Shown here one piece after another: positions 1 through 64,000 of a stretch of DNA of 64,000 bases. A program made the translations under genes and the position numbers. Position 1 is the stretch's first letter, and the number at the start of each line of letters is the position of its first letter. The notes under the pieces were generated by a model, which ran no database searches, was not told the DNA's origin, and worked only from the letters and a program-made list of their open reading frames with translations. The stretch is from positions 154,754,001-154,818,000 of the forward strand of contig CM059431.1 in the NCBI GenBank assembly GCA_030390025.1, written 5' to 3'. Origin of the DNA: Squalus acanthias (Eukaryota).

Positions 1-1589
1 TTAAAGGATCAGTAACTCACCAGAACAGTTCAACCTGAATGAGACCGTGTTTATTTCAGATCAAGCCCTGCACCAGAGATCAGGGTGGGGAGATATTGTA
101 CTGATCAGGGCTGATGGTCGTGCTTATAACGGTGATATGCAGCTGATCTTTACCCAGGGTGTATTCATTAACATGCAAACATCCAACGTTATCTTATCCG
201 GATTGTCTGGAACCAGAATCAGGAGCCGCAGCACAAGGTAAGGACCGGAATATACTGAGCACCATTATAGTGTTTTGATGCATTTGAAAAGTTGCAGTAT
301 CCATCATGGATCAAGTAAGAAAATATTGTTTTTTCAGAAATTAATTTACTGGAAGTACCGCCATTTAACAGAATAAAACTTCAAAATGTAAACTCATACC
401 CTAAAATTATATTGGTGCAAATAGTATATCAATATTTTTTATCGTTTATGACACGGCTATGATCAAAAAGTTAGAAGTTGATATTCTTCAACATAAATCA
501 CAAACAGTAACCATCACCGACATCTTAGATTCCAGCCATGGGTGGTTAACTTTCATTCAAACCGTATTGACCTCAGGATTCTAGAGCTCCTTGTGCCAAA
601 CGAATCAAATGACGACTTGTAGTCGAGGAGAGGTATGTTCACATTTCCTCTGTCATTTATCTCGTGCACCTGTAAACTTATCAGGATCGAGGAGTTCAAG
701 CATTACCCGAAATTCGCGTCGGTGCGCAGTTGATTAATAAGTGAGTGTGGCTTGATCACGCTATTTATGAGTCGCTCCATCGCTTTGCTGATCATTGAGA
801 GGTGACTGATAGGAGGATAATTGGTTTGAGTCAGTGTGTCCTTAATTTCGCGGATAGGATATAGCTGGTCATCCAAAATATATCCCTCAAGAGCAAAAAT
901 TCCACTTATGCAGTCAAATAACCATGATAAACATTTGAGTTAAGAAGCAGTATAAAACTAATGGCAGGGACTTACACAAATAGCAGAAGACTGTCAAAAA
1001 TATAGAAAGCAACTAAGGGCCACGAAGAAAATATTAAAATCTGCTTGAATGGAACACGAAAAAAATTCCAAGCGATATAACTGTTAATTATTAAATCATG
1101 TATAAATATATCAAGTGTAAGACAGTGGCTGATGGAAATGTGCACATATTAATGACAGACACAGGTGATACGGAAATAGTTAACAAGGTGATAGCCGAGT
1201 TTTTTAAAAAAGTACTTTGTATTGGTTTTCACAGCAGAGCAAGATGACAAAATACCAATGATAGAAGGGAAACTAAAAATAAATCAAGGAGAGGAACTTA
1301 CTGTATTCCAAATTTTAAAAAATTAATGGGGGAAATAAATGAAGTTAGGATAGATACTTCTCCAGAACCTAGTACTTCCCACCATAGGGTATTAAAATAA
1401 GCAGGGGTGGGATATATACAAACGTTATGTGAATTTACAGAAGGCGTTTCGTGCCTTTCCCACCCAGCAGATGGTCACACTCTTAATGTCCTTCAGTAAA
1501 AAGAGAGTTACTGATAATATGGCAACATATCATATTATATAGTCAAGTGTGATTCCCGTTACCACGAAATCTTCCTTAATGATTCAATT

Positions 1590-2480
1590 TCCAAAGAAGA
1601 GCAACAGTATTTGTCCGCAGCAGAATTTAAAAAAATATATATTCTAAAGTGATAAACTGGTGCATTTTTACGCATTGGATACACTCTCGCAGACCTCTTG
1701 CACTTATTTGAAAGTTGCATTGAGGTTACCTGAAACGAGCACCTGTTGGGCTGAAAACAAGTGGTTGGAATAGAGTGGAGGTGAGTCGCAGGATTCAGTC
1801 TGGGGCCATTTATATTTATATTACTAGTTTGAATATAAATCTTGGTCAATATTTGCAGATGGTGTAATAATTAAGTATTTATATATTTCCTAACGTGATA
1901 TATAGTTACTATTTAGGAAATTGAAAATATACGGGATGTGCTAAAAATGACATTTGAAATCAATGCAGTGTTAGGTGATACATATTTGTAAAATATCAGC
2001 TGCAATCGCACGCTGAATTGAGGTAGATGCGGTGCAATGGAGGAGCTGAGTGACTTAGCGGATTCTGGTTCACGGGACATAAAAGGGAGCACCTCAGGTT
2101 GATAAGTCCGCAGAAAATGCAATGGTACTCTAGGTTTAATTTCATGTTTTATAGAATAAAGAAGTTGAGATAGTAATGTATTTAAATAAACACTTAGTAA
2201 GACCTCCATTGGAGTAGACTGTGCTCCATCAAGCTATAGTCTTCAGGAATGATATTCAGTTCTATGGAGCTTTACATGAGATTGACTGGTGTGGTACCTG
2301 GTATCAGCTAAACAGATACAAATGAAGACTTGGAAAGCTATTTTCTTCATGAGAATCGCACATATTCGGAGTGATATGATGGATGTGTTTAAAATTAAGA
2401 ACGGTTGAGACAAGATAGATAGAAGCAGGCTATTTTCAGCAATTGAGGTATCAGGAACAAAGTAGACAATTAATTTAACG
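1590..2480 (+). mobile_element. Highly degraded CR1 LINE ORF2 (RT C-terminal half)
   Basis: Remnants of GSVLGPxLFI ('ggattcagtctggggccatttatatttata'), FADD-like ('atttgcagatggt') and LVRPxLEY ('ttagtaagacctccattggagtag'). Confidence 0.7.
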
Positions 2481-2815
2481 TTCAGATTTTCCCAGTCTCA
2501 CAATGAATTGAAGCCGCTCCCAAACAGTTCAAATAAAGATTAAATCCAAAATTGAAATTACAACATCACAATTGAAGATAACAGTCCGATGAAGCAGCAA
2601 CTTGACTTGTTTACCGAAACACATTTGCTGATTAAGTTCCAGTAATTGAAACTCGGAGCCTGATAATCATGGGTGGGAACATCCTGTTCAAGGCCGAGGC
2701 TGTAACACATCAACTGGGGACTTTCTGCCGGAGAATATAATCATTGCTCTTTTGTTAATAAGAAATTAACCGGTGACGTCAATTGTACACATTCATGTCA
2801 ATAATGATTAGATTA

Positions 2816-2965
2816 GCATAAGAACATAAAACATAAGAAATAGGAGTATGAGTAGGCAATTTGGCCCTTCGCGCCTGTTCCGCCATTCAATAAGATCATG
2901 GCTGATCTTCTACCTCATCGCCAATTTGTTGTATTATCCGCATATCCCTTGATTCCCTTAATATA
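2816..2965 (-). mobile_element. CR1 LINE 3' end
   Basis: (cataagaa)n tail plus the 3'-terminal motif shared with the CR1 ends at 23739 and 32760-32850. Confidence 0.85.
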
Positions 2966-3177
2966 AAGGTCCTCATACAGGGATTCGAATGTAGTTCAGT
3001 TACATAGAGTTAGAATCTGGGCAAATAAACAGCTAGTGATCGAAAGATAAGATGATTACAAGCACTTAAAGTTTCAGTTTTGTGAGATTACTGTGACCTT
3101 CCATCTGGTGTTGAATCTAAGAAACTAACAGCGATCTTTGCCCGTTGCTATCAGTATTTTATATTCAGATAATAATT

Positions 3178-3936
3178 TGCCCAGAAATTAAACATGGATG
3201 GTTCCCGCGGGGGTAAGGATTCCCCGCGATATCGCACTCCGCGCCTACCTTTTTGCTTGTGGCCCACATGAACTTTAGTTTCAGAGCCTCTTCTTGTTGC
3301 AACCGCGCAGTGTGTGCGTCTCCCAGAGGCGCAATTAGTTCGTGCGACCTCTGGGATCACGTGATTAAGTTAGAGCCAATGGCAAACACCATCTTTCATT
3401 CATAGCTTTGACAGCAAGAGCTGTCAAAGCATGAATACTACAAACCAGCAAAAGAACAGCTAAACCTCAATAAATTAAAAAAGCCATCACATTAATAAAA
3501 TAAGTATAGTTAAATAAATTAACCACTTTAAACAAAATTTTAAATTTTTGAAAATATTTAAAATTCATTTAAATGTTATAAAAATAAACTTACCTTTCTT
3601 TAAAGTCTCTCAAAAAGATAAACCTGTTGAAAAAAATCAAAATAACACTTAATTAACTACTTACCTTTTTAAAAGGGGGTCCCTACGCCTGCTTTCTTTA
3701 TGTGTAAAATCTTCACCACTTACCTGCGCGTTCAAAGCTGATAAAATAAACTAAGTGCGCTGCGTGCGCACAACCTGTAGTGCGCACGCGGTTCCCTTAG
3801 GAACCGCCCCCTTTTCAGTTCATGAATTGCCGGTTTCCCGCGCATGCGCAGTGCATGCAGGAAACCGGCAATTCGGGATCTAATACGCGAGAGTACACAG
3901 TGCGTACTCTCGCGTATTAGGTTTAATTTTCGGGCC
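3178..3936. mobile_element. Non-autonomous DNA transposon/MITE (PIF/Harbinger-like termini)
   Basis: Imperfect terminal inverted repeats 'tgcccagaaattaaac' / 'gtttaattttcgggcc'; AT-rich centre; CpG-rich subterminal hairpins. Confidence 0.65.
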
Positions 3937-4852
3937 AAAGTATTTTTATGGTGATCAATAACATCGAGGTAAGGACACGGAACTGATTCCTGCAACTGAA
4001 CACAATTTCTCTGTGGGGTCTTCTGAACTGCAGATGGAAGAGCCGGGGGAAATTTAATAATTGTTAGAACACCAAGAATTAATGACTTTGGTTAAAGGAT
4101 CAGTAATTCACCAGAACAGTTTAACCTGAATGAGATCGTGTCTGATTCGCTTCAAGCCCTGCACCAGAGATCAGGGCGGGGAGAGATTTTACTGATCAGA
4201 CTGAAGGTCGATCTTGTGACGGTGATGTGTAACTGATCTTTACCCAGTGTATAATCATTAACCTGCAGAACACACAACGCTCACTTACCCAGACTATCTG
4301 GAAACAGAGCCAGGAGCCGTGGACCAGGTAAGGACCCGGAAATTTCTGAGCATCTTTATTGTGCTTTAATGTATTTAAAACGTTGTAGTATCCATCATGG
4401 ATCAAGTAAGAAAAGATTGTTTTTTCAGAAATTAATTTACTGGAAGTAGCGCCATTTAACAGAATAAAACTTCAAAATGTAAACTTATTCCCTGAAATTA
4501 TATTGCTGTAAATAGTATTTTTTTCTCGTTTATGACACGGCGATGAACAAAAAGTTAGGAGTTGATATTCTTCAACATAAATCACAACCAGTAACCATCA
4601 CCGAAATTTAGATTCCAGCCATGGGCGAGTAACCTTCATTGAACCCGTATTGACCTCAGGATTCAAGAGCTCCTTGTGCCAAATGAATCAAATGACGACT
4701 GGTTGTCGAGGAGAGTTGTGGTCACTTTCCCTCTGTCATTTAACTCTTGCACCTGTAAACAAATCAGGATCGGGGAGTTCAGGCATTGCCCGAAATTCCC
4801 GTCGGTGAGCTGGTGATTAATAAGTGAGTGCGGCTTGAACACTCTTTATATG

Positions 4853-5098
4853 ATCATGATGCGGAAATGCCGGCGTTGGACTGGGGTGGAGAAAAATGAG
4901 AAGTCGCACAACACCAGGTTATAGTCCAACAGATTTGTGAAAATTACAAGCTTTTGGAGCTATCGATCGTCCCATGTCAGGTAAAGTTACAATATAACTT
5001 TACCTGAAGATGGGGCGATCGAAATCTCCGAAAGCTTGTAATTTTAAATACATCTGTTGGACTATAACCTGGTGTTGTGCGTCTTCTCAAAAAATTTT
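4853..5098. mobile_element. Penelope-like terminal repeat arranged as a ~190-bp palindrome
   Basis: Arms 'tgagaagtcgcacaacaccaggttatagtccaacagat' (4897) and 'atctgttggactataacctggtgttgtgcgtcttctca' (ends 5089). Empty site in copy 1 at about 770. Family call rests on recall of shark Penelope-type repeats and the hammerhead motif. Confidence 0.7.
5000..5041 (+). ncRNA. Minimal type I hammerhead ribozyme motif (Penelope-associated variant)
   Basis: ttac-CTGAAGA-t-gggg[cgatcgaaat]ctcc-GAAA-GC-T-T-gtaa. Stem I ttac/gtaa, stem II gggg/ctcc, palindromic AAGCTT stem III. Confidence 0.6.
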
Positions 5099-5240
5099 TG
5101 AGTCACTCCATCGCTCAGCTGATCATTGAGATGTGACTGATAGGAGGATAATTGGTTGGAGTCAAGTGTGTTCTTAATTTTGCGGGTAAGATATTGCTGG
5201 TCTTCCAAAATATATCCCTCAAGAGCATAAATTCCACTTA

Positions 5241-6987
5241 TACGATTAAATACGATTAAAATCACTAAGGAATTGGTATTCAGTAAAATAATGGGACTCA
5301 AGGCGGATAAATCCCCTGAACCTGATGGCTTACATCCTAGGGTCTTGATGGAAGTGGCAGTAGGGATTGTGGATGCTTTGGAAATAATTTTACAAAATTC
5401 CCTGGACTCAGCAAAGGTCCCGGCAGATTGGAAAACTGCTAATGTAACACCCTTATTTAAAAAGGGTAGTAGGCAGAAGGCTGGAAATTACAGGCCAGTT
5501 AGCCTAACATCTGTGGTGGGTAAAATTTTGGAGTCTATTATTAAGGAGACAGTAACGGAACATTTAGATAAACATAATTTAATAGGACAAAGTCAGCATG
5601 GCTTTATGAAGGGGAAGTCATGTCTGACAAATTTGCTTGAGTGCTTTGAGGACATAAAGGACAGGGTGGATAAAGGGGAACCAGTGGACGTAGTGTATTT
5701 AGACTTCCAGAAGGCATTCGACATTGTGCCACATAAAAGATTATTGCTCAAGGTAAAAAATCACTGGATTGGGGCTAATATTCTGGCATGGGTGGAGGAT
5801 TGATTATCTAACAGGAAGCAGAGAGTTGGGATAAATGGTTCATTCTTGGACTGGCAACCAATAGCCAGTGTTATTCCGCAGGGGTCGGTGCTGGGTCCCC
5901 AAATCTTTACAATCTATTTAACGATTTGGAGGAGGGGACCGAGTGTAACATATCAAAGTTTGCAGATGATACAAAGATGGGAGAGAAATTAGAAAGTGAG
6001 AAGGACATAAAAAACCTACAAGGGGATATAGACAGGCTGAGTGAGTGGGCGGGGATTTGGCAGATGCAATACAATATTGGAAAATGTGAGGTTATGCACT
6101 TTGGCAGGAAAAATCAGAGAGTTATTATCTTAATGGCGAGAAACTGGAAAGTACTGCAGTACAAAGGGATCAGGGGGTCTTGGTGCAAGAAAATCAAAAA
6201 GCTAGTATGCAGGTGCAGCAGGTGATCAAGAAGGCCAACGGAATGTTGGCTTTTATTGCTAGGGGGATAGATTATAAAAGCATGGAGGTTTTGCTGCAGT
6301 TATATAAGGTATTGGTGAGACCGCACCTGGAATACTGCGTACAGTTTTGGTGTCCATACTTAAGAAAATAAATACTTGCTCTAGAGGCAGTACAAAGAAG
6401 GTTCACTCGGTTAATCCCGGGGATGAGGGGTGGACAAATGAGGAGAGGTTGAGTAGATTTGGACTCTACTCATTGGAGTTCAGAGGAATGAGAGGCGATC
6501 TTATTGAAACATAAAAGATTGTGAAGGGGCTTGATTGGGTGGATGGGAACAGGATGTTCCCAAGGATGGGTGAAACTAGAACTAGGGGGCATAATCTTAG
6601 AATAAGGGGCGGCTCTTTCAAAACTGAGATGAGGAGAAACTTCTTCCACCAGAAGGTAGTAGGTCTGTGGAATTTGCTGCCCCAGGAAGAAGCTACATCA
6701 TTAATTAATTTAAAACAGAAATAGATAGTTTCCTAGAGGTAAAGGGAATTAGGGCTTACCGTGAGCGGGCAGGAAATTGCACATGAGGCTGAGTTCGGAT
6801 CGGTCAGGGCCCTGTGGGTGGCGGAGCGGGCCCAGGGGCTGAGTGGCCGGGTCCTGCTCCTACTTCTTGTGTTCTTTAGATTTCAGGTTAGGATCAGATC
6901 AGCCATGATCTTATTGAATTGCGGAGCAGGCTCGAGGGGCCGATTGGCCTACTCCTGCTCCTATTTCTTATGTTCTTATGTTCTTAT
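5241..6987 (+). mobile_element. 5'-truncated CR1 LINE (RT domain to 3' tail), disrupted
   Basis: ORFs 5273-5803, 5926-6225, 6180-6371 and 6521-6724 carry NYRPVSL, QHGF, YLDFQKAFD, FADDTK and RPHLEY; (ttcttatg)n tail. Confidence 0.95.
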
Positions 6988-8019
6988 GTCAATTAACCAT
7001 GGTAACCTTGTGTGCTAAGACGCAGCATTAAACTAAAGTCAGGGACTTACACAAATACAAGAAGACTGTGAAAATTATAGAAAGCAATTGAGGTACATAA
7101 AGAAAATATTACGAGCTGCAGGAATGGGACACGAAAACAATTTCCAATTAATATAACGGCTAATAATAAATAAAGTATGAATATATTAAGTGTGAGAGAG
7201 TGGCTGATGGAGATGTGCAAGTATCAATGACAGATACCGGTAATACAGAAATAGTTAACAGTTAACAAGGTAAGAGCCGATTTATTCAAAAAAGTACTTT
7301 TTATTGTTTTTCACAGCAGAGGAAGGTGACACAATACCAGTCATAGAAGGGAAACTAAAAATAAATCAAGGAGAGGAACTTACTGTATTCCAAATATTAA
7401 AAATGGTAATGGAGGAACTAAATTGAATTAGGATAGAAGAATCTCCAGGACCTGATAGCTTCCAACATAGGGTATTAAAATAAGCAAGGCGGGGTGGGGG
7501 GGGGGGGCGGAATTGTACAGGCGTTATGTCCAATTCCAAGAAGTATTCGTTAAGGATCAACACGTTAAACTATGAACGTTATAACAGATTTATTGAAAAA
7601 GTAAGTTGTATTGGTTTTCATAGTCGAGGAAGAGGACAAATTTCCAGTTAAAAAAGAAGGGTACCTAAAATAAGTCAATGGTTACACACAAAAGATGATC
7701 GCATAATGAGAGGGCATGGCATTTGAGGCATCTTTTTGACTTGGGTTAGAAATGGTTAACAAGGTAGGAGGCAGAGTGGGAATAAAAGGTAGGCACTGAG
7801 ATTGACAGTTTGTATTAACTTGTGTATAGAAGGTTGAGGGTGATCTTCTGGAGACGTTAAAAATATTGAAATGATTAAATAGGGTAGATAAAGATAAACT
7901 ATTTCCTCTGAATGTGGAGTCAATAAGGAGGATACATAACTGAACCTTAGAAATTGGCCCTAAACCAGTGACACCACACAATTTGCAAAATACCACAAGC
8001 GGAACTTTTAACATTAATA

Positions 8020-8195
8020 CAAAAGCAAAATACTGCGGTTTCTGGAAATCTGACATAAAAACATAAAATGATGGAAATACTCAGCAAGTCAGGCAGCATC
8101 TGTGGTGAGAGAAATAGACTTAACGTTTCAGGTCGATGACCCTTTGTCAGAACTGCCGAACTGCTGAGTATTTCCAGGATTTTCTGTTTTTATTT
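8020..8195. mobile_element. Penelope-like terminal fragment with inverted arm and degenerate hammerhead on the - strand
   Basis: 8055-8097 is inverted against 8153-8195. The minus strand reads agtt-CTGACAA-agggtcatcgacct-GAAA-CGTT. Confidence 0.6.
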
Positions 8196-9356
8196 TTAAC
8201 ATTGGGTCACTAAGCAAAAAAGAATATTGAAGAAAATCATTATCTGACACATCATTGTATGCACCTTTTCTCGAGTCTATAACTGCATTCGGTGATGGCA
8301 ACATGAGTTGTGCTGTGCAGGTAATGTTGGATTATGCGCACATTTACTGTGACTCTGGTTTATGTAGAAAAGCTTTGATGTATCCTTTGTGGTTGATGGC
8401 GAATCGGACAAGCAGCAGGATGGGGCAGAAGCAGAGAAGGTAATCAGGCACGGTGCAGATAGAAAGGAAGGGAGGGGGAATTCAGTTATACAGCAGGAAG
8501 GTGAATGGATGTGAAGAAGATCGAGCACGGAGCAGAAGAAAATGTAGGGAAAGGGGCCAATTAGGATTATAGCAGGTGGGGAAGGAATAATGGCTGCGAA
8601 GAGAGTTATGGGTAGACAAAGACTGCATAACTGCAGGCGTTTAAAGATGCAGAGAGATATTCAAGCATGGAGCAGGTGGGATGGAGAGTGCATCTGGGGC
8701 AGGGAAGTTACGACCGATTCAAACATAGAGCTGATGGGAATGGAAACAGGGGAGAAACAGATTTGGAACCGAAGGCAGGAAAAGGTAGGAATTTCAGACA
8801 AGAAGCAGGGGCAGACATAATCAGTTTGGGAGTTGCAAGACAGAGAAGCAGGAAGGAAAATATGAGAAGGAGGAGACACAAGAGGCAGAATGACATGTTA
8901 ATGTGTATATTAAATGCAAATGCTAATTTGGTAATTATTTTAATGGTTAGCGTTTCTCAGGCTCGCAGTAAATTGAACCCGCTACCAAACTGTTAAAAGA
9001 AAGATTAAATAAAAATGAGAAATTACATCAACACCACTTAAAGTTAACAGGCCTACGAAGCTGCAATTTGTACTCTTTACCCCACGCATTTGCTGATTCA
9101 GTTCCAGTACGTGAAACCTGCAGTTTGATACTCATGGGTGTGAGCATTCTGATCAAGGTCCAGACTCCTACTCATTAACTAGAGACTATATGCCAGAGAT
9201 TGTAGACCGTGATCTTTGCCCCTTGCTATCTCTGGCCTTTCACAGTCCGATGATAAAGAAGTTTTACATGTTGCACTCTAAGTATAGTTTGTTCTTCATA
9301 TTATTCAGTAATTCTAAAATTATGCATACGCGCCATTTTTTTTAACAGGAGAAATA

Positions 9357-11112
9357 CATAGTCATAGTCATAGAGTTATACAGCTCAGAAAGAGGCCCTT
9401 CGGCCCATCGTGTCCGCGCCGGCCATTAAGCCCTGTCTATTCTAAGCCCATTTTCCAGCACTTGGTCCATAGCCTTGTATGCTATGGCGTTTCAAGTGCT
9501 CATCTAAATGCTTCTTGAATGTTGTGAGGGTTCCTGCCTCTACCACACTTTCAGGCAGTGAGTTCCAGATTCCAACCACCCTCTGGGTGAAAACGTTTTT
9601 CCTCACATACCCTCTGAACCTCCTGCCCCTTAGCTTGAAACGATGCCCCCTGGTTATGCACCACTTTACTAAGGGTAAAAGTTCCTTTCTATCTACCCTA
9701 TCTATGCCCCTCATAATTTTGTACACCTCAATCAGGTCCCCCCTCAGCCTTCTCTGTTCTAAGGAAAAACCGCAGCTTATCCTGTACATCTTCATAGCTG
9801 AAGCGATCCAGCCCATGTAACATCCCGGTGAGTCTGCTGTGCACCCTTTCCAACGCAATCACACCCCTCCTATAGTGTGGCGACCAGAACTGCACACAGA
9901 TTTCCAGCTGTGACCTAACTAGCGTTTTGTACAGCTCCATCATAACCTGCCTGCTCTTATATTCTATGCCTCGGCTAATGAAGGCAGTTATCACATAATC
10001 CATTTTAACCAACTGATCTACCTGTCCTGCTGCCTTCTGGGATCTATGTACATGCACACCAATGTCCCTCTGATCCATTGTACTTCCTAGAATCCTACCA
10101 TTCATTGTGTATTCCATTGGCTTGTTAGTCACCTCACACTTCTAATGTTTAAATTCCATTTGCCACTGTTCTGCCCATGTAACCATCCCGTCTATATCGT
10201 TCTGTAGCCTGAGGCTTCCCTCTTCACTATTTAACACTCCACCAATTTTCGTGTCATCTGCGAACTTACTGATCATACCTGCTACATTTATATCTAAATC
10301 ATTAATGTATACTCTAAACAGCAAAGGACCCAGCACCGATCCCTGCGGTGCAACACTGGACACAGACTTCCAGTCACAAAAACAGCCTTCGACCATCAGC
10401 CTCTGCCTCCTGCCACTAAGCCAATTTTGGATCCAATGTGCCAAATTGCCCTGGATCCCATGGGCTCTTACCTTCTTGACCAGTCTCCCATGTGGTATTT
10501 GTCAAAAGTCTTACTGAAGTCCATGTAGACTACATCAACTGCACTACCCTCATCCACATACCTAGTCACCCACACGAAAAAATCAATCAACTTGGTCAGG
10601 CATGATCTCCCCCTGACAAAGCCATGCTGACTATCCTTGATTATTCCCTGCTTCTCAAAGTGGAGACTAATTCAGTCTCACAGAATCATTTCCAATAATT
10701 TCCCTACCACTGATTTTAGTCTCACTGGCCTGTAATTACCTGGTTTATCCCTACTACCCTTCTTGAACAATGGTACGACGTTAGCTGTTCTCCAGTCCTC
10801 TGGGACCTTCCCCGTGGCCCGAGAGGTTCAGGAAATTTGTGTCAGACCCCCTGCAATCTCCTCCCTTGCCTCACACAGCAGCGCGGGATGCCTCCCTTCA
10901 GGGCCTGAGGATTTATCCACTTTTAACGCTGCTAAAACCGCTAGTACCTCCTCCCTCTCATTACTAATTTGTTCAAGTATATCACAATCCCCCTGCCTGA
11001 TTTCTATGCCTACATCACACTTCTCCATAGAGAACAAAGATGGAAAATATGAAATTAAAACCTCACCCACATCTTCCGGCTGTACACACAGTTTGCCACT
11101 TTAGTCCCTAAT
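9357..11112 (-). mobile_element. 5'-truncated CR1 LINE
   Basis: Minus ORFs 10828-11070, 10142-10444 (PQGSVLGP, FADDTK), 9728-10132 and 9442-9858; short repeat tail at 9357. Confidence 0.93.
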
Positions 11113-11437
11113 AGACAATCATAGACAATCCCAAAATGGTGGTGGTTGACTTTGATTGTGGACACATCCCAATTTAGCAATTGAGTAACTCAAAGTAGCT
11201 GCTGGCATCAAACGCAATCCCCTTCATGAATGGCAAGTCAGCAGATTGGAAATCGGGGCTGCTGCAGGATTCTACGTGCGGTCGCAACAATGATTAAAAA
11301 GTGGCAGAGCTACCTCACAACATTTGCTCAATATTTTTGTAAATATATAAATACTAATGCCACAGAATTTTTTTCCGATAATGTCAACATATTTCTCATC
11401 AGGACCTCTATATCTCTTTCATTTCACAGACAAATCG

Positions 11438-11603
11438 GTGTGAAATAAGATTTAGGCAGGGACGTAAATCGGCCTCTATCGCACCTGCCATCCCTGAAAT
11501 GCAATTATTTTGAACTGAATGGAACTGTATGTCGGCTGAAGCTAGAACAGGCGGCCTATGGGATATCATCTATTTCCGGCAAAGCCTAAGTCGAATTTCA
11601 CGC
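11438..11603. mobile_element. Short MITE
   Basis: Inverted ends 'gtgtgaaataagatttaggc' / 'gcctaagtcgaatttcacgc'. Confidence 0.6.
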
Positions 11604-11649
11604 AAGAATTTTCTATCCATTTAATTAATAGTTCTTTCCTGGATTTTTG

Positions 11650-12500
11650 TTCACATGTGAATCACGATGCATTTCTGTACATTGAATTCCATCTGCCGTC
11701 TGTCTGCTCAATTCCAACTATATTTGAATCCTTCTGTACCTTATTCCATTCATCTTTGAAATATCCCATCTTCCTTCATAAAATAATAGATTCATACAGA
11801 ACACAAGACGGCCATTCGGCCTTTGCATCTATGCATGCTCTTTGAATGAACTAAACAATTAGTCCCACGCATCTGCTCTTTCCGCATAATCCTGCCAATT
11901 TTCCACCTTGAAATATGAATCCTTTTGAAATTTACTATTGAATCTGCTTCCACCACCCTTTGAGGCATTTCATTCCAGATATGACAACTCACTGTGAAAC
12001 AAAATTCCTCGTTTCTCCCCTGTTTTTTGCCAATTGCCTTAAATCTGTGTCCCCTTGTTACCGACCCTCCTGCTCGAGGAAATAGTTTATTCTTATATAC
12101 CCCGCGAAAATCCCTTACGATTTAGCGTTGTATCATCTCCAGGTTTAGCACTTGTGCTTGTGACACCGATCTCTGGATTATTTATAAAGATATTAAACAA
12201 CAAAGTTATCAAAACAGACCCGTGTGGGAACTCACTTGTAACATTCTCCCAGGCTGATGACCTCTGAGATCAATAAATGTCTCCCCATTTAAACATGTTT
12301 CAAGTGATTCCCGCTTTCTTTATTTTCAGTACCAGCTTTTCCAGAGGAACTGTCTCAAAGGCCTTACTGAAATCAAAGCGCAGCGTCCATTGCATTGCCC
12401 CTGTTAAGCTCCTTTGTCAGACTTTCAAACAAAACCAGTAAAATAGATTGGCAAGACCATCCCTTCATGAACCTATTTGGGAGATTTTTTACGATTGTAT
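11650..12500 (-). mobile_element. Degraded CR1 fragments, including a 3' end at about 11790-12090
   Basis: ORF 11792-11992 (WNEMPQRVVEADSI) and flanking RT remnants. Confidence 0.7.
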
Positions 12501-12729
12501 TTCTATTCAGCTGCTCCAAGATCTTGGGGTGAATTAGGATCTAGGCAGGTAGGCAAAACATGCGGAATCGCATTTGCCGTCCGTTATAGGACAAACCTGA
12601 TATTCAATCTATTGAAGTTAATGGAACTTCATATCAACTGATGTGTATAACATGTGACCCATGCAATACCAACTGCTAGACGTGATATATACCTTAGTGT
12701 AATATGCGATACATATTTTAGTGCAAGGT

Positions 12730-13500
12730 TCATTACTGTGTCAGTGTTAAAATAAATATATCAGTTGACAGAGTGCATTCTTTTCTAACTCCAATTGTTG
12801 ATCTAAACCATTTTGTTATCTTCTTAACTTCTTTGACAGCCCTCAGGTTCATTTTATAGCTTTTTTTCATAAGTGTGACACATTTCTCAGGGAATACTTT
12901 ACATCCACAAGACATGCCATGTCATTTCCCGCTCGTACAGTGTCAAAGATCTGCATAAAATATATGAAGTTCCTGTAAAAATGAATGCTGTGTTCCATAA
13001 ATTTCTTCGAAATCTATCGCACCTGCCAAAAAATAAACAGTTTTTATATCATACTTCGTCCTGCTCTAAAACCAGCTTGTTCTTGATTAATATCACATCT
13101 TTGTATCTTTTCATTCTGCTCTGCAGTGTCGTACGAAATACTTGTCCTGGTATATTTACAAGCTGATTCGTCTGTAAGTGTTGCATTTCCTCTGATTTCC
13201 TTTTGCGAAGATTGACTATAATATCGCCTTTCCCAGTCTTCAGTTACTTCCTTTTCTTCATGAATTTTGTCAAACAGCATTTGCGCCAATCTACATATGT
13301 TGTTCACCCGCTTGCAACAGTACTGCAATTATATCATCGATACCGGGAGCCTTGTACTTTGCAAACTTGCAATACAAATAATTACTTCTTATAGAGATCT
13401 TAAAAAATTGTTATTCAGTTCTCTTGCAATATTATTTTCTAAATTTCCCTTTGCCATTTTGATGCATTTTATATTTGTGGACTCCATTTATAACTGAATC
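12730..13500 (-). mobile_element. Degraded RTE-clade LINE RT fragment
   Basis: ORF 13044-13328 ends QEQAGFRAGRSMI, an RTE-type RT motif. Confidence 0.55.
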
Positions 13501-13539
13501 CATCTTAATTATATGCCATGATCTTGAAGATCTTACATC

Positions 13540-14790
13540 ATAAATCACAGAATCTTACAGCACTGAAAGAATCATTTCGGCTCATCGTGCCTGTTTCGGC
13601 TCTTTGAAAGAGCTATCCAATCAGTCCCACTTCCTCATTCTTTCACAATAGCATTTAAATTTACTCCCTTCAATTAATTATCCACCCCCTTTTGAAATTC
13701 ATGATCGAATCTGCTTCCAACACACTTTCAGGCAGCACATTCCAGATCATATCAACTCGCTGAGTGAACAAATGTCTTCCTCTCAATTCTTGCTCATTTT
13801 ATAATTACCTTATATCTGTGTTGTGTGATTACCGACCCTCCTGCTACTGGAAAAAAAATTATCCCTATGCAATTTGTCAACAGCCTTAATGATTTTGTAC
13901 GTCTCTATTAAATCGCGTTTAACGTTCTCTGATCTGAGGAGAACAATTCCGGCTTTTCTCGTCTCTCCACGTAACTGAAGTCCCTCATCCCTGGTACAAT
14001 TCTAGCAAATCTGCGCTGCACCCTCTCCATGGCCTTGACATCATTCTTAAAGTGTGGCGCCCATAATTAGATGTTATATTCCAGCTGAGGCCAAACCACT
14101 CATTTATATAGGTTTAGCTGAACTTCTTGCTAATGTACTCCATATCTCTATTTAAAAAAACAAGGATCCTATATACTTTCTAACAGCCTTATCAACTTGC
14201 CCTGCCACATTTAAATATTTATATAAGTAAACCGCCAGAACTCTCTGTTTCTACACTCCTTTTAAAATTGTACCATTTATTTTACAATGCATCTCTTCAA
14301 TCTGCCTTCCAAAAGGCATGAATTAATACTTCTCTGCGTCAAATTTCATCTGGCAAATGTCTGCCCATTTCACCACCCTGTCTATTTGCTCTTGAATACT
14401 AATATTATAGTCCTCACTGTTTATTATATTTTCGAATTTCGTGTCATTTGCAAGCTGTAAAATGATTCCCTGCGTACCCAATTCTGGTATATTAATATAC
14501 ATCAAAAAGAGCAGCGGTGCTTACACCGAACCCTTGAGGACACCACCGTATACTTCCCTGTAGTCTTACAAACAACTATTCACAACTACTCTCTGGGTTA
14601 TGTCCCTGAGCTAATTGCATATCCACGCTGCACCTGCCGAATAAAACTGATTGTCTTCAATTTTGCTGACAAATCTATTATGTGGTACATTTTCAAACCA
14701 CTTTTGAAAGTGCATATATACAACCTGAACCACATTCTCCGCATAAATCCTCTCTGTTATGTCATCACAGAAATAACAATTACCTGAACG
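13540..14790 (-). mobile_element. Degraded CR1 LINE (RT to 3' end)
   Basis: ORFs 14611-14928 (VVYMHFQKWFENVPH) and 14323-14505 (LANDTK...WADICQMKF). Confidence 0.85.
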
Positions 14791-15019
14791 GGTATTGAAC
14801 CAGAGCAGCAGAGATGAGAGCGCGGAATCGTAATCATTAGACCACGAGGAACATTCTGCCTTTAGCCTGTTGTTATTTATGTAAGTGTTGCTTACTATCT
14901 TGTAACTTTTCTTTGCATTGGTACACATTGATGCTTTGCATTCCCTTCAGGAATTTAGAAATTATTGTTCCTGTCAGTTTCTGCTAAGTTAAAATCTCTA
15001 ACCACACTTTATGTTCACT

Positions 15020-15176
15020 TACTAGTCGCATTTCTTGTCTTATTCACAGTCCCAGATTAACGTTTACATCCTGGCCTGGGGGTTTATACCCTACCCCTAC
15101 TAGTCGCATTTCTTGTCTTATTCACAGTCCCAGATTAACGTTTACTTCCTGGCCTGGGGTTTTTTACCCTACCCCT
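15020..15176. repeat. 78-bp direct tandem duplication (2 copies)
   Basis: 'tactagtcgcatttcttgtcttattcacagtcccagattaacgtttac' starts at 15020 and again at 15098. Confidence 0.95.
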
Positions 15177-15819
15177 CGTGATAGCTACCTCTGTAATTAT
15201 CTATGAATTAAGCTAAAGTGATTTTGTGTCTGCGTCCTTTCAAATTTTGTAGCATTTCTCACTTGTCCTTCAATACTGGGCATTATACATACTGTCACAT
15301 AACTTCCTTTTCTCCTCATACCGTCTCATCAAAGCAATATATAAGTTCCAGATATTTACCCATTGAAAGTTGTCATTCCACCATGTGGTCACGATGCTAA
15401 TGATAACCAATCTGACACCCCTGAAAGACTTTTCACGCCACTCATGTTATTTGTCAGACGTTATTTTCACTAATAAAAGTAAAGCTGCTTAGCTTTTAAC
15501 TTTACCATTCACATTAGTTAATTGTTTACTTCGTTTTTATTCCACCATTGGAATTAGACTTATTAATCATAATGATTTATGTTTTCAGTAGCACAGCTTA
15601 AGGTTTGCTGCAATCGCTATAGCTGCTCTATTTCACCGACCGCACATATCCCCGCATTAGTTTAAATGATCCTCCTGTATTCTATCTACACTGTCTGATA
15701 ACACATCCAATCCCCACCTTTGTTTAGGTGCTGCACCAATAGTGCAGTATCGGCTGCATCTGATATTTTTTGAAGAACTGTAAGGCTGCAGAATTATCCT
15801 AATTGCATCTCGATGCAGC

Positions 15820-18800
15820 TGGAAAATAATTGGAAAAGTGGTTGGGGGCGATCGAGTTGTCGTGGTCCATTAGGTACCGAACGACACGGGAAAGAACATT
15901 GTGGAGGGCCTGCAGAGTGAGTACCAGGAGTTAAGCGCCAATTAAAAGGAAGACCTCGTGGGTAATTATATTGGCATTCTGACACAAGACACTTGAAAAT
16001 TTAAATAGTGACCAGAAGATTAGGAATGTTGACACTTGGCTAAAGGATTGGTGTGGGAAAGAATATTTACATTTCAATGGGCACCGTTATCCATACGGGG
16101 AAGGGAAGGAGCTGGACTACTTGAACTGGGTTCACCTGAACTGGGTTAGGACCATGTTCTAGCTCATAGGATACCAGCGCTGTAGAAAATATATTAAAAC
16201 AATAAAAGGAGTGAATGGCGCTCAGGCAGAAGTTATAGGAAATCAGACAAAATAAAGGATAAAATAATAGCAGAAATGATAAAAAAAGAGTGTGATGAGT
16301 TAAAATGTGTGCAAAAACATCAGGAAATGAGAGCAGCACAGGGTCCATTGTTCAAGTAAAAGTTCTGTACACTAACTGACGTAGCAGAAGTAATAAATCA
16401 AATGAATTCGAAGCGCAAATTCGACTTAAAAGGTATGACGTTGTGGTCATAAGTAAGATCTCGTAAAAATCACAATATGACTGGTAGAGAGAGATATTCC
16501 ACGTTGTAAGGTCCAGAGAAAGGTCATGGCAATTACAAAAAGAAGAAGAGTTGAAATATTGAAAAGGGGCACTTTTACTGCCTTTTAAAGAGAGGGTATC
16601 AGCAAGGGTGAGCATACAGTAGAAAGGCTATGAGTAGAACTGAGCAATAGAAAAGGAAGCAATACATTGGTGGGATTTGTTTCTAGACCTCCACATAGCA
16701 CGAATAATGTGGCAGGATACATGAACTTTGTGATTAGGGAACCTTTTACAAAAACAGCGTAGTATAATCGGAGACTTCAATTCTCATGCAGACTGGGCGA
16801 AGCAGACCAGCTCTATTCCCAGAGGTAGCGAATTTCTTGAGTGTATTCAGAAAAAAAATCTGAAACAATGGCCCAAACATTGCGGTGGGGGACATGGCTC
16901 CGGAGTACGACCAACGAAAAGAATGCAAGCTTACCTTGTGCGAGCCCCCACACGTAGATTTGCTGTTCGGCATTGCAGAGTTGTGCGCAGCATATTACAT
17001 CATGAATGCCTATGCGTAAGGGATGAAATGCCCGCAAAATCTGTGGCACTAAGCCACGTCCGCAGAAACTTCTTTCGGTCTCTTCAATTGAAATTGCACT
17101 ATCAAAACATTTTAAAACTCCTAAAAACTTTAAAAAAACGTTGGATTAAACTGCTACTTGGACTTGTTTCATATATCAGCATTGTGTTAAATTATGGAAC
17201 AAAATACCAACAATAATTTGGTATCTGTTTTCCATTTGAAGGTTAAAAAAGATAATTTGAGTTCAATGGAAAGATTCTCGTCCTTTGACCGTTTACTAAA
17301 GTGAAATACATCGTTTAGCTGTTCAACCTGCTATTGAGGTTGAAACAGTTTCTATTACTTGGAAAGTGTATGCAAATTTACTTTATTTTTATTTCATACA
17401 AAGAAACAGATTCCTTTTCTTATTTGCACTAAGGAGCATTGTAGAGCGTTGTAGAGTGTTTTGCTAGCCCACAGATTCCCCAGTTCTTGATCAAACAATT
17501 GGGACAGCAGAAAATATTGATAATTTTCAATATTAATTTTCATATTTTACATTTTTTATGTTTCTAAATGCTTCCACTATGGGCATAGATTTTATTATGA
17601 AGTGCTTCCAGAATTCTTAACAAAACTTTCAGACGCATCAAATGGGTTCCTTTCATAGTGAAACAGGCTCCTGCTCCTGCTTTCACTAACCGTAACATTT
17701 TCGGATATAACTGCTGGGCAGTTGGTTGTAAATTATCCGAACTCTGCGCCAGCAATTAGTACTTTCCCCGTCGATGCAGATCATGTGTCAAGTTGGAACT
17801 TGACAGATCGCAAGCTATGTGTTTAGCGCATGCGAAAGTACATGTGGTAATCCAGAGTTTGCAGTCAATTTCAAAGGAAGTATTATGGCGTATTCTCAGA
17901 ATATGCCATTATACGAACCTCAAAATTTGCCCCTTGTGTTCTTGAATCAACAAGGGAACAGGCCATCTTATATTTAGTAAAGAGTAATGCCCTTGAATTA
18001 GTCAATATTTTAACTTAAAGGGAACACCTAACTAACAGTGGCCATAATATTATAAAATTCGGTATTAGGTTTGAGAGCGAAAATGTTGAGTCACGAATCA
18101 AGATTTTAAATTTAGGTAAGGCTGACTTTGGAGCGATGAGGCAGGAATTAACCACAATAGACTGGGCAGAACTGTTAACGGAAAACACTGCAAATGAGCA
18201 GTGGAAGTATTCAAAATATTATTTGTTAGAATACAACGCGTGTATGTATTCCTAAAGGGCGAGAGCACTGCATGTACAATTGCACAAATTTGGTCAACAA
18301 TTTAAGTGAGAGTTAGTTTGAAGCAAAAGGAAGGTTAAGAACAGTAGAGATGCGTGGGCTGGGAGAGATAAAATGAACAGCAGAGGGACACAAATAAAGT
18401 GTTAAGAGGTATTGTAAGGGAATACGAGAAACAGCTTGCAAAGGCTATCAAAAACAGCAGTTTCCAAATATATTACAGGAAAGATGGTGTCTAAGAATAA
18501 TGTGCGTCCCGTAATTTCAGACGCTGTTGATATTTTACTTGCAAATCTGAAAATTGACAGACTTACAAAATAATTCGTTTGTACCGGTCTTCACAGTAGA
18601 TGATGAAAGTAGGGAGAAAGTACCAGAGATACATGAAAACTAAAACTAAATCAAGGGAAGGAGCTAACTAGATTCAATATAAGTAAACATATGATGATGG
18701 AGAAACTGATGAGATTAACAATAGACAAATCACCAGAACACGATGGTTTTTACCTCAGGGAATTAAAATAACTAGGTGCGGAAATTGTTGCTGCGTTATG

Positions 18801-19260
18801 TGCATTTTGAGGGAGAACGTTGCAGATTTCAACTACGCTATGCCCTAAAAGGGCTAAATTATAAGGACAGAATGCATAGACTCGGATTTCATTCCCTTGA
18901 ATATAAAAGATTAAGGGTGTTTAACATGATAACAGATTTGATAGTGTAGATTGCGAGAAACTATTTACTCCGATGTGGGAGTCCGGCAAAAGGGGGCTGT
19001 GCAGAGCTAATTTCAGAAAGCACAACTTCACACAAAGCGTAGTTGAAATCTGCAACGCTCTCCCTCAAAAAGCAGTTGAGGGCAGGTCAATTATGAATTG
19101 ATTACTGACATTGATATATTTTTATTATGCAAAGGTATTAAGAGTTACAGAAACAAGGTGGGTAGATGTAGTTAATATACAGATCCGCCATGATCTAATT
19201 GAATGGCGGAACAGGCTCGCAGGGGTGATTGGCCTACTTATGTTCCTATGTTTCTGTTCT
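15820..19260 (+). mobile_element. Old, fragmented CR1 (ORF1 esterase end, endonuclease, RT and 3' end) with unrelated sequence at about 16870-18000
   Basis: VVVH-GT-D remnant at about 15856, YRPP-like 'ttctagacctcca' at 16681, GDFN 'ggagacttcaat' at 16770, CR1 3' motif at 19180-19260. Confidence 0.65.
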
Positions 19261-21498
19261 ATGTCTCCCTGCACATGCAGTATTTCACAAAATACTACAC
19301 TTTTATTCCTTCGCTTAAGCTTCCTTTAGAATACCCTAAATTCAAGAAGAAGGATCTATTGCATTCTTCTACATGTTATTATTTCCAACATTTACCACAA
19401 CAATTGGTTCCTTTCTTGCCCCCTGCAGCATTCCGTCAACCCAGTATGTCAGCTCTTCAATCCATGCACCCGGGAGGCAACACACTATTTGTTTTCCAGA
19501 TCATCTTTCTACAGAATTCTACTTGTTCACTGAAATATCGAATCCGCAAATGCCACATACTTGTCAGATACTCTATGTCTATTCGTTTGTTCCCTCACAG
19601 GCTGCTGGATTATCCCATCTTGCCATGTCATAACTCACCCTTGAGTCTCCACATCAAGGGGGTAATTTTTATTTTGGACGATAGTGTAAGTTGGGAGATA
19701 TTAAATGATATGACCGTTATCTCCTATCTATTTCCATGGGAGCGCATTTGAGGGAGAGGTCCAGGATTTAACCATTACCGGACCGTGACCTCTCATCCAC
19801 TTTCTAGCAGAAACCCACTCTCCGCTTGTAGGTACCGGGGTCCCTTCTCGTACTCTGGCGCCGTTGTTGTATTCTCTAATAACTCATCGATAAAAGTGCC
19901 TCCCTAATGTTCTGATGCGTGACCAGTCGCTCGCTAAGGCTGAACACATTCAGCTACAGTACATCGACCAGCTTGCAGTTGTTGCAGGTGCACATTTCAG
20001 AATATGCGACGTGAAGGAAAGCATCTCACAACTTCTACAACTCACAAAATAGTTCATCCTCGTGTAACGTTAACTTTTAAACATGTTTGAGATCAGAAAA
20101 TAACCTTAAAGAGTACAAAATTAAAAAGCCAAATTCTCATGAATTAAATTCCTTGAATTCGAATCACCTTTTAGAAAATAATTGCTGCTCTTGTTCCTTG
20201 GTTAGTTTACTGACCACCTCCTCCCTCCTCTCCTGCAACGAATTCCATCTTCACGAAATTCCCGAATCACCTAAAACATACACATCGTTCAACATTGATT
20301 TGATTGTATAGTCTTGCAGCAAACAGATCGTACTCGCTTACTTTCTCACAATCCTTAACTTTGTCATGGTTTTCAACCTGATTGATCTGTCAAGCAATTT
20401 ATTCGGCTGAATTCAGTTACAGTGAAATTAGTTAACAAATCCCACCCTCTAAATACAATGTTATCACATTCCGCAAGCAAATGTGTACTTAGAGATTATA
20501 GTGCCTGGAATATATGTATCTCCCACGGTTGAACGCTGTGCCTCGGGATCAAAGCCTGCGCAAACAAGTGAAGCTTGTTTGCCCACTGCTGAATCTCTTG
20601 TCAGCTGAAAGCACTCTGACAGAATTAACCATTTCCTTTCAATCGCATCTTGAACTCTGTGCTCTAGAATTTACAACGCATAAGAACGTTAAAGATACAA
20701 AGCAGTTACAACTGTTCAGTCAGCCCCGAGCCACTTAATATCTAAATATCACCTCAACAATGATCGATTTACAGCAATTCTCCAGAAATGTATCTGCTGT
20801 TCTCTCCCCTCGTGTTCAACATGGTAAGCTGGCTTATACATGACGATGATTGATTACCCTTACCCAGGACTCCTGTTAACCCAGTTACATCGGTTCTTGC
20901 AGTAGATACTGTCACACAGTAGAAGGGAGGCAAACGGGAAAGTCTCACCACACTGCAAACACTCGCCCCCATGAAACAAGCTGCGAACGACATCACAGGA
21001 CGTTGAACAGAAGTCAGGATCGGAGATGCCGAAGCAGACACCCGGCACAGCAGATTGTTTTGGCAGTTTATCTTCCTATTTTCTTGCTACTTCTTCAATC
21101 ATGCGCTCCCAAACCTTGGAAACGATATAACCTGCTATTGCATTGAGTGGCCACTTGTCCGCTAGCACTTTCCTTCACGACTATATCCGAACACTTACCC
21201 CCTCCACTTTTAATAGGTTAATTAGAAGAGTCAGTTAAAAGTGCAAGACAGACTGACTATAAAATCCTGATAAAAATAGATGTTCAGTAGCTTTTACACT
21301 GCAAAGCACTCGCACTGAAAAATGCGTTCCGTGTAACTCGATGGTACGTTTGAGGGATTAGCACTTGGTAGGATTTACTGAGCTGGACTGAGTACGTTTA
21401 AAGGGAGGAAAGCAGAATCGTTAATTGAGGCCCACAACACGGTCTAGGTCAACTTAAGTGATGCAGACTTCGGCATTCCCGCATTTGAGCTATATATT

Positions 21499-22259
21499 GG
21501 CCCGGCTTTTGTGGTTATATTGACGGCGAAACTGCCAGCGTTCGCTGTCATTACGCTGCGAAACTGACAGCAACATCGGGAATCCGCACATGCGCAGTTA
21601 AAGGCGGCAATCCAGAATTGCTGTCAGCGATCCCCTGCTCCTCCATGGGGCCCGCTGTTAATGTATCCGCAGTTGGCAATCTTTAGAATTCAATATTTGA
21701 TGTGAACTTCCACGTTTGCACTGTAATATCGCTGTGAAACAAACCCGGAAATGTTAAGCCTTTTGAATGAGAATTAATTGTTTTTTTAACGGCATATTAA
21801 GTAAATAACTATTGCGAAACAATCTCTCTCGCCCTGAACAACTGATCTTATATTTCTGGAATATAACTTTTTTCCATTATGATGAAAAAATTCCATTGTT
21901 GTTAACATATATTTATTTTAATACAAATTATTTATTATTTTTCACCTTCTACCTTAATCACATGTGTAACAATCTTTATTTCGCTCTCTGTAAAATGGTC
22001 AAAAATTTAAAGATAATTAGTGCTTTTTACTTCCTGTTTTGCTGTATGTGAGAATTCTTCAATGTGATTGACTGGTTAGCGTGCTTCATGACATAATTAT
22101 TGCTGTATGCTGGAGATCTCCTATTGGTGATTCCAGGATGAAATTAATGTTGAGGAAGGTGAAATCGTCGCCGCTGAGTTCGGCAGCTCTTTGTGGGCAG
22201 CTTTCATCAGGGTAAGCAGGGACTACCATCGCTTCGCCGCTGACCACAAAATGCTGACC
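21499..22259. mobile_element. Non-autonomous DNA transposon with TIRs and 3-bp ATT target duplication
   Basis: Ends 'ggcccggcttttgtggtta' / 'tgaccacaaaatgctgacc'; ATT at 21496-21498 and 22260-22262. Confidence 0.65.
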
Positions 22260-22569
22260 ATTATTTCTGTGCACCAACGATTGTTGATTGGTAATTTGAT
22301 CCCCATATTAAAAGTCATTTTACACGATACTTTGCAAATTCCTTTTGCCGTCTCATGTGTTTCAATATTTTGAATCGCTTCATGGCTCTTGCAATAGCCA
22401 CTTTTCCCCAAAAGATGAAAGTCCATCACCCGCATAACACAAATGAACAACATAGTGTAAGCATGTATATTGTTCCCTTAACGTAGAAAAAATGTTGGTA
22501 AGCATTTCACAGAATAGTATGAAATTAGAATGCAACGAAAAAGGATTTATTGCAGATGGTTGGCCAAGG

Positions 22570-23030
22570 TGATACATTTAAGAAGTGAGAGATGAGGAGG
22601 ATAGGGAAGGGGAGAAGGGAGGGAATACCAGAGAATGTACCTACGCAGCTGAAGACACTGCTACGAATGGAAGGGTGATGGGACTTAGTTTGCAAAGGAG
22701 GGTGGAGTCAGGGGAACAGATCGTTTTATAGGGGAAATTCTGTTCCAGCATTTTGCAGAGATAGAGAAAGGTGAAATTATGGACGAATTTAAACACACCT
22801 ATGTGTAATTTAAATTGGAAGCTATGGGGGACTAGGAGTCAATGGAGGTCAACGAAGTCTATATAATGGACGAGTGAGACATGGCGTTGATTAAGATATG
22901 GGCAGTGCAGTATTGGGTGAATTAATTCTTCTGGAGGTTAATGGTAACAGGAGCATTGTAGTAATGGTACCGGGAGATTTCAAAGGCATGAATTACGGTT
23001 TGAATGGTAGATGGGCTTAGCTTAAAGCCG
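22570..23030 (-). mobile_element. Degraded L2-type LINE 3' region
   Basis: Purine-rich sequence resembling the reverse complement of the L2-like end at 54000-54230. Confidence 0.45.
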
Positions 23031-25100
23031 TTTCAGATCTATGGTAGAGGCAGAAAGCTGATTGATCGGATCCGCAATGTGTTGAATAAAAGTTGGGTAC
23101 AGACCTGTGAGGCGATATCACCTTCAAGCAGCTTGGAGAAAATAGCACGCGGTTTAAGCAATTAAACTACGAAATATATGACACAGGCGCTGAGTATTAT
23201 TCCATTTCTGCCCGTTCGTTGAGTTCAAAAGATTTATATGTCAAAATAATGTTAAGGATTATTATTTATGATTGTTATTCATTAAAATTTGTCCAGGCCG
23301 GTTACATCCAGTAATATCAGGTCTACGAATATTACATCTGAGTATCTGATTATTTTGGACAAAATAACTGCTGTTCCGTGTGCTGAAATCTTAGCTGAGA
23401 GTCCGAATGTAGGATCCCGAAAAAAAACAAGGTTCGGGCACTTTCATCAATGCGATGAACTGAACAATGCGAATATGACCAACGTCAGTGATCAGTGGCC
23501 GGAACCGAGCAGGAGAAATAAATTATGAAAAATTAAGGGGAAAGGTTAGACATTTGGTCCATCATTTCAAAACCATGGGAGCAGTAAAGGAAAGAACGAC
23601 AGGCCTAATACCGCTGCTAGAACTGACAGCAGCACCGTGACATCTGATGTACATGCTAAAGATTACATCACAGCAATAGAACAAATAAATCCTGTCTGGA
23701 GCGAATCTCACATCAATATATCTAAAATTAGATGCCCTACATAAGAACATAAGAACATAAGAAATAGGAGCAGGAATAGACAATTGGCCCTTCGAGCCTG
23801 CTCCGCCATTCAATAAGATCATGGCTGATCTAGGCATCAAAGCCACTTCCCAGCCCGCGCCCCATAACCCTTCACTCCCTTATCTTGCAAAAATGTGTCT
23901 AACTCCACTTTAAATGTATTTAATGACCTAGCGTCCACAGCTCACCGGGGCAGAGAATTCCACAAATTTACGATCCTCTGAGAGAAGAAGTTCCTCCTCA
24001 TCTTAGTTCTTAAAGGGCGACGTTTTACACTGAGACTGTGCCTGCGAGTTCTAGATTTCCCCATGAGAGGAAACAACCTCTCTGCACCTACCCTGTCGAG
24101 TCCCCTCACTATCTTATATGCTTCGATATGATCACCTATCATTCTTCTAAATTCCAATGAGTATACGACCAGCCTGCTCAACCTTTCCTCAAATTTCATA
24201 CCCCTCATCTCTGGAATTAACTCAGGGAATCGTCTCTGAACTGCCTCCAAATCAAGCATATCCTTCCTTAAATAAGGAGACCAAAACTGTACGCTGTACT
24301 CAAATTGTGGTCTCACCAATACCTTGTAGTTGTAGCAGGACGTCCCTGCTTTTATCCTCCAACCCCCTTGAAATAAAGGCCAACATTCCATTCGCCTTTT
24401 TGATTACTTGCTGTACCTGCATGCTAACTTTTTGTGTTTCATGCACAAGGACGCCAAGGGCCCTCTGAACTGTAGCATCTTGTAGTCTCTCTTCATTTAA
24501 AAATTGTTTGCTTTTTTATTTTAACTTCGAAAGTGGATAACCTCGCACTTTCCCACATTATACTCCATTTGCTGAATGTTTTCCCACTCACCTAGCCTGT
24601 CTATATCCCTATGCAGATTCTTTGAGTCCTCTGCACAAGTTTCCTTACCATACATCTTTGTATCCTGCGCAAAATTGGCTATATTACACTCGATCCCTTC
24701 ATCCAAGTCATTAATGTAGATTATAAATATTTGAGGTCCCAGCACCGATCCTTGTGGCACCGCACTCGTTAGAGTTTGCCAAACAGAAAATGCCCCATTT
24801 ATCCCGACTCTCTGCTTTCTGTTAGTTAGCCGATTCTCTATCCATGCTAATATATTACCCCAACTCCGAGAACACTTATCTTATGCAGTAATCTTTTATG
24901 TGGCCCCTTATCGAAGGCCATCTGGAAATCCAAATACACCACATCCACTGGCTCACCCTTGTCCATCCTGCTTGTTACATCCTCAAAGAAGTCCAGCAAA
25001 TTTTTTAAACATGATTTTCCTTTCATAACACCATGCTGACTCTGTTTGACTGCAGTATGTATTTCGAAATGCCCTGCTAATGCTTCCTTAATGAAGAACT

Positions 25101-28100
25101 CACTTCCGCGGGCTTTCTCCAGAGGCCAGTGTCGGGAGCGGAGAGAGCAGCAGCACAGTGATTAGTTAAACACACTTTCGTGGGCATTTTACAGAGGCCA
25201 GTGTCGGGAAAGGGCCCTTGAGTATATCATTTAATTGAAGTGAAATTGGTGGGATTCATTTAATTTAATTTTAATTAATTAATTAAAGGATTAGTCATGG
25301 CAGGAGAGCTCCGCCCCGTGATATGCTCCTCCTGCTTTTTGTGGGAAATCAGGGACGCTTCCGGTGTCCCTGACGACCATGTGTGTGGGAAGTGTATCCA
25401 GCTGCAGCTACTGATAGACCGCATTGCGGCGCTGCAGCTGCGGATGGATGCATATTGGAGCATTCGCGACGCTGAGAACGTCGTGGATAGCCCTTTTAGC
25501 GAGTTGGTCACACCGCAGGTAAATGGTGTACAGGCAGGAAGTGAATGGGTTACCACCAGGCAGAGTAAGAGGTGCAGGCAGTTAGTGCAAAGGTCCCCTG
25601 TGGACATCCCCCTCTCAAACAGATATACCACTTTGGATACTGTTGGTGGGGATGACTTATCAGGGGAAGGCAGCAGCAGCCAACTTCCTGGCACCATGTG
25701 TGGCTCTGCTACACAGGCTGGGAGGAAAAAGAGTGGAAGAGCTATAGTGATAGGGGATTCAATTGCAAGGGGAATAGATAGGCGTTTCTACGGCCGCAAA
25801 CGAGATTCCAAAATGGTGTGTTGCCTCCCTGGTGCAAGGGTCAAGGTCGTCTCGGAGCGGCTACAGAACATTTTGGAGAGGGAGGGTGAACAGCCAGTTG
25901 TCGTGGTGCACATAGGCAGCAACGATATAGGTAAAAAACGGGATGAGGTCCAAAAAGCAGAATATAGGGAGTTAGGAGGTAAATTTAAAAATAGGACCTC
26001 AAAGGTAGTAATCTCATGATTGCTACCAGTGCCACGTTCTAGTCAGAGTAGAAATAGGAGGATATTTCAAATGAATACGTGGCTAAAGGAATGGTGCAAG
26101 TCGGTGAGATTCAAATTCCTTGGACATTGGAACCGGTTCAAGGGGTGGTGGGACCATTACAAATGGAACGGTCTGCCCATGGGCAGGGCAGTGACCGATG
26201 TCCCCGGGGGGTGTTTGCTAGTGCTCTTGCTGGAGGGTTTAAACTATAGAGGTTTGGGAAACTGAGCACTGAGAGAGAGGAAGGGGAAACAAGCATAAAA
26301 GCAAAAGACAGGGAGGAGAAAAACAAAAGTAGAAGGCAAAGAACTCAACGGTTCAAATCAAACATGGTCACAGTAAATAATAATTGATATAGGTCTGAAG
26401 CGTTAAAAACACACGCCTGAATGCTTTGTGTCTAAATGCAAGGAGCATTCGGAACAAGGTGGATGAATTAGCTGCAAGAATATAAGTTAATGAATACGAT
26501 TTGATTGGGATTACAGAAACATGGCTTCAGGGTGACCAAGGCTGGGAACTCAACATCCAGGTGTATTCAATATTTAGGACAGATAGGCAAAAAGTAAAGT
26601 GAGTTGGGGTAGCTTTGCTGGTTAAAGAGGGGATTAACACAATTGAAAGGAAGGATATTAGCTCTAATGATGCGGAATCTGTATGGGTAGAACTGAGGAA
26701 TAACAAGGGGCAGAAAACGTTACTGGGAGTGGTATATAGACCTCCAAACAGTAATACGGAGGTTGGGGACGGCATTTAAAGGGAAATTAGAGAAGCATGC
26801 AGTAAGGGCACAGCAGTCATCATGGGTAACTTTAATTTACATGTAGATTGGGCTAACCAAATTAGTAAAAATATTGTGGAGGAGGAATTCCTAGAATGTT
26901 TACGGGATGTTTTTTTGGAACAATATATCGAGGGCCCAACCAGAGATCAGGCCATATTAAACTGGGTATTATGTAACGAGAAAGGACTAATTAGCAATCT
27001 TGTTGAACGTTGCCTCTTGGGTCAGAGTGATCATAATATGATAGAATTCTTCATTAGGATGGAGCGTGAAGTAGTTGAATCAGAGACTTGGGCCCTGAAT
27101 TTAAGTAAAGGACACTACAATGGTATGAGGCGCGAATTGGGTCGGATTGATTGGGGAATTTCACTCAAAGGGTTGACGGTGGATAGGCAATGGCAAACAT
27201 TCAAAGACTGCATGAATGAACTACAGAATTTGTTCATCCCAGTGTTGCATAAGATAAAACAAAAAGGCTGACTCATCCGTGGCTAACAAGGGAAATTAGG
27301 GATAGCATAAGATCCAAGGAGAGGGCATTTAAATTGGCCAGAAAAAGCGGAAAATCTGAAGATTGTGTGCAGTTCAGGATTCAACAAAGGAGGACAAAGG
27401 GATTAATTAAGAAAGGGAAAATAGAATATGAAAGTAAGCTTGCAGGGACCATAACAACTGACTGTAAGAGCTTTTATAGATATGTGAAGAGAAAAAGGTT
27501 AGTGAAATCAAGTTAGGTCCCTTGCAGTCAGAAGCGGGGTAAGTTATAATGGGGAACAAAGAAATGGCTACCAATTAAATTAATATTTTGATTCTGTCTT
27601 CACAAAGGAGGACACAAATAACCTCCCAGCGATGTTGGAGAACATAGGTTCTGATGAAAGGGTGTAAGAGAAAGAAATCAGCATTTGCATGGCAATGGTG
27701 TTAGGGAAATTGATGGGATTGAAGGCCGATAAATCCCCAGGGCCTGATAATCTGCATCCTAGGGTACGTAAGGAAGTGGCCGTGAAATAGTAGATGCATT
27801 GCTGATCATCTTCCAACATTCGATGGAATCTGGAACTGTACCCATGGATTAGAGGGTAGCTAATGTTACAACACTATTCAAAAAGGGTGGTAGAGAGAAA
27901 GCGGGGAATTACAGACTGGTAAGCCTGACATCGGCAGTTGGGAAAATGCTAGAGTCCGTTATAAAGGATGTAATAGCTGAGCACTTGAAAAACAGTGACA
28001 GGATCGGACAGAGTCAACATTGATTTACAAATGGTAAATCGTGCTTTACTAATCTACTGGAAATTTTTGAGGATGTAACTGGGAAAATAGATAAAGGAGA

Positions 28101-29313
28101 ACAAGTAGATGTGGTGCATTTGGACTTACAAAAGGCTTTCGATAAGGTCCCGCATAAGAGATTAGCGTGTAAATTTAAGGCACATGGGATTGGGGCAAGG
28201 TATTGACTTGGATAGAGAACTGGTTGTCGGACAGAAAGCAGTGAGTAGGAATTAATGGTTCTTTTTCCGAGTGGCTGGGAGTGACTTGTGGGGTATCGCC
28301 GCGATCGGTCCTTGGAACCCAGCTATTCACAATATACATTAATGATCTAGTTAAGGGAAATAAATGTAATATCTCCAAGTTTGCAGATGGCACAAAGCTG
28401 GGTGGGCGTGTGTTCTGCGCGGAGGATACCGAGAAACTCCAGGATGATTTGGACAGATTGGGTAGGTGGGCAGAAGCGTGGCAGATGCAATATAACGTGG
28501 ATAAATGTGAGGTTATCCACTTTGGTGTCAAAAACAGAAAGGCAGACGATTATCTGAATGGCAATAGTTTGGGAGAAGGGGAAGTGCAACGAGACCTGGT
28601 TGCCCTTGTGCACCAGTCGCTGAAGGTAAGTATGCAGGTGCAGCAGGCGGTGAAGAAGGCAAATGGAATGTTGGCCTTCATAGAGAAAGTGTTTGAGTAT
28701 AGAGATAGGGATGTCCTGCTGCAGTTGTACAGGGCCTTGGTGAGACAACACCTTGAGTACTGTGTGCAGTTTTGGTCGCCTTATCTGAGGAAGGATGTTC
28801 TTGCCATGGAAGGAGTTCAGCGATGATTCACAAGGCTGATAGCTGGGATGGCTGGAATGACATATGAGGAGAGATTGGGACGATTGGGTTTATACTCGCT
28901 GGAGTATAGAAGAATGAGAGGGGATCTCATCGAAACACATACAATTCTGAGAGGTCTGGACAAACTAGATGCAGGAAGAATGTTCCCGATGGTAGGAGAG
29001 TCCAGAAACAGGGGTCATAATCTAAGGGTAAGGGGTAAGCCATTTCGGACATAAATGAGGAAGAATTTCTTCACCGAGAGAGTGGTGAACGTGTGGAATT
29101 CTCTACCACAGAAGTTAATTGAGGCCAATTCATTAAATATATTTAAGAATGAGTTAGATATATTTCTTAAACCTAAAGGTATCAAGGGATATGGGGAGAA
29201 GGCAGGTACAGGGTACTGAGTTTGGATGATCAGCCATTATCTCATCGAATGGCGGAACAGGCTCGAGGGGCCGAATGGCCTACTCCTACTCCTATCTTCG
29301 ATGTTTCTATGTT
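25101..29313 (+). mobile_element. Near full-length CR1 LINE (5'UTR, ORF1, disrupted ORF2, tail)
   Basis: Repeated 5' motif 'cagaggccagtgtcggga'; ORF1 from 25297; ORF2 remnants GITETWL, YRPP, SDH and FADGTK with many stops; 'tgtttctatg' tail. Confidence 0.95.
25297..26265 (+). pseudogene. CR1 ORF1: Cys/His finger, coiled coil and SGNH esterase-like domain
   Basis: CSSC...HVCGKC, heptad leucines, IVIGDS and VHIGSND; premature TGA at 26017-26019 and decayed C-terminus. Confidence 0.9.
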
Positions 29314-29811
29314 AGCAGCATTTTCCCAACAACAGATGTTAGGCTAACTTGTTTATAGTTTCCTTCTTTCTGCCACCCTCTTTCCTTTAATAGGGGTGTT
29401 ACATTAGCGGTTTTACAAACGGCTTGTACCTCTCCAGAATCCAGGGTATTTTGGTATATTGCAACCAATGCATCCACTATCTCTGCAGCCACTTATTTTA
29501 AGACCCTGGGATGCAGGCCATCTGATCGAGGGAAATTAACGTCGTTTAGTCCCATTATTTTACCCAGCACTATTTCCCTAGTGATAGTGATTGTCTTTAG
29601 TTCCCCACTCCCTGGCCACTTGATTTTCCATTATTGGGATGTTGTTAGTATCTTCTACAGTGAAGACAGATGTAAAATATTTGTTCAGAGTCTCTGCCAT
29701 TTTCACGTTCCGCATTATTAATTCCCCAGTCTCAGCCGCTAATGACCAACTTTTACTTTAGCTACCCTCTTCCTTTTGATATACCTGTAGAAGCTCTTAC
29801 TATCTGTTATA

Positions 29812-32418
29812 ATGTTTCTTGCCAGCATTCGTAACAAAATAGACGAGTTAATGGCACAAATAACTACATATGGTTATGATATTGTGGCCATTACAGAAAC
29901 ATGGCTGCACGGTGACAATGCCTGGGAATTAAACATACCAGGTTATTTAACGATCAGGAAGGACAGGCAGGAAGGAAGGGGAGGTGGGGTGGCTATGTTA
30001 ATAAAGGAAGGGATCACTGTAATAGATAGTAATGATATTGGGTCAAAAAATCATGATAATGAAACAGTTTGGGTGGAGATAAGGAATAATAAGGGGAAAA
30101 AAACACTAGTGGGCGTAGTCCATAGGCCTCCGAACAGTTGCAACTCTGTTGGACGGAGTATCAATCAGGAAATAGTTGAGGCATGTAATAAGGGAACATC
30201 TATAATTATGGGGTATTTTAACTATCATATTAATTGGACAAATCAAATGGGGCAGGGCTGCCTTGAGGATGAGTTCATTGAGTGTATTATGGATGGGTTT
30301 CTTGAGCAGTATGTAACTGAACCGACCAGGTTGCAAGCAACCTTAGATCTGGTCCTGTGTAACGAGACAGGATTAATTAAAAATGTCCTAGTAAAGGATC
30401 CCCTTGGAATGAGTGACCATAACATGGTTGAATTCCATATTCAATTAGAGGGTGAGAAGGTTGGATCTCAAGCAAGCGTGCTAAGCTTGAATAAAGGAGA
30501 CTATGAAGGTATGCGAGCGGAATTGAGTAGAGTGGATTGGGAAAATAGATTAAAGGGTAACACGACACATGATCAGTGGTGTATATTCAAGGAGTTATTT
30601 TACAACTTCCAAAAAAAATATATTCCACTGAAAAGAAAAGGGTGTAAAAGAAAGGACAGTCATCCGTGGCTAATTAAAGAAATTAAGGATAGTATTCGAC
30701 TAAAAGCAAGGGCATATAAGGTAGCGAAATCTAGTGGGAGGACAGAGGATTGGGAAAACTTTAAAAGGCAGCAAAAAATAACAAAAAGATTGATTAAGAA
30801 AGGGAAGATAGATTGTGAAAGTAAATTAGCAAAAAATATAAAAACAGATAGTAAGAGTTTTTATAGTTATATAAAAAGAAAAAGGATGGCTAAAGTAAAT
30901 GTTGGTCCCTTTAAGGATGAGACCGGGAAATTAATGGTGGGAAATATGGAGATGGCAAAAACACTGAATGAATATTTTGTATCAGTCTTTACAGTAGAGG
31001 ACACTAAGAATATCCCAACACTGGACAAACAGGGGGCTATAGGGGGAGAGGAGCTAAACACGATCAAAATCACTAAGGAAGTGGTACTCGGTAAAATAAT
31101 GGGACTCAAGGCGGATAAATCACCTGGACCTGATGGCTTACATCCTAGAGTCTTGAAGGAACTGGCGGTAGGGATTGTAGATGCATTGGTAATAATTTTT
31201 CAAAACTCACTGGATTCCGCTAAGGTCCCGGCAGACTGGAAAACTGCTAATGTAACACCCTTATTTAAAAAGGGCAGTAGACAGAAGGCTGGTAACTATA
31301 GACCGGTTAGCCTAAAATCTGTGGTAGGTAAAATTTTGGAGCCCATTATTAAGGAAACAGTAACAGGACATTTGGATAATCATAATTTAAAACGACAAAG
31401 TCAGCATGGTTTTACGAAGGGGAAGTCATGTTTGACAAATTTGCTGGAGTTCTTTGAGGAAGTACCATATAGAGTGGATAAAGGGGAACCAGTAGACGTA
31501 GTGTATTTAGACTTCCAAAAGGCATTTGACAAGGTGCCACACAAAAGATTATTGCTTAAGGTAAAAAATCACGGGATTGGGGGTAATATTGTGGCATGGA
31601 TAGAGGATTGGCTATCTAACAGAAAGCAAAGAGTTGGGATAAATGGTTCATTCTCAGACTGGCAATCAGTAACTAGTGGTGTTCCACAGGGGTCAGTGCT
31701 GGGTCCCCAACTCTTTACAATCTATATTAACGATTTGGAGGAAGGGACCAAGTGTAACATACCAAAATTTGCAGATGATGCTAAGATGGGAGGGAAAGTA
31801 GTGAGTGAGGAGGACATAAAAAACCTGCAAGGGGACATAGACAGGCTAAGTAAGTGGGCAGAGATTTGGCAGATGGAATACAACACTGGAAAGTGTGAGG
31901 TGATGCACTTTGGCAGGAAAAATCCTAGAGCAATTTATTATCTTAATGGCAAGAAACTGGAGGGTACTGAAGTGCAAAGGGATCTGGGGGTCCTGGTGCA
32001 CGAAACTCAAAAGGTTAGTATGCAGGTGCAGCAAGTGATTAAGAAGGCAAATGGAATGTTGGCTTTCATTGCTAGGGGGATAGAATATAAAAATAGGGAG
32101 GTATTGCTTCAGTTGTACAAGGTATTGTTGAGACCGCACCTGGAATACTGCATACAGTTTTGGTGTCCTTACTTAAGGAAATACATCCTTGCTCTCGAGG
32201 CAGTGCAAAAAAGGTTCACTCGGTTAATCCCGGGGATGAGGGGGTGGTCATATGAGGAGAGGTTGGGTAGATTGGGACTCTACTCATTGGAGTTCAGAAG
32301 AATGAGAGGCGATCTCATTGAAACATATAAGATTGTGAAGGGGTTGGATCGGGTGGATGCGGGGAGGATGTTCCCGATGACGGGTGAGACTAGAACTAGG
32401 GGACATAGTTTAGAATAA
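29812..32418 (+). CDS. CR1 ORF2, APE endonuclease plus reverse transcriptase (868 aa open, probably inactive)
   Basis: AITETWL, GYFN (normally GDFN), SDH, NYRPVSL, YLDFQKAFD, PQGSVLGP and FADD. The ATG comes from flanking host CR1 sequence, and there is a frameshift near 32412. Confidence 0.9.
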   Translation: MFLASIRNKIDELMAQITTYGYDIVAITETWLHGDNAWELNIPGYLTIRKDRQEGRGGGVAMLIKEGITVIDSNDIGSKNHDNETVWVEIRNNKGKKTLVGVVHRPPNSCNSVGRSINQEIVEACNKGTSIIMGYFNYHINWTNQMGQGCLEDEFIECIMDGFLEQYVTEPTRLQATLDLVLCNETGLIKNVLVKDPLGMSDHNMVEFHIQLEGEKVGSQASVLSLNKGDYEGMRAELSRVDWENRLKGNTTHDQWCIFKELFYNFQKKYIPLKRKGCKRKDSHPWLIKEIKDSIRLKARAYKVAKSSGRTEDWENFKRQQKITKRLIKKGKIDCESKLAKNIKTDSKSFYSYIKRKRMAKVNVGPFKDETGKLMVGNMEMAKTLNEYFVSVFTVEDTKNIPTLDKQGAIGGEELNTIKITKEVVLGKIMGLKADKSPGPDGLHPRVLKELAVGIVDALVIIFQNSLDSAKVPADWKTANVTPLFKKGSRQKAGNYRPVSLKSVVGKILEPIIKETVTGHLDNHNLKRQSQHGFTKGKSCLTNLLEFFEEVPYRVDKGEPVDVVYLDFQKAFDKVPHKRLLLKVKNHGIGGNIVAWIEDWLSNRKQRVGINGSFSDWQSVTSGVPQGSVLGPQLFTIYINDLEEGTKCNIPKFADDAKMGGKVVSEEDIKNLQGDIDRLSKWAEIWQMEYNTGKCEVMHFGRKNPRAIYYLNGKKLEGTEVQRDLGVLVHETQKVSMQVQQVIKKANGMLAFIARGIEYKNREVLLQLYKVLLRPHLEYCIQFWCPYLRKYILALEAVQKRFTRLIPGMRGWSYEERLGRLGLYSLEFRRMRGDLIETYKIVKGLDRVDAGRMFPMTGETRTRGHSLE

Positions 32419-32850
32419 GGGGCTGCTCTTTCAAAACTGAGATGAGGAGGAACTACTTCACTCAGAGGGTGTTAGGTCCATGGAATATGCTGCCACAAAA
32501 AGCTGTAGAAGCTACATCATTAAATAAATTTAAAACAGAAATAGACAGTTTCCTAAAAATTAAAGGGCATTAAGGGTTACGGGGAGCGGGCAGGAATTTG
32601 GACATGAGTCTAGGTTCGGATCGGTCATGGCCCTGTGGGTAGTGGAGCGGGCCCAGGGTCCGTGTAGCCTGATTCTGCTCCTATTTCGTGTGTGCAATTC
32701 TGTTAGATGCAGGAGATGGTTCTGTGATAGTAGTAGATAGTAGATTGGCGGTTAGGATCAGATCAGCCATGATCTTACTGAATGGCGGAGCAGGCTCGAA
32801 GGGCCGATTGGCCTACTCCTGCTCCTATTTCTTATGTTCTTATGTTCTTA
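29827..32850 (+). mobile_element. Young CR1 LINE truncated at the start of ORF2
   Basis: Contains ORF 29812-32418, a double 3' module and (ttcttatg)n tail; same subfamily as 5241-6987. Confidence 0.97.
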
Positions 32851-34902
32851 CTCTCATAATTCATCTTCTCTCTCTTTATTATCTTTTTAGTCATCCTTTG
32901 CTGGTTTTTGAATATTTCCGAAACGTCTGTCAGCACTAGCTTGAAATATTAAATCGGGACCAAGAGGAAAATGCTCCTACAAAAATTCTGCTTTGCACGG
33001 GCCCTGGTATTAGCCCTCTATACACAGTGAAAGAAAATCTACCTCGACTTCTCTAAGAAAAAGTAGCAGGTGGATTTGACAGCAGCGCATGGACATCCGG
33101 TGAGATTACTCTTTTTGATGAAATTATATATCCGCCAGCATTTAAATTTAACCCAGTCATCCTCAAATTGTGTTTCGAATCTCTTCTCTTTCTGTTGTGC
33201 ATTCCTACTTATCTGAGACTGTTAACTCATATCTACGCCGGTGAGGTAAATTATATTCTAAATGGTACAGAAAGTTTCAGACTTTACGTCGTGTCCCCAT
33301 GAAAAATTTTAGATTTAATCTTGGTTCAACCACAGCTGTCCGTTTGCTTCCTTTTATAAACTTTCTATTACGCCTGAAGTTCTGTTTAACTCAATCCCTC
33401 TAACAGCGGTCCTTAAAGTGACCGCTGCAGACCGCCACAAAAATGTGAGTTTAAAAAAAATAACTGAGCTTGGAGCCAATAATGTCAGGAGTATTCCTCC
33501 AGGCTGCACATTAAAGGCTCGTGCCATTGCCGGACAGTACTTGCGATTACCTCGCTCCCTCGCCCGGTCGTGTCATCCCTTCTTCTAACAATCGTCGACG
33601 CCCTCTCCCTTCTAACGGCCCTTTCCGTCCTTCTATCGGTCACTCACCCTCCTCCCTCTTTAATAATCCATCCTTCCCGATCACTTCCCGCTCTCCCAGT
33701 CGGCCTAAACGTGACCGACGAAATTCAAATCATCATCGCCGCCAAGGTGCCTGGGAAAGCACTTGGCCGGTATAATATAAACGAGACACGAGGCCCAAAT
33801 AACGCATGTACCTCAGGCCTACAGTTTACGGCACGGGGATAGATGCCGCCGGAATTGTTTTCGTGTAATGTTGCAAAATTGCTGAAAGCCAATCGGCAGT
33901 ACTAGCGAATGAAGTCAATGTAAAATAAAATAAGGAGAGATGTTGAAGACGCTGCCCATTCGCTTTAGAACTTTTAAATTATCACGCAGTCACAATTACA
34001 GCTCCCCCCCTGCCCAGTTAAAGCCATTTGACGCGAACCAATTTCCTGAGCATTGTCGATAAATTGAGTGATTATGATACAAACACTCACGCTACAGTGA
34101 CGTAATGATGATGCATTATCTGCATGTATTAACCATTTATTCTATTACACCAGAGTACAAATTAGAAGATCCATAAAAGCATAAGCAGATAGGTAGATGT
34201 AAATGTAAACATAATGATAAATAATAGATAGATTTATAGTTAGAAAGACAGAGAGTTAATATATTCAGAATGATTATGAATTATTTGATTTTACCTCTTG
34301 GTTTTAGCAATTATTTTAATGCAGTGGAAGAGATTTCTAACTACATCTACCAAATAATCGTCAGCTGTTGTAAATATTGCTGCCAATCAGAACTCTGACG
34401 TTGTATTTTCATCCTCGCCTCTAGTGGTTAACTGTTGCATTGCATTTCAACGGACACTCCAAACTTCAATCTTATTCAGTTTCGCCCGTCAGTTTCCAAT
34501 TTTCTTTCCGGTTCCATATGTCTTGGCTCGGGAATTTGCGACTCTTCATCTATTTAAACTGATATTTAGTCTGAAGCATTGGAAGCGAAATTTACCTATG
34601 CTCCCAGCTTTCCTGTGTCTCCGGGACAAACATTTATAGATTATACATCAACTGTCCTGTTAATGTTTGTTCAGCGATTCCTGCTACCACTTCTCAGAGC
34701 TGTCTCATCAGATGTGTAGGACTTTTAATTTAATAACTCTCTCATCCCGATTATACAATTGTTTGTGAACTTAAAGAGGAAAACAGCTTTTTGGAACATT
34801 TCGACACCAATTTTAAATAAGTCATCCTTCCAAACACCTTATTGCTTTTGTTGTTTTCGCTTTTGCTATTATAATAGGCATCACGATTTTTCGCTACCAT
34901 AT

Positions 34903-37134
34903 ATGCAATGGAGAAGGATAGGGCCATACGGCAGGGAAGGGATTATAATTGGTGGAGGGGTAATTATGATGCGATTAGGCAAGAATTAGGGAGTATAAGA
35001 TGGGAACAGAAACTATCAGGGAAAGGCACAAACGAAAAGTGGAGCTTTTTCATGGAGCAATTACTGCGTGTCCTTGATAGGTATGTCCCTGTCAGGCAGG
35101 GAGGAAATGGCCGAGTGAGAGAACCATGGTTCACAAAAGAGGTTGAATGTCTAGTCAAGAGGAAAAAGGAAGCGTATGTAAGGATGAGAAAACAAGGTTC
35201 AGTTGGGTCGATTGAGGGGTACAAGGTAGCAAGGAATGAGCTAAAAAAAAGAGCTTAGGAGAGCTAGGAGTGGGCATGAGAAGTCCTTGGCGGGTCGGAT
35301 CAAGAAAAACCCCAAGGCTTTTTACTCTTATGTGAGAAATAAACGAATGACCAGGGTGAGGGTAGGGCCGGTCAAGGACAGTAGTGGGAACTTGTGCATG
35401 AAGTCAGAAGAGATAGGAGAGGTGATGAATGAATACTTTTCGTCAGTGTTCACCGAGGAGAGGGGCCATGTTCTTGAGGATGAGAGTGTGATAAAGGTGG
35501 ATAGGCTGGAGGTGGTAGATGTTCTGAGGGAAGATGTTTTAGCAATTTTGAAGAACCTGAGGGTCGATAAGTCCCCTGGGCCAGATGGGATATATCCTAG
35601 GATTCTTTGGGAGGCAAGGGAGGAGATTGCAGAGCCTCTGGCTTTGATCTTTGGGTCCTCACTGTCCACGGGGATGGTGCCAGAGGACTGGAGAGTGGCG
35701 AATGTTGTTCCTCTCTTCAAGAAAGGAAATAGGAATGACCCTGGTAATTATAGGCCGGTTAGTCTTACTTCGGTGATTGGTAAGATAATGGAAAAGGTCC
35801 TGAGGGATAGGATTTATGACCATTTGGAAAGGGGCAACTTAATCAGGGATAGTCAACACGGATTCGTGAAGGGTAAGTCTTGCCTAACAAATTTGATTGA
35901 ATTCTTTGAGGAGGTAACTAAGTGTGTAGATGAAGGTAGAGCAGTTGATGTCGTATACATGGATTTTAGTAAGGCGTTTCATAAGGTTCCCCATGGTCGT
36001 CTCATGAAGAAAGTAAGGAGTTGAGGGATAGAGGGAAATTTGGCCGATTGCATAAGTAACTGGCTATCTCATAGAAGGCAGAGGGTGGTGGTGGATGGAA
36101 CATTTTCGGACTGGAGACCAGTTACCAGCGGTGTGCCACAGGGGTCGGTGCTGGGTCCTCTGCTGTTTGTGATTTTTATCAATGACTTGGAGGAGGGGAC
36201 TGAAGGGTGGATCAGTAAATTTGCTGATGACACCAAGATTGGTGGAGTAGTGGATGAGGTGGAGGGCAGTTGTAGGCTGCAAAGAGACATTGATAGGTTG
36301 CAGAGCTGGGCCGAAAAATGGCAGATGGAATTTAACCCTGATAAGTGCGAGGTGATTCATTTTGGTAGAGCAAATTTGAATAAGGATTACAGGGTCAACG
36401 GCAGGGTTCTGAGGAACGTGGAGGAGCAGAGGGATCTGGGGGTTCATATCCACAGATCTCTGAAGTTTGCCACTCAAGTGGATAAAGCAGTCAAGAAGGC
36501 CTATGGTGTGTTGGCGTTTATTAACAGAGGGTTTTAGTTTAAGAACCGTGAGGTTATGCTGCAACTGTACAGGACCTTGGTGAGACCACATTTGGAATAT
36601 TGTGTGCAGTTCTGGTCACCTCACTATAGGAAGGACGTGGAAGCATTGGAAAGAGTGCAAAGGAGATTTACCAGGATGCTGCCTGGTTTGGGGGGGAGGT
36701 CTTATGAGGAAAGATTGAGGGAGTTGGGGCTTTTCTCTTTAGAGCGGAGGAGGATGAGAGGCGACTTAATAGAGGTTTATAAGATGATGAGGGGGATAGA
36801 TAGAGTGGATGTTCAGAGACTATTTCCTCGGGTAGAGGCAGCTGTTACAAGGGGGCATAACTATAAGGTGCATGGGGGGAGATATAGAAGGGATGTCCGA
36901 GGTAGATTCTTTACTCAGAGAGTGGTTGGGGTGTGGAATGGACTGGCTGCTGTGATAGTGGAGTCGGACACTTTAGGAACTTTCAAGCGGTTATTGGATA
37001 AGCACATGGAGCACACCAGAGTGATAGGGAGTGTGATAGCTTGATCTTGGTGTCGGACAATGCTCGGCACAACATCGAGGGCCGAAGGGCATGTCCTGTG
37101 CTGTACTCTTCTATGTATCTATGTATCTATGTAT
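34903..37134 (+). mobile_element. 5'-truncated CR1 LINE of a different subfamily
   Basis: ORFs 34908-35258, 35287-36024, 36040-36537 and 36556-37044 are consecutive ORF2 pieces; (tctatgta)n tail. Confidence 0.96.
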
Positions 37135-37559
37135 AGTACCAATATTCCCAATTGCAACCTGCATGTTTAGAACTTTATCTCGATTTCTCGGCAAATTACC
37201 CCCTATTCTACTTTAGGGTTAACATTACTGCATATGCCGATAATCCTGATAATTTCGGATCACTTTGCTCATCACGTTCAAAAAATCATAGCAAGATACA
37301 GCGCATAAGGAGGCCATTCGTCCCGTCTGGCTGTATGAAAGAGTTATCCAATTTGTACCATTCCAGCTGTCATGCCAGTTTGTTAATTTTCTACCTGATG
37401 TAATGGCCAACAAACATCTGTAAAGTATATTGGGAAACAAAAAACCGTGAACTTCTCCCGATAATATAAGCTACTCGCACGTAAACTTTGCTGGGTACCG
37501 CGTGGAAATGTGTTCAATCGCAATACAACTGGGTGATTTAATGAAGATTTTGTTTTCAG

Positions 37560-37731
37560 CAAATTAGACAACTTGCGGGAAAGAATCGCAGAAAGGATGC
37601 TGCTAAACTCCTTCTCGATATGGTGTTAGAAAAAGGAAAGAGGGCAAAACGTATAATGGGTGACGAGTTTCAGAAACTGCAAAACATCAATCCAAAGCTG
37701 AAAGAACTATTGGAAGCAATACAGAGATCAG
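37560..37731 (+). CDS. Exon B1: C-terminal half of a death-fold/CARD-like module (NLR-type, inferred)
   Basis: 'ttttgttttcag|' to '|gtacag', 172 nt, open, phase 0->1: QIRQLAGKNRRKDAAKLLLDMVLEKGKRAKRIMGDEFQKLQNINPKLKELLEAIQRS. 23/57 residues identical to exon B2 without gaps. Confidence 0.8.
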
Positions 37732-39513
37732 GTACAGCAAAATAGTTCACTGACATTAGATATGACTTTAAAAGCTATCCTTAGATATCATATACATAGC
37801 AGACGGTAAAAGGTAAATGCGAGGGGCAGATTTTCATAGGGGTAATCTCGTTAATTCGATATTTTATGATCACGACAGTTATTCATTTTGTTCTTGAAAT
37901 GTGCAATTACGTTTCATAATATCTTCAAAAGAAGGTTATTTCAGATGGAATGTAGGCACCAATTAGATATTTGATCTAACACTAGTTCAAGAGAAAATAT
38001 CGTTTTTTTTAATAAATGGCAGAGCTCATGCTTTTGACCCTAATCAGTGCACTAGTATCAAATTTGCACTCGGCACATATCAGATCACACTATTTGTTCA
38101 TAATATACAGAAAACATTTTATATTATGTTTTAAAGTTTCCAAATATAACAAACCTCCAGTGTAGGAGGATTGCTTTTATTCAAAAGCGTCTGTATCAAT
38201 GACGAAGATACTCAAATGACGTAAAGGCTGTGCTTAATCTACATTGCTGTAAGGTCGTTTTCAATTGCAGAGTGCAAAGCCTAGGTTAGAGTAATACATC
38301 CTGTTACCATTGCCACTCTGCTCCCTAACAGTTGATCAGTTTGAGGCATTCCTCTTTACATACAGTGCTATATTTCTTAAAGTTATTTGTTACTTTTCAA
38401 AAGAATTGACTGCATCTTCCGCAAACCAAAGCCAAAAAATTGCGAATCTCAATTTAGAAATTGACGAGATGCCACAAAACCCGTTTTCACGATGGACTGG
38501 AATTGCACATCCATTCTGTAGTCCATTGTATGCAATGCGTTCTAAATACAGATATTAGGAAATGCAGAAGAGGCTTTGGCTCTTTCCTATAGAAAAAAAG
38601 GCCCAAGGATGACATAATACAGGTTTTTATAGTCATGAGCCATTTCGGTAGGCCAGACGTAGAGAAGATGTTTCCAATTCTTGGGAGTCCAAATCCAGGG
38701 GCCACAAATTTAAGATAGTCACGAATAAATCCGGGTATTTATATTTTCTAGGTTTATAACCTCTCTAAGTGTCTCTAGTTAATCAATTATCTCCGTCCTA
38801 TCTATGTTAAATGTCCTCATTGAATTTTCAATCTCTACTTGAATCGTCATGTCCACATCGTCAGTCTCTTTGGTAAAAACTGAGGCAGAGTATTGGCTAG
38901 AATGTTCTTGTTTTAAAACGGAATATAGGTCTCTTGAACTCTTTGGAACACGTGTTTTAATATTTCACACTGAAGTTCTATCTCTGTGAAGTTTTTTTAC
39001 AGCTTGCGTTCACTAGTTTTATCCTCATCCTCTCATGATTAGCTTTCTTCCAATTAATTACTTCGGTTGTTCTCTTGCTTTTGATTCTCTCAGTCATTAT
39101 CTTAAAACGTATTACGTTGTGATCTATGTTGTTTGGATGCTCTCCTATATTTACTTCTCTTATCTTCCCATTACTAGATCCAGCAGTATTCCTCCTTTGT
39201 TGGGGTTCTTATGTAAACGATACGAAAGAAGTCCTGTACACTGTAAAATCTCTATCTCCATTTTTAATTTCACGACCTCACTTTTGCAGTTTATGGGGAG
39301 AGGGAGGCTGTTCGTTCAAATCTCCCGTGATTATTATTTTATACATATTGCTCATTTCATAGATCTGACTGAATATTTCTCCCTCCACTACCCATACACT
39401 GTTCGGTGCTCTGCAGAATATCCGGTTAGCATAATTTATCGCATATTATATGTATTATAATTATTACTACTTGCAGTAATATAAATCAATAATGCTACCT
39501 TTTCAAAAGGAAA

Positions 39514-40815
39514 GTGTCGAATTTCGCTGCAGATCCTGACCGAGATTTTGCGGGGGGTTAGCGGGCGGAATCGTGGCAAGTCGGGTAGGAAAATGTTTTT
39601 TTGAAAACGGATCGCGAATCCGCTGTCAACCTGCCACAACACGCCTTTACCACATTCGGGTCTGTCATATGAGCAGACCCGAGACTCGGGGGACCCAATT
39701 GAAATAATTAACATCTAGTTAACAGATGGTTAACAGGATTTCCTTTTACTTACTTTTTGACCTTAACTGCATGACGACGGGAAACACGCTGTTCGGGGAC
39801 CACGTCTGTCAACCTGGGCATGAGTTCAGTCGCCATTGCTCCAGCTGATTATTTGCTAGCTTCAAATGTACAGTAAAGGATCCTACCTGTCAGATCATCA
39901 CTTTCCTCAGGCAGAAGCTGTTTCTCAGTCTATTTCCAGCGCAGATTCAGCAGGTTGCAGTCTTTTCAGTCTCCATCCAATCTCATCTCATTGGCACAAC
40001 TCTGTCATCATTGACAGAATGCTTCTGTCATTTCTACTTCACCTGCCAGCTATACCTTCAACATGGTTGCCCTTTATACTGTCTCAACTTGGTCCTCAGA
40101 AACCTACGACGATCAGCCCCAACACCAGGAGCACCAGGCACACCAGCAGCACCAACTCCAACACCAACACTATCCTTTAGCACCTGATGCTGCACAGGAC
40201 CGAGTGCATCAGAACTCGAGTACAGTGCTGCCTTTGGAGGCCAGGGATGGCCTCAGCATGGCCACAATTGCTTCACTTGAGCCTGTGCACCCTCGCTGCC
40301 ACTTGATGCACTAGGTTGGCACCAACCCCACACTTACACAATAAATCATCCCTACAATGTCAAAGCCATTATTTCCACACTCACTAGCATTGCGGGGGTA
40401 CCGTAATGTCTCACCATTCACTGCAACTGAATAAGCCACTTCCAGTTTTGCACAAAGAAAGATCTCAATATTTGACTGCACATTAACAGAAACTTTACAT
40501 GATCAATGGATAAAATACCCAAGTGGCTACCCTTGTCTGCTGTTATTTGGTATGATTTCATTTGGGAGAGCATGAATGTGAGGGGTGACTAGTAAATGGG
40601 GATCTGATAACGTAAATAGAGAGAGAGAGGGTTAGGTGGATGTGCAAGTTATGTTGGTTCGAGTAACATTGTGCAGGAGTAGGGTTGGGCAGACAAAATT
40701 ATGGGAATGTGATCAGAGGTACAGCAGGGTGAAGGCGAGTGTGGCTTTGTTCTAACGTTTGTTTATCTGATGGGATCGTTGAACCGCTTTTGGCACTGCA
40801 CCCATGACCTCCTGA
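39514..40815. mobile_element. Internally deleted PIF/Harbinger element (possible transposase ends on +, Myb/SANT remnant on -)
   Basis: Minus strand 40765-40815 reads RRSWVQCQKRFND. The Q/H-rich ORF 40063-40314 resembles recalled shark Harbinger transposase termini with no catalytic core. Confidence 0.5.
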
Positions 40816-40924
40816 CGATATCTAGCCTATCCAACCCCGTCATAATCATGTACACCCCTATCAAATCACCCCTCAACCTCCTTTGCTCTCATGAAAACAA
40901 ATCCAGCTTCTCCAAAAAGTCAGT

Positions 40925-43900
40925 TACTCCCACAGTGCTGTTAGGGAGGGAGTACCCGGAATTCGATCCAACGACGATGACGGATCGTCGATATACTTCC
41001 ATGTCAGGATGGTGTATGGCTTGGAGGCGAACTTGGAGATGGTGTTGTTCACATGCGCCTGCTGCCTTGTCTTTCTAGGTGGTGGAGGTCGCGGGTTTGG
41101 AAGGTGCAGCCCAAGGAGCCTTGGCGAGTGGCTGCAGTGCATCAAGCGGGCTGCTTTGTCCAGGATGATGTCGAGTTTCATGAGTGTTGTTGATGCTGTA
41201 TCATTCAGGCAAGTGCTGAGTATTCCATCACACTCTGTACTTCTGCCTTGTAGATGGTGGAAAGGCTTTGGGGAGTCAGGAGGTGAGACACTCGCCGCAG
41301 AATACACAGCCTCTGACCTACTCATGTTGCCACAGCATTTATGTGGCTGGTCCAGTAAAATTTCTGGTCAAAGGTGACCCCCAGGATATTGATGGTGGGT
41401 CACTCGGCGATGGTAATGCCGTTGAATGTCAAGGTGCGTGGTTATACTCTCGCTTGTTGGAAATTGTTATTGCCTGGCAATTAGGTGCCGTCAACAGTAC
41501 CTGCCACTTATCAGCCCAAGCCGCAATGTCGTCCAGGTTTTGTTGCATGCTGGAATGGACTTCGTTATTATCTGAGGAATTGCGAAAGGCATGGAAAATT
41601 GTGCAATTATCAGCGAACATCTCCGTTCATTACGTTATGTTGCAGGGAAGCTCAATGATGATGCAGCTGTAGATGTCTGGGCCTACGACACTTCCCTGAG
41701 GAATTCCTGCAGCGATGTCCTGGGGCTGTGATGATTGAACACCAACCACAACAAACATTTTCCTTTGTGCGAGGTATAACTCTAGCCAGTGTACAGTTTT
41801 CCCCCGATTCCCATTGACTTCAGTTTTATCACGGTTCGTTGATGGCACACTCGGTCAAATGCTGCCTTGATGTCAAGGGCAGTCACTCTCACCTCACCTC
41901 TGGAATTCAGCTCCTTTGTCCATGTTTGGCCCAATGCTGTAATGTGATCTGTAGCCGAGTTTTCCTGGTGGAACCCAAATTGGACTTCAGTGAACTGTTT
42001 ATTAGTGAGAAAGTGCCGCTTGATAGCACTCTCGACGACAGCTTCCATCACTTTGCTGATGATTGAGGTTAGACTGATGTGGCGGTAATTAACCGGTTTG
42101 TATTTGTCCTGCTTTTTCCGGACAGGACAAACCTGGGCAGTTTTCCACATTTTGGGATAGATGCCAATTTTTTAGCTATACTGGAACAGCATGGTCAGAG
42201 GCGCCGCCAGTTTTGTAGCACAAGTCTTCGGCATGACAGGCGGGATGTTGTTGGGGCCCATAGCTGTAACCAATGCGCTCTGCCGTTTATTGATATCACG
42301 TGGAGTGAATCAAATTGGCTGAAGACTGTCTTCTGTGATGGCGGGCAACTGAGGAGTAGGCCGATCCGATATCGATCATTTACTCGACACTTCTGCCAGA
42401 AGACGGTCGTTTACGCATCAACTTTGTCTTCTGCACTCACGTCCTGGGATCCCCCATAATTTGAGGATTGCGATATGCATTGAGCCTCCTCCTCTCGTTA
42501 GTTGTTTAAGGGTTCAACTCAATTCACGGCTGGATGTGGCAGGACTGCAAATCTTTGATCGGATCTGTTGATTGTGGGATCGCTTAGTCCTGTCTATAGG
42601 ACGCTGTTTTGCAGTGAACAGCACCATCCGCTTTATATGATCTACTTTGACCTCACAAAACCGTCAACCGTGAGAGATTATGGCGTGTCCTCCTCCAATT
42701 CATCTGCCCTCAAAATGTTGTCACCATCCTCCGCTTGTTCACGACGACATGCAAGCCGTGATCTTGAACAACGTATCCACCACAGACCCAATTCAAGTAC
42801 GGGTTCAAACAAGGCTGTGTCATCGCACAAACGCTCTTCTCGATCTTCCGGCTGCAATGCTCCAACTCATCCTCAGTAAGCTCCACGCTGGAGTTGAGCT
42901 AATCTACAGAACAAATGATGAAACTGTTCAACCTCCGTCGCCTCCAGTCCAGATCCAAGGTTTACCCAACCTCTGTCATCGAATTACAGTATGCAGACGA
43001 CGCTTGCATCTGTGCACACTCTCAGGTTGAACTCTAATCCATCGTCATCACCTTCACTGTAGCGTACGAGAGCATGGGCCTTACACTAAACATCCGTCAC
43101 AAAAGGTCTTCTACCAACCTGCCCCCCACCCCCCGACACAGTACAGCTCCACGATTATCATAGTGGACCACATTCCATACCTCGGGAGCCTACTGTCAAC
43201 AAGGCCAGACGTCGATGACAAAGTCCAACACCGCCTTCAGTGTGACAGTGCAGCCATCGGTCGCCTGAGGAAGAGAGTGTTTCAAGAACAGGACCTCAAT
43301 CCCAAAACCAAGCTCATGGTCTACAGAGTAGTAGTGGTACCCGCTCTCCTGTATGCTTCAGAGACATGGTCCATCTACAGCAGGCACATCAAAGCACTGG
43401 AGAGCTACCAGCAACGCTTCCTCCGCATGATCCAGCAAATCCATTGGCAGGATAGGCGCAGAAACGTCAGTGTTCTCACTCAGGCTAACATTCCCAGCAA
43501 CGAAGCTTTGACCACACTCGAGCAGCTCCGATGAACGGGCCACATCGTCCACATGTTCGATACGAGACTTTTAAAGCAAGTGCTCTACTCGGAGCTCCGA
43601 CACGGCAAGAGAGCCCCAGGTGAGCAGTGGAAACGCTTCAAGGACACCCTCAAATCCTCCTTGAATCAGTGCAACATCCCCACCGATACCTTGGTATCCC
43701 TGGCCCAAGACCGCACAAAGTGGAGGGGAAGCATCTGGGATGAGGCCAAACACCTCGAGCTCTTCGCCAGGAGCAAGCAGAAGCCAAGCGCAAACAGCAG
43801 AAGGAGCACACGTCAACCCAAGCACCCCACCCACCCGCCCCTGCAATCACCATATACCCCTCCTGTGACAGAAACTCTAGGTCCTGCATTGGAATCATCA

Positions 43901-44720
43901 GTCACCTGAGAACACATTTTTAGTATGGAAGCAATTTTTCCTCGGTTCGCAGGGACTGCCTAAAACTTTTGTTTTTGCATACATATAGTCCTGTGCTGCA
44001 GCTTCCCCAGTTTGGCACCTCATTTTTTGGTACGCCTGGTGCGGCTCCCAGCATGCTCTTCTACACTCCTCATTGAACAGGCTTGATGGTAATTTTAGAG
44101 TGAGGGCTATGCCGGGCCATGAGGTTACAGATTGTGGTGGAATGCAATTCTGCTGCTGCTGATGGCCTCATGGTGGCCCAGTTTTGAGCTGCTCGATCTG
44201 TTCTGAATATATCCCATTTAGCACGGTGGTAGTGCTACACAACACGATAGATGGTATCCTCAGTGTGAAGGGGGACTTCTTCTCCACAATGACTCTGCTG
44301 TGGTCACTGCTACCATTAATCTCATGGAGAGATGCATCTGTGACATGCAGCTTGGTGATGACAATTTCAAGCAGATGTTTCACTCATGTTGGTTCTCTCA
44401 CCACCTGATTGGCAGTTATTTCCTTCAAGACTCGTCCAGCTCAGTCAAGTTGGTGCTTTCGAATCACTCTTGGTGATAGACATTGACGTTCCCCACCCAT
44501 AGTACATTCCGTGCCATTGTTACTCTCTTTGATGTTTAATTTGGAACAGTACTGATTCATCAGTTGAGGGAGGGCGGCAGGTGGTAATCAGCAGGACGTT
44601 TTCTTGACCTGAATACATGAGACTTGTTGTCCGGAATCAATTTTGGTGAGTCCCAGGACCAATCCTTCCCGACTGTGCTGCCTCCCCAGATGGGTCTGTC
44701 CTTCCGATGGGACAAGAAGT
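40925..44720 (-). mobile_element. L2/CR1-group LINE ORF2, degraded, split by an RTE insertion
   Basis: ORFs 41782-42150 (NYRHISL, QFGF, LDIKAAFDRV), 41429-41620 (FADN) and 44168-44383 (SDH). Confidence 0.85.
42612..43965 (+). mobile_element. RTE-clade LINE 3' fragment
   Basis: QYADDA remnant at about 42987; ORFs 43163-43534 (YLGS, LLYASETW) and 43553-43909 (KQVLYSEL, KRFKDTLK). Absent from the duplicate at about 59315. Confidence 0.9.
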
Positions 44721-44724
44721 GTAA

Positions 44725-44920
44725 GGACGGTGTTTTCATTCGCTAAAGGAAATTAGTGTACCAGATTACTTTTTACGACAATCCGATAGTTCCATGCTCA
44801 CTGATATTAGCTTTTTATTTAATGAACTGATTTTAAATTCCCCAGCTCAAACTCAAGTCTCTGCATCATCAGTCCAGGTTTCTGGTTTACCTATCCAGTA
44901 ACGTAACCACTATGCTGCTG
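44725..44920 (-). mobile_element. tRNA-derived SINE-like head (duplicate at 60071-60270)
   Basis: The minus strand of the 60270 copy begins 'gTAGCATAGTGGtta' (A-box-like), with 'gagttcgag' (B-box-like) downstream. Confidence 0.6.
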
Positions 44921-45839
44921 ATCCCGGTATTGAATTTATTGGTGACCAAATTATATTTATGATAATTGAACGCATTGTCAGCAGTAGCTTGTACCAGAGC
45001 CCACAGCACATCATTGTGGGTACAAATCAACATTTTAATTCGGTACAATTGGTTCAGCGAATACCTGAGAACCGCAGGTTCCTGCGATCTTTCCTTTGTT
45101 AGAAGGGAAAAGCTAAACTTCTCCGGAGAAACACATATCAAAATCATCTTGGTTAGACCACACTTGAAGTACGGCGCACATTTATGGTGCTCATATTATA
45201 AGAAAAGTGTACAGAGGCAACGGGGTGTTGCAAAAATGATTTAGCATGATATCAGAACTAAGAGGTTATACTGGAAACGAAAAGGCTGAGGGTTGAGCTT
45301 ATAGAAGTATTTATAATTATGAAGTGGTTTGATAGGGTAAACATAGCGAGAATGTTTCCACTTGTGGGCAAGAAGAAAATTGGAAATAATAAATATAAAA
45401 TAGTCATCAATAAATCGAGTACGCAATTCAGGAAGAATGTATTTACCCAAAGGTAGTAAGCTCGTGGAACGTGTTACCAGAATGATTATTTGAGGTGAAT
45501 GGCATAGAGGCATTTAAGGGGAAGTTAGATACGCACATCAGGGAGAAAGGAACAGGAATATATGCTGATAGATGTAGATGAAGCGTGGTAACAGGACGCT
45601 CTTGTGGAGCATTAGCACGGGCATTGAGCCATTGCACTGAATTACCTGTTTGTGTGCTGTACATTCTATGTAATTCTAAGGAATCATTGTCAGTGACAAA
45701 GGTATTTAACATAATGAAATCATGCTAAAGGACTTTAAATCAGCGGCCCAATAACTACGATTGCGAGTGAGATAAAGTGTTATTGTCTAAGTTTTTTTTC
45801 TCTTTTTGTATGCTTTTGTATATATCTGTAGCTATTTGG

Positions 45840-46135
45840 TGTTGCAGGTTGTTTGTCTGTACATTGTGCTTTTGTACATTATGCACTTGTATATTGCGTG
45901 AAATTTGTAGATTTTGCGCTTGTACATTGTGCATCTGTACATTGTATGCTAATACATTATGCATTTGTACATTTGGTGTTTGTGCATATTTGATATTAAT
46001 ATCGAATGTCTCTATATTGTCCATCTGTACATTGTGCAGTTGCATTTTGTGCACCTCTACATTGTACAACTATATATCGTGTGTCTCTAAATTCTGCATA
46101 TATATATTGTATACAGGTGCATCGTGCTCCTATAT
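45840..46135. repeat. Degenerate 15-bp minisatellite (tgtacattgtgcayy); continues at 48940-49100
   Basis: Recurrent 'tgtacatt' at a 15-nt period; gives the NVQMH and CTLC repeat ORFs. Confidence 0.9.
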
Positions 46136-46410
46136 ATTGGGCCTAAATTTGCTGTCAGAGGCTTCCCGCGGGAGGATGACTCCAACAGGCAAGAAATCTA
46201 CGAAATTACCTTTTGCCTCGGCATCCAATAATTTTCAAATTATTGAAAAACTGTATTTTTCGGTTTTTAAAAACTCTTACGTTGATAAAAGCAAATAGCG
46301 CAACTCTCTACCCGCGGAAGCCTTTTTCTCGGGGATGCGGAGGATCTGCAGAGAAAATTGTTGACAGATCGCAAGTTCCGGCTTTAGCGCATGCGCGGCG
46401 CATGTCTAAA

Positions 46411-48880
46411 CATAGAAACATAGAAACATCGAAGATAGGAGCAGGAGTAGGCCATTCGGCCCATCGAGCCTGCTTCGCCATTTGATGAGATCATGGCTGA
46501 TCATCCAAATTCAGTAACCTGTACCTGCCTTCTCCCCATATCCCTTGAAACCTTTACCTTTAAGAAATATATCTAATTCATTCTTGAATATATTTAATGA
46601 CTTGGCCTCAACTACCTTTTGTGGTAGAGAATTCCACAGGTTCACCACTCTCTGGGTGAAGACATTCTTCCTCATTTCTGTCCTAAATGGCTTACCCCTT
46701 ATCCTTAGATTATGACCCCTTGTTCTGGACTCTGCGACCATCGGGAGCATTCTTCCTGCATCGAGTTTGTCCAGACCTGTCAGAATTTTATATGTTTCGA
46801 TGAGATTACCTCTCATTCTTCTATACTCCAGCGGGTATAAGCCCAATCGACCCAATCTCTCCTCATATGTCATTCCTGCCATCCCAGGTTTCAGCCTTGG
46901 GAATCTTCGCTGAACTCCTTCCAAGGCAAGAGCATCCTTCCTCAGATAAGGCGACCAAAACTGCACGCAGTTCTCAAGGTGTGGTCTCACCAAGGCCCTG
47001 TACAACTGCAGCAGGACATCCCTGTTCCTATACTCAAACCATTTCGCTATGAATGCCAATATACCATTTGCCTTCTTCATCGCCTGCTGCACCTGCATGC
47101 TTAGCTTCAGCGACTGGTGCACAAGGACACCCAGTTCTCGTTGCACTACCCCTTCTCCCAATCTATTGCCATTCAGATAATAGTTTGCCTTTCTGTTTTT
47201 AAAATCAAAGTGTATAACCTCGCATTTATCCACGTTATATTGCATCTGCCACGCTTCTGCCCACTCACCCAACCTGTCCAAATCATCCTGGAGTTTCTCG
47301 GTGTCCTCCTCGCTGCACACACGCCCACCCAGCTTTGTGTCATCTGCAAACTTGGAGATATTACATTTAGTTCCCTTATCTAGATCCTGAATGTTTATTG
47401 TGAATAGCTCGGGTACAAGGACCGATTCCTGCAGTACCCCACTAGTGACTGCCTGCCACTCGGCAAAATACCCATTATTTCCTACTCTCTGCTTTCTGTC
47501 CGCCAACTAGTTCTCTATCCACGTCAATACCTGGCCCCCAATCCCATGTGGCTTAACTTTACACGCTAATCTCTTATGCGGGACCTTATCGAAAGCCTTT
47601 TGGAAATCCAAATACACCACATCTACTCGTTCTCTCTTATCTATTTCCCCAGTTACATCCTCAAAAAATTCCAGTAGATTAGTGAAGCACGATTTGCGTT
47701 TTGTAAATCCATGTTGACTTTGTCCGATCCTGTCAATGTTTATCAAATGCCCTGCTATTGCATCTTCAAAATGTACTCTCGCATTTTCCCAACTAAGGAT
47801 GTCAGGCTTACCGGTCTGTTATTCCCCACTTTCTCTCTACCACCCTTTTTGAATAGTGGGGTAACATTAGCTACCCTCCAATCCATGCGTACACTTCCAG
47901 ATTCCATCGAATGTTGGAAGATGATCAGCAATGCATCTACTATTTCTAGGGCCACTTCCTTAAGTACCCTAAGATGTAGATTATCAGGCCCTGGGGATTT
48001 ATCGACCTTCAATCCCGTCAATTTCCCTAACACCATTTCCCTGCAAATACTGATTTCTTTCAGTTCCTCCCTTTCATCAGACCCTATGTTATCCAACATT
48101 TCTGGGAGGTTATTTGTGTCCTCCTTTGTGAAGACAGAACCAAAATATGCATTTAATTGATCTGCCATGTATTTGTTCCTCATTATATCTTCCCCCGCTT
48201 CTGATTGCAAGGGACCTAACTTGATTTCACTAATCTTTTTCTCTTCACATATCTATAAAAGCTCTTACAGTTAGTTTTTATGTTCCCTGAAGCTTACTTT
48301 CATATTCTATTTTCCACTTCTTAATTAATCCCTTTATCCTCCTTTGTTGAATCCTAAACTGATCCCAATCCTCAGGGTAATGTCTTCTTCTGGTCAATTT
48401 ATATGCCCTCTCCTTGGATCTTATGCTATCCCTAATGTCCCTTGTTAGCCACGTTTGAGTCACCCTTTTTGTTTTATTCTTATGCCGCACTCAGATGAAT
48501 AAATTCAGTAGTTCGTCCATGCAGTCTTTGAATGTTTGCCATTGCCTATCCACCGCCAACACTTTGAGTGATATTCCCCAATCAATCCTGGCCAATTCGC
48601 GTCTCAAACCATCTTAGTTTCCTTTATTTAAATTCAGGACCCTAGTCTCTGATTCAACTACATCACTCTCACTCCTAATGAAGAATTGTATCATATTATG
48701 ATCACTCTGACCCAAGGGGCCACGTACAACATGATTGCTAATTAATCCTTTCTCGTTACATAATACCCAGTCTAAGATGTCCTGATCTCTGGTTGGTTCC
48801 TCGACATATTCTTCCAGAAAACCATCCCGTAAACATTCTACGAATTTCACCTCCACAGTATTTTTACTAATTTGGTTAGA
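46411..48880 (-). mobile_element. 5'-truncated CR1 LINE, same subfamily as 25101-29313
   Basis: ORFs 46511-47506, 47507-47746, 47755-48210 and 48278-48490; (catagaaa)n tail. Absent from copy B at about 61530. Confidence 0.96.
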
Positions 48881-49120
48881 CGATTCCCTTCCGGGCACGT
48901 ACACATCTCTTACGCACCTAGTGTTCGCAAATCCCGGCTCAATGTGTGCTTGTACATTGAGCGCACGCACTTTGCGCATCCGTCCATTGTGTACCTGTAC
49001 ATTGTGCACTTGCACACTGTATGCATGTACATTATGCATTTGTACATTTTATGCTTGCGCATTGTGCGGCTGTACATTGTGCGCCCATATATTATGCACA
49101 TGCAAAACAACAACAACTTG

Positions 49121-49906
49121 GGAGTTATTTTGGCCGCAGAGTGAATACAGGCGCTAAATGGTACTTTACTATTGAGAAAGGCCTGTTTGAAAGTCTGGAT
49201 TTAGCTCGATATTTCGGATTAATTGATGATTTTCCTTATTGGAACGTTACTGCAGGCACTAAAACCGAAATCTGCAGGTTTAGCACTCCAGTGCTCATTA
49301 GATGCAATTTTCTGTGAGCTGTGTACATAGCCTGCACTCATTCACTTCCGCTGGAATGCGATGGCTGTGATTGGAAGGCTTTGTCAATGACCAAAAGATA
49401 GAATGCCCAGCTTCTCCGATGTATCACAGGTGGTTCTGGCGGAGGAAGTAGGGAGAACAGTAGGGGTTTCCTCTATCTGCAGTGGGAAGGAGTCCAAGGA
49501 GGTAGCTGAAGTGCCGCATCTGGGAAGAGATCACACATGAGTTCAAAGCAGGACGCCTGGACACAGGACATGGCTCCAGTGCTGCAGGAAATTTAATGAC
49601 TTGACCCATGTGGTCAAAGTAAGATCCCATCTCACAAACACACTTTTCAATAACTGCACCATCACAACCTCAACGCGCTTCATCCAGCATCTATCTCAGC
49701 ACTGACATTCACACACCAAACACTGTTGCATGCTTCACTGACACTACTCACACCTCAGAAACATCTCACAGCTCTTCAGCAATATGAGGCATCACACACA
49801 CAAAATTACACCTGCCTTTCAGAATCACACTCTTTCTCTGCAAGACCCCATATTGACCATCTCTTTACCTCTTTTAGCGCCTAAAGTATGTGGCCAAAAT
49901 AGCCCC
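49121..49906 (+). mobile_element. Harbinger derivative with TIRs carrying a Myb/SANT-like pseudo-exon (49361-49618)
   Basis: TIRs 'ggagttattttgg' / 'ccaaaatagcccc'. Reads RMPSFSDVSQVVLAEEV...WEEI...RTWLQCCRKFNDLTHVVK|gtaaga with frameshifts. Confidence 0.75.
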
Positions 49907-50919
49907 CAGTTCTTTAGCCGCAACGCCGGTTTAGCCCTTGTTCAAGCGCAAGACGCCATCAGCGGAAATGGGTTAGGGCAGGCTACATATACAACTCCAC
50001 GAAAATTGCGTCTATGCAGCACTTGCCAAACCTGTAGGTTTCTGGTTAGCGCCTGCAGGCACGTTCAAATCATGGCAACCATCAATTAGACTGAAAATTG
50101 CGTGCTGAGTTAGAACTTTCAAATAGGCATTTCGTATTAGTACAGCCCCCACTTAGCACCTGTTTTTATCCAATGGTTAAAATTACCCTCATTATGTATT
50201 AGCTATTCATGCAAACATGCGATAGTCACGAACATGTCTGATTACTCAGCAACATCTTGTATTTCCAAGCCATTAAATCCAACCTTATATCACCGTCCGG
50301 ATCATTTATAATTTAATTAACTGGACAAATGCTGCTGTTTTCAGGCGTACTCGATACCTCAAACAATCTTTGGGCACTGCCCGTTATACACTCGGGTTTG
50401 TCTGGAGCTGTACTGTTTAAATTCAAATTGATCCTCAGTTCCACTTTTCCGTTATCCACTTGCTCATGGACCCATTATGACAGATTGATCATATGTTAAA
50501 TTCTCCTACTCATCTACAAATTCCTCCACGATCTCGTCCACCTTATCGATGCAGCCTTCTTCACATCTCCTCTGTTACCCAACACTCCCCTTGATGTGTT
50601 CCCCAGTGTATCTCTTCTTCTGCTCCGAAACTCCAGGCAAAGACTCCCATCACATTGGCTGAAACTCCTTTCCTATGGGCCTCCGTCTCTCTACTTCTTA
50701 CTTACTTTAAACATTCTCCTAATGTTGTAAGGCCTGGGTCCTTCCTTAATATACCAAAAAGTGACAGTGTTAATTGTTAATTCATCATCTGTAAGGCACT
50801 GTCCGTTTCACTGCTTGGATGGCTTTAAAGAATCTTCGTTCTTAAAGTAATTGCTTCAGAGTATTCTCTGTTTCATAGCGGGCATTGTATTTAATCTGTT
50901 CTCTTTTACACCTTGACAG

Positions 50920-51089
50920 AAGATGCAGATACTAAAACCTGAGTAATGTTGGCGAGCTGCACGGATATCCAGCTGCACAGAGTTATCGTTTTCCACCGTC
51001 AGAGACTAGAACAGTCGATTGAAAAATTCGTGGAGGCTGTTAGTCAGTCGCTTTTAGATGCAGAAGTGTTTACTGAAACAGATCATAAG
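50920..51089 (+). pseudogene. Exon A1: N-terminal half of the CARD-like module with an in-frame stop
   Basis: 'ttctcttttacaccttgacag|' to '|gtatac', 170 nt, phase 1->0: DADTKT*VMLASCTDIQLHRVIVFHRQRLEQSIEKFVEAVSQSLLDAEVFTETDHK. TGA at 50940-50942. Confidence 0.8.
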
Positions 51090-51364
51090 GTATACTACAT
51101 ATATGGTGGAATTGCATAATATTAAATGATTTATACAGTTGACTGTTTAGATTGACTGTATTCGGTGCAACCCAACCATAAAAACAGTAATCTAAGATGT
51201 ACTGGCTTAACTTCAATAGGGACGTGAAATTGCATCCGGTGCAAATGTAAACAACATTTGAAGTGCTCTTCTGAGATACTTCTCTGGTAACTTAACTGTT
51301 CTGTAATTTTGAACGAATGCGTAAAATAATAATGGAACAGCATCTCATGCTACATTCATTAGTT

Positions 51365-51770
51365 CCTTATGGCAACGTCATTGGCCCAACTCCAGTTAGC
51401 TTTTTATCCCAAATTGACAATCAATGACCATCCCTCACAAGGTCAGAAATGGGACTGTTTCCTGATGATTACACAATGTTGAGCACTATTCGCAAATCTC
51501 ACATACTGAAGCAATCCATGACCACATGAAGCAAGACCTGATCAACATGCAGATTTAAACGGATAAGTGGCAAGTAAAATTCGCGTTGCACACGTGCCAG
51601 GCAATGACCATCTCAAATATAAATGTCTAGTCGCCTCCGCTTTGCATTTAATGACATTACCATGTGCGAACCTGCCACCATACAAATCCTTGGGTTCACT
51701 GTAAAACCGGCACTGACAATTCACTGCCAAACGTCTTGCAGTTACTTTAGTACAAATGGCCCCATTTCTA
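51365..51770 (+). mobile_element. Degraded L2/CR1-group RT C-terminal fragment
   Basis: Remnants 'ctgtttcctgatgattacaca' (FADD region), DKWQV, CQAMTISN and FNDIT...ILGFT. Confidence 0.75.
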
Positions 51771-54334
51771 CAGGGATTGGGTTTACTCCAGATTCTGAAA
51801 GCGGACATAGATTGCATCCTATCAATTGAGCAATTATTAGAAATTCCAGGATTGTTGCCAACCAGAACGCCTCTAAATGAATAATTTAATAAGGCACGAC
51901 TAGCAGCGAAATCATCACGTGCCTCAGTTGAACGCCAGTGGAAAACCTGGAGCTATATAAACATTGCAATCGCTAAACATTTCTATTTTCACGAAAAGAA
52001 ATTAACTGACGTATGGAAGCTAAGCTTTTCGAATTTCTCCGCGTTCAATCGGCCGAGAATTTCCGTCCATTCTCCATCAAAGCAGCCTCGTGTTTCCAGT
52101 ATATAACCCGATTGGTGTGAGCCACTGCCGTTTGCCCGGATTTCTAGGAAATTCTACAGAACTTATCCAAGTCATTGTTTCCATTCCTCTGCCTCTCTCT
52201 GTCTTTGAAACACGTTACCTGTCACAGTTTTTACATTAAACTGAACACGTCCTTCATTGGCCATCTAGCACAATTTGCATTGTCACACGTATCACCCAGC
52301 AGTCGCGAAATTCATCCAGTCTGTGGGATATGCAACCGACTGCCTTGTGTGCATGCCAGATCATGTCACGCCCCTTATTGGCCCAATTCTCGGTGGCATC
52401 ACCGATACCGGGCTCTCCTCAGGTATTATAATCCTCTAATGAAAAGACTGACATAATAAACCATTTGTAAAAAAAATCTCATGACTTTTCTGTGGTGTCC
52501 ATATTCTCCCTTTTCCAAATAACTCCTACAGTTATGTAACATATATCTAAAGAAAAAACAAATTGGAAATATAGCTGTTTAATTCAAGGCACATATTGTA
52601 AGGGATATGATACAAATAAATTAACAGCTACGTGGCTTATTTCAGGGCAGGTTTGGGAGCTAAGATGTCTTGTTACAAAGCATTAATTATTTATTGAATT
52701 TAAAACAACATAGGGAGGATGTATTATTAAAAGATTCACTGCAGCAAGGAACTCAGGACTGATATGAGCAATTATTCACAATTTTAATCTTTACGTTTGC
52801 GGTTTAGCAGAATAAAGGAACTTTTTAACTGTATGAGCTTATTATCATGAAACAGCTGGGGGAAGGGATAGAATAGATATACAGAAACATTTTAGAAAAT
52901 GCAGCAATAACAGTAACGGATTGATCAGTGACTTTAAGTGTCCAAAGTATAGAAGCAACGTAATTGGGTAAGGGAGTCCTTTGTGTCTGCAGCGTGTCCA
53001 GGACATTATACAGATGAATACTGTTTCAGGACAACAAGGAAGGAATCAGTATTGGATCTATTTCTAGAAACGGGGAGGGGCTAGTATTTGAGGTAAGGTT
53101 AGTGGAACATCTAAGAAAGAATTGTAAAAGTTGTTTTATTATGAATTGTAAAAGGTAACGTTGCAATCAAAGCAATAAGTAGTTTACAGGAATCAATCTA
53201 ATTTCAACGAGACTAAACAACTGGAAAATATATATTGGGAAATGGTCAGAGTGAGCCGCAGGGAAGCAATCGGTTGCTTCCAATAAGTAGAAGATTCCCA
53301 CAAAAGATAAATAAATTACACAAGAATAAAAGAGGTGCAACACAAACTATAATTGCTTGGACGTGCATAGAAAATCAACTAAACATGAGATTGTAAAACA
53401 AATGCAGGGTTGTAGGGCTGATTATATAAAACAAAACAAGGAAACGTATATAACATAAAAAAGAAGCCAAAACGTTAAAAATGTGAGAAATGAATGAATG
53501 GCAGGTGACAGAATTAGAAACAATTATTACACTACTTAGACATTTCAAGGGAAACCGTTACACAAAGGACGGAGCTCTTCAGAAATTAATAAGACATGGT
53601 CCATAGACAGAATGAAGGAGTGACTGATAAGCTTATGCTACTGTTTAGATAAATGAAAGTGATAATTGGAATGAATGAAAGACTCATTGAAGTAAATAGA
53701 AAGAAAATGGAACGGGGCATAAAGCGGGCCGCCGTTTCACTTCAGCCCCTTTCGCGCTACTGGCAAACAGTACTTTCACCTACATATTTATGGTTTTCAA
53801 GTTGTGTAATTAGATCTTCTGAAAACAGATTGTAAACTTTCATAATATTACTGTTATTTCAAACACTAATGCTTGGTTTGGTCGAATACTAATCCTGCAA
53901 ATGTAACTTTCCCCTTTTATTCAGCACTTTACCCTTTTCCATCTGTCAGCTGAGAAAATACAGTTTCCCTGGATGACTCAACGCTGCTTCTCTCTATTTC
54001 TGCAACTTCTTCCAGCCCTAAAACCCTCCCTGATCTCTGCTCTCATCCAATTCTAGCCTTTTGCGTAACCTCGATTTCCTTGCCCCACTATTGGCGACAA
54101 TGCCCCCAGCTGCTGCGAACCTAAGCTTTGAAATTCCACCGCTAATCCTCACCGGCTCCCGAGCACTTACTGCTCGTTTAAGACGCTCCTTAAAACTTAC
54201 TTCTTTGATCAAACTTCTGGTCACCCGATTGTGAGCTTTTCTGTTCATTCATCTCATAAAGAGAGCGAAAAAGAGAAAAGTCGCTTATCAGCTGATTATG
54301 TACATTATTGAATCAATATGATTTCATTTTTTAG

Positions 54335-54506
54335 AGAATCAGAACAATAGTTGAAAGTCACAGCAGAAGCGACGCTTCCCGAAACATTTTCGATACGGTG
54401 CTGGAAAAGGGAGCTCGGGCAGGAAGAACAATCTGGAACATATTGTTTCTACTGCAGAATAAAAAACCCGAGCTGAGAGAGACACTTTCAGAGATACAGA
54501 ACAAAG
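54335..54506 (+). CDS. Exon B2: C-terminal half of the CARD-like module
   Basis: 'tttcattttttag|' to '|gtacaa', 172 nt, open, phase 0->1: RIRTIVESHSRSDASRNIFDTVLEKGARAGRTIWNILFLLQNKKPELRETLSEIQNK. Same length and phases as B1. Confidence 0.82.
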
Positions 54507-55079
54507 GTACAAAGGGAGAAAGTTACCTGGAAGGTAGGTGGTATCCAAATCTAACATGTAAAAACGATTATGTTTACTGTCAGACTAACAAATTAATTTT
54601 TTATGGCAAGGAACTTATTTTACGTTAAATCTTGTGAGGATGTAATTCAACATGCGCTGGGAAATAAAACAGGCATGTTCGCCTTTGTCGACCGTTACAA
54701 CAAACTGACTTTCAATTCAAGTTTATTCGGGCGCAGTGTACAATAGGCGATCGATGCGATACCGCCTGTATTATGTCTTCGGGAAAAAAACAGCGGTATC
54801 GCATCTGCTGCTCGTTCAGCGCTCGGTCCATGTTGCCTTCTATTGACTTCAATAGAATTGAATATAGGGCGACTTGAAGTTGGTGTGGTTTGTGTTCTGC
54901 TCTGGTCCTATAATGTCTTTAGCTTTTTGAAGCGGAGGTTTCAACTTGCGCATTATTGTTTCTCGTGGGTGTAAGAAAGCTCCACTGCATTATAAAAAAA
55001 AAAAATACCATATTTGGGAATGAAGTGGAGCTTTCTTGCACCCATGAGAAACACCAATGCGCATATTGAACCTCCTCTT

Positions 55080-55170
55080 CTATATATATATATATGTATA
55101 TATATGCATTTTTTTCAGGCATATATCTATCTATCTCCATATATAAACATATATGTGTGTTTTTGTGTAT
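55080..55170. repeat. Imperfect (TA)n microsatellite
   Basis: tatatatata tatatgtata tatatg... Confidence 0.9.
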
Positions 55171-55204
55171 ATCGGGCGGATGCTGATACCTTTAAAACCA
55201 TTCC

Positions 55205-55795
55205 CAGCTGACACCATACATACCTGGCCAGGTCCCGATATACTTCAAAAGCAGAGACACAGCAGACAGTTTGCTCATACACTGTGAAACCACATGCTAA
55301 CAGGATTCTGATAAACAGTGAATCCACGCACATATCATGACGTTTCCTTATAGGCTCTGAATGATTGTACACATCTGGCTGAATGTTGATACACTAAATC
55401 TTCGATACTCATCTGGCAGGATCCCAGTAAATTATATCCTCATACAAACCTGGCAGGGGCCTGATACACTCTAAATCTCGATACTCATCTGGCATGATCC
55501 AGATACATTGTGAATCCCCATACATAGGTGGAAGTATCCCGATACATTTTGAAGACCGAGCAGGATCCTGATACATCGTGGAACGCTATACACAGCTGGA
55601 AGGATCCCGATACGCGGTGAAACCCCGTACACAGCTGGCAGAGTTACTTAATACTGAAATCCCATACATGTGGGAGGATCCTGATACATTGTGATAACTG
55701 ACAAATAGCTGGCAGGATCCTGATATAATTTGAAACGCAAATTACACTTGCCAGAATCCCGATACTCTGAATCCGTATAAACAACTGGCAAGCTG
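55205..55795. repeat. Degenerate ~39-bp minisatellite
   Basis: Approximate consensus tacacagctggcaggatcctgatacattgtgaaacccca. Confidence 0.8.
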
Positions 55796-56249
55796 CCAAT
55801 ATAATACTCATTGCTATGGAGAAGCTGGGGTTAATTTCCTTCAAACAGAGAAGGTAAAGAAGAGATTTGATAGAGGTGTTCGAAATCATTAACGGTTTTG
55901 AGATAGTAAATAATGATAAACTGTTTGCAGTGGCAGCAAGGTTTGTCACAAGATAAAATATATTCAGGATGATTGGCAAAACAAACACAGCTGAAAATGA
56001 GGAAACATTTTTTGATGCAGCCAGTTCTCCTGACGTATACTGCAATGCCTGACATGATGGTGCAAGCATATTCAATAGTAACTTCCGAAAGGAAACGGGA
56101 AAAATACTTGCAGGGATTTTCATAGGGAAATATTGGAAAAGTTGGGCAGTGGTACTAATTGGGAACCTCTACCAACGAGCCGGCACAGGCACGGTGTGCT
56201 ATATCATTCTATGATTCTATGATAAAAGCGTGAAATGACAGTGCAGGCT

Positions 56250-57700
56250 AATTATAGGATATGTGATATGTGGGACTTTTATGACAGTAAGACTGCCCCG
56301 AAATGCAAATCTGCAGAAAATGTCTGTTTCTTTAGACACTCCAGCTTAGATTCTTTGAGCTGGAGTGCGAGGAAGCGAGATTCTAACACTTAAAAAAGGG
56401 GGAGGAATTTCTGGACAGTTTTCTTCAGAGTACAGTCAAACCTCAGAGGAAAGCACAGGTGCAGGAAAGGGAAAGTGTTACTGCCAGTAGTGTATGGGGA
56501 ACAAGGGAATATAGAGGAGGAGGTCCAGCAGGCACTGGTCTTCTCCAACGGACACAATTTACTTGATAGCTGAGAGGATCAGAAGAAAAACAACGGGGAG
56601 GACATTTATAATCTTGACCTTAGCACCGTGGAGCAGAGGACTTTTCCAATCGTGGCGTGTGAGGAGCAGATTCGAAACGTAGTAGTTAAAAGAGATTCAA
56701 TAATTAGGGTGATAGATAGGAACCTATTTATCCAGAGTAGAGAGTCCCGAAGGTTATGTTTTCTACCTGATGACAGAGTAAGGGATATCTCAATGTGACG
56801 GGAAAGTAATTTTAAAAGGGTGAGAGGAGATCTTGTTGACGTGTTCCATGTCCGGATCAAAGATAGAGGGGAGAAAATGGTTAAACTCCTCTGGATGGAG
56901 TATCAGAATTTAGGAGCTAAATTAAAAATCAGCACTCAAATGGTTGTAATGTCAGGGTTACAAACAGATCACGAAGGTGAACACGTGGCTAAAGGCGTGG
57001 GAAGAGTGGTTCAATTTATAGGGACACCGTCACCAATAATGCGATAGGAAGAAGTGTGTGTCATTGGGAAACGCTGCATCTGAATCGGGGTGGGACCAAG
57101 TTCCTAGCGGAAAGGATAAATAGGCTGATAAAACGGACTGTAATCTAGTAAATGGAGGGGGAAGTGGGAGACTCAGACAGGAGCAAAACTAAAAACAATA
57201 GCTTCAAGAATTTTTAGAAAGTGATAAGTGCTGGTTCAAGTCACAAACAGTGCTATAAATACTACAGGTGAAGAGAATATAAAACAGCTAAAGCAGTTAC
57301 AGCAGGAGTGATAAATCAGAAATGTGTCAAGTTAATCGGTGTGCGAAAGGAAATATCAGGACAAAGGGACAGGTTAGGATCTCTTGCACAAAAATGAGTT
57401 TTATATACTAAATCACGAAGTATAGGAAATAAACTGACTGAATTATAAACTTTAAGGAAATGGCTTGGTAGCCATTACTGAGACATGGCTGTAAGCTGGT
57501 CATGATTAGGGGTCAAATACTCCGGGTCATAAGGTCTTTAAAAAAATCTTGAGAAACGGGAAGAGAAGGATGGGTAGTATTTTTCATTAAATATAATATT
57601 ACAGCATTAGGAAGAGAGAATATAGGTACGGGAAAGGAATCGGCGGAACTATGGTTAGAAATTAAAAACAAAAGAGGATTTAAAACTGTCTACAGTCCCC
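56250..57700 (+). mobile_element. Old CR1 5' portion (ORF1 and start of ORF2), degraded
   Basis: VVVxRDSIIR remnant at about 56680; AITETWL 'gccattactgagacatggctg' at 57471. Confidence 0.65.
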
Positions 57701-57712
57701 TTGATACCAGCA

Positions 57713-59205
57713 ATCATAGTATCATAGAATGATAGGCAGTTACAGCACGGAATGAGGCCATTTCGGCCCATCGTGTCCGTTCCGGCCAACAAAGAGCTAT
57801 CGAGCCTAATCCCACTGCTTAGCTCTTGCCCCGTAGCCCTGCAGGTTAGAGCATCCCAAGTGCACATCCAAGTACTTTTTAAATGTGGTCAGGATTTCTG
57901 CCTCGAACACCCTTTCAGGCAGTGAGTTCCAGATCCCCACAACCAACTGGGTGAAGAAATTTGCCCTCAAATCCCCTCTAAACATTCCCCCAATTATTTT
58001 TAGTCTGTGCACCCTGGTTTTTAACCAGTCTGCTAAGGGAAATAGTTCCTTTCTATTCACTTTATCTGTACACCTCAATATGGTCTCCCATCAGCCTCAT
58101 CTGTTCCAAGGAAAACAGACACAGCCTATCCAATCTTTCCTCATAGCTAACATTCTCTACTCCCGGCAAAATCCTTGTAAATCTCCTCTGTACCCTCTCT
58201 AGTGCAACCAAATCTTTCCTGTAATGTGGTGACCAGAACTGCACGCAGTACTCTAGCTGAGGCCTAACTAGTGTTTTATAAATTTGAAGCATAACCCCCC
58301 TGCTCTTGTATTCTATGCCACGGCTAATAAAGGCAAGCATTCCGTATGCCTTCTTAACTAACTTATCTGCTTGCCCTGCAACCTTCAGGGATCTGTGGAC
58401 ATGCACTCCAAGGTCCCTTTGTTCCTTTACACTTCACAGAGTACTACCCTTTAATGTGTATTCCCTTGCCTTTTTAGTTCTCCCCAAATGCATTTCCTCA
58501 CACATCTCCGGATTGAATTCCATTTGCCACTGTTCTGTCCACCTGAGCAATTCATTGCTATCTTCCTGTAGTCCACAGCTTCCTTCTTCAGTATCAACAA
58601 CACAGCCGATTTTAGTATCATCTGCAAACATCTTAATCATAGCCCCTATATTCAAGTCAAAATCGTTGATATATACCACAAAAAGCAAGGGACCTAGTAC
58701 TCAGTCCTGCGGAACCCCACTGGAAACAGCCTTCCAGTTACAAAACCACCCATCAACCATTGCCCTCTGCTTCCTGTCTCCGAGCCAGTTTTGAATCAAA
58801 ATTGACACTTTGCCCTGGATCCCATGGGCATTTAACTTCGTGACCAGTCTGCCATGTGGAACCTTATCAAAAGCTTTGCTCAAGTCCATATACACTACAT
58901 AAAACGCACTACCCTCATCTACCCTCCTTGTTACCTCCTCAAAAAATTCAATCACGTTTGTCAGACACGACCTTCCCTTAACAAATCCGTACTGACTATC
59001 CTTGATTAATCCGTGTCTTTCTAAATTAAGATTTATCCTGTCCTTCGTAATTCATTACAATAATGTTCTCACCACCGAGGTTAGGTTGACTGGCCTGTAA
59101 TTACTCGCTCTATCCTTTACTCCCTTTTTAAACAAGGGTACCACATTAGCAGTTCTCCAGTCTCCGGCACCAAACATGAAGCCAGAGAGGATTGAAAAAT
59201 GATGG
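57713..59205 (-). mobile_element. 5'-truncated CR1 LINE
   Basis: ORFs 58701-58955, 58434-58688 (FADDTK), 58062-58406 and 57806-58078. Confidence 0.93.
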
Positions 59206-61256
59206 GCAGTTGTTTAATGGTTCACCGCCATTCACGACTGGATGTCGCAGGACTTCAGAGCTTTGATCTAATCCGGTGATTGTGGGATCACTTAGCCCTG
59301 TCTAAAGCAAGCTGCGTCCGCTGTTTTTCATGCATGTAGTCCTGTGTTGCAGCTTCCCCAGTTTGGCACCTCATTTTTAGGTACGCCTGGTGAGGCTTCC
59401 GGCATGCTCTTCTACACTCCTTATTGAACAGGCTTGATGGTAAAGGTAGAGTGAGGGATATGCCAGGCCATGAGGTTACAGATTGTGATGGAATGCAATT
59501 CTGCTGCTGCTGATGGCCTCATGGATGCCAAGTTTTGAGCTGCTCGTTCTGTTCTGAATATACCCCATTTAGCACGGTGGTAGTGCTACACAACACGATA
59601 GATGATGTCCCCAGTGTGAAGGGGGACCTCCTCTCCACAATGACTGTGCTGTGTTCACTGCTACCAATACTCTCATGGATAGATGCATCAGTGACATGTA
59701 GCTTGGTGAGGACGAGTTCAAGTATGTTTTTCGCTCGTGTCGGTTCTCTCACCACCTGTCTGGAAGTTATGTCCTTCAAGACTCGTCCAGCTCAGTCAGT
59801 ACTGGTGCGTTCGAGCCACTCTTGGTGATAGACATTGACGTTCCCCACTCAGAGTATATTCTGTGCTTTTGTTACTCTCAGTGCGGTTCAACATGGAAGA
59901 GGACTGATTCATCAGCTGAGGGAGGGCGGCAGGTGGTAATCAGCAGGATGTTTTCTTGCCCTGAATCCATGAGACTTGGTGTCCGGAATCAATGTCGAGG
60001 ACTCCCAGGACCACGCCTTCCCGACTGTGCTGCCTCCCCTGGTGGGTCTGTCCTGCCGGTGGGACAGGAGGGGTAAGGACGACAGATTTCCTTCGCTAAA
60101 GGACATTAATGAACGAGATGATTTTTTGCGAAAATCTGATAGTTCCATGCTCACTGATATTAGCTTTTTATTTAATTAATTGAATTTAATTTCCTCAGCT
60201 CGAACTCAAGTCTCTACATCATAAGTCCAGGTTTCTGTTCACTAGTCCAGTAACGTAACCACTATGCTACTGATCCCGGTATTGAATGTATTGTTGAATA
60301 TCTTGTATTTTTGATAATTGGACGCATTATCAGATGTAGCACGTGCCATGGCCCACAGCACATCATTATGCGTAACATTCAACATTATAAATCGGTACAA
60401 TTGATCCGGGGAATACCTGAGAACCACAGGTTCCTGCGATCTATCCTGTTTTAGAAGGGAAAGGGTAAACATTTCCGGAGAAACACATATCAAAATCATC
60501 TTGATTAGTCCACACTTGAAGTACGGCGCAAATTTCTGGTGGTCATATTATAAGAAAAGTGTACAGAGGCAACGGGGTGGTGCAAAAATGTCTTTACCCA
60601 CAGGTAGTAAGCACGTGGAACGTGTTCCCAGAAGGATTAGTTGAGGCGAATTGCATAGAGGCATTTTATGTGAAGCTAGATAAGCACATCAGGGAGAAAG
60701 GAATAGGATGATATGCTGATAGATTTAGATGACGAGGGGTAACAGGACGCTCGTGTGGAGCATAAGCAACGGCATGGAGCGATTGCACTGAATGACCTGT
60801 TTGTGTGCTGTAAATTCTAATACCTCTATGGAATCCTTGTCAGTGACAACGGTATTTACCATTATAAAACCCTGTTATAGGACTGTAAATCAGCAGCCCA
60901 AATACTACGATTGCGAGGGAGACCAAGTGTGATTGTCTATGTTTTCTTTTTTTTGTCTGCATGTGTTTATATATGTAGCTATTTGGTGGTGCAGGTTGTT
61001 TGTCTGTACATTGGGCGTTTGTACATTATGCACTTGTATATTGTGTGACCTTTGTAGATTGTGCGCTTGTACATTGTACATTTGAACATTATATGCTAAT
61101 ACATTTTGCACTTGTACATTGCGTGCTTGTGCATAGTTGATCTTTATATCGAATGTCTCTATATTATCCACCTGTACATTGTGCAGCTATATATCGTGTT
61201 TCTCTACATTCTGCAGATATATATTGAGTGCATGTGCATCGTGCTCCGATATATTG

Positions 61257-61599
61257 GGGCTAAATTTGCTGTCGGAGGCTTCCCGCGGGAGGATGACTCC
61301 GACAGGCAAGAAATCTACAAACTTACCTTCTGCCTCGGGATCCAGTAATTTTCAAATCATTTAAAAAAACATATTATTCAATTTCTTAAAACTCTTACGC
61401 TGTTAAAAACAAATAGCGCAACTCTCTACCCGCGGAAGCCTTTTCCAAGGGGATGCAGAGGATCTGTGGAGAAAATTCTTGACACATAGCAAGTTCCGGG
61501 TTTATCGAATGCGCAGCGCATGCCTAAAACGGGAACTTGAGTGTCCCCTACGGGCAGGTACACATCTCTTACGCACCTAGTGTTCGCAAATTCCGGCCC
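61257..61599. mobile_element. MITE inside the 15-bp minisatellite (counterpart 46139-48940 is split by a CR1)
   Basis: Ends 'ggggctaaatttgc' / 'gcaaattccggccc'. Confidence 0.65.
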
Positions 61600-61755
61600 A
61601 ATGTGTGTTTGTACATTGAGCGTCCGCACATTGTGCATCCGTCCATTGTGCACCTGTACATGTGCATTATGCATTTGTACATGTTGTGCTAGTGCATTGT
61701 GCGGCTCTACATTGTGTGCCGAATAATTGTGCACCTATAAAAAAGCAACAACCTG

Positions 61756-62557
61756 GGAGTTATTTTGGCCGCAGAGTGAAAACAGGCGCTAAATGGGTAC
61801 TTTACTAATAAGAAACGCCTTTTTGAAATGTGGATTTATCTCGCTATTTTCTTTTAATTCTTGATTCTCATGATTGGAACGTGCCTGCAGGCGCTGAAAC
61901 CGAAATCTGCAGGTTTAGCACTCCAGTGCTGATTACATGCAATTTTCCGCCAGCTGTGTATGTAGCCTGCACTCATCCACTTCCGCTGAAGGTGTGGATT
62001 GCGATGGCTGTGAGTGGAAGGCTTTGACAAGGAGCAAAAGATAAGCTGCCCAGCTTCTCCGGTTTGGCATAGGTGGTTCTGGCGGAGGAAGTAGGGAGAA
62101 GAGGAGGGGTTTCCACTATCTGCAGTGGGAAGGAGGCCAAGGAGGTAGCTGATGCGCCGCATGTGGGAAGAGATCACACATGAGTTCACAGAAGGAGGCC
62201 TGGACTCAGGACATGGCTCCAGTGCTGCAAGAAATTTAATGACTTGACCCATGTGGTCAAAGTAAGATCCCATCTCACACACACACTTCTCAAAAACTGC
62301 ACCATCACAAACTCAACACGCTTCATCCAGCATCTAAGTCTGCACTGACATCCACACACCAAACATTGTTGCATCCTTCACCGGCACTACACACACCTCA
62401 GACATAGCTCACAGCTCTTCAGCACTGTGAGGCATCACACACACAAAATTACACCTGCCAATGCACTCTTTCGGAATCACACTCTTTGTCTGCCAGACCC
62501 CATCTTGGCCACCTCTTTACCTCTTTAGCGCCTAAAGTATTCGGCCAAAATAGCCCC
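61756..62557 (+). mobile_element. Harbinger derivative with Myb/SANT pseudo-exon (62004-62261), copy B
   Basis: Same TIRs as 49121-49906; MWEEI...RTWLQCCKKFNDLTHVVK|gtaaga, with stops. Confidence 0.75.
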
Positions 62558-63571
62558 CAGGTCTTTAGCTGCAACGCCGGCTTAGGCCGTGTTGAAGCGC
62601 AAGACGCCATCAGCGGAAATGGGTTAGTGCAGGCTACATATACAGCTCCACGAAAATTGCGTCTATGCAGCACTTGCCAAACCTGTAGGTTTCTGGTTAG
62701 CGCCTGCCGGCATGTTCAAATCATGGCAATCATCAATGAGACTGAAAATTGCGTGCTCAGTTAGAACTTTCAAATAGGCATTTCTTATTAGTACAACCCC
62801 CACTTAGCACCTGTTACATCCGTTGGTTTAAATTACCCTCATTATGTATTAGCTATTTAGGCAAACATGCAACAGCCACGACCATCTCTGATTTCTCAGG
62901 AACATCTTGTATTTCCAAGCCATTAAATCCAAACTTATATGACCGTCCGGATCATTTATAATTTAATTTACTGGACAAATGCTGCTGTTATCCAGCTTAC
63001 TCGATACTTCAAACAATCTTCGGGCACTGCCCGTTATAAACTTGGGTTTCTTTGGAGCTGTACTGCTTAAATTCAAATTCATCCTCACTTCCACTTATCC
63101 GTGATCCACTTGCTCACGGACCACTTATGACAAATTGGTCATTTGTTAAATTCTCCTACTCATCTACAAATCCCTCTACGATCTCGTCCACCTTATCTAT
63201 GCAGAGTTCTTCACATCTCCACTGTTTCACAACTATTCCCTCGATGTGGTCCCCAGTGTATCTCTTCTTCTGTTCCGGACTCCAGCCACAGACTCCCATC
63301 ACATTGGCTGAAACTCCGTTCCTATGGGCCTCCGTCTCGCTACTTCTTACTTACATTAAACATTCACCGAATGTTGTAAGGCCTGGGTCCTTCCTTAATA
63401 TACCAAAAAGAGACAGTGTTAATTGTTAATTCATCATCTGTAAGGCACCTCTGGCCGTTTCACTGCATGGATGGCTTTAAAGAATCGTCGTTGCTATAGC
63501 AATTGTTTAAGAGTATTCACTGTTTCGTAGCGGGCACAGCATTTAATCTGTTCTCATTTACACCTTGACAG

Positions 63572-63741
63572 AAAATGTAGGTAGTAAAATCTTACTAATG
63601 TTGGCGAGCTGCACGGATATCCAGCTGCACAGAGTTATCGTTTTCTACCGTCAGAGACTAGAACAGTCAATTGAAGAATACGTGGAGGCTGTTAGTCAGT
63701 CGCTTTTAGATGCAATCGTGTTTACTAAATCAGTTCATAAG
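63572..63741 (+). CDS. Exon A2: N-terminal half of the CARD-like module, open
   Basis: 'ttctcatttacaccttgacag|' to '|gtatgc', 170 nt, phase 1->0: NVGSKILLMLASCTDIQLHRVIVFYRQRLEQSIEEYVEAVSQSLLDAIVFTKSVHK. Confidence 0.82.
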
Positions 63742-64000
63742 GTATGCTACGTAGATTTTGGAATTATATAAAATTAAATGATTCATACAGTTGACTGTTT
63801 AGATTGACTGTATTCGGTGCAACCCAATCATAGAAACAATAATCTAAGATGTACTGGCATAACTTCAATCGGGACGTGAAATTGCATAAGGTGCCAATTT
63901 AAACAATATTTGAAGTGTTCTTCTGAGATATTTCTCTGGTAAATTAACTGTTCTGTAATTTTGAATGAGTGCATAGAATAATAATGGAACAGCATCTCAT

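Follow-up and report, generated by a model that had tools for sequence, protein, structure and literature searches.

Four exons on the forward strand of a 64,000-nucleotide stretch of the Squalus acanthias genome (the window) probably encode the halves of tandem CARD-type domains that front a segmentally duplicated NLR locus of cartilaginous fish, the copy in the window being likely a pseudogene and its intact neighbours likely poly-CARD receptors. The window covers the 5′ portion of one such locus, which lies in a 6-Mb cluster. The first-pass annotation had proposed a receptor, or a CARD-only regulator, with at least three tandem modules; of this interpretation the CARD identity, the NLRP3-like kinship, the in-frame tandem modules and a downstream NACHT exon are all upheld, whereas an intact receptor at this position is not.

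The four segments lie where they had been placed, each preceded by AG and followed by GT, with lengths of 172, 170, 172 and 170 nt as first given. B1 (37560..37731) is the second half of a CARD-like module, is of the 172-nt ancestral type with the donor CAG/GTACAG, and has lost its A exon. A1 (50920..51089, 170 nt) forms the first half of module 1, of which B2, beginning at 54335, open and with the donor AAG/GTAGGT, forms the second half, while A2 (63572..63741, 170 nt, open) is the first half of module 2. The phases assigned to these exons (1 to 0 and 0 to 1) and the gap-free identity of B1 and B2 at 23 of 57 residues were also correct; the open chain from B1 to A1 and the 172-nt length of B2 were not. 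Codon 7 of A1 is an in-frame TGA (50940-50942), at which the upstream paralog U has TTA, and A1 further contains an ATG at 50946 and an alternative in-frame acceptor at 50929. Because of this TGA the B1 to A1 join ends at aa 65, or at aa 62 if the alternative acceptor is used. A1 and A2 are identical at 42 of 56 residues and 153 of 170 nt, and the alignment of 43970-51348 with 59322-64000 on the same strand (84-88%) indicates that an intragenic duplication spanning 43970..64000 produced the second module. In a tree of B exons, B1 forms its own clade with its two paralogous copies (support 100/100), its 172-nt type being that of single-module relatives.

At least 150 B-like matches (430 candidates, of which 150 were scored) and at least 117 A-like ones (443 candidates, likewise with 150 scored) occur in the genome, the bulk of them within C7:153.7-159.7 Mb; given such repeated matches, the A and B exons are not chance sequence. 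Each module consists of an A exon of 170 or 161 nt, in phase 1 to 0, and a B exon of 199 nt, in phase 0 to 1, so that the modules chain in frame, ending in the phase-1 NACHT exon. B2 itself is very probably 199 nt long (54335-54533). Indeed, 68 of the 71 repeat-type B exons show a GT at +199 and only 50 show one at +172, and the B segment is 66 aa long in P0005, an uncharacterized Scyliorhinus torazame protein (XP_072354261.1, 1405 aa). With a 199-nt repeat-type B exon the cassette becomes 369 nt or 123 aa (360 nt where the +9 acceptor is used), and not the 342 nt or 114 aa previously given. Stops occur in 7/71 A exons and 4/71 repeat-type B exons, which are other broken copies.

A CARD or death-fold identity is backed by Pfam, an AlphaFold2 model, VIA-align and Foldseek, the model being that of a homologous P0005 module which stands in for the window's own A+B peptide and is 55-57% identical to A1/A2 and 37-39% to B1/B2. 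The model is all helical (pLDDT 87.8), with an extra N-terminal helix at residues 3-13 that lies mostly outside the CARD match. Against 48,161 chains in VIA-align, its best nine rows reach Z 9.8-10.8 (rmsd 1.8-3.6, 80-102 aligned residues), eight of them being CARDs by title (ARC, NLRC4, ASC, NOD1, caspase-1, SP100) and the first-ranked bearing only the title ‘unknow protein 4’; death-domain rows do not exceed Z 7.8. The top 11 Foldseek rows are all CARD entries, with probabilities of 0.69-1.00 and none at E ≤ 0.001, and the best score in the ESM Atlas (0.77, a lead only) is likewise to a CARD cluster. The P0005 module is thus predicted to adopt a six-helix death fold nearest to the CARDs, and the N-terminal PYD implied by the NLRP names of database models is disfavoured by this model, in which CARDs score Z of about 10 against Z 6.3 for the AIM2-PYD. 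At the level of sequence families, the whole P0005 protein matches the Pfam CARD at 40.4 bits, above the cut-off; B1 and B2, each a half-domain exon, score 19.2 bits (E 0.0013) and 15.1 bits against PF00619, for which the cut-off is 23.9. The A exons gave no CARD match in Pfam, nor did P0004, P0020, P0030 or P0035; no PYD family matched these four proteins or P0005; and the B profile, searched against PDB sequences, returned two unrelated weak matches and no CARD.

Beyond the window the same strand carries B3 (C7:154820904-154821102), S and A0-type exons (C7:154865317-154869363), modules 3 and 4 (C7:154870904-154882825), a broken NACHT exon (C7:154891101-154893553) and three short LRR-region exons (about C7:154895268-154896146). 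The expected NACHT exon is therefore present, 73 kb past the window and in the same orientation, though broken. It is 80% identical in nucleotides to the NACHT exon of U, which matches PF05729 at 113 bits together with NOD2_WH and NLRC4_HD2, such that a NACHT with Walker A, winged helix and HD2 is found downstream at this locus. The short three-exon LRR tail that follows is shared by the window copy (W) and U, as in P0004 and P0005. The block A0-B1-A1-B2-A2-B3 occurs three times in the cluster, in W, U and W3, and these blocks are collinear at 91-97%, with B2 and B3 clustering by position with their U and W3 counterparts in the B-exon tree. Paralog U has 17 modules and an intact NACHT in 2,660 codons with 0 stops, its module 13 being open via the +9 acceptor. 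Arrays in this genome have 8-17 modules, and several NACHT exons are broken. We propose that copies die often, in a birth-and-death mode of evolution, and that module number varies by unequal crossing-over.

The window copy itself is damaged along its length. A low-complexity spacer exon of the S type, which precedes the CARD exons in relatives, survives as a remnant at 32870..33114 with a stop and without its 5′ part; it was recognised with nhmmer and an S profile (in which the copy itself is included), by a 71% blastn match to the S exon at C7:154865380, and from translations. A deletion with its breakpoint at 34376..34378 has removed about 850 bp, including A0, the divergent A-type exon that belonged with B1, which is open in U (C7:154554892-154555055, 164 nt) and frameshifted in W3. 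The NACHT exon has a frameshift, an insertion of about 720 nt and a lost donor, and with these lesions and the A1 stop the frame from the effector domain through NACHT is not intact. The A1 stop, the A0 deletion and the broken NACHT together make it likely that the window copy, with five disabling lesions, is a pseudogene.

Evidence of splicing comes from a paralog. One 383-nt contig, present in both X1 and X2 (two runs presumed to be RNA, both from one study), runs from the end of a B exon with the exact +199 donor into an A exon entered at the +9 acceptor and on into the start of the next B exon. Family modules are therefore spliced B to A to B in a contig that is probably a transcript of a paralog other than the window copy. 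Similarity of the spliced contigs to U is 82-89%, and they fit none of the examined copies fully (71 A exons and further exons), the best agreeing at 8 of 11 diagnostic letters and A1 and A2 at 5 of 11. No RNA run carrying the NACHT exon of U was listed, the joints seen being only B-A-B and A-B joints of a paralog. For window positions 50500-64000, no joint at exon ends of the window copy stands among the 15 listed (of 26), and the A1 and A2 bins are uncovered in three same-species contig sets, which has no bearing on expression.

Three other accounts of the locus deserve consideration. The first, possible though doubtful, divides it into two genes: the window block S-A0-B1-A1-B2-A2-B3 would be a 3′-truncated duplicate, lacking any receptor body and still probably dead, while the broken NACHT would form part of another gene, one of two modules, that starts at the S exons in the 50-kb gap, 47 kb past the window. 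In V2, as in a single-module gene, S and A0-type exons do signal the 5′ end, the tree places B2/B3 apart from B4/B5, and in U the same 5′ block precedes a different, 15-module array, collinearity with W stopping about 11 kb past B3. Against this division, the intervening exons have phases compatible with a continuous frame from B3 to A3 (S1 and S2 with a 270-nt option in phase 1 to 1, then A0′ in 1 to 0 and S3 in 0 to 1), W3 has the same order across the whole stretch, and searches found no terminal or membrane-anchor exon after B3. A TM exon of the Cetorhinus type was not found with a Cetorhinus query, and the genome's own TM exon gave 20 matches, none of them within C7:154.18-154.97 Mb. A candidate membrane anchor, the hydrophobic frame at position 39043 of the window, was rejected, since its acceptor is weak and it matches repeats elsewhere.

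The second account, which we regard as unlikely, makes the window copy a working CARD-only regulator, translated from the ATG at 50946 into a decoy of two to four CARDs lacking a working NACHT. Modules 1 (from this ATG) to 4 are open, with all their splice sites intact: the frame of A1 (from the ATG) with B2, A2 and B3 spans 237 aa, and across all four modules no stop is met before a point 137 aa inside the NACHT exon. With a dN/dS of 0.69 for these modules, a truncated product is possible. Values across all arrays (0.45-1.02, from pooled, non-independent pairs) are weak evidence of selection even on intact ones. A methionine stands at codon 9 in 29/71 A exons, and other species have models that lack a NACHT (P0076-P0078 and P0080, some maybe fragments). 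A1 is nonetheless disfavoured as a natural first coding exon, because relatives have coding exons upstream of the A exon, which is thus an internal one and begins at a phase-1 acceptor; of the corresponding exons here, S is broken and A0 deleted, the lack of a terminal exon after B3 counts again, and a transcript in which more introns follow a frameshifted NACHT would be prone to nonsense-mediated decay. A broader version, in which the cluster comprises receptors with a variable number, up to 17, of exon-duplicated CARDs joined by splicing from one module to the next, and in which broken copies including that in the window are recycled as decoys of two to four CARDs from the in-exon ATG, seems improbable as a whole, while we lean towards its poly-CARD part at the level of the family.

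The last account, the one first claimed, has B1-A1-B2-A2 chained as 342-nt cassettes into an intact receptor of three or more modules; it is refuted for the assembled sequence and retains hardly any probability. The splice dinucleotides and phases fit, and in U a chain of this kind is open onwards from the first A exon of the repeat type, but A1 has its stop, the A partner of B1 is deleted, NACHT is broken in three ways and B2 is 199 nt long.

Returning to a likely dead window copy beside likely poly-CARD receptors, a working mode for the latter can be suggested. NLRC4-CARD and ASC-CARD form filaments, and the RIG-I 2CARD nucleates MAVS. From established NLR biology, NACHT oligomerisation in intact members would expose many CARDs at once, which might then nucleate the CARD filament of a caspase or adaptor, giving a poly-CARD receptor a lower threshold, or more partner options, than a receptor with one CARD; unequal crossing-over would alter the module number, and copies would often die. 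If true, sharks would possess a tunable CARD-polymer signalling system, in which up to 17 CARDs in one frame act as a pre-assembled filament seed on one polypeptide. Such a family would make testable how the number of CARDs sets the threshold of inflammasome-like signalling, and bears on what sharks use in place of true NLRPs. As the window copy is probably dead, what it contributes itself is the corrected exon model (a 199-nt B exon and two in-frame acceptors for A), a clear case of birth and death, and the contig evidence for tandem splicing.

The proposed kinship with elasmobranch NLRP3-like models is borne out by the protein relatives of the NACHT exon: A and/or B segments are found in 37 of 75, and all 37 are from cartilaginous fish. 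A transposon origin of the exons was rejected, there being no transposon match and the named relatives all being NLR-type models. B2 alone, searched against longer proteins, yielded 0 of 32 candidates, and among 10 representatives looked up, two, P0079 (Arctic cod) and P0082, have short partial matches and are unconfirmed as relatives. Database models from other sharks and rays have 2-5 modules. P0004, a Mustelus asterias ‘NACHT, LRR and PYD domains-containing protein 3-like’ of 1186 aa, has three tandem A+B modules and P0005 has five, as here. Both resemble the cluster copies in a NACHT region that is 48-50% identical and in the short LRR tail; they differ in being automatic gene models with fewer modules than the 8-17 of this genome's arrays, and the window copy is broken. 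The Rhincodon typus models P0034 and P0043 have one A+B module each. In the accessible part of PMC8455134, sharks are described as being without true NLRPs, and a whale shark NLR expansion close to the NLRPs is proposed as a source of inflammasome activators that evolves by birth-and-death or concerted evolution; the N-terminal domain and tandem CARDs are absent from that part of its description, and kinship with the present family is by best match.

A literature search with subscription journals outside its coverage found no description of a poly-CARD shark NLR architecture. To our knowledge, known CARD-bearing NLRs and RLRs have one or two CARDs. CARD16, CARD17 and CARD18 are expressed CARD-only proteins with a single CARD derived from caspase-1, duplicates truncated by stops; they would offer an analogue for the proposed decoy role of the window copy, from which they differ in their single CARD and their demonstrated expression. 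NOD2, the tandem CARDs of which are described in the accessible part of PMC3314614, RIG-I/MDA5, NLRC4 and NOD1 resemble this family in placing one or more CARDs ahead of an oligomerising sensor, and the P0005 module model matches the CARDs of NLRC4, NOD1 and RIG-I. They differ in having one or two CARDs and only 8-19% sequence identity. A two-exon symmetric cassette amplified up to 17 times would further set the present family apart from them.

The window's four CARD-half exons (B1, A1, B2 and A2) were recovered with their AG and GT ends as the first-pass annotation had drawn them, together with the 23 of 57 residues identical between B1 and B2, and the four-exon feature is real. Across the 3.7-Gb genome, B2 drew 430 candidates and A2 443; with 150 scored in each case, at least 150 B-like and at least 117 A-like matches were obtained, the majority of which lie within C7:153.7-159.7 Mb (C7 being contig CM059431.1) in arrays alternating A,B,A,B. 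Two parts of the earlier model have to be revised. The B1 to A1 chain, proposed as open, is interrupted by an in-frame TGA at codon 7 of A1 (50940-50942), where the paralogous copy U has TTA, such that the B1+A1 join meets a stop at residue 65, or at residue 62 if A1 is spliced at its second in-frame acceptor, 9 nt inside the exon. Moreover, B2 had been given 172 nt and the cassette 342 nt; since the repeat-type B donor lies 27 nt further 3', with GT at +199, B2 is 54335-54533 and the module 369 nt, the proposed phases standing because both B lengths end in phase 1. Among the 71 repeat-type B exons (three B1-type exons being excluded from the count), 68 have GT at +199 and 50 have it at +172; those that lack it at +199 are two frameshifted copies and one with a mutated donor. 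B1 is a separate and older exon type: the three exons of this kind group in a clade by themselves (support 100/100), and in four single-module relatives GT stands at +172, never at +199. The A exons have two in-frame acceptors, with AG at 0 in 58/71 and at +9 in 65/71, and none of the 71 lacks both; in the array V5 (C7:158025765-158089491, L101-L107) all nine A exons are without the first AG and keep that at +9. A 15-bp minisatellite recurs in duplicated intron segments of the window (45858-45973, 48985-49082 and 61005-61134).

With respect to fold, the Pfam CARD profile (positions 41-83) matched B1 and B2 below its cut-off (E 0.0013 and 0.024), the A exons gave no Pfam CARD match, and a sequence search of the PDB found no CARD. 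A structure was predicted for a homologous module of the Scyliorhinus torazame protein XP_072354261.1, rather than for the window's own exons, to which it is 55-57% (A1/A2) and 37-39% (B1/B2) identical. The model has seven helices (pLDDT 87.8); in VIA-align against 48,161 chains nine rows reached Z 9.8-10.8, eight of them titled CARD, with death domains at most at 7.8 and AIM2-PYD at 6.3, and in Foldseek rows 1-11 were CARD entries, none with E <= 0.001. Both comparisons place the homologous model closest to CARDs, as had been proposed, and make a good case that the module would adopt a CARD fold.

Beyond the window the locus continues with a further B exon, B3 (C7:154820904-154821102), and, 44 kb after it, two low-complexity spacer (S) exons, an exon of the divergent A0 type that precedes B1 in paralogs and a short S-like exon (C7:154865317-154869363), then two further modules (C7:154870904-154882825), a NACHT exon (C7:154891101-154893553) that is 80% identical to that of U, and three short LRR-region exons. 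The downstream NACHT exon sought in the first-pass annotation is found, but is disrupted in this copy: 1 nt is missing directly behind Walker A, a repeat of ~720 nt has inserted and left a 10-nt target-site duplication, and the donor has changed from GT to TT. Upstream of B1, the window aligns collinearly, at 91-97%, with the blocks of U and of a second paralog, W3. Both of these blocks keep a ~850-bp segment, deleted from the window at 34376-34378, with a divergent A exon that is open in U and carries a frameshift in W3; B1 is orphaned because this segment was lost with its A exon. With five lesions (A exon deletion, A1 stop, NACHT frameshift, insertion and donor loss), of which we infer that neither the deletion nor the insertion can be put down to simple read errors, the window's copy is probably dead. 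The window block and the NACHT exon may be two genes rather than one, as exons of the S and A0 types are found at 5' ends elsewhere, although the phases of the intervening exons also permit read-through. That the copy acts as a decoy of two to four CARDs, translated from the ATG at 50946 in a frame open for 237 aa through B3, is an alternative to be kept in view, though an improbable one.

Other elements surround these exons. An 875-aa open frame (29791-32418), which we take to resemble a LINE endonuclease-reverse transcriptase, lies in a ~3-kb insertion missing from U and W3, and the window's introns are filled with many further decayed LINE pieces. Some 8-9.6 kb before the window lies what is left of an old NACHT exon, inverted in part and containing numerous stops (L021:350-1978, C7:154744350-154745978); it is likewise found in front of the B1-type exon of U. 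A short hydrophobic frame 1.3 kb after B1 (39043-39120) is conserved across the three paralogous blocks; it was rejected as an exon, as it resembles repeats elsewhere.

Among the neighbouring copies, U (C7:154573320-154714368) carries 17 modules, and its NACHT exon of 1,720 nt is open. Module 13 of U has lost its first acceptor AG; when this module is joined at +9 instead, the chain runs 2,660 aa without a stop. Within the stretches of genome examined, V1 has 12 complete modules (nearly identical to U, with stops), V2 eight (NACHT open), V5 nine (NACHT broken) and V6 nine (a membrane-anchor exon behind), while V4, with five, and W3, with three, are broken. Stops occur in 7/71 A exons and 4/71 repeat-type B exons, and pooled within-array dN/dS, from non-independent pairs, is 0.45-1.02 (0.69 in the window's copy, 0.80 in U), which would suggest weak constraint. 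A near-identical copy of U's 3' array and NACHT (C7:153719773-153800256, L061-L070; 99% in amino acids), in which three B exons contain stops (one via a frameshift) and two acceptors are altered, is a very young duplicate that is already decaying. Several CARD arrays adjoin a 130-nt, phase 1->1 exon encoding a hydrophobic, probably membrane-spanning helix (L112:2895-3020 (-), L016:1520-1655 (+)), in some cases on both the upstream and the downstream side of one array (C7:155216149 and 155300043, for example), which suggests membrane-anchored poly-CARD genes without NACHT; its 20 matches are at C7:154.0-159.3 Mb and C2044, none in the window's locus, where the queries used found no membrane-anchor exon. 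Across the whole assembly there are 481 NACHT candidates, distributed over C7, C29 and many small contigs, with 95/95 of those scored above the Pfam cut-off, which amounts to a very large NLR expansion.

A1 and A2 are uncovered in three same-species contig sets, and no run is listed as containing the U NACHT, neither of which says anything on expression. Contigs from two runs of one study (X1 and X2, tentatively classed as RNA) were compared with four U exons at 80% likeness. In a 383-nt contig present in each run, a B exon ends at place 951, which coincides exactly with the +199 donor; next come the 161 nt of an A exon joined at its +9 acceptor, and then a B exon from its first base. A contig of 1,202-1,211 nt has the same A to B joint. 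These contigs are direct evidence that tandem module splicing occurs in the family. They are 82-89% alike to U and share at most 8 of 11 diagnostic A letters with any examined copy (5/11 for A1 and A2). In the longer contigs (1,211 and 1,202 nt), the ~930 nt that precede the A exon are not matched on L056, and may contain the 5' exons of an expressed family member.

The NLR relatives of the window's exons are from cartilaginous fish. A representative protein search gave 77 matches; on rescanning 76 proteins, a single B segment was present in 59, and several shark and ray proteins had two or three, and 37 of 75 NACHT relatives in other species had A or B segments. A Mustelus asterias NLRP3-like model has three modules and the S. 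torazame protein five, the database models with two to five modules carrying automatic names only.

The family is built of symmetric two-exon cassettes, with the window block triplicated segmentally, lesions in the window's copy, U open across its 17 modules and a paralog spliced in tandem. Intact members would most likely oligomerise through NACHT and present many CARDs together as a filament seed, for a caspase or adaptor, by analogy with NLRC4/ASC filaments and RIG-I/MAVS. Unequal crossing-over would alter the number of copies, which would often die.

No paper on poly-CARD shark NLRs was found in the literature searched. In the whale shark an expanded NLRP-related NLR family is described, for which birth-death or concerted evolution is suggested; the parts of that account consulted do not mention tandem CARDs (PMC8455134). 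The window's copy is probably a dead member of its family.
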